Assembly: GCA_965248265.1 (NCBI GenBank)
Contig: CBDFJF010000002.1
Span: forward strand, 2,400,001 to 2,464,000
Direction: 5' to 3'
Source of the DNA: Candidatus Latescibacterota bacterium
GTDB taxonomy: Bacteria; Latescibacterota; UBA2968; UBA8231
Length of the DNA stretch: 64,000 nucleotides
This document shows positions 1-64,000 of this stretch, in pieces (position 1 is the stretch's first letter; every line of letters begins with the position of its first letter). A program made the position numbers and the translations under genes. Below the pieces are notes generated by a model that was not told the origin of the DNA, made no database searches, and saw only the letters and a program-made list of their open reading frames with translations.

Positions 1-75
1 TTGATCTCGCCATTGAGATAGACGACTTGCTCTTGTGACATTGCTGTCTCCAGACTAGTAGAAAGCGGAAGAGCC

Positions 76-576
76 GTGAAGAATATCCTCCAGGCTGATG
101 ACCTGGACCAGTCGATGAGCAAACTCCCTGACACGGAATGGCACGTGGCCTGTTCCAGCAGCGGCGTGCTGACGCCACAGAATGAGCACGGCGACTCGCT
201 GCATACCTTTCCCATCGTCGGCTTCATGCAGCACGAGCCAGGCGGCGGCTGTATCGCTCACTCCCATCCGGGTCCCCAATGTTTCTATGTGACCGAAGGC
301 GAGGCGCTCTTCCAGGTCGGTGACGAAGAGTCCGTCGTTGGCGCGGGGGCGCTGATTCTGGTGCCGCCGGATGTACCGCATCAGTACAAAACGGTTGGCC
401 AGGGCCGCTTCACCTGCATGATCATCGAGACGTCGCTAGAAGGATTGACTCAGCACACGAACTATCCCGGCATTTCTTATCCGGAGATTCTCGAGAAGAC
501 GGTGGGCAAAGGCAAGGTGGACAAGGACAAGATCAAGCGGGAACTGGGCTGGGATGTGACCGTGATCGAGGAGTAA
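76..576 (+). CDS. Cupin domain protein
   Basis: Cupin motifs HSHP..Q.FYV.EG and G..ILVPPDVPH; 166 aa. Confidence 0.8.
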   Translation: MKNILQADDLDQSMSKLPDTEWHVACSSSGVLTPQNEHGDSLHTFPIVGFMQHEPGGGCIAHSHPGPQCFYVTEGEALFQVGDEESVVGAGALILVPPDVPHQYKTVGQGRFTCMIIETSLEGLTQHTNYPGISYPEILEKTVGKGKVDKDKIKRELGWDVTVIEE

Positions 577-583
577 ACCGTCA

Positions 584-1489
584 TCAGGTTGATTCAAGCA
601 CGCTCTCAGGCGAAAGGGTTTCATACACCAGGCGGCTCATGTCGCCGATGGCATCCATGCCCTGTTGCGATTCCTCGCGGGTGTCGGTGGTGGCGAGGGA
701 GCCGATGACAACGGGACCGGAGGGCAGGTAGACGACGCCGGTGTCGGCCTTGATGCGTCCGCTGCCACCCGTCTTGCGCGCGGCCTCGATCTCCGGTTTG
801 AGAAACTGGCGGATGCGATTAGGGTTTTTCACCACCTTCATCATCTCCAGCATCTGTGCCGACACATCAGCGCTGATCATCTCTCCCAGGTGGATCATCT
901 CCATGATCCGGCCCAGGTCGCGGGCTGAGGCCACGTTGTTGTCGAGGGAGCTGGCAAAGGGCAGGTCCCTGTCGCCATCACCGGTCAACTTGCCGGACCG
1001 CTTCAGTTCATCGTTCTCGCGCGACGGTGCTTCCGTAATCCCCTCCATCAGGTAGTGCCAGACGCCGATCGGCATCGGCATGCGGGTGTTGTGGAAGCCC
1101 ATCCTTTCCATCGTGGCGCCGATGGAATCAGGGGTCACCAGTCCGACCAGGGTGTCCGTGGCCATGTTGTCGCTGACGGCCATCATCAGCCGGCAGTAGT
1201 CGCGTACGGTCAGTTCCGGATCGTCCTGCAACATGCGCAGCACCCCCGTTCCGTGGGATGAGACGTTCCTCGGGAGTCGGTACCTATCGTCGAAGGAGAG
1301 CTCTCCGCTGTCGGCCTGGCGAAACAACTCGATCAGGGCGGCCACCTTGATGACGCTGGCGGTAGGCAGGGGCTCATCGGCATTGTATTCGTAGCCGAGG
1401 CCGGTGTTGAGGTCTTTGACGTAGAATCCGATACGCCCGGGGACCGTTTGGGCGATGGCATCCATTTTGGCTGCGGGAAACGTGGGCAT
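584..1489 (-). CDS. Class A beta-lactamase-like serine hydrolase
   Basis: SxxK (ASVIK), SDN and KTG motifs; start moved to ATG after GGAG RBS; no signal peptide seen. Confidence 0.85.
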   Translation of the reverse strand: MPTFPAAKMDAIAQTVPGRIGFYVKDLNTGLGYEYNADEPLPTASVIKVAALIELFRQADSGELSFDDRYRLPRNVSSHGTGVLRMLQDDPELTVRDYCRLMMAVSDNMATDTLVGLVTPDSIGATMERMGFHNTRMPMPIGVWHYLMEGITEAPSRENDELKRSGKLTGDGDRDLPFASSLDNNVASARDLGRIMEMIHLGEMISADVSAQMLEMMKVVKNPNRIRQFLKPEIEAARKTGGSGRIKADTGVVYLPSGPVVIGSLATTDTREESQQGMDAIGDMSRLVYETLSPESVLEST

Positions 1490-1606
1490 CATGATCTCCA
1501 GTCGGTGAGGCAACTCTGCTGGTGCGCCGGCGAAAATAACGCAGAGCGGTCCTGCATACCACGCACCGTGCAATCACTCAGATGTGCACATCGAGAGACG
1601 AGAGCG

Positions 1607-3490
1607 TCAGGCCGGGTTACCAGCATCTGAAACCAGGCGGGCGAAGCCGGCGCGGCTCAGCGAGCCGTCGGTTGGGACGGTACGAGTTTCGGGAAACGGA
1701 TGTTGTAACCAGGTTGACCGATCAGTCACTGATATGGGCTCATCGGGGTGAAACTGCAGACTGTTATCGCGTCCGCCATAGCCGCGCTCGACGACCAGGC
1801 GCTGGACGGCGACAAAGTCGGGATGCCCAACTGGCACATCGGTCAACCAGCAAAGCGGCATGCCGCTGTCGATGAGGACTGTCTGGAACTCGCGCAACAG
1901 CGCTCCATCCGCGTGGATGGCGGCCGGTTTACGCTCCTGCTTCAGGGCAAAAGCGGCCAGCATACCCGCCGCCTCGCCGATATTCCACTCCACCGGATGC
2001 AGCCGGTAGCAGCCGTTGGTGATGTGGGTGGTACCGATGTTCTTGTTGGCGGCAATCAGGTTTTCTACCCGCTCCGGGATCAGGGCACCAAGAGGGATCT
2101 GAAATGGCCGGGTTCGGGTGCTGGTGCCGACTTCGTCCTGGCTGATCTGGTGGATGTCGATGGGGTACCAGCCAATTCCCACGGCATCATCAAAGTGAGC
2201 AGCACGCGGTCCTGGTTGGGAGGCAACGGCGACTTCCTGCTCGAGGATGGTTTTTCGAGCTGCGATTCGCCGGCATTCACGGATGTAGGGGTATTTACTG
2301 AGTCCGTCGGCACTGCCCATGACGTCAGGTCGCAAGCGCAGTTGCGGAAAGCCCGGTGTTCCGTGGGCATTGGGTGCCTGGGTCTGCAGCCAGTAGGCAA
2401 ATCCAAGGCTTACCCGCTTGGCATTCTGCAATGCCTGCGCCAGGGCTTGGGGTGGTTGGTCAACGAGCGGCAGGTCCCGGTAGTCGTTTCCGGGCCAGTT
2501 GAACATGGTGATGTCGTGCTGGTGGTCGCCGGGAAACTGCGCCGCCTCCACCAGCCGGCGGTAACGCCATAACGGACCTTTGGTGCCGGGTGTGTCGTCG
2601 AAGAGGTCATAATCCAGCCACCCGGTGGTGTCGCCGTAGATTTCGCCACCGTGCACGTGGATGCGCAAGCTGTAGGGTTGACGGTCGCGATAATCCTCGT
2701 AAAGCGTCGGTTTGGCAATGCGATGGTCCTCACCTTTCGGTCTGCGCTCGAGCGCAAAGGGGTAGGTGCAGCTTTGCACGCAGTGTGGCCGTGGGCCATC
2801 AGGCTGCGCGTGGGGTTCTGAGGTTTGCGAAGCCGACTCGGCGCCGACGATGTCCTCCGTTCCGGTCAGTGGCAGGAGATCCCCGAGTTCGGTCGCGTCC
2901 AGGACATAGTGGAACTCGAAGTGAGTGTGGTCGCCATCATCGAGGTTGATCGCGCGGATGCCGGTGACGCGGTCGCCATCCGTAGCAGCGGCGACGGCCA
3001 TGGTGCGCAGGAAAATCCGCAATTTTCCAGCGGCCAGGTACTGCGACAGCATGCTCTGGATGGCGCTGACCGCGACCGATGGTTCGAAGGCCAGACGGCT
3101 TACCCAGCAGGTTCCCGGGTTCAGATGATGATCGGCCTGCTGTGGTGGGAGGAGCGCGCGATAGTGGTCGCGAATAGCCTCACACAACTGGTAATACGAG
3201 CGCGTGCCGCCGAACTGCTCGATGTGCTCGTGTTCGTCGAGGGCGGCGATCCCCTGACTGGTCATCTGGCCTCCGAGCCAGTCGGTCTCCTCGAGCAGAC
3301 AAACATCGTGGCCGCGACGCACCAGCGCCCAGGCGGCAGCGACGCCCCCCATGCCGCCGCCGACGATGAGGACGTCGCATGACAGCTTCCGGGACTTGGC
3401 TCGGTGATCGATTGCGATCACGGCCGAGAGGGGATCTCCCTCCACGGGCACCCGCATCACGTCCACTATTGTATGAACTCGCCGGTCCAT
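1607..3490 (-). CDS. FAD-dependent oxidoreductase (FAD_oxidored family)
   Basis: DVLIVGGGMGG..AA, E.TDWLGGQ, DATELGDL, PYIRE.RR, YPIDIH, ITNGCYRLHPVEWNIGEAAG. Confidence 0.9.
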   Translation of the reverse strand: MDRRVHTIVDVMRVPVEGDPLSAVIAIDHRAKSRKLSCDVLIVGGGMGGVAAAWALVRRGHDVCLLEETDWLGGQMTSQGIAALDEHEHIEQFGGTRSYYQLCEAIRDHYRALLPPQQADHHLNPGTCWVSRLAFEPSVAVSAIQSMLSQYLAAGKLRIFLRTMAVAAATDGDRVTGIRAINLDDGDHTHFEFHYVLDATELGDLLPLTGTEDIVGAESASQTSEPHAQPDGPRPHCVQSCTYPFALERRPKGEDHRIAKPTLYEDYRDRQPYSLRIHVHGGEIYGDTTGWLDYDLFDDTPGTKGPLWRYRRLVEAAQFPGDHQHDITMFNWPGNDYRDLPLVDQPPQALAQALQNAKRVSLGFAYWLQTQAPNAHGTPGFPQLRLRPDVMGSADGLSKYPYIRECRRIAARKTILEQEVAVASQPGPRAAHFDDAVGIGWYPIDIHQISQDEVGTSTRTRPFQIPLGALIPERVENLIAANKNIGTTHITNGCYRLHPVEWNIGEAAGMLAAFALKQERKPAAIHADGALLREFQTVLIDSGMPLCWLTDVPVGHPDFVAVQRLVVERGYGGRDNSLQFHPDEPISVTDRSTWLQHPFPETRTVPTDGSLSRAGFARLVSDAGNPA

Positions 3491-3612
3491 TACCGCTGTT
3501 TCTCTATCATGACTTGCCCCAACGTCTTGTGCCCGCTTAATCTATGCCTCGCAGCAGGACAATTGTACTTAAAACCGCATCCTTCCCCCAGGCACATCTG
3601 GAGATCGTGTTC

Positions 3613-4614
3613 ATGTCAAAGGTCCTCGTCACCGGTGCGTCAGGTTTCGAAGGCCACTATGTCGTGCACGATCTGCTCGATCACGGCTACGAGGTGAGGG
3701 CGATGGTCAGGTCGCCGCAGCGTGCCGCCGAACTGGACGGTCTGGATGTAGAAATCGTGTGTGCGGATCTGGCCGATCACGACTCGCTGAGGAAGGCTGT
3801 CCGGGGGGTCGATCACGTCGCCCATCCCGCCTACTCGGTGCAGGGGCGCGATGCGGGCGATCCGCTGCAGGAGTTCATGATCAATGAAGGCGGCAGCCTG
3901 GTGTTGCTCGAGGAGGCGCGTCAACAGGGAGTCGAGAAGTTCGTGTTCACGAGTTCGGGGGCTTCGGTCGGCTATCGGTCTCCGACCAAGTGGTTTCCGA
4001 CCTACCCGATCACGGAAACCAGTCCCTGCTTTCCAACGGACATCTATGGCGCCGGCAAGGCGGGGGTTGAGAAGTGGTGCCTGGCCTATTACCACGAATA
4101 CGGCGTACAGACGGTGACCCTGCGAACGATGTGGGTGTACGGAAGCTATCGTATTGACACCCCCGAACTCATTGCACTGGGATCCGCTACTAAATGTCCA
4201 GACGGCATGGAGCGGATCGACTTCATCCGGGGCCACGATTTCCTCGGGACGTTTTATCGCTACACGGAAAAGGCCTTGGCTGGTGAAGCGATAACCGTTC
4301 CAGGCGGTGCCTTTCAGATGACGCACGTGCGCGACCTGGCCACGGCGAACAGACTCGCCATCGAAAGCAGCGAGGGCGGAGAGGTTTACAGTGCCAATGA
4401 TGACCTGATGACATGGAAGGCATTCATCGAACGCGTGCTGGAGCTGACCGGTTCCAGCAGCGCCCTATCATTTGAGCCGACGCCGGAGAACGAAGTCTTC
4501 ATCAGCAACGCGAGAATCAAGGAAAAACTCGGCATCCAATTTGCCGGCATGGCCGGTCTGGATGCCTGCATCGATGGATGTATCAGGGAATTGAATCGGG
4601 AGACAGAGAAATGA
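3613..4614 (+). CDS. NAD-dependent epimerase/dehydratase (extended SDR)
   Basis: VLVTGASGFEG, FVFTSS, YGAGK catalytic YxxxK. Confidence 0.9.
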   Translation: MSKVLVTGASGFEGHYVVHDLLDHGYEVRAMVRSPQRAAELDGLDVEIVCADLADHDSLRKAVRGVDHVAHPAYSVQGRDAGDPLQEFMINEGGSLVLLEEARQQGVEKFVFTSSGASVGYRSPTKWFPTYPITETSPCFPTDIYGAGKAGVEKWCLAYYHEYGVQTVTLRTMWVYGSYRIDTPELIALGSATKCPDGMERIDFIRGHDFLGTFYRYTEKALAGEAITVPGGAFQMTHVRDLATANRLAIESSEGGEVYSANDDLMTWKAFIERVLELTGSSSALSFEPTPENEVFISNARIKEKLGIQFAGMAGLDACIDGCIRELNRETEK

Positions 4615-5597
4615 TCAGGGAGTTCACCTATATCGATCACGACAGAGATATCTGGGAGAAGGAGCTGGAGGAGTTTGTTCCTTCCGTCATCTACGACATG
4701 CACGTGCACATGTGGTCGGATGAGCATCGAGGGACTGCTCCGGAGCATTCGTTGATGCTGCCGATCACGTATCAGGACCACGTGGACTGGGCGGCGAAAC
4801 TGTACCCGGGCCGGGAGGTTCACTTTCTGGTCCTGGCCACTCCGATCGTCGGTATGGATGCCGAAGGGCACAACGACTACATGGCGACACAAATGGCGGC
4901 AGATCCGGATTCGGTCGTCAACATGATGGTGACGCCGGATATGACGGCCGAATACATCGCCGAACAGGTCAAGAAACACGATTTCTTCGGACTCAAGTGT
5001 TATCGGACCTTTGCGCCGGACAAGGATGACGCCCGCATACAGGATTTCTTACCGGAGCATCAGATCGAGCTGGCCCATGACATGGGATTGGCGATCACGA
5101 TGCATCTGTCCAAGCGCACCGGAGCGGCGGACTCGGACAATCAAAAGGATCTGGAGCGCTACACCAGGGAGTACCCGAGGGCCCAGTGGATTCTGGCTCA
5201 TTGCGCACGGGCCTTCAACGCCTTCATGATGCAGGATGCGATCGAATTCCTGACCGGGCTGCCGAATATCTGGTACGATACGTCGGCGGTGAATGACATG
5301 TACAGCCACTTCCTGCTGATGAAGCACGAAGACCGCTCACGGGTCATGTTCGGGACCGACAACGTGGTGGCTGGTTGCACGCGCGGCAAGTACGTCACCT
5401 GGGGCAGGGCATGGGAGTATTTTCCCGGCAATCCGACCGTCACTCACTGCGACCCGACGCCAACTCTGGTATGCTACGAGCAGCTGCGCCAGGAGTGCCA
5501 GGTGGCCGACATGCTGGGGTTGACCAAGCAGGAGATCGAGGATCACTTCTCCGGCAACGCCAAACGCTTCATCGCGCAAATGCGGACGGGGAAATAG
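4611..5597 (+). CDS. Amidohydrolase family protein
   Basis: DMHVH, ILAHC, YDTS, FGTD motifs; ATGA overlap with upstream stop. Confidence 0.85.
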   Translation: MIREFTYIDHDRDIWEKELEEFVPSVIYDMHVHMWSDEHRGTAPEHSLMLPITYQDHVDWAAKLYPGREVHFLVLATPIVGMDAEGHNDYMATQMAADPDSVVNMMVTPDMTAEYIAEQVKKHDFFGLKCYRTFAPDKDDARIQDFLPEHQIELAHDMGLAITMHLSKRTGAADSDNQKDLERYTREYPRAQWILAHCARAFNAFMMQDAIEFLTGLPNIWYDTSAVNDMYSHFLLMKHEDRSRVMFGTDNVVAGCTRGKYVTWGRAWEYFPGNPTVTHCDPTPTLVCYEQLRQECQVADMLGLTKQEIEDHFSGNAKRFIAQMRTGK

Positions 5598-5604
5598 TCC
5601 ACTC

Positions 5605-5952
5605 ATGAATCCGGTCCATGATATCAGCCCGATTCTGAATGTATCCGACATGAAGCAGAGTCTGCACTTCTACGTCGACCTTCTCGGTTTTACTAACGCG
5701 GACTGGGGCGACGACGGGTTTACCGCCGTTTCACGGGAGGGACGGACCATCCTGCTGTGCCGGAACGGTCAAGGCCATCCCGGCACCTGGATCTACATCT
5801 CCGTTGACGACGCCAGAGAGGTATACGAGGACCTGTCGTCAAAGGGAGTAACCATTCAGATGGAACCGACTGCTCAGCCGTGGGGGCTCGAAGTCAACGT
5901 CGAAGATCCGGATGGCCATGTGTTGCGCTTCGGGTCTGAACCAGAAGAGTAG
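5605..5952 (+). CDS. VOC/glyoxalase/bleomycin-resistance family protein
   Basis: PILNVSDM..SL.FYVDLLGF, PWG, DPDGHVLRF. Confidence 0.9.
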   Translation: MNPVHDISPILNVSDMKQSLHFYVDLLGFTNADWGDDGFTAVSREGRTILLCRNGQGHPGTWIYISVDDAREVYEDLSSKGVTIQMEPTAQPWGLEVNVEDPDGHVLRFGSEPEE

Positions 5953-5963
5953 GTCCAGACTCG

Positions 5964-7205
5964 ATGGACAAAGCAAAGAGCAGCTATCTGAGAAAGATCG
6001 GTCCGGGCATTCTGGTGGCCGCTACCGGTGTGGGAGCCGGCGATCTGGCGACGGCTGCTTTTACCGGAACCAAGCTCGGTGTGGCTATCCTGTGGGCGGT
6101 GGTGCTGGGTGCCTTTATCAAGTTTGTGCTGAATGAAGGGTTGACGCGATGGCAACTGGCAACCGGCAGCACACTGCTTGAAGGAGCTATGGGGCTGGGT
6201 CGTGTTGCCCAGTACGGTTTTCTCCTATACCTGCTGGCCTGGACCTTCATGGTGGCAGCCGCGCTGATGAGTGCCTGCGGCGTCGCCGCGCAAGCCATCT
6301 TCCCTCTGATTCAGGATCCGGCCACCGGTAAGATCGTTTACGGCATTGTCCTCAGCGTGGTGGGCGTGATCCTGGTACGCCTTGGTGGTTTCCGCCTGTT
6401 CGAAAAAGTGATGAGCGTCTGCATCGGTCTGATGTTCATCACCGTGGTCGTGACAGCCATTCTGTTGAAACCAGCTTTGGGCGAACTGATACGGGGACTG
6501 GTGTGGCCGACCATTCCCGACCTCGACGGTGCCGGTCTATCCTGGACCATCGCTTTGATGGGTGGGGTGGGAGGCACGGTGACCATTCTGTGTTACGGCT
6601 ACTGGATCCGTGAAGAGGGTCGCTTCGGCCACGAGCACTTGAGGGTGTGTCGCATTGACCTGGGCATCGCCTATGCCATGACGGCTCTGTTCGGTGTGGC
6701 CATGGTCGTCATCGGCAGCACGGTGCAGGTGGAGGGCGGTGGTGCCAAGCTGGTTATCACCCTGGCAGACAAACTGGGTGAGGAATTGGGACTGATCGGC
6801 AAGTGGGCTTTTTTATTGGGGGCTTTCGGGGCGATTTTCAGCAGCTTGCTGGGGGTGTGGCAAAGCGTTCCGTACCTGTTCACCGACCTATGGGGGATGA
6901 TCAGGCAGGGTGAGACGGCCGAGGTCTCGTCCGTCAGCACGGAGTCGGTCTCCTACCGATGGTATCTCTACGGAATGGCGGTCGTTCCCATGATAGGGCT
7001 GTGGGTCGGGTTCGCCGCCATGCAGAAAACGTATGCCATCGTCGGAGCCCTGTTCATGCCCATGTTGGCGGTCGTGTTGCTGCTGTTGAACGGCCGTGTG
7101 ACGCTGATCGGCGAGCGCTATCGCAATCATCCCATCACGTCCGTAATCCTGATCGCTGTCCTGATTTTCTTCGTGATGGCGGGCTGGTCAAAGGTATCTG
7201 GCTGA
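5964..7205 (+). CDS. Nramp-like membrane transporter
   Basis: IGPGILVAATGVGAGD N-terminus and about 11 hydrophobic segments. Confidence 0.8.
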   Translation: MDKAKSSYLRKIGPGILVAATGVGAGDLATAAFTGTKLGVAILWAVVLGAFIKFVLNEGLTRWQLATGSTLLEGAMGLGRVAQYGFLLYLLAWTFMVAAALMSACGVAAQAIFPLIQDPATGKIVYGIVLSVVGVILVRLGGFRLFEKVMSVCIGLMFITVVVTAILLKPALGELIRGLVWPTIPDLDGAGLSWTIALMGGVGGTVTILCYGYWIREEGRFGHEHLRVCRIDLGIAYAMTALFGVAMVVIGSTVQVEGGGAKLVITLADKLGEELGLIGKWAFLLGAFGAIFSSLLGVWQSVPYLFTDLWGMIRQGETAEVSSVSTESVSYRWYLYGMAVVPMIGLWVGFAAMQKTYAIVGALFMPMLAVVLLLLNGRVTLIGERYRNHPITSVILIAVLIFFVMAGWSKVSG

Positions 7206-7460
7206 GCCCGGACCTAGCCGCTGCCAGCGGTGGTCGATTGATGTAGCGGCACAGTCCTTCCAGGCGCAGGAGGCGTCAAGCACGGATTGGCCGGCGCGCT
7301 CGCCGGTGGCCACCTGGGAGACATTCTCGGGTCAAAATTGTCATGCCGCCGGCGGACCTAAATCCTTTCCGGCAAGCGCCAGATCCGTATACTCCCAAGC
7401 GGTGGTCATGAGCCAGCGAAGTCACGGAAGTCACGTCGGAGATGAATTCGGAGGTGATAT

Positions 7461-8258
7461 ATGGAATACAAAGAGCTGGGCAACACGGGATACAAGATTT
7501 CCGAAATTGGACTGGGCACCTCAAAATACACGGGAGGATCGGAGCCTCTCAGGAAGGGGATTGCGCTGGGCGTAAATCATATCGATACGGCCGAGGACTA
7601 TGAGACGGAAGACCAGGTTGGCGAGGCCGTTGCCGGGATGCGAGACCGCGCCTTTATCGCGACGAAGGTGTTTCCCAACCACTTCCGCTACGCTGATGTG
7701 CTCGAAGCGGCGGCGAACAGCCTCAGGCTGCTGTCCACCGACTACATCGACCTGTACCAGCTGCACAAGCCGAACTTCGACATCCCCATCGAAGAGACGA
7801 TGCGCGCGATGGACAAGCTGGTCGACGAAGGAAAGGTGCGCTATGTCGGCGTGAGCAACTTTTCCGTGGCCCAGCTCGAAGCAGCTCAGTCGGCGTCGCG
7901 CAATAGGATCGTCTCAAACCAGGTCCGCTACAGCCTGGGCGACAGGAGGATCGAGGACGAAGTGTTGCCCTACTGCCAGGAGAACAAAGTAACTGTAATC
8001 GCCTTCAGCCCGTTGAGGGCCATCTTGGGTTCCTCCGATCCCAAGACCAGTCCACAAAGTGCTGTCGAAGCCATCGCGGTGGCAACCAACAAGACCAAGG
8101 CACAGGTGGCCCTCAACTGGTGCACCTCGAAGCAGGGCGTCGTCGCGATTCCAAAGTCCAACTCGGTCGAGCGCACCGTCGAGAATTGCGGGGCTTCCGG
8201 ATGGCGACTCACCGCGGACCAGGTGAGCATGCTCGACGACGCTAGTCCCAGCGAATGA
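7461..8258 (+). CDS. Aldo/keto reductase
   Basis: IDTAEDY, ATK, DLYQLH, GVSNF, IPKS. Confidence 0.92.
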   Translation: MEYKELGNTGYKISEIGLGTSKYTGGSEPLRKGIALGVNHIDTAEDYETEDQVGEAVAGMRDRAFIATKVFPNHFRYADVLEAAANSLRLLSTDYIDLYQLHKPNFDIPIEETMRAMDKLVDEGKVRYVGVSNFSVAQLEAAQSASRNRIVSNQVRYSLGDRRIEDEVLPYCQENKVTVIAFSPLRAILGSSDPKTSPQSAVEAIAVATNKTKAQVALNWCTSKQGVVAIPKSNSVERTVENCGASGWRLTADQVSMLDDASPSE

Positions 8259-10030
8259 TCGCCCGAGCCATCATTGCTCTGCAAACGTGCCTGCTGCTGT
8301 GCGCCTATGTTTCGTCGGTTCCGGTGGAGCTTGCCGCCAAAGAGCTGGACCTTCCGGTCTCAAAAAAGAAGATCATCTCCTTCCGCGGGCCCACCGCCAG
8401 GGGATTGGCCCGGGACATCGAAGAGATGGAGAGGCAGCTGCCGGGAATCGACGGCGTCGCCCTTTACCCGACCACGTATGGGAACGGGACGTCCACCGAG
8501 GCCAGCGGGCGCATGTTCCGCACGGACTGGCACCGGATCGAGCAGTTCGAGGAAGCCATCGAAGACCTGCAGGTGGCGAAGGCCAAGGCCACGCGCTACA
8601 AGCACAATTTCGTGCTGGGATACCTCACCACCGGCGACAAGACCAAGGAAGTGCCCGACTGGTTCGATGACGAGTTCGAAGCGGTCGTCAATAACTGGCA
8701 GGTGACCGCCGAGTACTGCAAACGGGGCGGGCTCGATGGGATCCTATTCGATGACGAGGCCTACTACGGCCTCAACCTGTGGTCCTACAGGCATGCCAAA
8801 TACAAAGAAACCAGATCGGCGAAGGAATACGCAGATCAGGCGTTCACACGCGGCGCCCAGATCATGCGTGCGATCAACCGCATCTATCCCGACATCCACA
8901 TCATTTCACTGCACGGTCCGAGCCAGACGGCCGGGGACTCCGACCCGGCTGCGAATTACGGTCTCATGCGCGCGTTCTTCGACGGACTGCTGTCTGAATG
9001 CACCGGCGGAGCCCGGATCGTCGACGGGCACGAAATGGCCTATGGCTATCGCGCACCCGTGACATTCGCCAACGCCCGACGGGTGATGAAGCAGACGATG
9101 CGAGACCTCAGCCGGGTGCCCCGAAAGTATGACGAGCACTGCCAGGCCGGATTCGCGTTCTTGATCGGTGTCTACGGCGAGCTGGGATTCAGCGAAAACT
9201 TCGTGAGCAATTACTACACACCAGACGAAATGACGTGGTCGCTGCATCAGGCACTCAAGTACAGCGACGAGTACGTCTGGCTGTACCCGCCCGGCTGCGA
9301 TCTATGGGAAAAAACCCGTAAACCCGGAATCGTGATGCCCCAGGCATACAGAGACGCGATCAGCGCGGCGCGCCAGGACCAACCTGAAATGCCCGTGCTG
9401 CGCAACCTCGACGCGCACGTCGCCGCGCACCCCGGCAGCGCCAAGCCCCCCCGGAAATTCGCCGCCCCGGTGCCAGGATACCCCGAAGACAGCGACGGAC
9501 GCGGCGGCCTAGGCACGGTGCTCGGATATGACGAACAGCAGACGTTTGGTGATCTGTGGGAGGACTACGTCGAGCTTGCGGAGCTGTCGCACCGATGGCG
9601 ATTCCGCATCGATCCGCTCAACGTGGGTTTGGAGGAGGGGTGGCACCAACCCGATGTCGGGGAGCTGGATTGGTTCTGGATCACCGACCTTCTGCCGTGG
9701 GACAACCACGGGTACCGGACGTACGACGGCTACGGCTGGTACCGCCAGACAATCGAGGTTCCGGTGTTGGCCGAAGGCAAGAAGGTCTATCTCGCCTTCG
9801 GAGCCGTCGCCCACGGCGCCGAAGTGTTCGTGAATGGCGCCAAATCCGGAAGCCACAACATGGACAGCTGGGCGTATGCCCACGGCAATCCGTGGAAACG
9901 GCGTTTTCTCATCGACGTGACCCCTCAGCTGCTGGGAGGCAGGCCAAACGTCATCACGGTCCGCGTCGTCGATTATGGACCATGGGGCGGGGGCATCTGG
10001 AAGCCGGTCAAGCTGATCGCGGAGCCGTAG
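8255..10030 (+). CDS. Secreted putative glycoside hydrolase with C-terminal galactose-binding (GH2 sugar-binding-like) domain
   Basis: Signal-like N-terminus; GILFDDEAY barrel-type motif; C-terminal WRF..D, YDGYGWYR, LAFGAV, GGIWKPV. Confidence 0.7.
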   Translation: MIARAIIALQTCLLLCAYVSSVPVELAAKELDLPVSKKKIISFRGPTARGLARDIEEMERQLPGIDGVALYPTTYGNGTSTEASGRMFRTDWHRIEQFEEAIEDLQVAKAKATRYKHNFVLGYLTTGDKTKEVPDWFDDEFEAVVNNWQVTAEYCKRGGLDGILFDDEAYYGLNLWSYRHAKYKETRSAKEYADQAFTRGAQIMRAINRIYPDIHIISLHGPSQTAGDSDPAANYGLMRAFFDGLLSECTGGARIVDGHEMAYGYRAPVTFANARRVMKQTMRDLSRVPRKYDEHCQAGFAFLIGVYGELGFSENFVSNYYTPDEMTWSLHQALKYSDEYVWLYPPGCDLWEKTRKPGIVMPQAYRDAISAARQDQPEMPVLRNLDAHVAAHPGSAKPPRKFAAPVPGYPEDSDGRGGLGTVLGYDEQQTFGDLWEDYVELAELSHRWRFRIDPLNVGLEEGWHQPDVGELDWFWITDLLPWDNHGYRTYDGYGWYRQTIEVPVLAEGKKVYLAFGAVAHGAEVFVNGAKSGSHNMDSWAYAHGNPWKRRFLIDVTPQLLGGRPNVITVRVVDYGPWGGGIWKPVKLIAEP

Positions 10031-10172
10031 GAGGAAGTCAGACACGTTCCCGTTCTACTGTGCGGTTTCACGGAGGTAGCCGGTCCCGACACGCCCTACG
10101 AGACAGAAACCTTCAACTGGCAGGCCAGGGAAAAAGACGAACGGTTTCCCCCGGACGACTACTGAGTGGGGC

Positions 10173-11603
10173 TCACTGCACGCCGGAGCTGCGGAAACTG
10201 TACAGGTGCGAGTCCCTCATCAAGAAGACCAGGCGGACATCGCGGCCCGCGAGTTCGCTCATGCTCCTGTCGCCGGGCCATCGGATCGTGGCGGCGTCCG
10301 TGTCGCCTCTGGCGGGATGGTTGCCCTCGAAGGGCGTTCGCCTGTCTCCCGAGAACCCCTCAATCGCCTGGCCATCCGCGTCCCATACCTCAACGAACAT
10401 CTCGCCGCCTTTGAGCCGTGGATCGGCGTCGAGCTCGCGCGTGGTCGAGGCGTTCAGCATCAGATCACCGCCTGGCCACTTCATCGGTTTCGTGACCAGC
10501 CTTCCGTCCATGTAGCCGGCGGAGACCGACACGAAGCGATCGACGGTGATCTCGGCGAGGCCAATGTTGCCGACTTTGTGGGGCCCTTTCTTCACATGGA
10601 TGTGGGAGCCGCTCTTGCCGCCGAAGTAGATCCTGAGCTGGTTGCCGTCCTGAACGGGACCACCCGACGCGCAGGTGGTCCAGCCGGCATTCCAGGGGAA
10701 GGTCGGGCCGATGAAGGCCTCCCGTCGCGGCGGCATGTGCCAGGTGTCGAGGTCATGACTCCAGACCAGCATGATCTCGAAGTGAGTGGGGGCCCCGAAC
10801 CAGCGCTCCGCCAGGCCGAGGTACATGTCGCCGTAGGGAAAGCCGACCATGCCGTGATATTGGACATCCGGCGGATCGAGCAGGTCTGACCTGAGGATGA
10901 TTTTTGTGTCGGAGAAGCTCTTGAGGTCGGCGCCCCGGGACATCCCGACGCTGCGCCGGGCGGGGCTCTGGTCCTCCTTGTAGGTGACGACGAATTCTCC
11001 GTTGACCTTGCGGGCCCACAGATAGTAGACGTCACTCCCGGCCAGGGCCCGGGTACCCTCGCGACCGGCCGTGAACTCGTGCATGTGCTCGGCGGGCGGA
11101 TAGGGCACGACGACATCGAGCTCGGTCCAGTGGTAACCGTCCTTGCTGACGGCTTCGTACATGCCGTAGACGGGGTGGCCCGTCTTGCTGGGACCGCGGT
11201 GCACCATCGTGCGAAAAGGGTACTCCTCGTCGTCGGGGTCGTAGTAGACGGACACGCAACGGCAGTGCGTGATGGCGATGTTGTTCTTCTTGCTGCCGCG
11301 GAATTCGTGAATGCCCAGCTCAGGTCGCGTCCAATGGAAGCCGTCGGTGCTGTCGGCGACGCACATGGCGGCGCGAAAGTCCGGTGAAGCCGTGGTGTAG
11401 TACATCCTCCAGGCGTCGCCGATTTTGAGCACCGTGCCGTAGAACGCGAGCGTCGTGCCCTCCCACGGCATCTCGGGGCGCATGACCGGCTCCGGATAGA
11501 GGTTCGGCTTGTGCCAGATGCGCGTGAGCATCGACTGCTCGTCGATCCAGGTGTCGTCGAGGAACAGCTGGCTCTTCGTGAGGTCGGGTTCGAGATGCGG
11601 CAT
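10173..11603 (-). CDS. GH32-like five-bladed beta-propeller protein (divergent paralog 1)
   Basis: QLFLDD, S.DG.HW repeats, DRFVS, C-terminal HLYSF; GGAG RBS. Confidence 0.75.
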   Translation of the reverse strand: MPHLEPDLTKSQLFLDDTWIDEQSMLTRIWHKPNLYPEPVMRPEMPWEGTTLAFYGTVLKIGDAWRMYYTTASPDFRAAMCVADSTDGFHWTRPELGIHEFRGSKKNNIAITHCRCVSVYYDPDDEEYPFRTMVHRGPSKTGHPVYGMYEAVSKDGYHWTELDVVVPYPPAEHMHEFTAGREGTRALAGSDVYYLWARKVNGEFVVTYKEDQSPARRSVGMSRGADLKSFSDTKIILRSDLLDPPDVQYHGMVGFPYGDMYLGLAERWFGAPTHFEIMLVWSHDLDTWHMPPRREAFIGPTFPWNAGWTTCASGGPVQDGNQLRIYFGGKSGSHIHVKKGPHKVGNIGLAEITVDRFVSVSAGYMDGRLVTKPMKWPGGDLMLNASTTRELDADPRLKGGEMFVEVWDADGQAIEGFSGDRRTPFEGNHPARGDTDAATIRWPGDRSMSELAGRDVRLVFLMRDSHLYSFRSSGVQ

Positions 11604-11736
11604 CGAATGTTCTCCGGTAGTCTGTGTTTGCGTGGATGAGCTACACGAAATTCCGGCAGCTGTCAATCCCAGAGCTGGTCGGTACGGGGCGAAAACCGTG
11701 ATCCCCCCCTGGTCTTGCGAAATAGAGCCAACCGTT

Positions 11737-11979
11737 GAGAATGGCGACTTCTACGTGTCAGATGGGTATGGTCAACACCGGGTGCATCGGTTTTCCGCCG
11801 CAGGGGATCTGCTGCAGTCGTGGGGACAGGAAGGGCCGGAACCCGGCAATTTCACGCTGCCGCACAACATCGCCATGGCCCCGGACGGCACCATCGCGGT
11901 TGCTGACCGCGAGCCGAATCAGCGCATCCAGTTCTTTGATCTCGAGGGGAACTTCAAGAATGAGTGGCGGGGCCGGCTG
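11737..11979 (+). pseudogene. NHL-repeat protein fragment truncated at site A1
   Basis: GDFYVSDGYG.HRVHRF, PGNFTLPHNI, VADRE.NQRIQFFD; no plausible start; ends at repeat boundary. Confidence 0.75.
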
Positions 11980-12563
11980 GCGCTTAGTGAGGATAAAATA
12001 GGTTGGGGGTATCCATTTAACCGGACTATACACTGAGTGTTGTAGTATCAACGCGGATTCCCGCATTTTCAGGAGGCAGAAAGTATAGATCGGATGCTCC
12101 TCGGAGCGTCGCTGGTAGTTGCTGAAAATGCGCTCGACAAACCGGCCCATAGCCACGGCGTGAGAAAGAACGGCTCCGAAGCGAGCGAAGAGGATGTTGT
12201 CTCGTAGGAGTTCCAGCTTGCCGAACGCCTCTACCCCTGCCGTATTGAGTTGCCATCTTCGGGGCGGATTTCCCCTTGGGGCTCGTTGGAATTGTCGAGC
12301 CGCCCTCAATGCTACACACGACGAAAGTACCGGCCCCGTTGATAAACGTCGACAGAATCGCCACGGGCGGGCATCTCATCCACTTTTGGGTCATCTTCTT
12401 ACTATTTTTCCGAGGGGTCATGGCAAAGAAAGACCACGAAGGGACGCAGGGGCCGGGTTCGACCTCAAGATCTGGTATCCAGTCCGATTAAATGGATACC
12501 CCCAAAATAGGTTATCGTTACTCAGTCAGTTATTTTGGCAATTTGCCAGCGTTGATGGCGGTT
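11980..12563. repeat. About 80-bp repeat copy 1 with dif-like site A1, split by MITE
   Basis: GCGCTT AGTGAGGATAA AATAGG TT[MITE+TSD]ATCGTTACT CAGTCAG TTATTTTGGCAATTTGCCAGCGTTGATGGCGGTT; near-identical to 22541-22618 and 31626-31704. Confidence 0.9.
12005..12503. mobile_element. 499-bp MITE / non-autonomous IS derivative
   Basis: TIRs GGGGGTATCCATTTAACCGGACT (12005-12027) and AGTCCGATTAAATGGATACCCCC (12481-12503), 22/23 match; 10-bp TSD AAAATAGGTT at 11995-12004 and 12504-12513. Confidence 0.92.
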
Positions 12564-12750
12564 TGAGGAACCTCATCTCGGTCGCTACTGGGAATCGGAC
12601 GAACAGAATCAGGAGCGCTGGGACACGATTGTCGTCGACGATGACTTCCTGGATCTGTTGGACATCGGTATCGAGACCGGGACGCTGTCGCCCCAGGGTG
12701 GGAGACTGATGGATGGCGACACCTGTCTGCTCAACGAGGAGGCGGTTAGG
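12562..12750 (+). pseudogene. Possible MacB/FtsX-type ABC permease periplasmic fragment
   Basis: VVDDDFLDLLDI...G...CLLNEEAVR resembles VDxDF..GI..G...INE.A; no start codon. Confidence 0.4.
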
Positions 12751-12846
12751 CCTCAAGGTGAGGAAGGTGAACAGCTCGGCAGCGGCTGAACGCCCGGAGG
12801 TGAAGGGGAGGTCTTCTCAGAAAGCCCTAAACCGCGGGAACCGCCA

Positions 12847-12895
12847 AATGTTACATAGGGTTTACAATGTTACATAGAGTTTAGAGTTTACATAG
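12847..12895 (+). promoter_or_regulatory. Tandem TGTTACATAGRGTTTA repeats upstream of secreted FlgD-domain gene
   Basis: AATGTTACATAGGGTTTAC AATGTTACATAGAGTTTAG AGTTTACATAG; AT-rich within GC-rich DNA. Confidence 0.55.
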
Positions 12896-12959
12896 TCTGT
12901 CCGGTGCCAGTCCTATTTTCTCGACTGACCTTTGCACGCCAAGACCTGCGGAGTTGCCC

Positions 12960-15900
12960 ATGAGAAAGTGGTGGTCGGGGAGGTGCGTAGTCGCCGTGCT
13001 TGTGCTGGGAGCCTCCACCCCTCTACAGGCACAGAACCGGGAGGGGTACTCCCTGCGGGGCAATCGGATTTTCGTCGATCGGTCGCGGCACTGGGAGGAC
13101 TGGAACTTCCCCTCCTATCTGGTGCGCGTCGACTCCGACGGCTCCGTGCGTGCGCGCAACTTCCGCGGGATAACGGATCTCCTGCAAGATTCGACCGGCT
13201 TCGCTCGCCAGGTCACCGTGAACTCGCCCACTCCCCGCATCCTCAACATGGACAGCACCCGGGTGGTCGGCTCCACGGGAGAGTTCCTCAAGGACTTCAA
13301 TGACAACTTCGTCTACAGCTACCTCGTCAGACCGGGGGTGAGCCGCGCCGGCTCCAACATCCACCTGGCCGGTAACATCATCGACGGCGACCCGAACACC
13401 TACTGGGAGCCCGACCCGAACGACCCCATCGAGGACTGGTGGGTCGAGGTGGACGTGGGCCGGGTCGCCTACGTGGAACGGCTGCGCTTCTTCTTCGCCG
13501 AGAAGGGGATGGGCGACCCCTTCTACCAGTTCATCCTGTACCTGGGAAAAAGGCAGAGCAATCACCTGACGGACGATCCCACTCCTTCCTACACCGTCCT
13601 CAACCCGATCGAGCATGGGGGAAACGTCGATCAGCGGGCCTTCGTCTACGAGGCGGATCGCGTCAATGACGAGCTCCCCGAGGACCGGCGGGCTGACCCA
13701 GACCTGATTCTGGGGCGGTCTCCGACCGACTGGACCGGCACCTTGCTCGAGGTCGTCCGCTTCCAGATCACGGGTACGCGAGGCATACGGGCCGAGCTGG
13801 TCAGCCGGGAGGAATGGGAGGCCCTGCCTCCCGGCGAGCGGGGCGAGGTCATCTACTGGCTGCAGGATGGGACCTTCGAGGAACCGGTCGAGCCGGCAGT
13901 ATATGCGACTCTTGCGCCGGAACGGCAGGGCCGCATCGACCACTACCGCCGGGAGCTGCCCCGGCTGAGCGAGGTCGAGGCCTGGGGTTGGGGAGACGAA
14001 ATCGGCCAGGCGGCGCAAAGCGGCGGCGGGGTGGTTGAGCTGACCTCTCCCGGAAACCCCAGCCGGATCTTCGACGGCGACTACAATACCCACGTCCAGT
14101 TGAGGACCTTGGATCGCTTGCTTCCGGGGGGCAACACCCTGGATGTGGATCTGGGATCCGCCGTCTGGCTGGACCGGATGATCGTCATCGGCGGCCCCCG
14201 CGGTTTCATCGTCCGCGGATCCACCGGCGCCCGGGGGCTGGGCGGCTACTTCCAGTGGGAGCAGCTCAATCCGGACGAGTGGGAGGATCACCGCTTGAGC
14301 TACGAGCAGGTCGCCATCTTCGATCCGCCCCGCCAGGTCCGCCACCTGCAGATGATCGCCCTGGCCAACGCCGCCGACCGGAACGAGATCAGCAGCAAGT
14401 TCTGGCCGCGGATTCGGGCCATCATGCTCTTCTCCGCGGGCACTCCGGCCCAGACCATCCTCGAGTCCCCCGTGATCGAGCTGCCCCGCCTCTACAACAT
14501 CGGCACCGTGCGCTGGGTGGCGGACGAGCCCCCGGGGTCCGAAGTGACGATCCGCACCCGCACCGGCACCGAGCTGGTAGAGGAAATCCACTACTACGAC
14601 AGGAACGGCGTCGAGAAGACGGAGAAGGAGCACAAGCGCTTGCCCCGTTCCCTCAAGGGACTGATCGACACCGCCATCGTCGCCGGCCCCGGCTGGAGTC
14701 CGTGGAGCGAAGAGATCGAGGTGTCTGGGGGTCAGGCCAAGTCGCCGGGACCGCGCCGCTTCCTGATGATCCAGGCCCGCCTGCTCAGTCACGACCGCCA
14801 GGCCGTGCCCTCCATCGAGTCGCTCACCGTGGAGCTGCTGGCGCCGGTGGCGCAGCAGCTGGGGGCAGAGGTCTGGCCCGAGGTGGCGACGGCCGGCGTT
14901 CTGGACACCTTCGAGGTCTACGTGCAGCCGCAGTTTCTCGAGCAGCCGGACACGGACCGCAGTCCCGGCCTCGACGAGGTCTTGCTGCACGGCGACCCGC
15001 CCCTCGACCTGTACCTGGTCGACGCCGCACTCGGCACCGAGTCCGAGCTCGTCCGGGGCGGGCCCCACGTGCTCTTCGAGCGGAGGGCTGATGGAGGCCT
15101 ACGGAGCGCGGACGGCCAGACCCTGCGCGTGATCAGCGAGGGGGACTCCCTGTGGTTCCGCCTGCCGTCCCCCGTGGGCAGCGCCTCCTCCGAGCTGGTA
15201 GGCCGGAGCTACTACCGACGTCTCGAAGTCGGGGCGCAAGTGCCGGCCAACCTGGCCGACAATCTGTTGAGCGTCAATGGCTACCTCGGATTGCCCGAAG
15301 AAGAGCGTGGCGCGATACGGTACTACCGCCGGGTCGCTGGGGCGCTTGTCGAAGTGGACAACGAGGCATACTACGAGCTGCCCGAAGAAGAGCGGGTGCC
15401 GATCCGGTATTACCGCATCGTCACCAGTCTCGGACAACAGACCGTCTTCGACGCGCGCGGAGACACTCTGGACCGCATCGGCCACGCCCGGCTGGGCGCG
15501 GACGAGCGCGGCTGGGTAGTCGGCCCGGGACGGCTCCTGCGCCTGCGCTTTGCCACCGTGGCCTACCTTCAGAGCACCCGGTTGCGGCTGTCCGTGCGCG
15601 AGAGCAGCGCGGCGCCGGACTGGCAGACCGCCGACGGGCAGGACGTGACCGGCCTGCGGCCGGCGAGCACCCTCGTCATCGCGACCCCGCCCAAAGCCAA
15701 CGTCCTCGGCGACCTGGCCATCGCTGCCAATCCCCTCACCCCCAACGGCGACGGCATCAACGACGAGGCCCAGATCGCTTTCTCCCTGTTCCAGGTCGCC
15801 GCGGCCCGTCCGGTGGTCCTGCGCATCTTCACCTTGGGGGGTGACGCCGTGCGCAGGCTGGAACAGCAGTTGACGGGAGGACCGCAGAGCTTCGCCTGGG

Positions 15901-16022
15901 ACGGCCGCGACGACGGCGGCGATCTCGTGCCTCCCGGCCTCTACCTGTGCCAGATCGAGGCATCGACGGATGCCTTGGACAAGAAGCATAGGGAGACTCG
16001 CGTAATCGGTGTCGTCTATTGA
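12960..16022 (+). CDS. Large secreted protein with discoidin-like domains and C-terminal TPNGDGxND/FlgD-Ig domain (paralog 1)
   Basis: Signal peptide; IIDGDPNTYW, WWVEVDVG; IRTRTG..WSPWS..SPGPRRF module; LTPNGDGINDE...WDGRDD.G.LVPPGLY...VVY; GGAG RBS. Confidence 0.85.
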   Translation: MRKWWSGRCVVAVLVLGASTPLQAQNREGYSLRGNRIFVDRSRHWEDWNFPSYLVRVDSDGSVRARNFRGITDLLQDSTGFARQVTVNSPTPRILNMDSTRVVGSTGEFLKDFNDNFVYSYLVRPGVSRAGSNIHLAGNIIDGDPNTYWEPDPNDPIEDWWVEVDVGRVAYVERLRFFFAEKGMGDPFYQFILYLGKRQSNHLTDDPTPSYTVLNPIEHGGNVDQRAFVYEADRVNDELPEDRRADPDLILGRSPTDWTGTLLEVVRFQITGTRGIRAELVSREEWEALPPGERGEVIYWLQDGTFEEPVEPAVYATLAPERQGRIDHYRRELPRLSEVEAWGWGDEIGQAAQSGGGVVELTSPGNPSRIFDGDYNTHVQLRTLDRLLPGGNTLDVDLGSAVWLDRMIVIGGPRGFIVRGSTGARGLGGYFQWEQLNPDEWEDHRLSYEQVAIFDPPRQVRHLQMIALANAADRNEISSKFWPRIRAIMLFSAGTPAQTILESPVIELPRLYNIGTVRWVADEPPGSEVTIRTRTGTELVEEIHYYDRNGVEKTEKEHKRLPRSLKGLIDTAIVAGPGWSPWSEEIEVSGGQAKSPGPRRFLMIQARLLSHDRQAVPSIESLTVELLAPVAQQLGAEVWPEVATAGVLDTFEVYVQPQFLEQPDTDRSPGLDEVLLHGDPPLDLYLVDAALGTESELVRGGPHVLFERRADGGLRSADGQTLRVISEGDSLWFRLPSPVGSASSELVGRSYYRRLEVGAQVPANLADNLLSVNGYLGLPEEERGAIRYYRRVAGALVEVDNEAYYELPEEERVPIRYYRIVTSLGQQTVFDARGDTLDRIGHARLGADERGWVVGPGRLLRLRFATVAYLQSTRLRLSVRESSAAPDWQTADGQDVTGLRPASTLVIATPPKANVLGDLAIAANPLTPNGDGINDEAQIAFSLFQVAAARPVVLRIFTLGGDAVRRLEQQLTGGPQSFAWDGRDDGGDLVPPGLYLCQIEASTDALDKKHRETRVIGVVY

Positions 16023-16074
16023 GAAAAGCCCCGTCTTCACCCTTGTCCGTATCCCGCCGACGAGGGCGCCCTGC

Positions 16075-16150
16075 TACGACTTCGTCGACGGGCCAGTAGA
16101 GCTTCCTCAGGCTCAACGGGGGATCGACCCTTTTGCCGTGGCTTTCGCAT
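16075..16150 (-). pseudogene. 5-prime relic of a putative glycoside-hydrolase-like gene (same family as 31338-31523)
   Basis: RBS + MRKP, frameshift, then HGKRVDPPLSLRKLYWPVDEVV, matching HAKRLDPPVSLHKLRWPVDELL at 31.4 kb. Confidence 0.7.
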
Positions 16151-16205
16151 AGTGATCCTCCTGTGGGCATTGGTTAACCTTTGACCGGCCGTGTCTGCAA
16201 GCTTC

Positions 16206-17933
16206 CTACTCGATCCAGAAGGAATACAGCTTGGCATCTTTCAGATGAAACGCGAGGCGGATGTAGCGGTCATTCAGACTTCCCAGTTTCTTCTCGTTGC
16301 TCCAGCCGACGCGTTGGCGGGTCGAGTCGCCACGGACCGCCTGGCAATTTTCCTCACCAAAGCCGTCGATCCGACTGCCGTCTTCCGCCACGACCGAGGC
16401 ACGAACGTAGCCGTTGGGACAAACGTCGGCGTTGACGAACAGCTTGCCTTCCCCCTCAAACACCAGTGGGCGCGTTATCACGACGCCGGCCTCTTCGGCG
16501 GCATTGAGCGAAGCGAAGCCGTCGCGGCGGAGGATCGCCAATCCAGTTTTTTGCGCCCAAGAGTTCTTGGGGCCGTCTCCATTCGAGCCCATGTAGTAGA
16601 ACCACAGCTCGTCGTCCTTCAACAGTGGGCCGCTGACGGTGGGCGCATGGGCCATCTGTAGATAGTGCGGTTTCCAACTGCCCTCCGGCCCCATCGGAAT
16701 GAACGGCTTCCGGTCGCCGAGGTAGTAGAAGTGTCGTCCGTCCCGGCTCCCGGCCAGACGAAGCCAGTTGCGCTTCATCCAGGGCCGGGTTGGCATCAGG
16801 TTGCGCTCCCGGCTGTCTTCGCGGCTGGCCGGATGGTAGCAAGTCATCGAGAAGCAGTTCAGCCACATGCTTTCGTAGCAGAAGCCGTCGGCCTTGTAGA
16901 CGCCTTGCATGCCGGGGGTCTTGGCATCTTCGCCATCGGGATAGGCATAGATCCGCGGACTGGACCAGTGGATCAAGTCGTCGCTCTCGCACATGGCCAT
17001 GGCGCGGGCCGAATGCCACACGGGGGTCACCTGGTGGTCGGGTCCGATGACGTGCTTGGTGTTGGCGACATATTTTTGGAGCTTTTTATCCCACCTCACG
17101 TGCAACACGTCGCCGACCCCGACCGGCTGATGATCCGGCGCCTGAAAGACGCAGGCGCCCTTCGGCAGGGAGACGTGGGTCTTGACGGTCCATCGGATCC
17201 CGTCCGGCGAGACGGAGAGAGCGTGCATAGAGCCCTGAGCCGGTTGGGACTCGTCATATCTGTGCCCGGTCGGCCAGATCAGTTCGCCCACGCCCGGCGC
17301 TTGAACGAGAAGATTCGTGGTCGGGTCGCGCCGATGCGCCCAGGTCACCTTCTTCATCGGAGCGCCGCCAATCGCCTTCCACCGCTGCGAGGGGTCCGGA
17401 TCATCGGGCTCGTAGAACAGCCCGGCCGAAAAACCGCGTCCAAGGATCACGTTGTTCGGGCCGCCGACAAAGCGCTGCGGTTCGGCGGAGTGGTCGTAGA
17501 TATCCAGATCGGGTTTTTCCCAGTTCACGCCGTCGGTGGAATAGGCCATGTACATCAAACCGCCGGGCCCGCCGTAGTACATGCGATAGCCATGCTCATC
17601 GTCCGGGCACACGAAATGCCCGTAGGCGCTACTGAGGCCGTCGCCGCGAATATGGGTCAAAACCGGGTTGGCGGGATGATCCCGCGGACTGTGAAACCGG
17701 CGCTTCAGCCCCCGCTGGTGCGCTATAAGAAAATCATCGACGAAAAGCTGTCGTGTCGTGTCGATCTTCATGCGCCAGAGGCACAGATCCTCGGGGAACA
17801 TTAAACGCTCGTTGAGCATGATGCCGTACCCGCGAGGAAACACCGACCAGTCGGTCACCAGGTCGGATTCGTCCCACGGGGGCTGAATGTTCCGGTCGTC
17901 CACCTCTACGGCGAGTGTCTTTGTCTGGGCCAT
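16206..17933 (-). CDS. GH32-like beta-propeller protein (paralog 2)
   Basis: RQLFVDD, YSTDGVNW, ESDDLIHWS, LRRDGFASL, KLYSFWIE; GGAG RBS. Confidence 0.8.
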   Translation of the reverse strand: MAQTKTLAVEVDDRNIQPPWDESDLVTDWSVFPRGYGIMLNERLMFPEDLCLWRMKIDTTRQLFVDDFLIAHQRGLKRRFHSPRDHPANPVLTHIRGDGLSSAYGHFVCPDDEHGYRMYYGGPGGLMYMAYSTDGVNWEKPDLDIYDHSAEPQRFVGGPNNVILGRGFSAGLFYEPDDPDPSQRWKAIGGAPMKKVTWAHRRDPTTNLLVQAPGVGELIWPTGHRYDESQPAQGSMHALSVSPDGIRWTVKTHVSLPKGACVFQAPDHQPVGVGDVLHVRWDKKLQKYVANTKHVIGPDHQVTPVWHSARAMAMCESDDLIHWSSPRIYAYPDGEDAKTPGMQGVYKADGFCYESMWLNCFSMTCYHPASREDSRERNLMPTRPWMKRNWLRLAGSRDGRHFYYLGDRKPFIPMGPEGSWKPHYLQMAHAPTVSGPLLKDDELWFYYMGSNGDGPKNSWAQKTGLAILRRDGFASLNAAEEAGVVITRPLVFEGEGKLFVNADVCPNGYVRASVVAEDGSRIDGFGEENCQAVRGDSTRQRVGWSNEKKLGSLNDRYIRLAFHLKDAKLYSFWIE

Positions 17934-17959
17934 ATCGGGCAACTCCGTGCTCGGCGTTT

Positions 17960-18046
17960 GAAGCGGTTCTCTGTCCTGCTGACCGGGATGTACCGCGACA
18001 GCGAAGAGCAACTCATGCCGGGCATCTTCGCGTACTCACCGTCGGG
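17960..18046 (-). pseudogene. Internal relic of a further beta-propeller paralog, cut at site A2
   Basis: PDGEYAKMPGM then SCSSLSRYIPVSRTENR; 18014-18046 matches 43512-43544 at 30/33 nt. Confidence 0.7.
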
Positions 18047-18051
18047 GCAAG

Positions 18052-18090
18052 ACGGATAGTGGTTATAAACACGCTATCGGGAGTCGGTCA
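18052..18090. repeat. dif-like site A2
   Basis: ACGGAT AGTGGTTATAA ACACG CTATCGGGAGT CGGTCA (5-bp spacer, degenerate). Confidence 0.6.
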
Positions 18091-18233
18091 AGTGGATTCT
18101 TGGGCTTTGCGACCGCCGTCGCGGGTTTTCGGGGGTGACCATCGGCGAGTGGCTCGACTGCGCAGCCTGATTCGGGCCGCCGCGCCTGATCGATCCCCAA
18201 GGCCCTCTCGACATGACGCCCCAACCGATCTAG

Positions 18234-18262
18234 ACTACTGATAATGCCCTCTTATCCTTCCT
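18234..18262. repeat. dif-like site B1
   Basis: ACTACTGATAA TGCCCTC TTATCCTTCCT; left arm identical to B3. Confidence 0.7.
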
Positions 18263-18438
18263 CCTGATTCGGCCGCTGGTCTGATCAGGCGCGCCCCTAC
18301 AGGCCTTGGCGGCGCTCGACGAAGGCCGCATGCTGAGCGTGGCCGACAATACCAGACGCCGATTCAAGGAAAAATGACCTTCAAAAGTGTCCGACAAAGA
18401 TTCGGTTAAGCACATGTGACCTACCAAGGGAGGCCAAT

Positions 18439-20154
18439 ATGAGCGCCACAAAGCGAACCTGGAACGAATCGGCCGCCACGATGGACTGGACGCCGTTTCC
18501 CGTCGGCTACGGCATCCTGCTCAACGAGCGCTACCAGTTCCCCATGGACATGGCCCTGGTGCGTATGAAGCTGGACAACAGCCGGCAGCTATTCGTCGAC
18601 AACCACGTCATAGCCCATATGGAAGGGCTCACCCGCGAAACCCACTCGACGCGAAGCCACCCGGCAAATCCCGTCTTCGCGCCTTACGATGATTTCAACA
18701 AGGGTCACGCCTTCACTCGCAACCCCGGTTTTGGAAACTCGGCGTACATCTGCCCGGACCCCGAGCACGGGTTTCGGCTCTACTACAACGGACCTGGAGG
18801 GGGAAGCGGTAGCGGATGGGCGCTGCACGTGGCTTACTCCAGCGACGGCGTCAACTGGGATCTGCCTGAGCTCAACGTCTTCGACGACCTCGACCGCAGC
18901 AGCTTCCCGGGCGGCCCGAACAACGTCGTCAGCGCCGTAGGAGAGCTGAACGGGCTCTTCTTCGAACCGGATGACCCCAACCCTGAGCGGCGATGGAAGG
19001 CCATCCACCGGCCCAAACGGCGTCCACTCAGGCACACACCCTGGCCGTACTTAAGGTTGCCTCCGGGGAACCCCGGTACCGGAGCGCCCTACGAGCTGCA
19101 CGTCTCCCCCGACGGACTTCGGTGGACCTTCGAGGCCGAGACCAATCAATGGAAAACCATTGACGCCTGGGACTCCGGTGGTGTTCACGGGCTGTATAGT
19201 CAGCTCACCGTTCATGGTGACGTCCCCCAGTATCCTCTTCTTGGCGGCGGCGACGTCTTCCGGGCCCGCTGGGACCCCATTCTGGGGAAGTACGTTGGCA
19301 ACACCAAGCATTACATTGGACCCGACCGCCGCATGTCGCCTGTCTACCACGCCGCCCGTGTCGTGGGCCAGATCGAGAGCGACGACCTGGTCCACTGGTC
19401 GGCCCCGCGCATCTACGCCTACCCCGACGGCGAGGATGCCAAGGAGCCTTTCAGCGCAATGCAGGGCATATACGAGGCGGACGGCTATCCCTACGAGAGC
19501 ATGTGGCTCAACAACTTCTCCATGTCCACTGTGACCCCGGCATCGAAAGAGGAGATTCGCGATAGGGACATGACACGGCAGTACAGCAAGAACAACTGGA
19601 TACGGCTGGCGGCCAGCCGCGACGGCCGGCACTGGTACTACTTCGGGGACCGCAAGCCGTTTATCCCGCTGCGTCCGGAGGGACGCTGGAAGGAGAAAGC
19701 CGGGGTGCCGAACAAGCCGCAGTACCTACGCGCCGTCAATCTCGCTACGACGGGCGGGCCGATCATCAAGGACGACGAGCTCTGGTTCTACTACCGCGGT
19801 GGCGGTTCCACGGGGATCGCCGTCCTGCGCCGCGACGGCTTTGCGTCCCTCAACGCCGACGAGGACGGCGGGCTGGTGTTCACGCGGCCGTTCATATTCG
19901 AAGGCGAGGGCAGGCTGCACGTCAACGCCGAGGTTTCAGCCGGCGGATACGTGCGCGCCGCGGTGGTGGATGAAGACACCGCAGAGGAACTTGGAGGCTT
20001 TACCGAACACGACAGCGTCGGGGTCACCGAGGGCTCGACGAGGGCGCCACTGTGCTGGGGAGAGCACGAATCGCTGGGCCAGTTCAAGGACCGCTACGTG
20101 AGGCTGGCCTTCCATCTCAAGAGCGCCAAGCTCTACTCCTTCTGGGTCGAGTAG
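18439..20154 (+). CDS. GH32-like beta-propeller protein (paralog 3)
   Basis: GYGILLNER, RQLFVDN, YSSDGVNW, ESDDLVHWS, LRRDGFASL, KLYSFWVE; GGGAGG RBS. Confidence 0.8.
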   Translation: MSATKRTWNESAATMDWTPFPVGYGILLNERYQFPMDMALVRMKLDNSRQLFVDNHVIAHMEGLTRETHSTRSHPANPVFAPYDDFNKGHAFTRNPGFGNSAYICPDPEHGFRLYYNGPGGGSGSGWALHVAYSSDGVNWDLPELNVFDDLDRSSFPGGPNNVVSAVGELNGLFFEPDDPNPERRWKAIHRPKRRPLRHTPWPYLRLPPGNPGTGAPYELHVSPDGLRWTFEAETNQWKTIDAWDSGGVHGLYSQLTVHGDVPQYPLLGGGDVFRARWDPILGKYVGNTKHYIGPDRRMSPVYHAARVVGQIESDDLVHWSAPRIYAYPDGEDAKEPFSAMQGIYEADGYPYESMWLNNFSMSTVTPASKEEIRDRDMTRQYSKNNWIRLAASRDGRHWYYFGDRKPFIPLRPEGRWKEKAGVPNKPQYLRAVNLATTGGPIIKDDELWFYYRGGGSTGIAVLRRDGFASLNADEDGGLVFTRPFIFEGEGRLHVNAEVSAGGYVRAAVVDEDTAEELGGFTEHDSVGVTEGSTRAPLCWGEHESLGQFKDRYVRLAFHLKSAKLYSFWVE

Positions 20155-20259
20155 CTTGGACTGAAAGCCGGGAACCGAGCGGACCGATGTGGCCCTACGC
20201 GGCGACATGGGAGTATTATCCCGGCGGGCCGTTGGGTCACACATGAGAGGCGCGGATAT

Positions 20260-20994
20260 ATGACTTCGCCGACCAAATCTGCAACCCTGAAGAAGCGAAT
20301 ACACAGCGGAGAGACGGTAATTGGGGTCTCTGCGCCGCTGACCCTGGAGCGCGGCAGCCTCGAGACCCTGATGGAGAAGGGGCCCTATGACTTCGTCTCG
20401 GTCGACAGCCAGCACAACCCGCACAACGAGGAGCGCCTGGTCGCTTTCTGCGAGATGGCTGCTGAGATTGGGGTCCATGTCCAGTTCCGCATCAAGCACA
20501 CCCGACACACGTACCTGGTGGGGAACTATCTCGACCTTGGGCCAGCGGGGGTCGAGATACCGCAGGTGGAGTCCGAGGAGACGGCCGCAGAGGCCGTCGC
20601 CAACTTCTACTACCCTGAGACTGGCGTGCGGAGCTGGGGCGGGAGTAAGCGCCTGGGAATCGGGGGCTGGGCCGAGCCCCGCGAGTATGCGAGGTGGTGG
20701 GCCGAGACCGGGGTCCTGTGGTTACAGGTGGAGTCGGTGGAGTCGGTCACAAAGGTACGCAAGCTGGCCATGCCCGGGGTCGACTGCATCTCCTTCGGCC
20801 CAAGGGACCTGATCTTCAGCCTGGATGCCCACCCCAATCATCCGTTCAAGACCGTAGACGACTGCGTTCGCCACGTCGCTCAGGAGCTTGAAGGCAGCGA
20901 CGTCGCCGTTTGCTACAGGAACAACAGACCCGACACCCGGCAACAATACATCGACATGGGCGTCACCGTCTTGCTGGAAGTCGGCCGAATCTAA
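20260..20994 (+). CDS. HpcH/HpaI aldolase family protein
   Basis: DFVSVDSQH, LDLGP.GV..PQVES, YP..G.RSWG, QVES, GPRDL. Confidence 0.85.
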   Translation: MTSPTKSATLKKRIHSGETVIGVSAPLTLERGSLETLMEKGPYDFVSVDSQHNPHNEERLVAFCEMAAEIGVHVQFRIKHTRHTYLVGNYLDLGPAGVEIPQVESEETAAEAVANFYYPETGVRSWGGSKRLGIGGWAEPREYARWWAETGVLWLQVESVESVTKVRKLAMPGVDCISFGPRDLIFSLDAHPNHPFKTVDDCVRHVAQELEGSDVAVCYRNNRPDTRQQYIDMGVTVLLEVGRI

Positions 20995-21071
20995 GACCGG
21001 GGCTGGAGCGGCCGGCGCACTGGTGATCTCAAGCGTCATACTATCGGAACAACCTAAGGAGGTGACTGACC

Positions 21072-22295
21072 GTGAACGATGATTTCAGAAAAAGGGTAGC
21101 CTTGACGTTGCCAGATGAGACGCTCTTTCTCCATACCGGCACCGATGCGGCGAGTATCAAGGAGCTCAAGGACGGGCGGCTCCTGAACATTACGGGGGGA
21201 TTGGAGAAGCAGGTGTCCGAAGACGGGGGCGACGTGTGGAGCGGACCTGAGGCGTTGACCGACGACTCGGGAAAGCAGATCGAGGGTAGCTCGGCCAACC
21301 TGGTGATCTTGAAGTCAGGTGCCCTGGGTGTGCTGTACGGCTTTACCCCAAAGGACGAGGTAGGCAGACCCGTCTGGTTCATCCGCTCTGAAGACGAAGG
21401 GGAAAGCTGGTCCGATCCGGTGAGGGTATCTGAGCCCTTGGTGAAGGCAGCCGCGTGGAACGACACCGCTATCGTCACAAGCACGGGACGCATAGTTCTC
21501 CCTGTCTACTACTTCATAGGACAGAGGCACATTATTCCGGAAGGTGTGTCAAGAGCGATAGGCCTTTTTGGCGATGAATGGGCTACGGTAGGTGGCCACG
21601 GGTACGAAAACATCATAGATGTGACCTGGGTGTACTATTCGGACGATGAGGGGCAGACGTGGCGCAGAAACGAGGACGGGGAAATGATAGTGACGATTGA
21701 CTACAGCGAGGGAGGCCACTTTTCTTGCGAGGAGTCCGTCGTCGCCGAGGTGAGCCCCGAACATCTGCTGATGGTCCACAGGACCCACCTGGGGCGGCTG
21801 TATCAGAGCTGGTCCGATAATGACGGGACCACGTGGACTCATCCCGAACCTACAACCCTGGCCTCCTCGAGATCACCTGCCTGTTTGAACCGCATTCCCG
21901 GAACGGATGATCTCTTGATCCTATGGAACCAGGCGTCCGCAGACGAAATCCAGCGCGGGAGGCAGAGGCACCGATTGACGTCGGCCATCAGCCAGAACGG
22001 AGGCGCCACGTGGAAACTCAGGAAGAACGTCGGAGCCCTCGACGGCGATGACACCACCTATATTGAGCCGCCTCCGATCAAATCGTACAGAGCCGCGAAT
22101 TATGTGTCGAGGTTGCCCCCTGATGACAGAGTCATGGACTACCCCTCCGTGTCCTTTTGGAAAGACAGGGTAATCATCAACACAAAATTCAAGGAGAGGG
22201 GACCGGATATCGACATCCAGCCACGGGGAAAGGGCGTGCGAACGATGATTACCCTGGGCTTGCCCCTTCAGTGGTTCTACGAAGCAAAAGGCTGA
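21072..22295 (+). CDS. Sialidase-like BNR/Asp-box protein
   Basis: Asp boxes SEDGGDVW, SEDEGESW, SDDEGQTW, SDNDGTTW, SQNGGATW; DYPS. Confidence 0.85.
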   Translation: MNDDFRKRVALTLPDETLFLHTGTDAASIKELKDGRLLNITGGLEKQVSEDGGDVWSGPEALTDDSGKQIEGSSANLVILKSGALGVLYGFTPKDEVGRPVWFIRSEDEGESWSDPVRVSEPLVKAAAWNDTAIVTSTGRIVLPVYYFIGQRHIIPEGVSRAIGLFGDEWATVGGHGYENIIDVTWVYYSDDEGQTWRRNEDGEMIVTIDYSEGGHFSCEESVVAEVSPEHLLMVHRTHLGRLYQSWSDNDGTTWTHPEPTTLASSRSPACLNRIPGTDDLLILWNQASADEIQRGRQRHRLTSAISQNGGATWKLRKNVGALDGDDTTYIEPPPIKSYRAANYVSRLPPDDRVMDYPSVSFWKDRVIINTKFKERGPDIDIQPRGKGVRTMITLGLPLQWFYEAKG

Positions 22296-22379
22296 CTTCC
22301 TATCGCCGATTCAATCGAATCTCGGGCGCAGGACCTGTTCGGAGACCGGGCATGGATCCTTCACTTCGTCATGTTAGCA

Positions 22380-22540
22380 GAGAGAGACGAATCAAAGGAG
22401 CCATCACGTTCGGTTTATCGGACTAAGGGCCTGCATGGTTCGACGAATACACGCTGGAATCCGCCAGGCGAATTCCGCTCTTGCTGCTGCATGGAGAGCA
22501 CGACGAATGGGCTCCAGTCGCTCTCTCGGAGCGAGCCCGC
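22380..22540 (+). pseudogene. Alpha/beta-hydrolase C-terminal fragment truncated at site A3
   Basis: RIKGAITFG..stop..IPLLLLHGEHDEWAPVALSER; in-frame stop, ends at repeat boundary. Confidence 0.6.
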
Positions 22541-22618
22541 GCGCTTAGTGAGGATAAAATAGGTTATCGTTACTCAGTCAGGCGTTATTTTGGCAATTTG
22601 CCAGCGTTGATGGCGGTT
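22541..22618. repeat. About 80-bp repeat copy 2 with intact dif-like site A3 (22547-22574)
   Basis: GCGCTT AGTGAGGATAA AATAGG TTATCGTTACT CAGTCAGGCGTTATTTTGGCAATTTGCCAGCGTTGATGGCGGTT; arms 9/11 inverted. Confidence 0.9.
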
Positions 22619-23072
22619 GCTGAGGCTACGAACAGTGTCCTCGGGAGCCGCTCTGAGCGAAACGGGCGTTTTCAGCGACAATGGTGGTGGGAAGCATTCC
22701 CAGGCAACGAACACGGAGAACCATACGGTGCCGGTCAGCCACCCGGAGCCGATGAACCCCAGCGGATGGATGCGCCACAGTCCCTGATGGAAATCACCAA
22801 CAAGGGCCTTTGTACACCCTCCGTAAATCTTGTCTTGGTGAGTCCCCAACTTACGAAACCCCGTATTCCCGCTGGAGCGATGCCGCAGGCTCACCGTGCC
22901 TCTGTCGGTGCGATTCTCCACAACCTGACCATACCTCCCGATGTCGGGGCGGTTTCCGACCGTCATCCTACGTGGTATATTGCCAGTGTTGACACCGTTG
23001 GCGGGGCATTTCGCCTCGCTTTTGAGCAGTGTCTTCGCAAACCGGCCCTCTGGCACCTCAAGGAGAATCGCC

Positions 23073-24092
23073 ATGATAGATGGGATCTTCGTATTCGACA
23101 ACGTTGTGCACATGTTCAACGCCGACGAGGAGCAGATCGTCGAGCCGCATGGGCCCGACGCCCAGGAGCATTGGTTGGCGTTGACAAGTGCGGGGCGGCC
23201 GAGTGGAGACAACGAACGCTACGGCGGAGAAACGTCGAAGTATGCGTTTGCCAAGGAGTGGACGATTGAGAAGGCGTGGCAGATGGTATTCCGAGATTCC
23301 GGCACCGACATCGCCATGGCGCAGACGGTAACGCTGTGGGACTTCTGGAGGGATGGACTTTCGTCGGTGGAAACACAGTACGAGCTGCACAAGGCCTATC
23401 CCGACCGGGTGCTCTTCTGCGGCGGTGTCGACCCTGGATATCAAAGCCTCGAGGACTGCCTGAAACAGACCGAGTTTCAGATCGAGGAGTGGGGCGCGAC
23501 GTCTATGAAGTTCTATAACGCACACATGGACGGCAAGACGTGGCCTTGCGACGACCACAAGCTGGCCTACCCGATATACGAGAAGTCGATGGAGCTGGGC
23601 GTGAACCTACTCCAGTTCCATAAGGGTGTCCCCCTCGGTCCCGCGAAGGTCGAGGATACGAGGCCGAATGATCTGCAAACGGTGGCGGCCGACTTCAGGG
23701 AAGCCAACATTGTCATCCATCATCTCTCGATGCCTTACTTCGACGAGACTGTCTCGATAGCTGCCCGCTTCCCCAACATCTACCTCGCCCTCTCTGGGAA
23801 TCTACATGAGCTGCTGTTCGCGCCCCGCGCCGCGCAGGAGTTCATGGGGCGTCTTCTAAGAGATGTCGGAGCTCACAAGCTGCTGTGGGGCTCTGAGGCT
23901 CCCGTGATGGGATGTCCGCAGCCCGTGCTCGAGCACTTTATGGCTCTCGAGATTCCTGAAGACCTGCGCCGCGGTTACGGTTATCCCCAGATCACGAGAG
24001 AGGACAAGGAGATGATCCTGGGAGCGAACATGGCGCGGCTCACAGGTCTTGACATCGAGGCGAAGAAAAAGGAGCTAGGGCTAGCGGCATGA
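23073..24092 (+). CDS. Amidohydrolase family protein (Amidohydro_2-like)
   Basis: FDNVVH, KFY, QFHKG, HHLSMP, LLWGSE, ILGAN.ARL; AGGAG RBS. Confidence 0.85.
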   Translation: MIDGIFVFDNVVHMFNADEEQIVEPHGPDAQEHWLALTSAGRPSGDNERYGGETSKYAFAKEWTIEKAWQMVFRDSGTDIAMAQTVTLWDFWRDGLSSVETQYELHKAYPDRVLFCGGVDPGYQSLEDCLKQTEFQIEEWGATSMKFYNAHMDGKTWPCDDHKLAYPIYEKSMELGVNLLQFHKGVPLGPAKVEDTRPNDLQTVAADFREANIVIHHLSMPYFDETVSIAARFPNIYLALSGNLHELLFAPRAAQEFMGRLLRDVGAHKLLWGSEAPVMGCPQPVLEHFMALEIPEDLRRGYGYPQITREDKEMILGANMARLTGLDIEAKKKELGLAA

Positions 24093-24159
24093 CGTCGTTC
24101 CACTCGCCAGCTTTTCTCCTCAGGTGGGGTCCTGAGAACGTGAGCACGTGACGTCCGGT

Positions 24160-24471
24160 ATGAACCAGGAAGACATCGTCAGCGCCGTGGAGCGCAAGCT
24201 TGACGCCGAGATCCGTCCTCTCCTTCAGTTCCATGGTGGGGACGCTCGTGCGGAGAAGATCACACACGAAGGCGTGGTCCATCTCGAATACTTCGGCGCT
24301 TGTCATGGTTGTTTCTTGCAGCCTGCGACACACTTCGCGACAGTACGCCTGCGCCTGCTTCAAGTGCCCGGTGTCACCGACGTCGTGACCCGGGGGGTTC
24401 GTCTGTCAGAGGAGGCGGTTCACCGAATCGCAAAGGCGTACGCAGGCGTTCCTGGTTCGGCATGCCTTTGA
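24160..24471 (+). CDS. NifU/Nfu-like domain protein
   Basis: IRPLLQFHGGD...GACHGC (CxxC). Confidence 0.8.
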   Translation: MNQEDIVSAVERKLDAEIRPLLQFHGGDARAEKITHEGVVHLEYFGACHGCFLQPATHFATVRLRLLQVPGVTDVVTRGVRLSEEAVHRIAKAYAGVPGSACL

Positions 24472-24525
24472 TGCGCCCCCGCTTCTCGACTGCGAATATG
24501 CGGTCGGTCCATCTCCGGGTGCACA

Positions 24526-25302
24526 TCACGCCGTCAACCCGTCCAGCTCGATCATCTCCTCTTGAGTCAGCTCCCAATTGAACAGATCCAGATTCTCCCG
24601 GAGGTGATCTTCCGAGCTCGCCTTGGGGATGACGATGACCTCTTTCTGGACCAGCCATCTCAGCGCCACCTGAATCGGCGTCTTGCCGTGATATTGGGCG
24701 ATCGCTCGAATTGCGCTAGAGTCCGCGACGCGGCCCCTTTCCAGCGGGGTGTACGCTGTCACCACCACGCCCCTCTCCTGGCAGTGCTCTCGCAGCTTTT
24801 CTTCTTGGCTGTGAAGGTTGTATCTGATCTGATTGACGGTGATCTGGACCCGACTGATACGTCGGGCCTCGTCGACCAAGCTCTCGGAGAAGTTGCTCAC
24901 GCCGATTACGCGAGTCTTTCCCTCTTCTTGCAGCTGGGCAAAAACGTCTAGCGTCTCCTCGAGCGACACGGTCGCGGGGGGCCAGTGGATGAGAAGCAGG
25001 TCGACGTACTCGAAGCCGAGCTGATCGAGATTTTCCTGGTGTTGAGTCAGAGCAGCGGTCTTGCTCAGTTGATCGCGCCAGATCTTACTGGTCAAAAAAA
25101 TCTCGTCATACGGGACACCGCTCGCCCGGATCCCCTCCCCAACCTCGCGCTGATTCTCGTATCGCCAGGCTGTGTCGATGTGACGGTACCCCATCGTGAG
25201 TGCCGCCTCGACCGACGCCACGCAACGAGGGCCGCGCAACTGAAAGGTGCCGAGGCCGAGCATCGGCATGTCGTGGCCAGTGCTTAGTTGGACTGCGTGC
25301 AC
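24526..25302 (-). CDS. Aldo/keto reductase (2,5-DKG reductase-like)
   Basis: MPMLGLGT, IDTAWRY, TSKIW, DLLLIHWP, GVSNF, IPKAS. Confidence 0.92.
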   Translation of the reverse strand: MHAVQLSTGHDMPMLGLGTFQLRGPRCVASVEAALTMGYRHIDTAWRYENQREVGEGIRASGVPYDEIFLTSKIWRDQLSKTAALTQHQENLDQLGFEYVDLLLIHWPPATVSLEETLDVFAQLQEEGKTRVIGVSNFSESLVDEARRISRVQITVNQIRYNLHSQEEKLREHCQERGVVVTAYTPLERGRVADSSAIRAIAQYHGKTPIQVALRWLVQKEVIVIPKASSEDHLRENLDLFNWELTQEEMIELDGLTA

Positions 25303-25313
25303 AACGCCGCCTT

Positions 25314-25371
25314 ATAGAAGATCAGCGACCAAAATCGATACTTTGTCAAGATGCTGGCGCGGGTGTGTAGG
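25314..25371. repeat. Degenerate copy (A4) of site A5 and its flank
   Basis: ATAGAAGATCAGCGACCAAAATCGATACTTTGTCAAGATGCTGGCGCGGGTGTGTAGG aligns with 27691-27748 ATAGACACGATAAGCGGCCATTATCGATATTTTGTCAACGTGCTGGCGTGTGTGTAGG. Confidence 0.7.
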
Positions 25372-26329
25372 TACTGACCCTGGTGACAGCCTGAATCAGC
25401 GCGGTGATGTAGCCGTACTGAAAGGCGAACTTCTGGCTCACCCGGTTGGATACGCCCTCCGGCGCCACGTCGTCGGGATGGCTCGGCGCGTGGTCGGGCA
25501 TCAACATGTAGGGATAGCCCGTGGCGTGAAAAATTCGCGCGAGGCCGTACATGTCGACGTCGCCTTCGTCCGGCCACACTTCGACGAAGTCGTGCAAGCC
25601 ACCGCGAATATTGCGGAAGTGGACATTGAAGATTTTCTTGCGCTCCGAGAAGTACTGGACGATCTCTGGCAGCTCCTGCGCGGGATTCTCCAGTCCTTCA
25701 GACGCCACGCCGCAGCAGAAGTTGAACCCGTGGTATGGGCTGTCGACGAGCTCGCTGAACCGCTTCAAACCCTCGAACACGGGCCAGTTCCAGCGTTCGA
25801 CGCCGTTGAGGACGGGAGCCGGCGGGTCGGGCAGGTGACAAGCCATCTGCACTTCGTATTCCTCGGCGACGGGAATCACTCTCTCCAACCAATAGGCCGC
25901 TCGTTCGAAGGCCTCGTCCCTGCTGACGACGCCCGCTTCTGACAGTGTGTCGTTGTCGAATTTGTCCAACTCGAACGAGCTGTACGACGACCCTCCGCGT
26001 CCCGGCCGGCGCTCCGTGCGTTGATGGCCCAGGATGCAGAAGTTGTAGTTCAGGCCACGCAAGCCCGCTCTGCCCGCGTTCTCGATCAAGCCGCATACCG
26101 TGTCCAGATCCCGGTCGCGCTGCGGATCCTGGGCGAGGGTGATGCTCCTGGGCAAATCGATATGGATCGTCTCCAACTCCACGCCCTCGGCCGCAGCTTC
26201 TTCTCGGTGCCGCGTCAGCGTCTCGACATCCGTGCCGTCGACTACCGCGTCCATGTGTGTGACGCCGTGGCGAACCAGAAACTCCAGCTCCATCTTCGAC
26301 GTTCCTATGCCCTGTGTACCTACGTACAT
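25346..26329 (-). CDS. uxuA: Mannonate dehydratase family protein
   Basis: YNF, LERVIPVAEE..V.MACH..DPP, FCCG, VHFRN, EGDVDM, MPDH. Confidence 0.85.
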   Translation of the reverse strand: MYVGTQGIGTSKMELEFLVRHGVTHMDAVVDGTDVETLTRHREEAAAEGVELETIHIDLPRSITLAQDPQRDRDLDTVCGLIENAGRAGLRGLNYNFCILGHQRTERRPGRGGSSYSSFELDKFDNDTLSEAGVVSRDEAFERAAYWLERVIPVAEEYEVQMACHLPDPPAPVLNGVERWNWPVFEGLKRFSELVDSPYHGFNFCCGVASEGLENPAQELPEIVQYFSERKKIFNVHFRNIRGGLHDFVEVWPDEGDVDMYGLARIFHATGYPYMLMPDHAPSHPDDVAPEGVSNRVSQKFAFQYGYITALIQAVTRVSTYTPAPAS

Positions 26330-26369
26330 CGTTCATTCCTTTCACTCTTGCGGCTTGTGTTAACCGCGG

Positions 26370-27473
26370 TCACTGCCCCGCCGCCCTCAACCGGTCGCGA
26401 ATCGACTCACCCGTCATGCCGACCCTGGCGATGTCGATGCTCAGCGCGACGTCGTGTCTCGCGTCCTGCAGCGTGGAGCGGCACTCCGTGCCATTCACAA
26501 TGCAGTCGTGAAAGTGTCTGAGCTCCGCAATGAATGCGCTCTCCCAGGGAATCGTCGGCTCCTTGCGAAAACTCATGCCGTTCTCTTCGTCGATCCCCTG
26601 GACGACCAGCTCGGACAGCACTCGTCGTGAGAATCCGGTGCAGTAGGACAGCAGGACGCGCTTGCTGTCGCCATACACTTCCAGCGTCTCCCTGAAGTCC
26701 CACAGGTCCACCAAATCCACGTGTGACAGGACACAACGAGCGCCGTTGGGAAACTCCAGCACCGTGTTGATGTCGCGATTTCCGTGCCAGATCTCAGTGC
26801 TGATGACGGCGCTCGGCACTCCCAGCATCGTGCGCAGGCTGTAGAGATCGTGGATCAAGCCGAAGGCGACGCCGTAGCGCTGTGCTTCCTCGGCCAGCGC
26901 GCCGAAGGCCTCCTCCCTGCGCGCCGACGACGCTTCTTGGCGCGCTTCGACAGCCGACGTCGGCACGTCGTCGAAGTAGCGCAGCCGGAACTGCGCCAGA
27001 TGCAGCTTGTTGTGGGGGTGCAGGTGATTGATCTGGACGAAGTGGTAGTCGTCCATGGCGTCGATCTCTTGTGCCGCCATCAGAAAGGCCGGATCGTAGA
27101 TCTTCATATACGCCGCCTGCCCCACTTTCCCCGCCATCTCCTGCGCCGCGACCATGCGGTCGATCTCCTGCAGCGAGCGAGCGACGGGCTTTTCCACCAG
27201 GACGTGCTTTCCTGCCGCGAACGCCGCGACCACGGTCTCTTGATTGCCGCCGCTGTGGCACAGCAGCACGGCGTCGATATCCTCGTCCAACAACGCGTGA
27301 AAATCGCTGACGTGGTTAGGGACCTTGAAGCGCCTCGCCGCATACCCGGCCAATGCGGCCGAAATATCGCAGACGACGACCACTTCGAACTCCTCGTCGA
27401 GCTCGAGCAGATTGGGCAGGTGCTGCACTTGCGCGACAGCACCGCAGCCTACGACTCCAATTCGCACTGCCAT
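26370..27473 (-). CDS. Gfo/Idh/MocA oxidoreductase
   Basis: RIGVVGCGAVA, GKHVLVEKP, IHD. Confidence 0.9.
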   Translation of the reverse strand: MAVRIGVVGCGAVAQVQHLPNLLELDEEFEVVVVCDISAALAGYAARRFKVPNHVSDFHALLDEDIDAVLLCHSGGNQETVVAAFAAGKHVLVEKPVARSLQEIDRMVAAQEMAGKVGQAAYMKIYDPAFLMAAQEIDAMDDYHFVQINHLHPHNKLHLAQFRLRYFDDVPTSAVEARQEASSARREEAFGALAEEAQRYGVAFGLIHDLYSLRTMLGVPSAVISTEIWHGNRDINTVLEFPNGARCVLSHVDLVDLWDFRETLEVYGDSKRVLLSYCTGFSRRVLSELVVQGIDEENGMSFRKEPTIPWESAFIAELRHFHDCIVNGTECRSTLQDARHDVALSIDIARVGMTGESIRDRLRAAGQ

Positions 27474-27686
27474 TCTGTCGTTCCTCTGCTACTTTCGGTG
27501 AACGTTGAGGACACCGATGCGCGGCACGAGCGCGTTCCCTTCGTCTGTCAGATCGAACGAGCGCCCGTACGTCTCGAGCAACGGCTCCCACATGTTTTCG
27601 CGGTCAAGGACAGATAATAGTGCGTCTCGGCATCTTATCGAAATGAATCCCTCGGCGTAGACGCAGTTGCCGTATGCCGTAGGCAA

Positions 27687-27727
27687 ACGGATAGACACGA
27701 TAAGCGGCCATTATCGATATTTTGTCA
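27687..27727. repeat. dif-like site A5
   Basis: ACGGAT AGACACGATAA GCGGCCA TTATCGATATT TTGTCA. Confidence 0.75.
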
Positions 27728-27870
27728 ACGTGCTGGCGTGTGTGTAGGGGTGACTGCTCGGCAGACCTGGCCAAAGGATAGTTTGGAGTGCGTGACGAAC
27801 TCTACGCGTTTCAATTCGGCTACCCACCCATGCAGTATCGGTCTGTTGCTGCGCAGCGGATCCGGGTCGG

Positions 27871-28055
27871 CTATCCGTTTTGCGCCTCTGTCAGGACCTC
27901 TTCGATGATTTTCAGAGTGCCGGCGACGTTGGGCTGACTCCTGCGAGATGTCCATGGCCGCCACGACTTCGGCGTCGTCTGTTGGCTCCAGCTTCTGGCG
28001 TGCGAACGGTCCATGGCGCCGCAGCCGATGAGGCGACAACGTAGCGGATATCCCC
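27871..28055 (-). pseudogene. Frameshifted, internally deleted Gfo/Idh/MocA relic
   Basis: LRCRLIGCGAMDRSHARSW / DAEVVAAMDISQESA / TLKIIEEV-stop, spread over more than one frame. Confidence 0.55.
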
Positions 28056-28499
28056 AGTCGAGGAGACATTGACGGAGAAGCCGATGTTCAGGGTCACCGC
28101 CCAGCAGCACGTGACGACCAACAAACAATCCGGCAATAGCTGGAGTCGATTGAGCGTTGGCCAGGGCAAAACCGTGATGGCCCTGCCGCCCTCACCGAAC
28201 CCCGCTCGATCCAGCGCCACCTGCAGGGCGTTGGCCTGCCCGCACGGGCACCACCAATCGCACAGGCACGGCCATCCCAGCAGTCCGAGTTCGAATACGC
28301 CGCCTGATTCGAGCGGGTACCGTCCTGATCCGACGGGATCGATGCGCCTGAATCGACCCTGCGGGTCTGCAAAACCGCCGAAAATCTATCCTTAGCCCCG
28401 AAGCCAAGTTCGTCATACCAGCCGGCTCCGCGAAACACGCATTCCGTCCCTCACAAAATCCCCAGATTCCATTCGACACCAAGGTCCTGAGGGTTCTAA

Positions 28500-28533
28500 A
28501 CTATCTATAATGCTGCTTATCGTGCCTAACCGT
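28500..28533. repeat. dif-like site B2
   Basis: ACTATCTATAA TGCTGC TTATCGTGCCT AACCGT; upstream 50 bp resembles that of B4. Confidence 0.75.
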
Positions 28534-28548
28534 GAGGCACAAAAACTT

Positions 28549-30786
28549 ATGACCGCGCTCATCGCGTCGGTGACCGGCGCCCTCCTGCTGGCTCTCACCC
28601 CCAGCACCCTGTGGGCCCGTGCCGAGTTCCACCTGGGCTCCGCAGATAACACATGGGAACTCTTTGGCATTCCCTACGAACGGTTCGTCCTCAGTGAGGA
28701 CGGGACCAGTCTGACCAGGCAGAGTACGGGAGAGGAGGTGACGACCGGTTTCTACATCATAGTCGATGAGGACGGAAACGAGCTGGACCGGCGCGACGTG
28801 AGCGGCCTTCTCGAGGTCGGCGGAGGGACCATGCTGGAGGAATACAACTACCGCGGCCCCGACCAGCCCTCCATGGAAGGGGATGTGCTGCAGGCGGTCC
28901 GGGTCGATCCCACGGAGAATCTGGCGCTGCTCGACAACCTCTACCCCCGCGGTGGGGGCATCTTTCACGGTCACAACACCGGCGCCTACGCGGGCCCCGA
29001 GTTCCGCTCCCACATCGACGGGGATCCCACGACCACGCGCCTGGTGCTGTTCAGGGGGAACCCGCTGGAGCAGGAGCCGTTGATCGCCGGCGGCGTCTAC
29101 CTGGGAGCCCAGGCCACGGCCGTTATCATCAACCTGGGTCTCCAGATGCCGATCAACCGCGTCCGCATCTATCCCCGCCTCGGCAGGCTCGACGATGCCG
29201 CCGCCATCGCCGGCATGGCCGAGCCCAAGCCGGACCCGGAGTCGTTCGGGGAGACCAGCTTTGCCGGCAATTACCTGGAGTGGTACGAGATCGCCGTCAC
29301 CGACAACGACGCCCTCATCAACGAGCTCGTCGGGGCCGGTGGGACCAGTCGTCCCGGCCGCCACGGGTTCAAGAACTTCTCCGAGACCTCCGGGTACGTC
29401 GATTCCGCCGCCACGGACCCGAGCTTCGAAGCGCTGATCCAGACCAGGGACAACCTGGATTCGGTCATCGACTTCCGCTTCCCCACGCGCGATGTGCGGA
29501 TGGTCTCCGTCCGCCCGTATATCCCGACCCGCACGTGGGAGGTGGCGGAGATCGAGGTATACGGCGAAGGTTACGTCCGCCGCTCCGTTTACCGCTCGCG
29601 GATCCTCGACTTCGGCCGCCCCGTCACCTGGAGCAAAATCCGCTGGTCCGGGGAACAGCCGCCCGGCACCAGGATATCGATCCGTTCCCGCACCGGGAAG
29701 ACCCGGGAGACCGATCTGTGGCTGCTGCGCACGGTGACCGGGAAATTCGTGGAGACCGACTTCGACACCTGGCTCCGTGAATACCCTTCCAGCGATGCCC
29801 AACGCACCCTGGACCGGGACAACTGGAGCTTCTGGTCCGCCACCTACAGCTTCGCCGCTGGCCTGCGCGACGAGAGCGCGCCGGCCGCCGCCTGGACGGA
29901 CGGCACCCGGTTCCTCTCCCCGGGACCCACCCGCTACCTGCAGCTCGAGATCGTGCTGGAGGCCACCGCCGACCAGACGCCGCGATTGGACGATTTGTCC
30001 CTGTTGTTCTCCGAGGCGTCGGCCGCCGAAGAGGTAGTCGGCGAAATCTGGCCGATCGAGGTGGACAGCTTCGAGCCCCAATCCTTCACATACGTCGTCA
30101 AGCCGGTGCTGAGGGATGGCAATGCGGGATTCGACCGTCTGGAGATCTTCACCTACGGCCCGGCCGAGGTCTCGTCGCTGCGCGTGGGCGGCCAGGAAGT
30201 CGACCTCGGCGATGACCGCTACAAGCCGGACATCCGGGAAGACCGCGTCATCCTCTCCTTCGACCGGCTGGTGGACCCCCGGCAGGACAACGAAAAGCGG
30301 ATCGAAGTGGAATTCAGCGCCCGGGTCCTCCGTTTCGGCGCCGAATTCAGCGGCTGGGTCTACGACAGCCGGGAGCCGGAGCTGAAGCAGACGATCAGGC
30401 CGGGCAATGCCACCATCCGCTTCATCGGCGACGTCCTCTCCGTGCGCACCCCGGCCGGTGGCGACCTGGTGCAGCAGCTGGAGATCCTGCCTCGCGCCTT
30501 TACCCCCAACGGCGACGGGGTCAACGACGAAGCCTCCATCTCCTTCAACCTGCGCGATCTGACGGACCAACGCCCCGTCGACGTGCGCATCTGGACCCTC
30601 GACGGCCGCTCCGTGCGGCGCCTGATCGCGGCCGCCCCCACGGCCAGCGGCCACTTCACCCGTCGCTGGGACGGCCGCGACGATGCCGGCCTGTTGGCCC
30701 CCCCGGGAGTCTACATCGTCCAGGTCGAGCTCCACAGCGACGAGGGCCGGAAAACCGCCGCGGGGACCCTCTCCCTGGCCTACTGA
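28549..30786 (+). CDS. Secreted protein with C-terminal FTPNGDGVND/FlgD-Ig domain (paralog 2)
   Basis: Signal peptide; IDGDPTT; WEVAEIEVYG; YRSRILDFG..IRSRTG..WSFWS..SPGPTRY; FTPNGDGVND..WDGRD..PPGVY..LAY. Confidence 0.85.
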   Translation: MTALIASVTGALLLALTPSTLWARAEFHLGSADNTWELFGIPYERFVLSEDGTSLTRQSTGEEVTTGFYIIVDEDGNELDRRDVSGLLEVGGGTMLEEYNYRGPDQPSMEGDVLQAVRVDPTENLALLDNLYPRGGGIFHGHNTGAYAGPEFRSHIDGDPTTTRLVLFRGNPLEQEPLIAGGVYLGAQATAVIINLGLQMPINRVRIYPRLGRLDDAAAIAGMAEPKPDPESFGETSFAGNYLEWYEIAVTDNDALINELVGAGGTSRPGRHGFKNFSETSGYVDSAATDPSFEALIQTRDNLDSVIDFRFPTRDVRMVSVRPYIPTRTWEVAEIEVYGEGYVRRSVYRSRILDFGRPVTWSKIRWSGEQPPGTRISIRSRTGKTRETDLWLLRTVTGKFVETDFDTWLREYPSSDAQRTLDRDNWSFWSATYSFAAGLRDESAPAAAWTDGTRFLSPGPTRYLQLEIVLEATADQTPRLDDLSLLFSEASAAEEVVGEIWPIEVDSFEPQSFTYVVKPVLRDGNAGFDRLEIFTYGPAEVSSLRVGGQEVDLGDDRYKPDIREDRVILSFDRLVDPRQDNEKRIEVEFSARVLRFGAEFSGWVYDSREPELKQTIRPGNATIRFIGDVLSVRTPAGGDLVQQLEILPRAFTPNGDGVNDEASISFNLRDLTDQRPVDVRIWTLDGRSVRRLIAAAPTASGHFTRRWDGRDDAGLLAPPGVYIVQVELHSDEGRKTAAGTLSLAY

Positions 30787-30810
30787 AGGGCCGGAGAGGG
30801 GCATTTTTTT
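30767..30810 (+). terminator. Probable intrinsic terminator overlapping the stop codon
   Basis: CCCTCTCC...GGAGAGGG stem followed by T7. Confidence 0.5.
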
Positions 30811-30858
30811 CTTGCTTGATGCTCTATCTTGTTCTGCAGTTCACGCAACCCGGGCGTG

Positions 30859-30930
30859 TCGATCAGCTCGATCGCGGCCAAGATCGGCTGTACGCCGGAG
30901 ACCCTGCGCTCGTGGGTACATCGGAGTGAG
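30859..30930 (+). pseudogene. IS3-family OrfA HTH fragment
   Basis: SISSIAAKIGCTPETLRSWV is a typical IS3 OrfA helix-turn-helix segment, fused to unrelated sequence. Confidence 0.7.
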
Positions 30931-31337
30931 TACACCGTTGTGTTCCGGATCCTCCTCCCGCCTGATCGGGTTCTCGCCAGACTCGACTGGCCCGACATCA
31001 CCGGCGCTGCCGCACTGATTGAAGCGTTGAACGACCATTGGCAGTGTGACGTGGTTTCCGAGTTGGCTGAATGCTGCCTTGACTCGGAGATCCCCTGGAT
31101 ACACAAGAGTCGCATCGCAGAGATATTGTGGAGCCTGGCACCAGACCGGTACTTTGACTCTGGCGTTCTATGTCACATGCTGACCGCCGAGGTCCCCGAA
31201 CTTGGTCGGACCGAGGCTGAAGGAATGGTGTCGCTGCTCCGAGAGGATGCCCCTCGGTTCCTGAATGAACTGCTTCGACTCTACCACCGAACCTTCCTGA
31301 CCCCTCGCTTTGCTCGCGCTACCATGGTCGCTGCCGC

Positions 31338-31523
31338 ACGTCCTACCTTGCTGTCATGGAAGTAGACATCACCGTAGCCGAGCCCAAATGCCAGCAAATC
31401 CACACCCGTGCCCAGCAGTTCGTCCACCGGCCATCGCAGTTTGTGAAGGCTCACGGGTGGATCGAGCCTCTTTGCATGGTAGTGGTGCGCGTCTTGATAG
31501 TAGATCAGTCTCGGCTTGTTCAT
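31338..31523 (-). pseudogene. 5-prime fragment of a putative glycoside-hydrolase-like gene
   Basis: RBS GGGGAG + MNKPRLIYYQDAHHYHAKRLDPP...GTGVDLLAFGLGYGDVYFHDSKVGR, then abrupt break. Confidence 0.65.
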
Positions 31524-31625
31524 CAGCTTCACTCCCCTCTAATGTCGTGTCCCAGGAATTCCTTGCGTTTTCTGACGCCGATCCAGTATGTGCTGGGACT
31601 ATAGTGTCCAATTTCGGAAGGGTGT

Positions 31626-31704
31626 GTGCTTAGTGAGGATAAAATGGGTTATCGTTACTCAGTCAGTCGTTATTTTTGGCATTTTGCCAGCGTTGATGGC
31701 GGTT
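31626..31704. repeat. About 80-bp repeat copy 3 with dif-like site A6 (31632-31659)
   Basis: GTGCTT AGTGAGGATAA AATGGG TTATCGTTACT CAGTCAGTCGTTATTTTTGGCATTTTGCCAGCGTTGATGGCGGTT; arms identical to A3, spacer differs by 1 nt. Confidence 0.9.
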
Positions 31705-31964
31705 TTTGTGGTGTGACGGTCGATCGACAAGAGGCTGGGCCTTTCCTTGGTGGCCCTGGAGCGCTGACCCCGCAGCCTCGAAGGATTCGATCCCCAAGGC
31801 GGCCAAATCATCCACGTCGTTTACCGACAGATGTGTCGCGTGTGGGAGTGCTCAATGTCCCTCAGACTCACAGACGGGCAAACAGTGTCAACCGAGAGCA
31901 GCACGTCGCTCTCCGCGGGTCTGAGTCGCCCATCGGTTTGGTCAGGTGATTACCGGCTGCTCTC

Positions 31965-32160
31965 TTAGTTGACTTCCGCAGCATCGACTCGTCGCACGGC
32001 CTCGTACGTGTCCACCTTGCAATAGCCCAGCTTCAGCGCGAGTTGCACGGAGACTTCATTTGCAGCGTCCCAATGCGCCTCCAAGCATCCACGAATACCC
32101 GCATGCGCCGATGTTCGGCAAACAGTGGTGCCGCGGCGTTGGGTTTTCCGAGTCCATATG
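31965..32160 (-). pseudogene. GNAT acetyltransferase C-terminal fragment
   Basis: IWT...RRG...HWDAANEVSVQLALKLGY. Confidence 0.55.
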
Positions 32161-32247
32161 AAGAACATAACGCCAGGAATAGGTCGGGCGGAAACAAGCT
32201 GTGCCCATCGGATTCCGCCTTTGATTCCCACCGCCGACGCCGTCTCC

Positions 32248-34263
32248 CTAGTACGCGACGGAGACGACCCCCGCCCTCGTCCACCATCTGTCGTCGGTGT
32301 GGACTTTGACCTGCAACAGATAGGCTCCGGGAGACACCAGGCGGCCGGCATCGTCGCGGCCGTCCCATCGGTGGGAGTAGGTGCCGCTGAGCTCCAGATC
32401 CGTCGCCACGTGCCGCACCCGCCGACCGTCGAGCGACCATACCTGCACGTCGACGGGACGCTCGGCGATCAGGTCGTGCAGATCGAAAGAGATGGTGACC
32501 TCGTCGTTGACCCCGTCGCCGTTGGGCGTGAAGGCCCGGGGGTCGACCACCAGACGCCGCACCAGGTTGCCGACGGTGGGCGTGCTCACCGAGAGGACAT
32601 TTCCGTAAAACAGGATGGTGGCGTCGCCGGCGTTGATCCTCTGCTTGAGCTGTGGCTCGCCACAGTCGTAGACCCATCCGTTGAACTCGGTCCCGAAGCG
32701 CAGCACCCGCGTGGTGAACTCCACCTCGATCCGCTTCTCGTGGTCCCTGAGGCGGTCTCCCAGCCGGTCGAAGGAGAAGATCACCCTGTCCTCCCGAATC
32801 TCGGGGGGAAACCGGTCGAGGATCTCTTCGCCCCCTATCCGCAGCGAGTGGACCTGGGCCCACGTGCCCGTGAACAGCTCCAGACAGTCGAAGCCGCTGC
32901 TGTCATCCCCGAGGAGAATCCGTGCCACGTAGGAGAATCGGTGCGGCTCGAAGTCGTCCACGTGGATGGGCCAGACTTCGGCGATGACATCCGTCGCCGC
33001 AGGCTCCTCCGCGAACAGCAGGGACAGATCATCCAGGCGTGGGGTCCGGTCGTGTGATGCCTCGATGGCGACTTCGATCTGGAAGTAGCGCCTCGGCCCC
33101 GGCGACAGCAGCTGGGTGCCGTCCATCCAGGCGGCGGCCGGCGACTCTTCATCGATCAGGCCGGAGACGAAGTTGTAGGTGCTCGACCAGAAACTCCAGG
33201 CTACTCTCACCGGGTCCGTCTCGTCGGTGGTGCCGGTGCGGGTGCGCAGCTTCAACCTGGTGCCGCGAGGCTGCGTCCCCCGCCAGCGGATCTTGCTCAA
33301 GGCCACGGGTTGTCCGAAGTCCAGGATCTGCGAGCGGTACACGGAGGAGTTGATGTACCCCTCGCCGTAGACCTCGATTTCTGCCACCTCCCAGGTCCGC
33401 TCGGGGATGTAGGGGCGCAGGGAGACGAACCGCAGGTTGCGCAGGTTGAAGCGGACGTCGATGACGACATCCAGGTTCTCCCGGGTCTGGACCACCGCGT
33501 CGAATTTCGGGTCCGTGTCCGACGTGTAGGTGTACCCCGTCTGCTCGGCAAACCCCTTGGTGGTGATGCCGCCCGCTTCGTTGCCGGCCACGGCTATCTC
33601 AAACCACTCGAGGAAGTTGTCGGCAAAGCTGCGATCCCCGAAGAGGTCGAGGGCGGGCCTCGGCTCGTCCATTTCAGCGATGAGGTCGGCGTCTTTCTCC
33701 CGGCCCAAACGGGGATAGACGCGTACTCGGTTGATCGGCATCTCTCTGTCGAAGTTCAGGATCGTCGCCGTGGCGTTCCCCTTCAAGCGAGCCGACTCGG
33801 ATACCTCCCCCCTCTCCTTGGGAATCACCACCCGCCGGGCCGTCGTCGGGTCTCCATCGGTTAGGGCTATGAGGTCGGAACTGGGCTTGCCCCCCGAGTT
33901 GTTGGACTGCTGAATCGTTCCTCCCCAGGCTTGGAGCTTGTGGAGCAAGGCCAGGTTCTCGTGGGGATCGATCCATACGGCCTCCAGCACGCCCTCTTCC
34001 ATGGACGGCACCAGAGAGCCGTAAAAGCCCTCCTCGGGCCGCGGAATCGGCGCGCCGCCCATCAACGTCAGTACCGGACGCTCCTCGAGCACACGACCGG
34101 CACTGTCGACGACCGCGTAGAACTGTTTGACCTCGCCTTCCACGTCCGGTATGAGCAGTTCCTTCCATGAGCCTTGCCCGACCCCCATGTGGAACTCGGC
34201 ACGGCTCCAGAGCGCGCTGGTAAGGGCCAGCAGCAGGAAACCTGTCAGCCATGCTCTGGGCAT
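32248..34263 (-). CDS. Secreted protein with C-terminal FTPNGDGVND/FlgD-Ig domain (paralog 3)
   Basis: Clearly homologous along most of its length to 28549-30786 (RAEFH.G, PINRVR.YPRLG, TWEVAEIEVYGEGY, KRIEVEF..RVLRFG.EF.GWVYD); GGAG RBS. Confidence 0.85.
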   Translation of the reverse strand: MPRAWLTGFLLLALTSALWSRAEFHMGVGQGSWKELLIPDVEGEVKQFYAVVDSAGRVLEERPVLTLMGGAPIPRPEEGFYGSLVPSMEEGVLEAVWIDPHENLALLHKLQAWGGTIQQSNNSGGKPSSDLIALTDGDPTTARRVVIPKERGEVSESARLKGNATATILNFDREMPINRVRVYPRLGREKDADLIAEMDEPRPALDLFGDRSFADNFLEWFEIAVAGNEAGGITTKGFAEQTGYTYTSDTDPKFDAVVQTRENLDVVIDVRFNLRNLRFVSLRPYIPERTWEVAEIEVYGEGYINSSVYRSQILDFGQPVALSKIRWRGTQPRGTRLKLRTRTGTTDETDPVRVAWSFWSSTYNFVSGLIDEESPAAAWMDGTQLLSPGPRRYFQIEVAIEASHDRTPRLDDLSLLFAEEPAATDVIAEVWPIHVDDFEPHRFSYVARILLGDDSSGFDCLELFTGTWAQVHSLRIGGEEILDRFPPEIREDRVIFSFDRLGDRLRDHEKRIEVEFTTRVLRFGTEFNGWVYDCGEPQLKQRINAGDATILFYGNVLSVSTPTVGNLVRRLVVDPRAFTPNGDGVNDEVTISFDLHDLIAERPVDVQVWSLDGRRVRHVATDLELSGTYSHRWDGRDDAGRLVSPGAYLLQVKVHTDDRWWTRAGVVSVAY

Positions 34264-34510
34264 ACCGTGTCTCCGCTGATGCCCTGGTGGGGAGATACGA
34301 GGCCGGTGTTCCGACAAGGCGTGGCCCCCTCAACACAGTCGGTGCAGGATGAGGGTGCGCCGATCCGCCATCTGGGCGGCAACCCGTGTGCCAGAAGGAG
34401 AGGGACCAAAAAAACAACGAGTTACGAATTCCCAGCAAGATGGTGACCGCGCCAGACTGTCCGGTGACCCATGCTCAGCCTCATTGTACATAGAGGCGGC
34501 CAACCAGCGC

Positions 34511-34532
34511 AATGTAAACTCTGGGTAACAAT
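34511..34532 (-). promoter_or_regulatory. Motif shared with the upstream region of FlgD paralog 1
   Basis: Minus strand ATTGTTACCCAGAGTTTACATT vs AATGTTACATAGGGTTTACAAT at 12847. Confidence 0.45.
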
Positions 34533-34614
34533 CGGAGACCCGCGTATCAAACATGAGTTGCTATAACACATTCTTTACAAGAACAGGTAAAACACCATCT
34601 CCCAGTCGGCTTGG

Positions 34615-34643
34615 ACTACTGATAATGACCGCTTGTCGTTCTT
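34615..34643. repeat. dif-like site B3
   Basis: ACTACTGATAA TGACCGC TTGTCGTTCTT; upstream AAAACACCATC shared with B4. Confidence 0.65.
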
Positions 34644-34728
34644 CGTCCCTGGTGGGGGACGATCCTGGGGGATAGTACAGCGCCCGTGCGGCGCATCGCA
34701 CGCTTTCTGCACGACCTGATGGTGCCAT

Positions 34729-34938
34729 ATGACTCGTGAGCTGGTGAAAGTCGCGGCCGTCCTCACGCTGGGAGCTCTCGCTCCCCCCGCGATTGGGGTA
34801 TCCTTCTCCCCGAAAGCGATCATTCAATCGGGTGCTGCTCCCGCCACCGAAAAGCTCGCGGCTCGCGAGATCCAGCGCTATGTCTACCTGATCACGGGAA
34901 CACACGTCAGGATAACCGACGATCCACCCCCCGGTTGA
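34729..34938 (+). pseudogene. N-terminal fragment of secreted glycoside hydrolase (GH20/GH67 N-domain-like)
   Basis: Signal peptide + A..TEKLAAREIQRYVYLITG, then early stop. Confidence 0.6.
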
Positions 34939-35076
34939 CGCGATTGTTGTGACCGCACTCGCGACCGCGCGGGCGAGGCTGTCCCCAAGCTGGAGCTGTT
35001 GGGTTGCCGATCTTGAGCAGCTGCACCATGCTTCAGCGCGGGTATGCCGCTATCAGATTAACTCAGGAGACGACGG

Positions 35077-36237
35077 ATGGCCTCCGGACGGAAATACCGT
35101 GTCGGCATCATCGGCACCGGGCTCAAGGGTGTGCAGCACGCCCAGGCATTCGCCCAGAATCCCGCCGCCGAGGTTGTCGCCGGCGCCGACACCGATGCCG
35201 ACAACCTGGCGCTCTTCGGCAGGTGGTTCGGGTTCTCCAGCGGCCTCTACTTCGACTATCACGAGATGCTGGCGAACGAGGAGTTGGACATCGTCTGTCC
35301 GATCCTGCCGACCAGCGTCAATCCGGATGCCGTGGTGGCCGTCGCCGAGTCGGGGGTGAGTGGGGTTTTGTGCGAAAAGCCGATCGCCGCCACACTGGCC
35401 GACGCCGACCGCATGGTCGAGGCCTGCCGCGTCAACGGCGTCAAGTTCGGGGCCGGCGACATGTATCGCTGCTACGAGCAGTTGTGGCGGGCGCGAGAGT
35501 TGATCGACGCCGGTGAGATCGGCGGCATGGTTTCGATCGTCAACCACGGTCCTGCCAGCTCCGGCAACGGATGTCAGGACCTGAGCGTCGTCCGCCTGTT
35601 CGCCGGGGACGCACCGGTGGAATGGGTCGTTGGCTGGTCCAACGGAACCCCCCTGGATTCGGACCTGGGCACCGTGAATGCGTCCAGTGACCACGACCAG
35701 CAGCTGGGCGGGGTGATCCGTTTCGCCACCGGCATCTCGGCTCACATCGTCGATAGGCCCGGTCCTCTCAAGGGAGTGCAGGTCAACTGCGAGAGGGGCC
35801 TGTTCACGACCGACTACCGGTCATTTTGTCTGCTCAAGCGGGCCGAGCATGCGGGTAAGCGAAGGAGTCTGGATGACCTTGATAAAGTGCCCGACATCTT
35901 CGAGGACACCGTCGACTGGGGCGGCAACGATGGGGACGGCTACGATGAGGATGGCTGGCTGATGTTGGCCTCGCGCCAGGCTTCCACTGCGCAGTCGATG
36001 ATCGACGCTCTCGACAAGGACATTGAACCCAGAGCGAGTGGGGCGAACGGCCGCGATGTGCTGGAGCTGGCCATCGCCCTGCGGGAATCGGAGCGCCGCG
36101 GCTTCGCGCCGGTAAGGCTGCCTCTGGAAGATCGTTCCCTGCAGATCATGGCGGCGGCCACCCGCATGCACTACAAGCGGAAGATCAGAGGGGACGCATG
36201 GTACACCGCGCAGCTGGCGAGACAGAAACGGGATTGA
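35077..36237 (+). CDS. Gfo/Idh/MocA oxidoreductase
   Basis: YRVGIIGTG, LDIVC, VLCEKPIA, GEIG. Confidence 0.9.
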   Translation: MASGRKYRVGIIGTGLKGVQHAQAFAQNPAAEVVAGADTDADNLALFGRWFGFSSGLYFDYHEMLANEELDIVCPILPTSVNPDAVVAVAESGVSGVLCEKPIAATLADADRMVEACRVNGVKFGAGDMYRCYEQLWRARELIDAGEIGGMVSIVNHGPASSGNGCQDLSVVRLFAGDAPVEWVVGWSNGTPLDSDLGTVNASSDHDQQLGGVIRFATGISAHIVDRPGPLKGVQVNCERGLFTTDYRSFCLLKRAEHAGKRRSLDDLDKVPDIFEDTVDWGGNDGDGYDEDGWLMLASRQASTAQSMIDALDKDIEPRASGANGRDVLELAIALRESERRGFAPVRLPLEDRSLQIMAAATRMHYKRKIRGDAWYTAQLARQKRD

Positions 36238-36591
36238 GTGGCCGCAGTCGATCTCACCAGGCTTCTTTCTGCTGCTGAAACCAATCTTACCGGGTTTCTA
36301 AATCGCTTGGAGGTCTGGTGTCGAGTAGAACTCGGTCCTTTCTCGAAGGTGTCGGCCTCCCTGCCCGGCCGCCACCAATTGCCCCGGCACGATCCGACCC
36401 CCAATCCGAGTTCGAGTTTGCGGCCTGAGCTGACGGTACTGCTGCGGCCTGGCCGCCCACCGACGCTCAGAAACCGCTTTTTTCGCAATCCGAAATCCGT
36501 TCGACTAAACGAAATTCTGACCTGAGCCCATCATGCCGATCAGGAAATCCCTCAAAAAAACACCATCGACAACACAAGGTGGACCTTCCAA

Positions 36592-36625
36592 ACTAGCGAT
36601 AATGTGCGTTATTCTTCCTATCCGT
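36592..36625. repeat. dif-like site B4
   Basis: ACTAGCGATAA TGTGCG TTATTCTTCCT ATCCGT. Confidence 0.75.
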
Positions 36626-36783
36626 CCCCGAGCCCAGATGAAATTCGGCGCGAGCCCACAGTGGCTGCCCGAAAGCTCAAGAGGAAATTACATCGAATCC
36701 ATTGATGAGGCCTACGACCGGCGTCACGCCGGAGAAGTCATCCGTGCCGCCATGACCGACTACGAGGAGCAGTTCGGCTAGAG

Positions 36784-38667
36784 ATGCTCGATCGCCTTGG
36801 TGCTGGGGCGGCAGCGGGCTTGCTCCTGGCGACATTCGGTATCTTCGCTTTGGTCGTCTGTAAGAGCGCCTGGCTTTGCGACGACGCTTTCGTTACCTGG
36901 CGTACGGTAGACAACTGGGTCGGCGGCTACGGGTTGACCTGGAATTCTGCTGAGCGAGTGCAGGCGAACACGCATCCACTGTGGATGTTCCTGTTGGCCG
37001 CGTGTCATTCCCTCACCGGAGAGTTCTACTACACAACCATAGCACTGTCACTGGGGCTTTCACTGGCCTCCGCAATCCTCCTGCACGCTGGCGCCGTATC
37101 GACGGCCAGTGCGGCAATCGGGATCGGCGTCCTCATTTCCTCCAAAGCCTTCGTCGACTACTCCACCTCCGGTCTCGAGAACCCGCTGCTTCATCTATTC
37201 CTCGTCCTCTTCGCCAGGAGTTACTTCACCGTCACCCCCGCGGCCGGCAGACATCGCGCCCTATCTGTCAGCGCCGGTCTGTGTGCCTTCACACGTATGG
37301 ATGCCTTGCTGCTGCTGGCGCCAGCCCTAGTCTGCTCCGCACGGACAGTGCCCTGGCGGCAGGCCCTTGTCTGGATCGTCGCCGGCTTCGTACCGCTAGT
37401 CCTCTGGATCTGCTTCTCACTCTTCTACTATGGCTCCCCCGTACCCAATACGGCCTATGCCAAGCTCAATACCGGGATCGCCCCAGCGAATTTGATAGAG
37501 CAGGGCCTTGCCTATCTGTACAACTCGCTGCGCCTGGATCCGCCGACGCTGGCGACGGCGGCATTGGGCGTAAGTGTGGCAGCATTTGCCGGTAGCGGAC
37601 GGGCCTTGGGCATGGGGGCAATCCTCTATCTTGGTTACCTCATCTTCATCGGTGGTGATTTCATGAGCGGGCGCTTGCTCAGCCCGCTGCTGCTGATCGG
37701 TGCCGCGCTCATCGTCCGCGTCGACTTCAAACGCGCATGGCTTCCAGTCGCCGTTGCGCTTGGCCTCGCTCTTGTGGCCACTCCCACATCACCCCTGCGT
37801 GCCGGCATCGACTACGGCCGGCAGCCGTCGAATCTGACGGTCGTGCACGGCATCGCCGACGAGCGCGCTCACTACTACTCCGCCACCGGACTGTTCGCCC
37901 CTGGCCGCAGGCCGCTCGCCGAACACCCAATGGCCTTGGCTGGGCGCCGGGCGCGAGAGCAGGGAGTGAGTCCGATCACGGCCGGGAACATCGGCATCTT
38001 CGGTTACTACGCCGGCCCGCGGATCCATGTTCTCGACGGCTTCGCGCTGGCGGATCCGCTGCTGGCGCGGCTGCCGATCCGCAGTATCCAGTGGCGGATC
38101 GGTCATTTCGTACGAGCGCTGCCCGACGGCTATCGGCAGACGTTGGCCTCGGGGCACAACCAGATCGCCGATACCCGGATCAGAGCCTACTACGAGGTCA
38201 TGCGCCAAATCGTACGTGGCCCGTTGTTTTCCTGGTACCGGCTCCGCCTTGTGTGGCGGCTCAACACGGGTCACTACGACGAACTGGTCGAGCCCCTGTA
38301 CCGGTCTCGGAACGCGCAGGTGTTGGGTTTTGAACTGCTGGCCGCAGGGACGCCGGAGCGGGCGCTACCGATATTCAGACAGGCGGTGGAACTCGACCCG
38401 GCACGGGCCGCAGCCTGGTACGGACTAGCCCGCGCTCAGCGACTGCTAGGGCGCGATGAAGCCGCTCTCGAGCCGTTGCTGCGGGCTTTCGCTCGCCAGC
38501 CGCAGATGCCGGTATTCGCGAACGAGCTGGTCGAGCTCGCTGCCGCCTTCGACGAACGGGGAGAGGTTTCCACCGCGCGCTCCCTCTACCGCGCCTACCT
38601 GCAGGAACATCCGGCCGACAGCCAGGTGGCCGACCGTCTCCACGCCCTCTCGGAGTCCGGTAAATGA
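36784..38667 (+). CDS. AftB-like GT-C glycosyltransferase with C-terminal TPRs
   Basis: DDAFVT.R..DN, WN..ERVQ..THPLW, DYSTSGLENPL, GGDFMSGR, RIGHF.R; TPR FRQAVELDP..AAAWYGLA. Confidence 0.8.
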   Translation: MLDRLGAGAAAGLLLATFGIFALVVCKSAWLCDDAFVTWRTVDNWVGGYGLTWNSAERVQANTHPLWMFLLAACHSLTGEFYYTTIALSLGLSLASAILLHAGAVSTASAAIGIGVLISSKAFVDYSTSGLENPLLHLFLVLFARSYFTVTPAAGRHRALSVSAGLCAFTRMDALLLLAPALVCSARTVPWRQALVWIVAGFVPLVLWICFSLFYYGSPVPNTAYAKLNTGIAPANLIEQGLAYLYNSLRLDPPTLATAALGVSVAAFAGSGRALGMGAILYLGYLIFIGGDFMSGRLLSPLLLIGAALIVRVDFKRAWLPVAVALGLALVATPTSPLRAGIDYGRQPSNLTVVHGIADERAHYYSATGLFAPGRRPLAEHPMALAGRRAREQGVSPITAGNIGIFGYYAGPRIHVLDGFALADPLLARLPIRSIQWRIGHFVRALPDGYRQTLASGHNQIADTRIRAYYEVMRQIVRGPLFSWYRLRLVWRLNTGHYDELVEPLYRSRNAQVLGFELLAAGTPERALPIFRQAVELDPARAAAWYGLARAQRLLGRDEAALEPLLRAFARQPQMPVFANELVELAAAFDERGEVSTARSLYRAYLQEHPADSQVADRLHALSESGK

Positions 38668-41031
38668 GTGATGCCTGACCATACCCATCAAAGCGCCCGC
38701 GCTACCCGGCTGCTCCTAGTCGGGCTGGTGGCCACGACAGCGATCAAGCTGTGGGTCGTCGACCATGGCCTTCCCTTCATATATGAAGAGGCGACGCCGG
38801 TACGGCAGGCCTGGGAGATGTGGAATTGGGGCAATCCGAGCTTCGACCCAAACCCGGCCTTCTTCAACTACCCCGCCCTCACCTTCCACCTCAACTGGCT
38901 CGCCCAGGCAGTCTGCTACGCATTCGGGTCCATCATCGGGTCGGAGACTACGGCCGCGTGGGAATCGATTCCGGAGATAGCGCCTGAGGCTGTCCTCATC
39001 GGGCGCGTCATCAGCCTCATCTTCGGGGTGGCCGCCGCTTGGGGCGTGTACCGCGTCGGTCGGCTCTTGCTGCCGGCTACGTGGGCGGCTTGGTCGGGTG
39101 TCGCAGCGTCGGTCATGCTGTTGCCGGTGAAATTCAGCCTCATCAGCACCGTCGATCTTCCACTCCTCTTCTTCACCACGCTGGCTCTGTACGACATCGC
39201 CGTCCTGCCGTGGCGGCAGCGACTCGAATACCATCTACGCATCGGTCTGTGGATCGCGCTTGCTGCTGCGTGCAAATACACGGGTGCAGTCCTCGCCGTC
39301 CCGTACGTCCTCTGCGGGCTCTGTCTGTCTGGAGCACCGCGGTGGCGCTGGCTGTGGAGTCGCCGACCCTGGCTGGCCGGTGCAGTGACGTTGGTCGTCT
39401 TCTTTGCGATAAACCCTTTCATCCTGCTCGACTATCCTGCATTCTCACTCCAATTCGGCTTTGAGCGTTGGCACATGATCCTGGGTCACTTCGGCCAGCG
39501 CGATCCTGCCCACGTCGTCTATTCCATCGCCATCTTCAGAAACCTCGGCTTGCCCCTGGCGCTCTTCGCACTCGTGGGTATCGCGCCCGCGTTCTTGGGC
39601 CGGAACAGGCGGCAATGGCTGCCCCTGCTAGTTTTCGCGCTGGCTTACATCGTGTTGCTTGGCCTGTTCGCGACCAGCTTCGATCACTACCTGCTCCCCG
39701 TACTGCCCGTACTGTTGCTGCTGTCGGTCACCGGCTTGCGTACGGCGCTGATGGCCTTGCGTCGCCGCACGCACCGCTCGGTGCCGGCGACGGCCGTCCT
39801 GCTCGCTTGTCTCGTCTGGCTCGCCTGGCCCTCGGCCCAGGCTATCCTCGACCGGCGCCTTCCCGATACCCGGACGTTGGCGGGCCGTTGGATTCAGCAG
39901 AACGTCCCCGCCGGGTCAACGTTCGCCAGCGAGATGCTCTCACCGGCGGCAAGTTCTCACCATCCCCGCGTCCTGATTCCCATGCACTCGACGGCACCTG
40001 AAATCACACGGCCCTTTTACCGCCCGGGTTGGTATGAACCCTTCGACTACTTCCTTGTCAGCGCCGCGGTCTCGAGCCGCTATCAGGCGGAACCCTACCG
40101 CTTCCCGGCCCAGGTTTCGCTCTACCAGGTACTCTCAGATCGGTGGGAGATCGTGCACTGGCAGTCCGCGGGCGATAACCCGGGACCAGACATCTGGATA
40201 TACCGCAACCCCGAGGCCGATGGGCACGATGCGCGGGCGTATTCCGACAAGCTCTACGACGAACTTGCCGCCGCGCCGGAGCAGACGGGCAAGAGGTTTC
40301 TGGACAATGTGGCGGCCGTACTCCTGGAGTCCGGGAATCTCTATCTCGCGGCCGACGTCTACGACTATCTGGTCCGCAATTTTCCGGAACAGACCAACTA
40401 CCGGCTTCGCTACGCCGATGTTCTCCAGCGTCTCGGCAAACCGGATTGGGCTGCCGGGTTGCTCGAGTCAAGCACCCTCGATGACGGGCATGATCAGGCC
40501 GTGCTCCACTACTACCGTGGCGAATACGACCGAGCGGCCGAGATATGGTCTCGACTGGCCGAGAGTGCGCCGGAGGACTTAGTGAGCAGAACCAACCTGG
40601 CGGCTGCCAACACGGCGCGCGGCGACACGGCTGAGGCGATCCGCTGGCATCGCGAGGCGCTTGCCGTGAATCCGAAAGACCTTGCCACCATCGAGGCCCT
40701 GGGAGAGCTGCAACTGGCCACCGGGGCGCTGGCCGACGCCGCTGACATCTACGGGTACGGCCTCGAGATCGACTCGACGAATGTCACCTTCTACCTCAAC
40801 CTGGGCATTGCCCGCGTCCGGTTGGGTGACACCGTCGGTGCAGTGCAGGTCTGGAAAGCAGGGATGGCCGCCGTTCCCGATTCGCCGAGATTGCCCAACA
40901 ACCTGGCCGTGGCCTACGCGACGATGGGACAGCACGACCTGGCCATAGAGACTCTGCGTGCCGCCGTGCAAGCGCACCCGGATGTGCTCTATCTTCGGGA
41001 AAGGCTCTCGGCATTGAAGCGGCAACGGTGA
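38668..41031 (+). CDS. PMT/ArnT-like GT-C glycosyltransferase with C-terminal TPRs
   Basis: NP.FFNYP, GR.IS..FG, KY.G, NPF, DTR..A..WI..N; about 10 TM segments and several TPRs. Confidence 0.8.
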   Translation: MMPDHTHQSARATRLLLVGLVATTAIKLWVVDHGLPFIYEEATPVRQAWEMWNWGNPSFDPNPAFFNYPALTFHLNWLAQAVCYAFGSIIGSETTAAWESIPEIAPEAVLIGRVISLIFGVAAAWGVYRVGRLLLPATWAAWSGVAASVMLLPVKFSLISTVDLPLLFFTTLALYDIAVLPWRQRLEYHLRIGLWIALAAACKYTGAVLAVPYVLCGLCLSGAPRWRWLWSRRPWLAGAVTLVVFFAINPFILLDYPAFSLQFGFERWHMILGHFGQRDPAHVVYSIAIFRNLGLPLALFALVGIAPAFLGRNRRQWLPLLVFALAYIVLLGLFATSFDHYLLPVLPVLLLLSVTGLRTALMALRRRTHRSVPATAVLLACLVWLAWPSAQAILDRRLPDTRTLAGRWIQQNVPAGSTFASEMLSPAASSHHPRVLIPMHSTAPEITRPFYRPGWYEPFDYFLVSAAVSSRYQAEPYRFPAQVSLYQVLSDRWEIVHWQSAGDNPGPDIWIYRNPEADGHDARAYSDKLYDELAAAPEQTGKRFLDNVAAVLLESGNLYLAADVYDYLVRNFPEQTNYRLRYADVLQRLGKPDWAAGLLESSTLDDGHDQAVLHYYRGEYDRAAEIWSRLAESAPEDLVSRTNLAAANTARGDTAEAIRWHREALAVNPKDLATIEALGELQLATGALADAADIYGYGLEIDSTNVTFYLNLGIARVRLGDTVGAVQVWKAGMAAVPDSPRLPNNLAVAYATMGQHDLAIETLRAAVQAHPDVLYLRERLSALKRQR

Positions 41032-41308
41032 GGTGAGCGACCAGCTTTATCCTGAACGATGAGATCATGGTGGCGCAAAGATTGGGTGAGAAAGCCAGCC
41101 CCCCTTGCGACGGAGCACCGATGTGTGATCTGAAGGAGATTCGCGCACGGGTGGGCTCGTAAGGGCATGCACGATGTCATCGGTCGGATTCGGAAGGCGT
41201 CCATGCTCGCAAAAGCCGGACTGAGTCTGGAGGTCGATTGGGACCAGATGTGTTTGACAGGCCTTGAATGGCGTGTGTTACTAGCCTTCATACAAGGGAG
41301 CATTGGTG

Positions 41309-42103
41309 ATGATCAGCGAATTCAGGCTCGATGACCTGAGTGGAATGCGGGAGGCCTATGAACGAGACGGAGCGCTCGTGGTGCGCGACGTGCTTCCTGC
41401 GGAACTGGTCGCCGAGATCAACCAGCACATCGAGTGGTTGATCGAGCGTCATCCCGAGCTGCGACCCGAGAGTCTCGGACATCAGTTGATTGCCGGAGAT
41501 CCGTTCTGGGTGCGCTTCTTGAGCGATGAGTGCCTGCTGCAAGTCGCAGAGCCGCTGGTGGGGCCCGACATCGCCTTCTTCGCCGCCGACTACATCGCCA
41601 AGCCGCCAAAAGAGGGCCTCGAAGTGCGCTGGCATCAGGACGGCAACTACTGGCCCCTCGAGCCGATGGAGGTCGTCACCGTCTGGTTTGCCGCCACCCG
41701 ATCGAGACGGGAAAACGGCTGTGTGAAGATCGTTCCGGGATCACACCGATTGGGTGAGCTGACACACCATTCGACGAGGGACCAGCCCGACCTGCTGTCG
41801 TCGGCCGTCGACCCGGGCTTGTTCGATGAAAGTGAAGCCGTGTGCGTAGAGCTCGACCCGGGCGACGTCTCCGTCCACCATCCGCTCATCCTGCACGGAT
41901 CGGATGCCAACACGAGCGCGGAATGGCGACGGGGCGGCTCGATTCAGTACATGCCGCCGTCGACGCGCATCACCTCCCCGGGCTGGTCGAGTGCGTTTCT
42001 GTTCCGGGGCAAGCCCGTTGAGGGCGTCAACAACTACCAGCCTCTGCCACGGTACGTCGCCGGAGAGCACATGCCGTTTCGAGGCTGGGAGGAGTGGGAG
42101 TAA
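41309..42103 (+). CDS. Phytanoyl-CoA dioxygenase (PhyH) family protein
   Basis: WHQD, ENGC...PGSH, HGS..N, RR. Confidence 0.92.
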   Translation: MISEFRLDDLSGMREAYERDGALVVRDVLPAELVAEINQHIEWLIERHPELRPESLGHQLIAGDPFWVRFLSDECLLQVAEPLVGPDIAFFAADYIAKPPKEGLEVRWHQDGNYWPLEPMEVVTVWFAATRSRRENGCVKIVPGSHRLGELTHHSTRDQPDLLSSAVDPGLFDESEAVCVELDPGDVSVHHPLILHGSDANTSAEWRRGGSIQYMPPSTRITSPGWSSAFLFRGKPVEGVNNYQPLPRYVAGEHMPFRGWEEWE

Positions 42104-42229
42104 CAGCTAAAGGGCGCGACCTACCAGGCCGGTCCGCCGACGCTTAGCAACGCTTCCGCCACCTGGCCGAACGGCTGGCCATCCAACTCCAATTCCATCG
42201 CAAAGGGCTGGTGATGACAAGGCCGGTCC

Positions 42230-42350
42230 GGTGTGATTTGCAGGACGTGTTCGACTTCGGCGCGCCCTTGCGCAGTCGTCCCGGAGGATACCTGGGTCAG
42301 GTCGCCCAGATGCACGACGGGATCCACGCCCAGGGCCGCAACCAGGCGGA
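42230..42350 (-). pseudogene. Possible metallophosphoesterase fragment
   Basis: VDPVVHLGDLT motif with no supporting full ORF. Confidence 0.35.
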
Positions 42351-42809
42351 GTGCGACCCCGGCCCGGTGAGCTAAGGGATTTTCTGAACTCGAGACATGG
42401 CCCGCACGATACGCATTCTATGGGTCTTAGAACCCACAAGCCGCGTACCTGCGCTCGTCCGGGACTTCCAGCGGTACTGATTGGACGCCGGCTCCGCGCC
42501 CCATACATCACAGGTCCTGCTGTACGGCGCTGCCCCTCTACCGAGTCGGGGATTTGCTGGGACAGGAGTCTCGGGCGTTTTCAGCGACAGATTAGGGCAC
42601 AACGGTGACGTCGTTGTGACCGCTTCAGGCGGCGAAATCCAGTTCAGGTTGGGGATGGGGGCGTGAGGGGGCGATCGGCGGTGCCCGTGATGGCAGGCCG
42701 ACGCCTTCCAGGTAGCGGGCAATGGAGCGGGGCTCGGTAAACTCCGTAAACGAGGGAAACGGCAATAGAGGCACGAAGAGAGGAGGAAACCAAAACTCAG
42801 GAATCGCAG

Positions 42810-44459
42810 CTATTCGATCCAGAACGAATACAACCTGGCGTTCTTCAGATGCAACGACAGGCGCACGTACCGCTCTTTCAGCCCGGCCATCGTCTCGTTT
42901 CGGCTCCAACCGATGCGGCTGCGGGTGGAATCGGCGCGGACCGCCTGGCAGTCGTCCTCACCAAAGCCGTCAATGGCGCGGCCGTCTTCGGCCACGACTG
43001 AGGCACGCACGTGTCCGTTCGCAGCAACGTCTGCGTTCACGAAGAGTTTGCCTTCCCCTTCAAACACGAGGGGTCGGGTGATTACGACGCCCGGCTCATT
43101 GCCGGCGTTGAGGGAGGCGAAGCCGTCGCGGCGAAGGATTGCCACGCCCATTGACGAAACCCAAAGGGCTTTGTCCTGGTCGATGTTCTTGCCGTAGTAG
43201 TAGAACCACAGCTCATCATCTCTCAACACGGGCCCGCTCACGGTGTGCAGGTTTACCATGCGTATATAGTGAGGTTTCCAACCGTCCTCGGGACCCAGGT
43301 CGATGAAGGGCCGACGGTCGCCGAGATAGTACCAGTGCCTCCCGTCCCGGCTGCCGGCCAGGCGAATTCGGTTTCGTTTGATGTAGGGCCGGGTCGGCAT
43401 GAGGTTCCGCCTCCTGCTCTCTTCCTCGCTGGCCGGATGGTACCACGACATCGAAAAGTGATTCAGCCACATGCTCTCGTAGGGGAAGCCGTCCGCTTCG
43501 TAAATGCCGTACATTCCCGGCATCTTCGCGTCCTCACCGTCGGGATAGGCGTAGACTCGCGGGCTGGACCAGTGGACCAGGTCGTCACTTTCGCACACCG
43601 TCACCACGCGCCCGACTTGAAAAACCGGCGACAACCGCAGGTCGGGGCCAAACGTATGCTTGGTATTAGCGATGTACTTCTTCAACCTCGGGTCCCACCG
43701 GATTTGAAGCATGTCGCTGATGCCGGTCGGTCGCGTGTAGGGCGGTTCGAAGCTGGCCGGTCCCTTCGGCAGCGAGGTTGCGCTCCTGCGTGTCCATCGG
43801 ATTCCGTCCGGTGAGACGTACAGGTCGTAGAGATGGGCGCGCAACGGCGCGGGAGGCTCGGGCGGCGGAGGGGTTTTCGGACCACCGCGCCACGCGGGGC
43901 GCTGACGCACGGGGGCGACGGCGTACGGCCAGGTCACTTGCGTTTGGGGGCCGCTGATCGCCTTCCATCGCTGGCTTTCATCAGGATCGTCCGGTTCGTA
44001 GAGCAGGCCGAAGATGCCGGGGACGGCGATCAGATTGTTGTTCGGCTCGCCGGCCGGCGCGTCCGCCGGGCGATCGCAGACATCGAGATCGGGCTTGTCC
44101 CAGTTCAAGCCGTCCTTGGAGAAGGCCACTCGAGTGCCGCCCGCGCCGTAGTAGACGCGATAGCCGCCTTCCTCGTCCGGACCGACATATCCCGGCGAGC
44201 ACTTGACCATCAACGGGTTGGCCGGGTGGTCCTCGGGGCTGTGGAACTGCCGCTTCACACCACGCCGGTGCGCTAGAAGAAAGTCATCGACAAAGAGCTG
44301 GCGCGTCGTGTCGATCTTCATCCGCCAGAGGCACAAGTCCTCCGGGAAGATCAGCTGCTCATTGAGGAGGATGCCGTAGCCCTCAGGGAACGACGACCAG
44401 TCCGTGACCAGGTCGGATCCTTCCCAGGGCGGCAGCGTGGTCCGATCATATATTTCCAT
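42810..44459 (-). CDS. GH32-like beta-propeller protein (paralog 4)
   Basis: Very similar to 16206-17933 (FPEDLCLWRMKIDTTRQLFVDDFL, RNLMPTRP, VVITRPLVFEGEGKLFVNADV, LYSFWIE). Confidence 0.8.
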   Translation of the reverse strand: MEIYDRTTLPPWEGSDLVTDWSSFPEGYGILLNEQLIFPEDLCLWRMKIDTTRQLFVDDFLLAHRRGVKRQFHSPEDHPANPLMVKCSPGYVGPDEEGGYRVYYGAGGTRVAFSKDGLNWDKPDLDVCDRPADAPAGEPNNNLIAVPGIFGLLYEPDDPDESQRWKAISGPQTQVTWPYAVAPVRQRPAWRGGPKTPPPPEPPAPLRAHLYDLYVSPDGIRWTRRSATSLPKGPASFEPPYTRPTGISDMLQIRWDPRLKKYIANTKHTFGPDLRLSPVFQVGRVVTVCESDDLVHWSSPRVYAYPDGEDAKMPGMYGIYEADGFPYESMWLNHFSMSWYHPASEEESRRRNLMPTRPYIKRNRIRLAGSRDGRHWYYLGDRRPFIDLGPEDGWKPHYIRMVNLHTVSGPVLRDDELWFYYYGKNIDQDKALWVSSMGVAILRRDGFASLNAGNEPGVVITRPLVFEGEGKLFVNADVAANGHVRASVVAEDGRAIDGFGEDDCQAVRADSTRSRIGWSRNETMAGLKERYVRLSLHLKNARLYSFWIE

Positions 44460-44642
44460 GACGACTCCGACACGTCACTTCCGTTCCTGTTTCCTATGGC
44501 TTGGTTTCTTCACGGCTCCCGGGCTGTCCGTAACGACCCGATGCTGGATCACAACATGACAGGATCGCAACCCACCCGATGATCGCCTCCCGCGTCCCGC
44601 GTTCGTGGACGGCGAGCACATGCACACTCGTGGAGATGAATC

Positions 44643-47411
44643 GTGGAGACCTGGACGAAAATAGGTGAAACCGGCACGCGGCGCCTCGGGGGGTTCGCGG
44701 CGTTCGCCCGTGGCCGATGCGAGAACGGGGGAGGCAATCTCTATGTCAACGCAAAGGGAGAAATCGAGAGGATTCACCGAACCAGCATCAAAGACGACCC
44801 CTACGTCGACATCATCCTGCCCAACAGCCACGGCTACGTCGAGCGCGGACCCACGTGGATCTACAAACCCCCGATGCCGGACGGAAGGCGCGATGGCCGA
44901 CCGTGCGGACGCGAGACGCCGGCGCGGCGGGAACTGCCCAACGACAGCGGCTGGATGAGCCGCGTGGTCGACGTCGACGGTGATGGGTACCTCGATCTGA
45001 TCGTCGTCAACGGCGAAAACGGCGTCACGTCCGAACTGGATTCCTACGTGTACTGGGGAGGCCCCGACGGGTTGACCGGCCGGCGGGTCGAGCTGCCCAC
45101 CATGGGCGCCTACGACGTCGCGGCCATCGACCTGACCGGGGACGGCCGGCTCGACCTGATATTCCCCTCCGCCTGGTGCGATCACCACAACGCCGGCAGA
45201 CCACTGTCGCTTCGAGTCTACCGGCAGATCCGGCCGCGCCGGTTCGTGGACGACTCGCAACACTATGCCCTGATCGGCGTCGGCGCCGCCTCTGTCGCTT
45301 GCGCGGACCTGACCGGCAACGGCAAGGCCGATCTCGTCGTCGCCAATTATCGCAGTGGTTTCGAATATGACACGGAGTCCTTCGTGTACTGGGGAACAGA
45401 AGGTGGATTCGCCGTTGAGGCGCCCCTGCGGCTGCCGTCGCATCACGCCCGGCAGGTGCTCCTGGCGGATCTGGACGGCGATGGCCGCGATGAGATCGTC
45501 TTCGCCGGCGGCGACCAGGTGTGGATCTACTGGAACGATCGCGGCACTTTCTCGCCGCAGCGCCGCACGATCCTGGCCGCCGATGGCTGCACCACGCTGC
45601 TGTGTGCCGGCGCAGTGCGTGTGGAAGCGGCCGACGTGGATGGGGATGGCCGGAACGAATTATTGGTTGCAACGGTCGAGGGTGTCGAGATTCGATCGTC
45701 CCGCGACGTGCAGACGGTTTCGAAATTGCTGTCCCTGCCTAATGCCACGTGGGTGTGCGCCGCCGATCTCGACGGAGATGGTCGGCCCGAACTGATCGCA
45801 AGCAAATACGAGGATCGAGTTTCCTATGACACGCAGTCCGCGATTTTCTGGAACGGGCCGAAAGGATTCTCAGCGGAGCGGGTCACGTGGCTCGACACGG
45901 CCGGCGCCATGGGATGTACGGCCGGCGACGTGGACGCCGATGGGCGCAACGAGGTCATCTTCAACAACACGATGCGCGGTCCCAGTCAGCAATGGGACGA
46001 CCTTCCCGCGTACATCTATCTTGGCAGTCCGAACGCCGACTACGGTCTCCATCGACGCCTGGAATTGCCCACCGGGGGCGGCACGCACGGCTACGTGTTG
46101 GCGGACCTCGATCTGGATGGCTACGCGGACCTGGTCCTGACGAGGAACGAAGGCCTGCGAATTTTTCCCGGCGGACCGGACAGCGTGAAGCCGGATCGGT
46201 TCATCGATCTGCCGACGCCGGGCCGCTACGTCATGGAAGTGCACGTCGCCGACTTCAATCGCGACGGCCATCTGGATCTTCTGGCGACCGCGCTGACTTA
46301 CGACGACAAACCGGAGACCTTCGCCAATTCGTCGATCATCTTTTTCGGCTCCGCCGAGGGATTTTCTCCCGAGCGGTCGCAGAACGTGCCCACCTTCAGC
46401 ACCGGCAAGGCGCACGTGGCCGACGTCGACAAGGACGGATACCTCGACATCATCATCGGCGACAATCGCGGGTTCATCACGATCTTTCGCGGCGCCGCCG
46501 ACGGCTATTCGCCCGACCGGGTGCGGCGCATTCCAATGGACGTGAACAATGTCAAATCACTCAATGCCGCCGACTTGAACGGCAACGGCTGGCTCGATCT
46601 CGTAGTGGGCATCGGGAGCCACTATGAACGCGGCCGTCAGAGCGTGTACGTCTACAACGGCGGCCCGGACGGATACCGTCCCGACAAAGTTCAGAAATAC
46701 ATCGGCGGCTATTCGCCCTCCGGGATCAGCGTTGCAGACATCGACCACGACGGCAAGCTGGAATTGCTCGTGTCGGCCTACTCCACGGCCCACGCACGAG
46801 TGCTGCCGCTTCAGATCTTCCGCACCGACCATGAAACGATCGAGTTCGACCATCCCACGGATCTGGACGCCGAGTCGTCCTGCGCGTCGATGGCGATCGA
46901 CCTGAACGGCAACGGGTTTCGCGATCTACTCGTGGTCTGCCATCGCAACGATCTGGGACACCAGGTCGACTCGCTGATCTTCTGGAACGGTCCGGCGGGC
47001 ATTTCGCCCGATCGCACGACCCGGCTGCCGGGTCTGGGTCCGCATTCGCTGACGTGCCGAGACCCGGGCAATGCCTACACGCGAGAGCCGACGGAGAGTT
47101 ACTTCTCGCCGCCGTTCGCGCTGGCGGATGGAATGCCCACTCGCATTCATTGGGACGCGGTGGTCCCGGAGAGCACGCAACTGAAGTTCCAATTGCGTTG
47201 GGCCGAACGGGAAGACCGGCTCGATCAGGCGCCGTGGTGCGGCCCTGGCGGTGTCGCCGGCGGGACCTACGAGCGGTCGGGCCGGCCGGTCGGTGGCATC
47301 GCCCCGGCCGCCCGATGGTTGCAGTATCGAGCGATCTTCATTTCGCCGAACAGCGCCCGATCACCACGGCTGCGAGAAGTCCGCGTGGACCTCGGCCCTC
47401 GGCACACGTAA
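44643..47411 (+). CDS. FG-GAP/VCBS repeat protein
   Basis: More than 12 DxDGDGxxDL repeats with YWG/FWNG turns; C-terminal YxS..W..P.ST.LKFQLR..WLQYRA..SPRL module. Confidence 0.88.
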   Translation: METWTKIGETGTRRLGGFAAFARGRCENGGGNLYVNAKGEIERIHRTSIKDDPYVDIILPNSHGYVERGPTWIYKPPMPDGRRDGRPCGRETPARRELPNDSGWMSRVVDVDGDGYLDLIVVNGENGVTSELDSYVYWGGPDGLTGRRVELPTMGAYDVAAIDLTGDGRLDLIFPSAWCDHHNAGRPLSLRVYRQIRPRRFVDDSQHYALIGVGAASVACADLTGNGKADLVVANYRSGFEYDTESFVYWGTEGGFAVEAPLRLPSHHARQVLLADLDGDGRDEIVFAGGDQVWIYWNDRGTFSPQRRTILAADGCTTLLCAGAVRVEAADVDGDGRNELLVATVEGVEIRSSRDVQTVSKLLSLPNATWVCAADLDGDGRPELIASKYEDRVSYDTQSAIFWNGPKGFSAERVTWLDTAGAMGCTAGDVDADGRNEVIFNNTMRGPSQQWDDLPAYIYLGSPNADYGLHRRLELPTGGGTHGYVLADLDLDGYADLVLTRNEGLRIFPGGPDSVKPDRFIDLPTPGRYVMEVHVADFNRDGHLDLLATALTYDDKPETFANSSIIFFGSAEGFSPERSQNVPTFSTGKAHVADVDKDGYLDIIIGDNRGFITIFRGAADGYSPDRVRRIPMDVNNVKSLNAADLNGNGWLDLVVGIGSHYERGRQSVYVYNGGPDGYRPDKVQKYIGGYSPSGISVADIDHDGKLELLVSAYSTAHARVLPLQIFRTDHETIEFDHPTDLDAESSCASMAIDLNGNGFRDLLVVCHRNDLGHQVDSLIFWNGPAGISPDRTTRLPGLGPHSLTCRDPGNAYTREPTESYFSPPFALADGMPTRIHWDAVVPESTQLKFQLRWAEREDRLDQAPWCGPGGVAGGTYERSGRPVGGIAPAARWLQYRAIFISPNSARSPRLREVRVDLGPRHT

Positions 47412-47511
47412 AAAAGGAGTATGCCCATGCAGCGTCGGTGCGATGTGGCCCAGGGTCTGTCCCTCTCCGGACCCGGGGCGATCGCGCCCACCGCGCTCCT
47501 GCTCGCGGCAA

Positions 47512-48555
47512 TCACATGTTTACCGAGTCGGGGTCCCAGTGCACCGTGCCCGCGACGACATCATCGAGGGCGATCGCCTCGCCGTCCCGCTCCGCCGAGA
47601 TGTTTGCCCCCAGCACTGCGGCCAGACTGTTGAGGCTGCTCACGTAAGGACTGCGCACCATACTCGGGTCGCTGTTGCGTACCGCGGCGACGAAGCTGCG
47701 TGCCTGCAAAACCGACGGGTTCTCGCCTTCATCATCCGTCCACACCGTTTCGCCGTTTTCGACCACCCTCCGCGCAGACCATTCGAGCAGCGAGTCGTCA
47801 CTGACGACGATGAGTTCCATGCGCGACACCTTCACGTTGGTCAGCACGCGGGATGTGGTGACGCTGGCGACCAGCCCGGACGCAAACCGGTAGTTGACGT
47901 CGTATACATGAGGAAAATTGATGGGTTCGGGTCCCTCACCCGGTTTGCGGTAAGAATAAAACGCGGACACTCTTTCGATATCTCCAAGAAAGTAGCGCAG
48001 CAAGTCAACGGTATGAATCGAATTCTCTACGAAGGAACCACCGCACAGCTCGAAACGGCTGGTCCAGTAGCGGCGGGAAGCGCCGCTGTAAAAGCGCTGG
48101 ACCGCGGCGTGTCGGAGTGTGCGCCGCGCGAGCAACTGCCGGGTATACTCGGCTGACGCCGAATACCGGCTCTGGTAGCCTACCTGCGATACGACGCCGG
48201 CCGCCTCGATGGCGCGTCCGTGCTGGACCGCCTGGGCCATGTCCAGACTCGGCGGCTTTTCGACGAACACATGGAGTCCCTTGGCGGCCGCCGTCGGCAC
48301 CTCGTCGGTGTGCAGGGTCGGCGGCAGGCAGACGTAGACGGCGTCCAGCTCCTCGCGATCAAGCATCATCGCGTAGTCCGTGTATGTGGCTTTCACACCG
48401 TATGCGGCCGCGCGCTCCTTCAGGGTCTCCTCGTCGAGGTCGCAGAAGGCCTCGAGGACTACTTCTCCCGACTCGATGAGTCCCGCCAGCGCCGGCAGGT
48501 GAGCGTTGGCGGCGATGTGGCCCAATCCGATGAACCCCAATCGGACTTCATCCAA
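47512..48555 (-). CDS. Gfo/Idh/MocA oxidoreductase
   Basis: RLGFIGLG, HVFVEKP, GG...ENSIHTVD. Confidence 0.9.
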   Translation of the reverse strand: MDEVRLGFIGLGHIAANAHLPALAGLIESGEVVLEAFCDLDEETLKERAAAYGVKATYTDYAMMLDREELDAVYVCLPPTLHTDEVPTAAAKGLHVFVEKPPSLDMAQAVQHGRAIEAAGVVSQVGYQSRYSASAEYTRQLLARRTLRHAAVQRFYSGASRRYWTSRFELCGGSFVENSIHTVDLLRYFLGDIERVSAFYSYRKPGEGPEPINFPHVYDVNYRFASGLVASVTTSRVLTNVKVSRMELIVVSDDSLLEWSARRVVENGETVWTDDEGENPSVLQARSFVAAVRNSDPSMVRSPYVSSLNSLAAVLGANISAERDGEAIALDDVVAGTVHWDPDSVNM

Positions 48556-48572
48556 TGACGTTCTCCGAATCG

Positions 48573-49751
48573 TTAGGCGCGCGCGTGGTGGGACTCCTGA
48601 GGGGCCGTGTAGGCAGTCGACAGATGAGGCGTCTCGAGGCGGACGCCACCCTCATGGCGCGACCGCAGGCACGCCTCCAGGTAACCGCACACAGCGAGCG
48701 TGCGCTCGGCCGGTATAGGGGCTACTCCTGTGCGGAACATCTCGTCGATCTTGGCAATCAGGCAGGCCGAGTAGGTGACGTTGGGGACAGGCGTGAGGAA
48801 GAACTGGCACGACGCCAATTCGTCCGATCCCTGGAGGCGCGCCGAGAAGCAGTAGTCTCTGATGGCCCCGTCGAGCATCATCAGTGTGGCCCGCAGTCCG
48901 TCGCGAAATTCGATGAGGTACGCGGCGGGCTCCGCGGCGAGCCCCCGCAACTCACCGCTGCCCAGCAGGTCCTGCGGCCGGCCGTCTTCGACGCTCAAAC
49001 CCTGCGGACTGTCACAGCGGGACAGGGCCGACTCCAGAAGGTCGCGCGACCAGCGACCCTCTTCCAGGGCGTTCCAGACGGCGTCGCCATCCAGCATCTG
49101 CACCGCGGCCACGCCGGTCTCGCCGCCGCGGCGGCGCTCGATCATGCACTGCAGGCTCTCCAGCGCGTGGTAATCCATGGGATCGGAGCCGCCCACGCCG
49201 ATGACGAGCGCTTCCTCTATGACGCAACCATGTTCCAGCTCCAGGTCGGGCAGGCGCCAGGTCACCGGCAGGCTGGAACCCGCCATCAAAGGGAAGCCGA
49301 GACGACGGGCATCCGCGATCATTTTCTGCGCCTTGGCGTGGTCATACGACAGATGTTTGTCGTTGTACACCGGCACCGCGCGGCCGTCCGCCTCGAAAAC
49401 CGCCACGCACTCCTGGAACCACTCGAAGCGTGGGTAGAGGATCTGACCCAGCTCATTGCGTGGGTAGTCTCCGTGCTCAGCGATGATGAGGACGGCATCT
49501 GCGGCCAGCCGGTCACCGCCGCAGCGCAGGGTGTTTGCAATAGTCGGATAGACGTCGAAGCCGAACTCGCGAGCCCGGCTGGCGCTCTGATCACCTACGG
49601 GGTGTTGGTCGACGTAGAGGGAGACTACGTCGACGTCGGGATGATGCCAGGCGCCCTCGTAGGGATAGCCGACGAGAAAGCGGTCGGTGAAATGCTGGGC
49701 GTGCGAGAGTTGCTTGTAGACGGTCGCGATGACGGCGAGGCGTACAGTCAT
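48573..49751 (-). CDS. Conserved hypothetical, Gfo/Idh/MocA-like fold (tandem paralog b)
   Basis: SLYVDQ, DAVLIIAEHG.Y, NDKHLS, MAGSSLPVTWR, YHALE.LQCM.ERR.GGE.GV. Confidence 0.75.
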   Translation of the reverse strand: MTVRLAVIATVYKQLSHAQHFTDRFLVGYPYEGAWHHPDVDVVSLYVDQHPVGDQSASRAREFGFDVYPTIANTLRCGGDRLAADAVLIIAEHGDYPRNELGQILYPRFEWFQECVAVFEADGRAVPVYNDKHLSYDHAKAQKMIADARRLGFPLMAGSSLPVTWRLPDLELEHGCVIEEALVIGVGGSDPMDYHALESLQCMIERRRGGETGVAAVQMLDGDAVWNALEEGRWSRDLLESALSRCDSPQGLSVEDGRPQDLLGSGELRGLAAEPAAYLIEFRDGLRATLMMLDGAIRDYCFSARLQGSDELASCQFFLTPVPNVTYSACLIAKIDEMFRTGVAPIPAERTLAVCGYLEACLRSRHEGGVRLETPHLSTAYTAPQESHHARA

Positions 49752-49753
49752 GA

Positions 49754-50944
49754 TCAGCTGTTCCAGAAGGTCGATGCCGGCGGAGCGCCATAGCGCACGT
49801 CGAGATGCGGAGTCTCGACACGGGCACCGTCCTGCTGCAGACTGTCGACGCCGGCCGCCACGAGCCCCGTCGTCAGCAGGGTGCGCTCGAGGGGGTAGGA
49901 GGGCACGCCCGTCAAGAACATGCGTTCAACATTGTTGACCTGTGGTGTGAAGAAGCTCGCCAGCGTCGTCCATTTCGGCGGCATCGGCAAGTACATCTGC
50001 GTAGACAAAGGGCGCTCAGCTCCTTTGAGGCGGGCGGCGAAGTTGAAGTCCTTCACCAGCCCATTCATCAGGATCATGGTGGAAGGCAGGCCGTCCATGT
50101 GTTCGTATCGGTAGGCGATCGGCTCGGTGATGCGCACGAGCTCGTCATCATTCGGGAAGATGTGGTTGAAGCCGTCGCGCGCCGGTGTCAGGCTGTGGCT
50201 GCGGCACAGGCAGGTGTCGAACAGCTCCCGCGACCACAAGCCTTCGTGATGGGCAGCCCAGAACCGATCGCCGGTATAGGTCTCCAGCCAGCGCACGCCA
50301 GACTCGCCGCCGCTGCGGCGCTCCACCATGCACTGCAGAGTCTCCAGCGCGTGGAAGTCATAGCTGTCGACACCGCCGTAGCCGACGCACATCGCCTCCT
50401 CGATCTCGGCGCCCAACGGCATGTCTATGGCAGGTGTGCGCCAAGTGACTGGAAGGGAGGAGCCGGCCATGAAGGGGAAATCGAGCTCCCGGGACACGTC
50501 GTACATCTCGCGGGCCCAGTCCCAGTTCCACGACAGATGTTTGTCGTTGAACACGGCAGCCGTCTTCCCCGTAGCGTGAAAGACGTCGATGATCTGCATG
50601 AAGAACTCGTAGCGCGGGTACAACCTCTGGTTCTTGTCGTTGCGCTCGTAGTGGCCATGCTCGGCGATGAGGAGCACGCCGTCGACTGCCAGATCATCCG
50701 TATCGAGTGTCAGGGCTTCGGCGATGGTGTCGCACCGTCTGACCTGTGGAAAGCGCCGGACGCGGTCTTCGGTGAGATCGCCATCGGGGTGCTGGTCAAC
50801 GTACAGTGAGACGATGTCCATCTGCGGGCGATGATGGCGGCCATTCCAGCCGTAGCCGTCGAGAAAGCGATCGACGATATGCTGACCGTGCGCGAACTTG
50901 TGATACGCCGTGACGAGGGCGGCGAGACGAGGGCGCGCGCTCAT
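49754..50944 (-). CDS. Conserved hypothetical, Gfo/Idh/MocA-like fold (tandem paralog a)
   Basis: Same motifs as downstream neighbour; GGAG RBS before MSARPR. Confidence 0.75.
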   Translation of the reverse strand: MSARPRLAALVTAYHKFAHGQHIVDRFLDGYGWNGRHHRPQMDIVSLYVDQHPDGDLTEDRVRRFPQVRRCDTIAEALTLDTDDLAVDGVLLIAEHGHYERNDKNQRLYPRYEFFMQIIDVFHATGKTAAVFNDKHLSWNWDWAREMYDVSRELDFPFMAGSSLPVTWRTPAIDMPLGAEIEEAMCVGYGGVDSYDFHALETLQCMVERRSGGESGVRWLETYTGDRFWAAHHEGLWSRELFDTCLCRSHSLTPARDGFNHIFPNDDELVRITEPIAYRYEHMDGLPSTMILMNGLVKDFNFAARLKGAERPLSTQMYLPMPPKWTTLASFFTPQVNNVERMFLTGVPSYPLERTLLTTGLVAAGVDSLQQDGARVETPHLDVRYGAPPASTFWNS

Positions 50945-51119
50945 AGGACAGACTCCAGTACGTGAGGAATCCGCAAGATACGAAAGCGGAAGTCGGGCTT
51001 CAACACGTCGCCCTATGGCGGCGCCAAGCTCTCGTCCCAGATGCGTCGCCAGACCCAATCGACCGTCATCAGGTCGACGCACGAGGGGGTCAAGACCAGC
51101 CTCGTCCGCCCGTCACCGA

Positions 51120-53180
51120 TCACCTCGGTGCGACCGCGTAAACCCTGAATTCGTATCCGGGCACGTATGCCTCGAACGCGGCATTGCCCGCTTCGACGCG
51201 GTGTTCGACCTTTTTATCTTCCCACCATTCAGCAATCTGCACCGTGCTCGTACCCAGCCCGTTGGCCGTGACCTTTCCTCTCCACGGCTCCGCCTCATGG
51301 TTTACCAGCACCACCAGTATGCCCTTCGCGGTTCGGTTCACGATGTATTCAATGGGGGGGCCGTCCACTTTGGCCAGGGCAAACCTTTCCATGAGGTGGG
51401 AGATGAGGTCCAACCCGATGTCGAGGAGCTTGGATCGGTCGTGGGTCTGGAGGTGCTGCGGCGTAGACAGGATCGCCTCCCCTTGCCCCACACGCCGGCG
51501 GGTAATCAGGGGGTCACCGTATCCCGTGACCGGTGATTCGTTGACGGCGAGCACCTCGGCTTCATTGACCACGACCCTCCGGTAGCTATACAAACCCTCC
51601 GTGATCGTCTTCCCTCCGCACCGGCGGCAGCTGGAGAAGGTCGATCCCAACTGCGTCCGGGTCGGCTCTACGCCGAAGAGTTGGTGAGCCTCCGGCTCTT
51701 CGTGGATCTGGGCCACGTTGGCGACCAGGACCCCTCCCCCCTCCACGTACGCCTTGAGTCTCTCGAGGAGCGCACCCTTCAAGTTGATGTCGCCCAGGAG
51801 CATGATGACCGAGTAGTGCTTCAGCGCCTCCAGCAGGCAGTCCTCCAGCACCACGTCGAAGCTGTCTCCCCAGGGGCTGTGGGTCAGGCACTTCGATTCA
51901 TACGGTCTTGTGTCAAACCCCGATCTGATGGCCCGATCCACTTCCTTCATGGTTTTCCAGGGTCCTCTTCCCTCACTACCCTTATAGCTCTTCTTGCAAC
52001 CGGGAAAAGCGGCTTCGAAGAAGTTGTCCACCATGTGGTCACCGGGGGTGAAGGGAATGCAGCCCCAGACCACGTCAGCTCCGATACGTGGGCGCGCGAA
52101 CGGGTCCCAGCCATGATCGTGCTCCAGCATCAAGGCCACGGGGACATGCGGTCTTCCCCTGACCGGGTGTCTTTTGAGAACGAAATCCGAAAACCGCTTT
52201 CCCGCTTCACCGTGGGTCGTCAGCCTGACCGTTGCATCATCCCACTCGTACATGAAGAAATCCAAGTATGCCTGCTGCTGAACCAGGATGTTGGCTCCGT
52301 GGAAATATGCCGACGCGTTCCGGTTCAGCATGGTGGTCGGAGAGATTCCGCCCGTCCTCTGTCCCTCCTTGTTGTAGCATGGGTAACTCCACATCGAGCC
52401 ACCGTCCTTTGAGCGATAGATCTCCGCCAGTTCGTCGCAGTAGCCCCAGTAGCCCGAGTACTGCTGGGCCGCTCCTCTGGCGAAAGCGGTCAGCACCTGG
52501 ATGTTGAAATCGGACTTGTCGTTCACGAGCACGAACTTTGTTCCCCACTCGAAGCAATAATGGGCCTGAAGACCTGCGTGCTTCACGAAACTCATCAGAT
52601 TGCAGTTGTCGCGGTTCAGACCACGCCTCCCTATATAGACGTGAGGCGCGGTGTCGTTCATGGCATCTCTCATCTCGGCCAGTTTCTGTCCTGCTTCCGA
52701 TTCAGGTGCCGGGAAATTGAGCTTGTGCCTCTCGATGTCTATCCCGTACTCCCCGGATCTGATGTAGTTCTCGAACCACTTGTAGGCTTCGGCCTTGGAT
52801 GCAAAGCCCTCAGTCGGCATTCTCCCGACCAAAACCTGTCCCCCATGGAAGAACCACCAGACCCGGTTTCCCCCAAGGGCGCGCATACGCTCGAGCGTCG
52901 CATCAACCCACGCATCCGCACGCCGCTTGTACTCCTCCTTGCCCAGACCACCAACCATGCCGACGTGATAGGACAATGGCGTTTGGACAATCAATCCACA
53001 ATCCGCATCCGCCAGCTCCTGTGCGGTGGGCAGGTTCTTCTCCGACCTTTGCAGGTCATTTTCCCAATCTCGAATCCAGTGACTCCAGTTGATCATGCTC
53101 GCGTTGATCATCCCGTTCTCAAGCGCGAATCGCCTTACCGCATTCGACCTTGCCGTGATCTTCACCGGATCGGTTTCCAT
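51120..53180 (-). CDS. Hypothetical carbohydrate-active-like protein with C-terminal GH42 trimerisation-like region; start uncertain
   Basis: AFARGAAQQY, PVALML...HGW, Y.VI.LLG...L..YVEGGG.LV; the longer ORF extends across site A7. Confidence 0.6.
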   Translation of the reverse strand: METDPVKITARSNAVRRFALENGMINASMINWSHWIRDWENDLQRSEKNLPTAQELADADCGLIVQTPLSYHVGMVGGLGKEEYKRRADAWVDATLERMRALGGNRVWWFFHGGQVLVGRMPTEGFASKAEAYKWFENYIRSGEYGIDIERHKLNFPAPESEAGQKLAEMRDAMNDTAPHVYIGRRGLNRDNCNLMSFVKHAGLQAHYCFEWGTKFVLVNDKSDFNIQVLTAFARGAAQQYSGYWGYCDELAEIYRSKDGGSMWSYPCYNKEGQRTGGISPTTMLNRNASAYFHGANILVQQQAYLDFFMYEWDDATVRLTTHGEAGKRFSDFVLKRHPVRGRPHVPVALMLEHDHGWDPFARPRIGADVVWGCIPFTPGDHMVDNFFEAAFPGCKKSYKGSEGRGPWKTMKEVDRAIRSGFDTRPYESKCLTHSPWGDSFDVVLEDCLLEALKHYSVIMLLGDINLKGALLERLKAYVEGGGVLVANVAQIHEEPEAHQLFGVEPTRTQLGSTFSSCRRCGGKTITEGLYSYRRVVVNEAEVLAVNESPVTGYGDPLITRRRVGQGEAILSTPQHLQTHDRSKLLDIGLDLISHLMERFALAKVDGPPIEYIVNRTAKGILVVLVNHEAEPWRGKVTANGLGTSTVQIAEWWEDKKVEHRVEAGNAAFEAYVPGYEFRVYAVAPR

Positions 53181-53294
53181 GATCCGGCGATTTCGAGTGT
53201 ACGCGGCGGGCCGAGACAGATCCGTGGAAGCATCCCTGGGTGCCTCAGAATGATAGCAATGAGCCAGCTGAAACCAGTCTTTCCGATCGGTCTT

Positions 53295-53334
53295 ACGCAT
53301 AGTATGGATAAAGGGCATTATCGTGAGTCCGTCA
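53295..53334. repeat. dif-like site A7
   Basis: ACGCAT AGTATGGATAA AGGGCA TTATCGTGAGT CCGTCA. Confidence 0.75.
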
Positions 53335-53443
53335 AGCGAGTCTGAGGTGTTTCGAGGGCGTTTAGGGCTGTGCTTGTTGCCGTCCAGCCGAAACACTGGC
53401 TATACTGTCAGGCACGAATAGACTGTGCGATTACCGCATGAGA

Positions 53444-54349
53444 TTATGCCCACAGCAGAAGCACAACCAGACCGGCTACGATCAGGGAGGCACCGACCAG
53501 CTCGGTTGCTTTGACTTTCTCGCGGAAAAATACGAGAGAAGATAAGAAAGCGAAGAAGAGCTCAACTTGCCCGAGAGCTCTCACGTGAGCTGCGTTCTGA
53601 ATTGTCATTGCTGTAAGCCAGCACGCAGATGCAGCCATACCGGAGAGCCCTACTAGACTGGATATCTTCCACGCTCTACCGACTGCAGTCAGTTGTCCCA
53701 CTTCCCAGAAGTATAGATAGCACGTCATCGTGATCGCCTGGAGCAGAAGGACCGTGCCCAATGTGACGGCTGCGGAGATTACGAAATCAGCCTCGAGGGA
53801 GAGACTCGCGGCCCGGTAACACACAGAAGCAATTCCGTAACACGCACCGCAGGCGATTCCAAAACCAGCCGCTTTGTGAAGGATCGGCGATATCAGCTCA
53901 CGGAGCCCCAGCTCTTGGTTGGCTACTGCGAGAAGCACCACACCAGCCAGACTCACCAGAATGGCTACCAGTGCCCACAGCGTAATCGGATCAGAGAGGA
54001 CGAGAATACCGAAAGCAGCAGTCTGAATCGTCTCTGTTTTGGAATAAGCCGTTCCGACAACGAAATTGCCAAATGAAAACGAGTGAATCAGGAACGCCGT
54101 GCCGAGAATCTGGGCAAGTCCGCCGACTGCGGCGAAAATCAGGAACTTCAGATGCGGACGGGGCAGTTCATATTCACCGATTTGTGTGAGAAGCAGCAGG
54201 TACACCAGCACGAAAGGGAGCGCAAACAGAAAGCGGACATAGGTGGCGCCCATCGTGCTCAGTGCGCCTCTCAGGTGCTTCTGCAATGATGACCTGACGT
54301 TCTGTGAAATTGCCGCAGCGACAGTAATTGGTACCCATGTTTCGAACAA
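53444..54349 (-). CDS. DMT/EamA family transporter
   Basis: 10 TM segments; QNVRS.LQK.L, ATYVRF, YSKTE, VRALGQVE, FFREK. Confidence 0.85.
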   Translation of the reverse strand: MFETWVPITVAAAISQNVRSSLQKHLRGALSTMGATYVRFLFALPFVLVYLLLLTQIGEYELPRPHLKFLIFAAVGGLAQILGTAFLIHSFSFGNFVVGTAYSKTETIQTAAFGILVLSDPITLWALVAILVSLAGVVLLAVANQELGLRELISPILHKAAGFGIACGACYGIASVCYRAASLSLEADFVISAAVTLGTVLLLQAITMTCYLYFWEVGQLTAVGRAWKISSLVGLSGMAASACWLTAMTIQNAAHVRALGQVELFFAFLSSLVFFREKVKATELVGASLIVAGLVVLLLWA

Positions 54350-54819
54350 GCTGGTTCCTTGATTTGACCGAAGTGGATCTGCGCGTTTGGTGTTCGTCCG
54401 ATGTGCTATGCGAGATGCTAACGTAAGTAAGCTACACTGATCAATCCCCAGGCGTCATGCCACGGCAGGGAATCAGTGTATGGATTTGATTACCGGCATG
54501 GCATCACCGAATGGATAGCGTCCACTGATGATACTCGCCGTGCACGCGCTCAAGCAGTGTTAGGCGGAGATTTCGCGAAAAGTCGCTACGATTTCAGGAT
54601 AAAAGCTCATGCTCGGCCAGCACCTGGTAGAGGGGTTCCTTCTCGGGGGTTCGGCGACGGTAGGAGAACCCGCTGCCATGGGTGTGAGTGGCCGGCATGC
54701 CGTGGCGGCACGCAAGATGGAGACCAATGGTGAGTTGCTCGAGTATCACGTGGTCCTGGCAAGGGAACCGTGGGTACTCGGCTACGCACACGTGTGTACC
54801 AGACGACACAACACGGCAT

Positions 54820-55110
54820 AGCGACATCGACATGGTCCTCCACCTGGCTGCGTTTACGGAAGACAGCGGCGACTGGGACGGCCAACTGGACATCACGGCC
54901 AAGGGGACCGTCAACGTGTTCAGAGCCGCCCAGGAGGCCGGCATCTGGCGGGTCGTCAACATGAGCACGGGAAGCACCATGTGCGGCTTGGAATGGTACG
55001 AAGGCTCGGGGCCCTTGCCAGAGGAGAGTACGAAGTGGAAAAGCCGTGGCCAACCATCGACTACCGCGATCAGCCGGGACCGCCCCTGCCCATCGGGCGA
55101 GAATCGAGTT
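54820..55110 (+). pseudogene. NAD-dependent epimerase fragment
   Basis: DMVLHLAA...GTVNVFRAAQEAG..RVV..S; no Rossmann N-terminus; frameshift. Confidence 0.65.
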
Positions 55111-55117
55111 CCCCTCC

Positions 55118-57049
55118 CTACACGTACTTCGCCAGCCAGTCCAGGACCCGTTGGGAGCACTCGACCCGCAGTTTGGGATGACCCAGCTTGCGGAACCCAT
55201 GCGATGAGTCGGGAAAGCGGACGAACTCCACCTCCTTGCCACGGCGTTTCAGGGCGACGAAGTACTGCTCACTCTGCTCTATCGGGCAACGCAGGTCATT
55301 CTCTCCATGGTACAACAGAACCGGAGTGGTGACGTCGTCGACATAGGTGATGGGGGAGTGTTTGAGGAGTGACTCGCGAAACTCTTCCGTCGTGCCTCCC
55401 CAGTTCATCTCGAAGAAGCTGACGCCGATGTCGGAGGTGCCGTACATGCTGTGGAGGTTGGCGCACGGGGCTCCCACGATCGCTGCCTTGAAGCGGGTCT
55501 CGTGCCCGACGATCCAGCTGCCCATGTAACCTCCATAACTGGATCCGTGCAGGGCGATCCGGTCCTCGTCGATGTAGTCGCGGGAGCACATTTCATCGAC
55601 GCCGGCCATGATGTCGCGGTAATCCTCACCGCCCCAATCACCCAATACCATCTTGGCGAATTCGAGGCCATAGGATGATGAGCCTCTCGGATTGACGCCG
55701 AGGACGACATAACCGGCAGTCGCCATGAGCTGCTGGTAGGGGTCGTACCAGTCATAGAAGCGGCTGTTGGGTCCACCGTGAATGTCGAGGACCATGGGAT
55801 AGCGCTTGCTGGGATCGAACCCAGGTGGAAACAGCACTCTCGATTGGATCTGCTGACCGCCCTGTTCGATCGTGAACTTCTCCATCACCGCCGGTGGATG
55901 CTCTTCCAGGTAGTGCTTGTTGTAGGCCGTCAACTGGGTCCGCTGGTTCGTCGACAGATCGACGTGGATGACATTGTCTATGGCCGCCGCCGTCACCTCG
56001 ACCATGGCGGCGTTTTGGGTGGCATCATCCAGAGACCATGCGGAGTACTTGAGGCCGCCTCCAGCCAGGGTGGTTAATTCGCCTCCATCGGGCTCCACCC
56101 GGCACAGGAAGGACTCTCCGTGTCGGTCCCCGATGAAATAGATGTGTCCATCCGCTGACCAGCGCACCTCCGATGCCAGCGGATCGCCGGTGTAGGAGCC
56201 GTTCGTGAGGTTGCGGCAAGGTTTGCCGGGCTCCAGGACGTACAGGGAGCACTCGCGAGGATCCCACATGCGCGCATCATGCGTGCCAAGCGCCGCCAGT
56301 CTGGAGCCGTCCTTCGACCACGACAATGCCCAGATCCGGCACAGGCCTTCAGACCATGTTCGCGGGTCCTGTTCACCCGAGGCGTCGGTCACCCGCACTT
56401 CGGAGCCGTAGGTGACATCGCGATCCTCGACCTCATCGCAGATGTAGGCGATGCGCTCGCCCTCCGCTGACCAGACGGGTCCGGCACAATCGCCGGCAAC
56501 GCCAGTCAGTTGATCAATCTCACCGGTGTCCACGTCAATAGTGAAGAGCTGGTTGAAGGCGTCGCCGAGCCAGCCGCGCTCGTCGTGACGGTAGCGGATG
56601 CGGTGGGCAACGCGGGCGCGGGGATCGCGCTTGGGATCGTGGTCATCAGGTAGCGCATCGGGATCGACCTTTGAGACAAACGCCAGTGACCGCGCGTCAG
56701 GGGACCAGGCATGATCGACGGCGTTCTCTCTGCCATGCGTCAGCTGTCTGGCCTCTCCCCCTGCAATCGCAATCACCCAAATCTGCTTCACGCCCGCGTC
56801 ATCAGGGCGCAGAAAGGCGATCGAGCTGCCATCCGGCGAGAACTTCGGGGCTGTATCTGAAGGTCCCTGCGTGAAGGGGCGCGGTGCTCCCCCCGGTGGG
56901 TCCGCCATCATGATGGTGGTCCGATACTCCATCTCATTGACGTCGACGGTCGAACGCACGAAGGCGAGGCCGGAACCATCCGGTGACAAAGCGGGGGTGG
57001 CCACGGTGATCAGATCGTAGACGTATTCGGGAGGAATGGGCTTGACCAA
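55118..57049 (-). CDS. S9 family peptidase (acylaminoacyl-peptidase-like)
   Basis: PD40/TolB-like repeats, IHGGP, NPRGS..YG, GSSYGG, HGEND.RCP, FP..SH. Confidence 0.92.
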   Translation of the reverse strand: MVKPIPPEYVYDLITVATPALSPDGSGLAFVRSTVDVNEMEYRTTIMMADPPGGAPRPFTQGPSDTAPKFSPDGSSIAFLRPDDAGVKQIWVIAIAGGEARQLTHGRENAVDHAWSPDARSLAFVSKVDPDALPDDHDPKRDPRARVAHRIRYRHDERGWLGDAFNQLFTIDVDTGEIDQLTGVAGDCAGPVWSAEGERIAYICDEVEDRDVTYGSEVRVTDASGEQDPRTWSEGLCRIWALSWSKDGSRLAALGTHDARMWDPRECSLYVLEPGKPCRNLTNGSYTGDPLASEVRWSADGHIYFIGDRHGESFLCRVEPDGGELTTLAGGGLKYSAWSLDDATQNAAMVEVTAAAIDNVIHVDLSTNQRTQLTAYNKHYLEEHPPAVMEKFTIEQGGQQIQSRVLFPPGFDPSKRYPMVLDIHGGPNSRFYDWYDPYQQLMATAGYVVLGVNPRGSSSYGLEFAKMVLGDWGGEDYRDIMAGVDEMCSRDYIDEDRIALHGSSYGGYMGSWIVGHETRFKAAIVGAPCANLHSMYGTSDIGVSFFEMNWGGTTEEFRESLLKHSPITYVDDVTTPVLLYHGENDLRCPIEQSEQYFVALKRRGKEVEFVRFPDSSHGFRKLGHPKLRVECSQRVLDWLAKYV

Positions 57050-57069
57050 GTTGCTCTCCGTTTTTCGGG

Positions 57070-58911
57070 TCAGGCCGGCTCCGTCGGCAGAATCAAAGCC
57101 GAGGGGTATTCCGGCGTGTGAAAGATCTGTTGTTCGGCGCGGATCAGTTCGGCATCGGCCAGGTCGTTGCGTCCGGTATTGTGGTTGCGGTCGTGGTTGG
57201 GGAAGTCGCTGCTGGTGATTTCCAGACGAATTCGATGTCCCTGCACAAAGCAGCAGGCTGTCGGTCCCAGCTCGATTCGCAATTCTATGACTTCTCCGGG
57301 CTCGAGGAATTCCTCGATGTCGAGGGAGTTGCGGTGTCTGGACCGTACCATGCCATAGCAGATTTCGCGCGCAGGTCCGAGGGTGGCTGACGGGCTCGAG
57401 GAATCACCACGGATGATGTGGTACCATGGTATGTCCTGGTTCACGGCCGCCTCGTCGGGAAATTCGTCGACCAGCCGGGCGAAGAAGTCGGTATCTGGGG
57501 CCGTCGATGAAACGAAGAGGACGACTTCCGGGTAGCCGGCAATTTCCACGGGATCAGCCAGGGGGGCGCTGCGGTAGTAGAGAATATCATGACGGTGTTC
57601 GAGCACGCGACGATCGGCCGGGGCCGTATACCACTCGGGACTCCACAGGGTGGGCACCGGATCGCGAGGGTCGTATGTGTATGAGTCGCTTTCGCTCCCT
57701 CCGTTCGCAGCGTTTGTGGCAAGAGAGCCGTCACCACGAGCGTCACCGGCATTCCCGTCGCTGGCCAGTCGATAGGACACCGGTTCGACTTGCGGTGGCG
57801 GCCAGGTCTGCACGCTCTTCCACCGATTGCTGCCCATGACGAAATAACGGACCGCGGGCTCCTCGTCGACACCGTTGGCGAGTCCCTTCAACCAGTGATC
57901 GAACCAGCGGATGATCATCTCCTGCTTGTCGACTGCAGCCAGCTCTCCGAAGTCGATTCCGCAGACCTCGCGATCGCCGAGTCCGGGATGATTCCAGGGG
58001 CCGGCGATGAGCTTGGTCTGGCTGCGGGCTTGTGCGCTACGCCCGTTTTTCTGCATCAAAGGCAGATGGTGCATGGTGTCGTTGCAGTGATCGTACCAGC
58101 CGCTGAAGTCGAGGTTGGGGACGTCGACTTCGCGGTGGATTTCGGAAAGCTTCCAGGGCGTGCGGTTTGGGTGCCTCAACCAGTCTTCTGCATACTCGGC
58201 CAGGCCCTTGGGCAGGTACCTGGGAAAGTCCAGCCAGGGCAGGAATCCGAGCCAGGAGGATTGCGATGTCTCGTTCCACAGTTGGTTTGCTTCGTCCGGC
58301 GTATGCGGTCCGGGTTGGCCCGATCGACGCCAAAGATCCGGAGCTATGTTCGCCATCCACCATCGTATGCGCCGTCCGGGGCGAAACCCACCCGGCCAGT
58401 CCACGGCGGTTAGTTCCAGGGGAATGGTACAGGCACACATGGCGACCAGATGGGGCGGTCGCAACTTGGCCAATTGCCACTGCATCCAGCCGTTGTAGGA
58501 ATAACCCATCGTACCGATGCGTCCGTTGCAGTACGGTCGCGTTGCCAACCACTCCACCGTATCGTAGCCGTCCTCCGCGTCCCCGGTGTCTTCGACGGTG
58601 AATGGAACCCAGTCGCCGTCCGAGGCGTACCGACCGCGGCTGTCCTGGACGACGACGACGTAGCCGGCACGGACGAAGCGATCGAACTTTCCCTGGCGGA
58701 ATTTGCCGTATGGAGTGCGTACCAGCAGTCCGGGGAACACCCCTTCGGCCTCGGGACGAAACACGTCAGCGCGCAAGACAACGCCATCGCGCATGATTGC
58801 AGGTACGTCCGGCTCGGTGACGATCCCGAGGGCGCGGGCACCACCTGCTGTTTCGTCAGCGCTCGCCATCAGCGCAAACGCTCCTGCACCACTTTCTGTT
58901 CTATCCTGCAC
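57070..58911 (-). CDS. CocE/NonD family hydrolase
   Basis: MRDGVVLRAD, RTPY, QDSRGR..SDG, GYSY.G, GWYD, GPWNH, GHRIRLEI.SS.FP. Confidence 0.92.
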   Translation of the reverse strand: MQDRTESGAGAFALMASADETAGGARALGIVTEPDVPAIMRDGVVLRADVFRPEAEGVFPGLLVRTPYGKFRQGKFDRFVRAGYVVVVQDSRGRYASDGDWVPFTVEDTGDAEDGYDTVEWLATRPYCNGRIGTMGYSYNGWMQWQLAKLRPPHLVAMCACTIPLELTAVDWPGGFRPGRRIRWWMANIAPDLWRRSGQPGPHTPDEANQLWNETSQSSWLGFLPWLDFPRYLPKGLAEYAEDWLRHPNRTPWKLSEIHREVDVPNLDFSGWYDHCNDTMHHLPLMQKNGRSAQARSQTKLIAGPWNHPGLGDREVCGIDFGELAAVDKQEMIIRWFDHWLKGLANGVDEEPAVRYFVMGSNRWKSVQTWPPPQVEPVSYRLASDGNAGDARGDGSLATNAANGGSESDSYTYDPRDPVPTLWSPEWYTAPADRRVLEHRHDILYYRSAPLADPVEIAGYPEVVLFVSSTAPDTDFFARLVDEFPDEAAVNQDIPWYHIIRGDSSSPSATLGPAREICYGMVRSRHRNSLDIEEFLEPGEVIELRIELGPTACCFVQGHRIRLEITSSDFPNHDRNHNTGRNDLADAELIRAEQQIFHTPEYPSALILPTEPA

Positions 58912-58915
58912 GGCA

Positions 58916-59815
58916 TCAGCGCAGGGCTCCGGTCTGGATCGCGCTCACGGGGACTTCCAGCAGGTCCTCACCGAAAATGGTGTTGCCGGTGAAGATCTCG
59001 CCTACTTCCTGCAGCACGCGCTCACGCACGCCGACGGCTTCCATCTGTTCGGTGATATGGACGAGGACCAGGGTGCGGACACCAGCGTCGCGGGCAGTGC
59101 GGGCGGCGTCGAGGTGGCCGGAACAGCACTGGGTGATGCGCGGATCCGTGACACTGTTGTTATCCAGATGGCACATGTGCAGGAGGACATCGGCGTCACG
59201 TGCCAGCTGTGTCAGCTTCGGTGTTGGCGCTGTGTCCCCTCCGAACACGATGGACACGCCAGACGCTGTTGTAAGCCGGTAGGCCAGACAGGTAAGCTGG
59301 GGTTGAACGTGGACGACCTCGGCTGTCTCCAGGCGCCAGCCGGTTCCCTCGATGACGCTGCCGTCGGCGACCTCGGTTACGTCAGGTTGCGGCAAACGGC
59401 GTGGCAGTTGGCCGCCGCGGGCCTCGACGACGAAGTGACTACCCGGGTGCACGGTACGCGCCGACAGGTCGGGGCCGTACACGCCTGAGGCGCCAAAGAG
59501 CAGCTCGGTCATGTTGGCGACTGGAGCCGGACCGTAGACATCCAGGTCTGGAATCTTACCCACTCCCTGGTCCCAGCGCGTCAGCACCAGGTAGCCGTAG
59601 TCGACGCAGTGATCGTAGTGCAGATGGGTGAGAAAGAGGTCGGTGATACGGCGCAGGTCGAAGCCGCCTTCCAGGAGCCGGCGCACGCACGCGGGGCCGC
59701 AGTCGAAGAGGAGCACCTGATCGCCACACTCGAGCAGGTAACTCGACCCGGCCCGGTGGTGCGACGGCGTCGGCGTGCCGGTACCCAGCAAGGTCAGCTT
59801 GATGCCGTCGGTCAT
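58916..59815 (-). CDS. MBL-fold metallohydrolase (RNase Z/arylsulfatase-like)
   Basis: LLGTG.P, FDCG, THLHYDH, GGDT, LVLVH. Confidence 0.88.
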   Translation of the reverse strand: MTDGIKLTLLGTGTPTPSHHRAGSSYLLECGDQVLLFDCGPACVRRLLEGGFDLRRITDLFLTHLHYDHCVDYGYLVLTRWDQGVGKIPDLDVYGPAPVANMTELLFGASGVYGPDLSARTVHPGSHFVVEARGGQLPRRLPQPDVTEVADGSVIEGTGWRLETAEVVHVQPQLTCLAYRLTTASGVSIVFGGDTAPTPKLTQLARDADVLLHMCHLDNNSVTDPRITQCCSGHLDAARTARDAGVRTLVLVHITEQMEAVGVRERVLQEVGEIFTGNTIFGEDLLEVPVSAIQTGALR

Positions 59816-61728
59816 GGTAATCCTCCTGCGACTTCGATCATGGCCAGCAATCCGCGCGGGACAAATTCACCCAGGATGAGTCCCAGGAAAAAGGGGCGCA
59901 GTTGCATGAACAGCCTGGCGCCGCCGTAGCGCAACACGGCACTCTTGATCACCCAGGCCAATAGAACGGTAAAGAACATCTTGTTCGCCGCCATGCTGAT
60001 GGGAAAGCTGATCGGGTGGAAGGGCCACCAGGCATAGCGCTGCTGCACGATCATCAGCACGGCCATGGCGATGCCGCCGATGGCGGTGTAGCCCCAGTAC
60101 TCCCATCGCGGGCCCTGCGGCGAGATCATGCGCGAGGCCGCGTCCACGAACGGCCACTGGGACTGGGTCTTGAAGAAATGAGAGGTGTTGAGGCCGCCGT
60201 AGGTGTAGGCGAGGTCCAGAACCATCCAGATGGCGCTGAGGAAACTGACGAGTATGGCGACGAGCATACTCCAGAAGATCAGACGACGATTCTTCTGCAC
60301 GGTCTCGTCGATGACCTTGAGGCCGTTTGCGCACGAAGTCATGACGAAGATGATGATGTCGCTGGCATAGATGTAGGTGAAGGCCAGCGACATGATCCCC
60401 GGTGCCCCCAGGGCCCGGGTGCCGAAGCTGCCGACGATGACGTCAGAGGCGATGATCGGCGCGAACAGGTAGGGCAGTCCGCCCTCGGCGATGATGCGGG
60501 TGATACCCAGGTAGAGGACCATGAGGAAAAACAGGTAAATCGGAGCGATCCAGGCCGGCATTCCCGTCACCCACAGCCAGAAGCCCATGAAGAGCAGACA
60601 AGCCAACAAGATGAACACGGAGGCCCGGTACGAGAGGATCTCCCCGGAGTCGTCGATGTCTGCACCGCGGCCGAGGGCTTTGCGCAGCACCTGGCGCAGA
60701 TGGTCGCGGCCATTCCACAGGCCGAAGAGGACGAGGACGACGAAGGCGCCCAAGCCTTGATGGGACAGAACCGGCTCTCCCCGCTTCCAATGACTGAAAA
60801 TAGGATCGTCGAACCCACCACCCGAGAGAGTCAGGATGACCTTCTGGAGGATATTGATGAGGAAGAAGAAACAGAGGCCGAGGGAGACCTCACGACGAAT
60901 CAGATAAGCGAACCCCAGCATCATGAAGTTGACGCCGATTCGGACCCCGATGACGTCCCGGAAGATGTAGACGTAGTTGCCGAAGATGTGGATGTAGGGA
61001 AGCTCGGGATAGTAGCGCGTCAGTCCGTTCTGCAGGTGGATGACGAAGGCCAGTGTGAAGCCGAGCCACATCACCCAGCTCTTGAAAAACGGCTTGATCA
61101 GAGATCCGTCCTCGCCATCCTGGATCATGGCGACGGGCAGCTGCGTCATCGGAAAAATGAGGCGCTCGTTGTTTACCCATTGCCGGCGCAGGATCGACAT
61201 GATGCAGATCATCGACACGAATAATGACATGGCGAAGGGCAACCAATGCGCCAGCGGCGACAGCCAGATCTTCCATGGGATACCCTGACCGCGGGGCACG
61301 CCCTCATAGAAATCCTGGATGTCCTGGAAATCGCCGCGCGGTATGATCCAGCTCGGTATGTAGGGGAACAGCTCCTCGCGCCAGTTGTTCTCAGCGCCGG
61401 CATAGTAGATGGAGCTGGTGAGCTTGGGCAGGAAGTAGGAGACGAAGCCGTCCGTGGCGACCCCCGAACCGACGATCCACATGACATAGATCTGCGCCAG
61501 TTCGGCCGGCCGCAGCATCCAGCTGCGCCTGATGGCGCCGACGAGCGGGTTGATGACCAGGGAGACAATGAACAACATGATCACCGGCCCCGGCGTAAAA
61601 AACCAGTTCCCGAAGCCGCCGAACTTCAACATCATGTCGGAGTACTGGAAACCGGCGCCGACGATGAGACAACCGGCGGCGCCGACTGCGAGGGCGCGAC
61701 GGGAGGGGACCAGTGCTGAAGGAATCAT
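59812..61728 (-). CDS. Polytopic membrane protein, DUF6785/DUF6784-like putative transporter
   Basis: Many TM segments; ILRRQW...ERL.FP..QLP, RI.AEGG, WWPFHP, LRYGG, PFFLGLILG. Confidence 0.7.
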   Translation of the reverse strand: MIPSALVPSRRALAVGAAGCLIVGAGFQYSDMMLKFGGFGNWFFTPGPVIMLFIVSLVINPLVGAIRRSWMLRPAELAQIYVMWIVGSGVATDGFVSYFLPKLTSSIYYAGAENNWREELFPYIPSWIIPRGDFQDIQDFYEGVPRGQGIPWKIWLSPLAHWLPFAMSLFVSMICIMSILRRQWVNNERLIFPMTQLPVAMIQDGEDGSLIKPFFKSWVMWLGFTLAFVIHLQNGLTRYYPELPYIHIFGNYVYIFRDVIGVRIGVNFMMLGFAYLIRREVSLGLCFFFLINILQKVILTLSGGGFDDPIFSHWKRGEPVLSHQGLGAFVVLVLFGLWNGRDHLRQVLRKALGRGADIDDSGEILSYRASVFILLACLLFMGFWLWVTGMPAWIAPIYLFFLMVLYLGITRIIAEGGLPYLFAPIIASDVIVGSFGTRALGAPGIMSLAFTYIYASDIIIFVMTSCANGLKVIDETVQKNRRLIFWSMLVAILVSFLSAIWMVLDLAYTYGGLNTSHFFKTQSQWPFVDAASRMISPQGPRWEYWGYTAIGGIAMAVLMIVQQRYAWWPFHPISFPISMAANKMFFTVLLAWVIKSAVLRYGGARLFMQLRPFFLGLILGEFVPRGLLAMIEVAGGLP

Positions 61729-61793
61729 CTCGGACCGATTACGGGAGAATCACATACCAGGGCGGGCGTCGATCGTATTGATGCCCGCTGTCG

Positions 61794-62750
61794 TCAGAAC
61801 CCTTCCTTCTTGTCGCACACGTAGAGGAAGTCCTCGCCGGCAAGGTAGCGCCGTAGGTTTTCCTTGAAGATCGCTTTTAGGCCGACGAGCACACCGGCTG
61901 AGACGCCGGCAACATGGGGCGTGATCACGACGTTCGGCATCGACCACAGCGGGCTTTCCGGTGCCAGGGGCTCTTCCTCGAAGGCATCGATGCCGGCTCC
62001 GGCGATACGGCCCGATTGAAGGCCGTCGACGAGGGCGCTCTCATCGACGATGCCGCCTCGGGAGACGATGATGACGCGGGCACCCTCGGGTAGCAACTCG
62101 AGCTGGCGCCGGTCGATGAGTCCTCGCGTCCCCGGAGTGAGCGGCGCGGTTATTACCAGCCAATCCGACATGCCCACCATTTCGTCGAGCCGGTCGAGTC
62201 CCCAGGTCGCCTCGACCTCGGCCATGTCGGGTTTGGGGTGCTTGTCGACGGCATACACCTTCATGCCGAAGCCGTGGGCGCGACGGGCGACCGCCATGCC
62301 GACATCGCCAATGGCGAGAATACCCATGGTGCGGTCATCAAGATCCTGGTACTGCCACACGTAGTTCCAGGGGTCCCACTTGCGCTCCTGCTCGTGCAGG
62401 AAGAAATCATGCCACTTGTGCGCCAGGTTGAGGATCATGGCCATGGCGTGGTTGGCCATCGATGGAGCGTGCGGTCCGCGTGTGTTGGTGAGAATGATAT
62501 CGCTTTCGGCGAATCCGGGGACAGCGAGCGTGCTGTCGATGCCGGCTCCGGGAAGATGAAACCAGCGTAGCTGCCGGGCTTCGGCGAGCAGCTCCTCTGT
62601 AAGAAACCCATGGAACACTTCTGCGTCCCGGATGTGGAGTTTCTGGTCTTCCGCAGTCGTTGCGGTGACGATGTCGATCTCAGGAAAGGAGGCGGACAGG
62701 TCCTGGATGTAGGCCTCGTCTTCATCGAAGACGCCGTTCAGGACCTTCAT
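61794..62750 (-). CDS. D-2-hydroxyacid dehydrogenase
   Basis: GAGID, GILAIGDVG, PLTP.TRGLI, SRG.IVDE, D.FEEEPL, TPH. Confidence 0.92.
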   Translation of the reverse strand: MKVLNGVFDEDEAYIQDLSASFPEIDIVTATTAEDQKLHIRDAEVFHGFLTEELLAEARQLRWFHLPGAGIDSTLAVPGFAESDIILTNTRGPHAPSMANHAMAMILNLAHKWHDFFLHEQERKWDPWNYVWQYQDLDDRTMGILAIGDVGMAVARRAHGFGMKVYAVDKHPKPDMAEVEATWGLDRLDEMVGMSDWLVITAPLTPGTRGLIDRRQLELLPEGARVIIVSRGGIVDESALVDGLQSGRIAGAGIDAFEEEPLAPESPLWSMPNVVITPHVAGVSAGVLVGLKAIFKENLRRYLAGEDFLYVCDKKEGF

Positions 62751-63631
62751 CCGGACTTGCCGTTACCCCAGCGCTTGGGTGAGATGCCGGCGGCGTCGCG
62801 CGCCATGTTGTCGGGGCGATTTGGAAGGTCGAACTCGATGTCACGGGTATTCAGACTGCGGAAGAAGGGCTGGATCTTTTCCGGCAACCGGGCAATGATC
62901 TCCGGATCGCGATCCTCGACGTCATCGATCGGACCGGCCCAGGCCGGGCGATAAGCGATGGCGAGCATGCGGCGCGGACGGTCGCTGTGATTGGGAAAGT
63001 TGCCGTGAAAGATCTTCTGGTTGATGATGGCGGCCGATCCTGCCTTACAGGTCACCATCAGCTCCTCGGGGTGGCTGAGCAGGCGGCCATACGGACTGGC
63101 ATCGCGGTGCATGGACAGATGGGAACGTGGGATGACCTTGAAGGGAGAGCAGTCAGGCGTCAGGTCGTCGAGGTAGTAGAGGACGCGGGCGAGTATCGGA
63201 GAGCTGGCCTGCACCCCGAAAATTTTCGACCCGTAGGGTTGCGAATCGGTGTGAATGGCAATCCCGGGATGGCCGGGCTCAGAGCATCCCAGACCGATCG
63301 AGGTGCAGATGAGGTCATCGCCGAACAGGCTGGTCAGGAACTCAATCATGGGAGGATTGGCGATGGCGTCGATGGAGACGGGGCAATCCCGCATCCACAA
63401 ATCGTGGCATCCCTTCTGATGTTTGGAATAGTCGGTTGAGGTCATGGGCAGGCTGTCGAGTTCGCCGTGCAGCGCCGTGATCTGCTCTGGCGACAACAAA
63501 TCGGGAATAACGACGAAGCCCTCCAGCTCGATCGAACGGATCCGCTCCTGGGTCGTCAGGCTGAACCAGTCGGTGTCATCCTGACGTGCGTGGGCGATAT
63601 CTTCCTTTGAATTGGTGAATGAAGTATCCAT
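62747..63631 (-). CDS. PhyH family dioxygenase
   Basis: IHTD, YYLDDLT, PRSH, FHG..PN, RRM. Confidence 0.88.
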   Translation of the reverse strand: MDTSFTNSKEDIAHARQDDTDWFSLTTQERIRSIELEGFVVIPDLLSPEQITALHGELDSLPMTSTDYSKHQKGCHDLWMRDCPVSIDAIANPPMIEFLTSLFGDDLICTSIGLGCSEPGHPGIAIHTDSQPYGSKIFGVQASSPILARVLYYLDDLTPDCSPFKVIPRSHLSMHRDASPYGRLLSHPEELMVTCKAGSAAIINQKIFHGNFPNHSDRPRRMLAIAYRPAWAGPIDDVEDRDPEIIARLPEKIQPFFRSLNTRDIEFDLPNRPDNMARDAAGISPKRWGNGKSG

Positions 63632-63747
63632 CTTTGCGGCCTCTGTTTGGTGGGTTGTCGGCGATTCGATTACGTGGCACGAGCCAAAAGGACATTAGTC
63701 ATATTGGCTACAATGAACAAGATCATCCCACAGGGAGGAAGTGAGTT

Positions 63748-64000
63748 TTGGCCGAAGTCATAGAGCACAGGGATGTGGCCGTGCCGATGCGGGATGGCAC
63801 CATACTGCGGGCCGACGTGTACCTGCCGGGGAAGGGCGCAGAATCATCCGATGACGGCACCTTCCCGGCCCTGATGACGCGGACCCCTTATGACAAGAAT
63901 GTGGAGCGTTACATCGAGAATGGCCACAAGCTGGCGGAGAGGGGGTACGCCGTCGTCATGCAGGATGTGCGGGGACGCCATGCCTCCGACGGCGAATTCC
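63748..64000 (+). CDS. CocE/NonD hydrolase, partial (runs off window)
   Basis: GGGAGG RBS, TTG start; PMRDGTILRADVYLP, RTPYDK, GYAVVMQDVRGRHASDG. Confidence 0.85.
   Translation, partial: MAEVIEHRDVAVPMRDGTILRADVYLPGKGAESSDDGTFPALMTRTPYDKNVERYIENGHKLAERGYAVVMQDVRGRHASDGEF

What the first reader, a model, noticed from the sequence alone, without database searches (positions are those of the whole stretch)
11980..53334. Dispersed family of 11 polarised dif/Xer-like sites partitions the island into modules: candidate undescribed gene-shuffling system
Seen: imperfect palindromes of about 11-(5-7)-11 bp with an ATAA/TTAT core, at module junctions. Class A (+ strand): A1 11986 (split), A2 18058 AGTGGTTATAA-ACACG-CTATCGGGAGT, A3 22547 AGTGAGGATAA-AATAGG-TTATCGTTACT, A4 25314 (decayed), A5 27693 AGACACGATAA-GCGGCCA-TTATCGATATT, A6 31632, A7 53301 AGTATGGATAA-AGGGCA-TTATCGTGAGT. 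The non-decayed A sites are preceded by RYGSWT and all are followed by NNGTCA. Class B (opposite orientation): B1 18234, B2 28500 ACTATCTATAA-TGCTGC-TTATCGTGCCT-AACCGT, B3 34615, B4 36592 ACTAGCGATAA-TGTGCG-TTATTCTTCCT-ATCCGT. B sites have their own upstream flank. Known: this geometry matches tyrosine-recombinase cores such as E. coli dif (GGTGCGCATAA-TGTATA-TTATGTTAAAT) and the Acinetobacter pdif sites that flank mobile modules. Inference: A and B are left and right ends of nested non-autonomous elements or cassettes, mobilised in trans (no recombinase gene in the window), that assembled this catabolic mosaic.
Basis: partly seen in the sequence, partly recalled or inferred. Interest (0 to 1): 0.88.

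Follow-up and report, generated by a model that had tools for sequence, protein, structure and literature searches.

The report
Ends of rolling-circle insertion sequences
The eleven "dif-like" sites are the conserved 3' ends of mostly decayed copies of an ISCR/IS91-type jumping gene, a known kind of mobile DNA, though part of each end closely copies this bacterium's own likely chromosome-resolution (dif) site.

Summary
All 11 sites exist as described and are far beyond chance: 8 pattern matches in the window against 0.11 expected, and 22 copies of the core in the genome against 0-4 at other spacings.

They are not left and right ends of Xer cassettes. Oriented alike, every site is the same end: the oriIS (3') terminus of ISCR/IS91-family rolling-circle insertion sequences.
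- Full copies elsewhere in the genome encode a Zn_Tnp_IS91 + Y2_Tnp transposase, 39-41% identical to ISCR1 and ISVsa3.
- The site lies about 190 nt after the transposase stop codon.
- Its outer arm plus terminal hexamer matches the ISCR1 and ISVsa3 ends.
- Genome-wide there are 6 full copies, 42 truncated copies keeping only this end, and 3 keeping only the other end.
- Classes A and B differ only in orientation and subfamily.

One twist: the inner arm is nearly identical to the arms of a perfect palindrome. That palindrome sits at the GC-skew peak beside a conserved Xer-like recombinase and is probably the real dif. The dif resemblance is therefore real. I found no evidence that a Xer enzyme acts on these ends.

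The parts
11980..12004 (-). A1, distal piece of an oriIS end (terminal hexamer, outer arm, spacer), cut off from the rest by an insertion
   Evidence: Identical to A3 over GCTTAGTGAGGATAAAATAGGTT, then diverges (D5)
12005..12503 (.). 499-bp element with 23-nt terminal inverted repeats, inserted in the centre of site A1, with a 10-bp duplication AAAATAGGTT
   Evidence: I15, D16. The same end sequence abuts GATAA-N6-TT at two places on C1
12504..12564 (-). A1, proximal piece (second copy of the spacer, inner arm, about 40 nt of IS interior)
   Evidence: (D9, D16): 81-100% identical to the A3 and A6 copies
18051..18112 (-). A2, oriIS-end relic of about 62 nt, facing gene 16206-18011 (-)
   Evidence: blastn to oriIS regions that still carry a transposase remnant: 76% over 63 nt, E 3e-7
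18195..18262 (+). B1, oriIS-end relic of about 68 nt, facing gene 18439-20154 (+)
   Evidence: 72-75% over 65-69 nt to the ends at C2:2467240 and C2:1827480, E 5e-5
22538..22680 (-). A3, oriIS-end relic of about 140 nt
   Evidence: nhmmer with the full-length IS profile, model positions 1695-1867 of 1870, E 2e-13
25314..25345 (-). A4, decayed site. No IS homology detected beyond the motif; shares its upstream flank with A5
   Evidence: no hit
27686..27723 (-). A5, site of subfamily II type. Only the 38-nt site itself matches IS ends
   Evidence: 82% over 38 nt to the end at C2:2467240, E 1.5e-5
28184..28533 (+). B2, the last roughly 110 nt of the transposase gene plus the whole 3' non-coding region and the oriIS end. 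The element ends at 28533, 16 nt before the ATG at 28550
   Evidence: model positions 1528-1864, E 1e-39. The end is fixed by comparison with the paralogous gene at C2:2109824-2112150, which lacks it
31626..31782 (-). A6, oriIS-end relic of about 150 nt
   Evidence: model positions 1700-1864, E 7e-12
34615..34645 (+). B3, decayed site. No IS homology detected beyond the motif
   Evidence: no hit
36332..36626 (+). B4, 3' remnant of the transposase gene plus the oriIS end. The outer arm and terminus GCGTTATTCTTCCTATCCGT closely resemble the ISVsa3 end
   Evidence: model positions 1555-1865, E 7e-23; D11
42566..42746 (-). 3' fragment of an IS copy (end of the transposase gene and part of the non-coding region) that has lost its oriIS site
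   Evidence: model positions 1530-1718
53294..53377 (-). A7, oriIS-end relic of about 84 nt, facing gene 51120-~53250 (-)
   Evidence: model positions 1782-1865, E 2e-4; 79-81% over 81-91 nt
54607..54826 (-). Relic of the other (terIS) end: first roughly 45 codons of the transposase gene and about 100 nt upstream, including an imperfect palindrome
   Evidence: residues 5-46, 88% identity; (model positions 82-289)
7213..7356 (-). Internal transposase gene fragment

Best explanation
The sites are the oriIS (3') termini of a family of ISCR/IS91-type rolling-circle insertion sequences.

Structure. A complete element is about 1.85 kb. It has a short 5' region with an imperfect palindrome (terIS side), a gene of about 485 codons for an HUH transposase, and about 190 nt of non-coding DNA. 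That non-coding DNA ends in an inner arm ACTnnCGATAA, a spacer of 6 nt (rarely 5 or 7), an outer arm TTATCnnnnCT, a terminal hexamer A(A/T)(G/C)CG(T/C), and then the element boundary.

Mechanism, inferred from the family. The transposase nicks at this end. Replication runs back through the element towards terIS, and the displaced strand is inserted elsewhere. Copies that stop early keep only the oriIS end. This is why the genome holds many short relics that all share one sharp border. Running past terIS can carry neighbouring genes along, which builds mosaics.

The window. It holds eleven such ends and no working transposase. Class A is the end read on the minus strand and class B the end read on the plus strand. 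Nine of the eleven point at a co-oriented gene, so the end probably also supplies an outward promoter, as the ISCR1 end does (inferred).

Shown: the linkage of site and transposase, the family assignment, the sharp border, and the excess of oriIS-only relics.
Inferred: nicking, rolling-circle copying, promoter activity.
For: 1. In near-identical copies the homology runs inward from the site and ends sharply a few nt beyond the outer arm.
2. The inward sequence is the 3' end of a gene whose near-full copies carry Pfam Zn_Tnp_IS91 (E 2e-19 to 3e-17) and Y2_Tnp (E 1e-28 to 7e-26). These copies are at C2:1842375-1843835, 2800380-2801882 and 1156469-1157932. The best NCBIfam model is 'ISCR element clade Ia family transposase' (E 3e-113, 379 bits, below its cut-off of 925). 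Identity to ISCR1, ISVsa3 and IS91-family transposases on plasmids is 39-41% over about 90% of the length.
3. 25 of 79 sites (E<=1) have a co-oriented transposase 3' remnant ending 90-273 nt upstream, mostly 180-200 nt. All 6 full-length copies end in a site.
4. The ISCR1 end in L023 lies 232 nt after the stop codon and the ISVsa3 end in L024 about 235 nt after it. Their last roughly 18 nt align with the outer arm plus terminal hexamer of B4. PMC6218425 (passages read) gives the same 232-bp oriIS region for ISCR1.
5. Homologous transposases from other phyla carry the same terminal motif about 190-215 nt after the stop. Those checked were contigs labelled Chloroflexota, Latescibacterota, Bdellovibrionales, Acidobacteriota and Planctomycetota.
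6. The full-length IS profile gives 94 hits: 6 full, 42 with the oriIS end only (85-800 nt, a continuum), 3 with the terIS end only, 43 internal.
7. DNA abutting the ends is broken or replaced. In the array at C2:1134270-1156512, two genes next to ends are truncated: an ApbA_C domain alone, and UxuA profile positions 177-351 of 352. At B2 the end replaces the upstream gene that is present beside the 93%-identical paralogue.
8. PMC13181058 (passages read) describes IS91-family oriIS ends as carrying imperfect subterminal palindromes next to the cleavage site, with no target duplication and with one-ended transposition.
Against: - A4 and B3 show no IS homology beyond the motif, and A5 matches only over the 38-nt site. 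For these three the assignment rests on the motif alone.
- 54 of 79 sites have no recognisable transposase remnant within 450 nt. They are read as short relics.
- The sites do not fold into hairpins better than shuffled sequence as single-stranded DNA (z -1.3 to +1.2, 10 folds of 5 sites). Hairpin recognition, as expected by analogy with other HUH enzymes, is therefore not supported.
- Of the six full-length copies, only the one at C2:1842375-1843835 has an uninterrupted frame with the family's usual C-terminus. The others have stops or shifted ends. Current activity is not shown.
- No empty site in another strain and no circular junction was seen.
- PMC9376610 (passages read) notes that rolling-circle movement of ISCR elements has never been shown experimentally.
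Confidence: 0.87

Rival explanations
1. First reader's model. The sites are core sites of a tyrosine (Xer-type) recombinase, and the DNA between two sites is excised and re-inserted as a cassette. The IS91-like sequence next to them is incidental or only a carrier.
For: - Geometry is 11-6-11 with arms conserved and spacer sequence free.
- The inner arm matches the arms of the probable chromosomal dif (C2:3484647-3484674) at 8-10 of 11 positions in the window sites, and 11 of 11 in some copies elsewhere.
- That palindrome sits at the cumulative GC-skew maximum (3,484,000-3,486,000) beside a Xer-like recombinase. The recombinase's orthologue is next to a similar palindrome in 5 of 5 relatives that have one.
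- The arms are not explained by hairpin pairing.
- Seven directly oriented, about 99%-identical ends separate different gene sets in 22 kb at C2:1134270-1156512.
- Precedent: an ISCR2-sul2 unit is moved by a tyrosine integrase, and deleting the ISCR gene had no effect (PMC9376610, passages read).
Against: - Every site is the same end of the same element. There are no alternating orientations as in pdif modules.
- Relics keep any length of IS interior from 85 to 800 nt.
- Two micro-duplications repeat the last 18 nt and the last 11 nt of the end (C2:1156240 and C2:2796096). Their left borders fall at different places, one of them inside the outer arm, not at the borders of the spacer.
- Spacers differ between subfamilies and from the dif spacer CAAGAA, so full strand exchange with dif would lack homology.
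- The outer arm and terminal hexamer are shared with ISCR1 and ISVsa3 in Gammaproteobacteria.
- Some IS subfamilies in relatives lack the inner arm altogether (L047, L051).
- No tyrosine recombinase gene lies in the window.
Confidence: 0.08
2. The sites are operator/promoter modules: a dimeric transcription factor binds the dyad and controls the gene downstream.
For: - 9 of 11 window sites and 41 of 61 genome sites point at a co-oriented next gene, often within 5-300 nt (my own crude ORF caller).
- B2 ends 16 nt before a start codon.
- The conserved subfamily II interior gives sigma-70-like matches pointing outward at B1 (TCGACA-17-TAGACT) and B2 (TCGACA-18-TAAACT).
- ISCR1 ends carry outward promoters (PMC6218425, passages read).
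- Similar dyads lie just before start codons in phage-like regions.
Against: - A3 and A6 face the 3' ends of convergent genes.
- In the array, ends abut truncated genes.
- Near-identity of 200-440 nt on one side only, with a sharp border, is duplication of an element, not constraint on an operator.
- Promoter-like matches in 17001-37000 are not enriched: 6 found against 4.3 +/- 2.0 expected.
- The downstream genes are functionally unrelated.
- An outward promoter inside the IS end is compatible with the best explanation, not a rival to it.
Confidence: 0.04
3. Chance clustering of AT-rich palindromes in a GC-rich genome.
For: Three of the eleven sites (A4, B3, partly A5) are weak matches with no extended homology.
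Against: - 8 matches against 0.11 expected, and 0 of 100 shuffles reach 8.
- 22 against 0-4 for other spacings.
- 29 of 60 ACT..CGATAA arms in the genome are followed by TTAT at 5-7 nt.
Confidence: 0.01

Closest known systems
ISCR elements (ISCR1; ISCR2 = ISVsa3), the 'common region' branch of the IS91 family
   Same: - Transposase with Zn_Tnp_IS91 + Y2_Tnp domains, 39-41% identical; best NCBIfam model is ISCR clade Ia.
- A non-coding stretch of about 190-235 nt after the stop ends in TTAT..(T/C)CCTAT(A/C)C...
- Variable genes lie beyond that end.
- Many remnant copies keep only the oriIS end. The 'sandwich' of two oriIS around captured genes is described for ISCR28 in PMC12772301 (passages read).
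   Different: - Host is an uncultured marine lineage, not a clinical gammaproteobacterium. Holders include runs labelled seawater metagenome. Related IS copies come from contigs labelled Chloroflexota and Latescibacterota.
- An extra, strongly conserved inner arm ACTnnCGATAA at 6 nt makes the end look like the host's probable dif. ISCR1 and ISVsa3 have no such arm.
- No resistance genes are involved.
IS91, IS801, IS1294 (the IS91-family members shown to transpose)
   Same: Two different ends (oriIS, terIS), imperfect subterminal palindromes, no terminal inverted repeats, one-ended transposition that carries flanking DNA (PMC13181058, passages read). Here there is a terIS-side imperfect palindrome upstream of the gene.
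   Different: - The NCBIfam IS91 model scores below its cut-off (106 against 125 bits).
- The target tetranucleotide is not determined here.
- The palindrome here does not fold as single-stranded DNA.
dif sites, pdif modules of Acinetobacter plasmids, and integrative elements that exploit Xer (IMEX)
   Same: 11-6-11 geometry with ATAA/TTAT next to the spacer. One arm is close to the host dif and one arm is degenerate.
   Different: - The sites are embedded in the end of an HUH transposon.
- There is one orientation per element and no alternating pairs.
- No sign of crossover in the spacer.
CR2-sul2 unit moved by the GIsul2 integrase
   Same: An ISCR-related unit that a tyrosine recombinase excises and integrates through short att cores, independently of the ISCR gene (PMC9376610, abstract and passages read).
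   Different: - There the att cores belong to a genomic island with its own integrase.
- Here the look-alike is of the chromosomal dif, and no recombination product has been seen.
Single-recombinase Xer systems with the site beside the gene (XerH/difH, XerS/difSL; recalled)
   Same: For the probable dif only: one Xer-like gene next to a palindromic site at the replication terminus.
   Different: The recombinase scores below the cut-offs of the XerC, XerD, XerA and XerS models. A separate XerD-like gene exists at C2:769754-770266.

Membership tests
IS91/ISCR family insertion sequence (oriIS end) | HUH-type transposase with Zn_Tnp_IS91 and Y2_Tnp domains | tested here: met
   Pfam hits in 3 of 3 near-full copies scanned. 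NCBIfam ISCR clade Ia E 3e-113 and IS91 E 2e-30, both below their curated cut-offs. 39-41% identity to ISCR1 and ISVsa3.
IS91/ISCR family insertion sequence (oriIS end) | Site lies at the 3' boundary of the element, about 200-250 nt after the transposase stop codon | tested here: met
   25 of 79 sites have a 3' gene remnant 90-273 nt upstream. All 6 full copies end in a site. ISCR1 232 nt, ISVsa3 about 235 nt.
IS91/ISCR family insertion sequence (oriIS end) | Terminal sequence conserved with known family members | tested here: met
   The outer arm plus terminal hexamer of B4 aligns with the ISVsa3 and ISCR1 termini read from L024 and L023. The same motif occurs in relatives from five differently labelled phyla.
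IS91/ISCR family insertion sequence (oriIS end) | Two unlike ends, no terminal inverted repeats | tested here: met
   The 5' side carries a different imperfect palindrome and no copy of the site. The full-length alignment of 6 copies shows the site at one end only.
IS91/ISCR family insertion sequence (oriIS end) | No target-site duplication; specific tetranucleotide next to oriIS | tested here: inconclusive
   Only one junction could be compared with an uninterrupted paralogue. The last 4 nt (NCRY) are conserved, but it cannot be told whether they are element or target.
IS91/ISCR family insertion sequence (oriIS end) | Rolling-circle, polar copying from oriIS | tested here: inconclusive
   Indirect only: 42 oriIS-only relics against 3 terIS-only, with a continuum of lengths. 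No intermediates were seen.
Chromosomal dif / Xer site | One site per chromosome, at the replication terminus | tested here: not met
   About 60-80 sites are spread over C2. The window lies about 1 Mb from the skew maximum. A separate perfect palindrome at C2:3484647-3484674 does meet this feature.
Chromosomal dif / Xer site | Two 11-bp recombinase-binding arms around a 6-8-bp central region | tested here: met
   Geometry and arm conservation. Binding itself is not testable here.
pdif-type module / Xer cassette | Modules bounded by sites in alternating orientation, with breakpoints in the central region | tested here: not met
   Ends in the array are all directly oriented. Homology borders lie beyond the outer arm, not in the spacer.
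pdif-type module / Xer cassette | Tyrosine recombinase acting on the sites | not testable with these tools
   A Xer-like gene with a matching palindrome exists. Action on IS ends was not examined.
Transcription-factor operator | Fixed position upstream of co-regulated, functionally related genes | tested here: not met
   Distances range from 5 to more than 500 nt. 20 of 61 sites do not face a co-oriented gene. Neighbouring genes are unrelated or truncated.

The most novel reading that the evidence does not exclude
ISCR-type rolling-circle elements of this bacterial family have grafted one arm and the spacing of the host's dif site onto their oriIS end. The single Xer-like recombinase that sits beside dif at the terminus could then also bind these ends and recombine them with each other. 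That would excise and re-insert the genes lying between two ends as cassettes. The result would be a hybrid HUH/Xer gene-shuffling system, which would also explain arrays such as the seven identical, directly oriented ends at C2:1134270-1156512.
Probability: 0.2. Interest if true: 0.8.

Novelty: new variant of a known kind. Interest (0 to 1): 0.45.

Why it matters
For annotation:
- A striking set of "recombination sites" turns out to be ends of decayed ISCR/IS91 elements.
- These relics are easy to miss because most have lost their transposase gene.
- They explain the mosaic, truncated and duplicated genes around them.

For mobile-element biology:
- ISCR elements are best known as gene-capture vehicles for antibiotic resistance in clinical bacteria, and how they move is still debated (PMC9376610, passages read).
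- Here is a large, diverse environmental population: 6 full copies and 42 end-only relics in one genome, with fragments in 9 of 12 same-family relatives.
- Its strong polar truncation pattern is natural-history evidence for copying that starts at oriIS.
- The most conserved part of the end is not the family-wide terminus. It is an added arm that copies the host's probable dif.
- If the Xer-like recombinase acts there, it would link two mobilisation mechanisms that are normally treated separately.
- The same site is also a landing pad for two other elements, one of the IS110 family and one with terminal inverted repeats.

Tried and rejected
- Promoter reading. I first read the sites as promoters because of a TTGAC box and TATAAT-like hexamers. 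I dropped this as the primary explanation when the sites were found to abut truncated genes and to be the 3' end of a transposase-bearing element.
- ECF-sigma and sigma-54 promoter readings. Considered by eye and rejected on spacing; no tool was run.
- Hairpin recognition. Single-stranded DNA folds of 5 window sites on both strands are no better than shuffles.
- Synteny and empty sites in relatives. The 20 nearest genomes are other genera and match only single genes at about 65-83% identity, so no orthologous empty site could be examined.
- Sequencing runs. 22 holders were listed and no RNA holder, so nothing can be said about expression.
- Contigs of runs X1, X5, X6 and X9 laid on 16000-35999. 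They are short and break or branch at the repeat copies (for example the joints 31728 to 22619 in X1 and X9). Among the rows shown I could identify no empty site, no circular junction and no joint between two ends. Many rows were not shown, so this is not evidence of absence.
- The dif-type palindrome in the genomes behind loci L014, L007, L018, L015 and L010: 0 of 5 have it with up to 3 mismatches, so co-variation of IS arm and host dif could not be tested there.
- Literature on IS91/ISCR ends resembling dif. 'oriIS' + 'XerC' gave 3 papers; I checked passages of one (PMC12772301), which does not link the two, and saw only the listing for the other two. 'rolling-circle' + 'IS91' + 'dif site' gave 0 papers. 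'IS91' + 'dif' + 'Xer' gave 66 papers, 12 listed, with none about this by title or abstract start; 'dif' there also matches words such as 'different'.
- Figures and supplementary files of the ISCR papers, which hold the published oriIS alignments, could not be seen.

Full report
**The observation.** They are not chance. The pattern ACTNNCGATAANNNNNNTTATC with up to two mismatches gives 8 matches in the window against 0.11 expected, and none of 100 dinucleotide-preserving shuffles reaches 8.

The window is G000:C2:2400001-2464000 of a 7.32-Mb, two-contig genome. Across that genome GATAA-N6-TTATC occurs 22 times. Other spacings give 0-4 and the inverse arrangement gives 0-1. A profile built from 23 strictly defined sites finds 61 sites at E<=0.1 and 79 at E<=1, almost all on C2.

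**One orientation, one kind of end.** When the class A sites are reverse-complemented they align with the class B sites. The common form is an inner arm ACTnnCGATAA, a spacer of 6 nt (5 or 7 in a few), an outer arm TTATCnnnnCT, and a hexamer A(A/T)(G/C)CG(T/C).

Among near-identical copies, homology always extends from the inner-arm side and stops within a few bases after the hexamer. A1 is a copy of the A3/A6 repeat split by a 499-bp element with inverted ends.

**What lies on the inner side.** A3, A6 and A1 belong to a repeat of about 320 nt. Seven copies, about 99% identical, lie in a 22-kb array at C2:1134270-1156512, and an eighth lies at C2:1839005. Older copies are 66-79% identical. Extending the alignment shows that the repeat runs into the 3' end of a gene on the same strand. 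Translation gave a 217-residue C-terminal region, which recurs as 47 tblastn matches across the genome.

Near-full reading frames of 486-534 codons exist at C2:1842375-1843835, 2800380-2801882, 1156469-1157932 and 2687819-2689423. Three were scanned, and all three carry Pfam Zn_Tnp_IS91 and Y2_Tnp. For the copy at C2:1842375-1843835:
- The best NCBIfam model is 'ISCR element clade Ia family transposase' (E 3e-113), followed by 'IS91 family transposase'. Both score below their curated cut-offs.
- Against plasmids the protein is 39-41% identical over about 90% of its length to transposases annotated ISCR1, ISVsa3 and IS91 family.

**Linkage of site and gene.** 25 of 79 sites have a co-oriented 3' remnant of this gene ending 90-273 nt upstream, mostly 180-200 nt. 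The alignment of 19 such regions shows the stop codon, about 190 nt of non-coding DNA, and then the site.

A profile of six full-length elements (1870 positions) gives 94 hits:
- 6 full-length copies, each ending in a site
- 42 that keep only this end, with lengths forming a continuum from 85 to 800 nt
- 3 that keep only the other end
- 43 internal pieces

In the window this profile recovers B2, B4, A3, A6 and A7, a relic of the other end at 54607-54826, and two internal fragments. A more sensitive blastn adds A2, B1, A1 and, for the site alone, A5. A4 and B3 remain motif-only.

**Comparison with known elements, from data.**
- In plasmid record L023 the ISCR1 element ends 232 nt after its stop codon.
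- In L024 the ISVsa3 (ISCR2) element ends about 235 nt after its stop.
- The last roughly 18 nt of both align with the outer arm plus hexamer of B4.
- PMC6218425 (passages read) gives the same 232-bp oriIS region for ISCR1 and shows two outward promoters in it.
- PMC13181058 (passages read) describes IS91-family ends. oriIS and terIS are unlike each other and carry imperfect subterminal palindromes. There is no target duplication, a specific tetranucleotide lies beside oriIS, and 1-14% one-ended transposition carries neighbouring DNA.

Homologous transposases in contigs labelled Chloroflexota (87% identity), Latescibacterota (78%), Bdellovibrionales, Acidobacteriota and Planctomycetota (45-53%) carry the same terminal motif about 190-215 nt after the stop. 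The sites are therefore oriIS ends of ISCR/IS91-type elements.

**Junctions.**
- In the array, the genes that abut two ends are truncated. One has only the C-terminal ApbA domain. The other matches UxuA profile positions 177-351 of 352.
- At B2 a 93%-identical paralogue elsewhere (C2:2109824-2112150) lacks the element. Homology between the two loci begins right after ...CCTAACCGT. This fixes the element's end at 28533, 16 nt before the ATG at 28550, and shows that the end has replaced the gene found upstream of the paralogue.
- Nine of eleven window ends face a co-oriented gene, and 41 of 61 do so genome-wide by my crude ORF caller.
- Sigma-70-like matches in the conserved interior point outward at B1 and B2, though such matches are not enriched overall (6 found against 4.3 +/- 2.0 expected). 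An outward promoter is plausible but only inferred.

**The twist.** The IS-based profile also hit a perfect palindrome, ACTAACGATAA-CAAGAA-TTATCGTTAGT, at C2:3484647-3484674. Several lines point to it being the real chromosomal dif:
- It lies between mutL and a 345-residue tyrosine recombinase with Xer-type domains. The recombinase's best NCBIfam models are XerC, XerD and XerA, all below cut-off.
- The cumulative GC skew of C2 peaks at 3,484,000-3,486,000 at 2-kb resolution. The minimum is at C1:2.96 Mb, which gives two arms of about 3.7 and 3.6 Mb if the contigs form one circle.
- With up to 3 mismatches, the palindrome occurs 1-3 times in 5 of 12 same-family relatives and in 0 of 8 relatives of other families. 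The reversed control gives 0.
- An orthologue of the recombinase (57-73% identical) lies within about 0.5 kb of such a palindrome in all five relatives. mutL is adjacent in three.

The window's IS ends match the palindrome's arm at 8-10 of 11 positions in the inner arm and 6-8 of 11 in the outer arm. Some copies elsewhere match 11 of 11. In 45 non-redundant ends the inner arm is the most conserved stretch of all. The ends do not fold as single-stranded hairpins (z -1.3 to +1.2), whereas the palindrome does (z -7.3). ISCR1 and ISVsa3, and some IS subfamilies in relatives, lack the inner arm.

**Why I still do not accept the Xer-cassette model as the main mechanism.**
- Every site is the same end of the same element.
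- Relics keep arbitrary lengths of IS interior.
- The two micro-duplications repeat the last 18 and the last 11 nt of the end, so their left borders are not at the spacer.
- Spacers differ from the dif spacer.
- No recombinase gene is in the window.
- No recombination product was seen.

The idea that the host Xer-like enzyme also acts on these ends remains open. A tyrosine integrase is known to move an ISCR2-sul2 unit (PMC9376610, abstract and passages read). I found nothing in print that links IS91/ISCR ends to dif.

**Verdict.** But the system is a known one, ISCR/IS91 oriIS ends and their relics, here in a new host lineage and with a dif-mimicking inner arm.

Noticed in passing
G000:C2:3483356-3484674 (outside the window; loci L032, L035): Probable chromosomal dif: a perfect 11-6-11 palindrome at the cumulative GC-skew maximum, between mutL and a 345-aa Xer-like recombinase. 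The gene-site pair is conserved in five same-family relatives.
   Followed up: partly
G000:C2:2705474, 2725832, 2788302 (locus L053) and relative G011 (locus L044): An IS110-family element (396-aa DEDD_Tnp_IS110 + Transposase_20 protein, about 280 nt of non-coding leader) is inserted at the same point, directly after the outer arm of an ISCR end, at three places here and once in another genus. This looks like site-specific targeting of the oriIS site.
   Followed up: partly
window 12005-12503; G000:C1:1235097 and C1:~1237240 (locus L058): An element with ends GGGGGTATCCATTTAA... sits each time directly after GATAA-N6-TT of a dif-like site (3 of 3 ends seen). In the window it made a 10-bp duplication centred on the dyad. 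The window copy is a 499-bp derivative. C1 holds two further ends of this kind, about 2.1 kb apart and in the same orientation.
   Followed up: partly
G000:C2:3430611-3431515 (locus L031); C1:29343, 675820, 677932, 786782, 787566, 1595273, 1598721: Further dif-like 11-6-11 sites with an outer arm TTAnnGGGAGT lie immediately before start codons of small genes in phage-like regions (HTH_17, Xre-type, Mu Gam-like). There are four within 0.9 kb on C2. Whether they are operators or recombination sites is open.
   Followed up: partly
G000:C2:1134270-1156512 (loci L003, L004): Array of seven directly oriented, about 99%-identical ISCR ends of different lengths (71 nt to full length) separating unrelated and partly truncated gene sets. 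At 1156240 the last 18 nt of the end are tandemly duplicated.
   Followed up: partly
G000:C1:1234558-1234868: Fragment of a paralogue of the dif-adjacent recombinase (45-60% identity over about 100 residues), next to an ISCR end relic and the inverted-repeat element.
   Followed up: no
G000:C1:1754279-1754761 (locus L055): A 301-aa tyrosine recombinase whose best NCBIfam model is integron integrase (240 bits, cut-off 265). A possible integron was not looked for.
   Followed up: no
window 16206-18011 (-), 18439-20154 (+), 42810-44459 (-); 28550-30786 (+), 32248-34317 (-), part of 12954-16022 (+): Two families of large paralogous genes: one with no Pfam match, the other with FlgD_ig/CHU_C-type C-terminal domains. 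They are duplicated within the window in direct and inverted orientation, several next to ISCR ends.
   Followed up: no
window 36639-36785 (+): A short open frame of about 48 codons starts 13 nt after the B4 end and precedes the TPR-protein genes. Not examined further.
   Followed up: no
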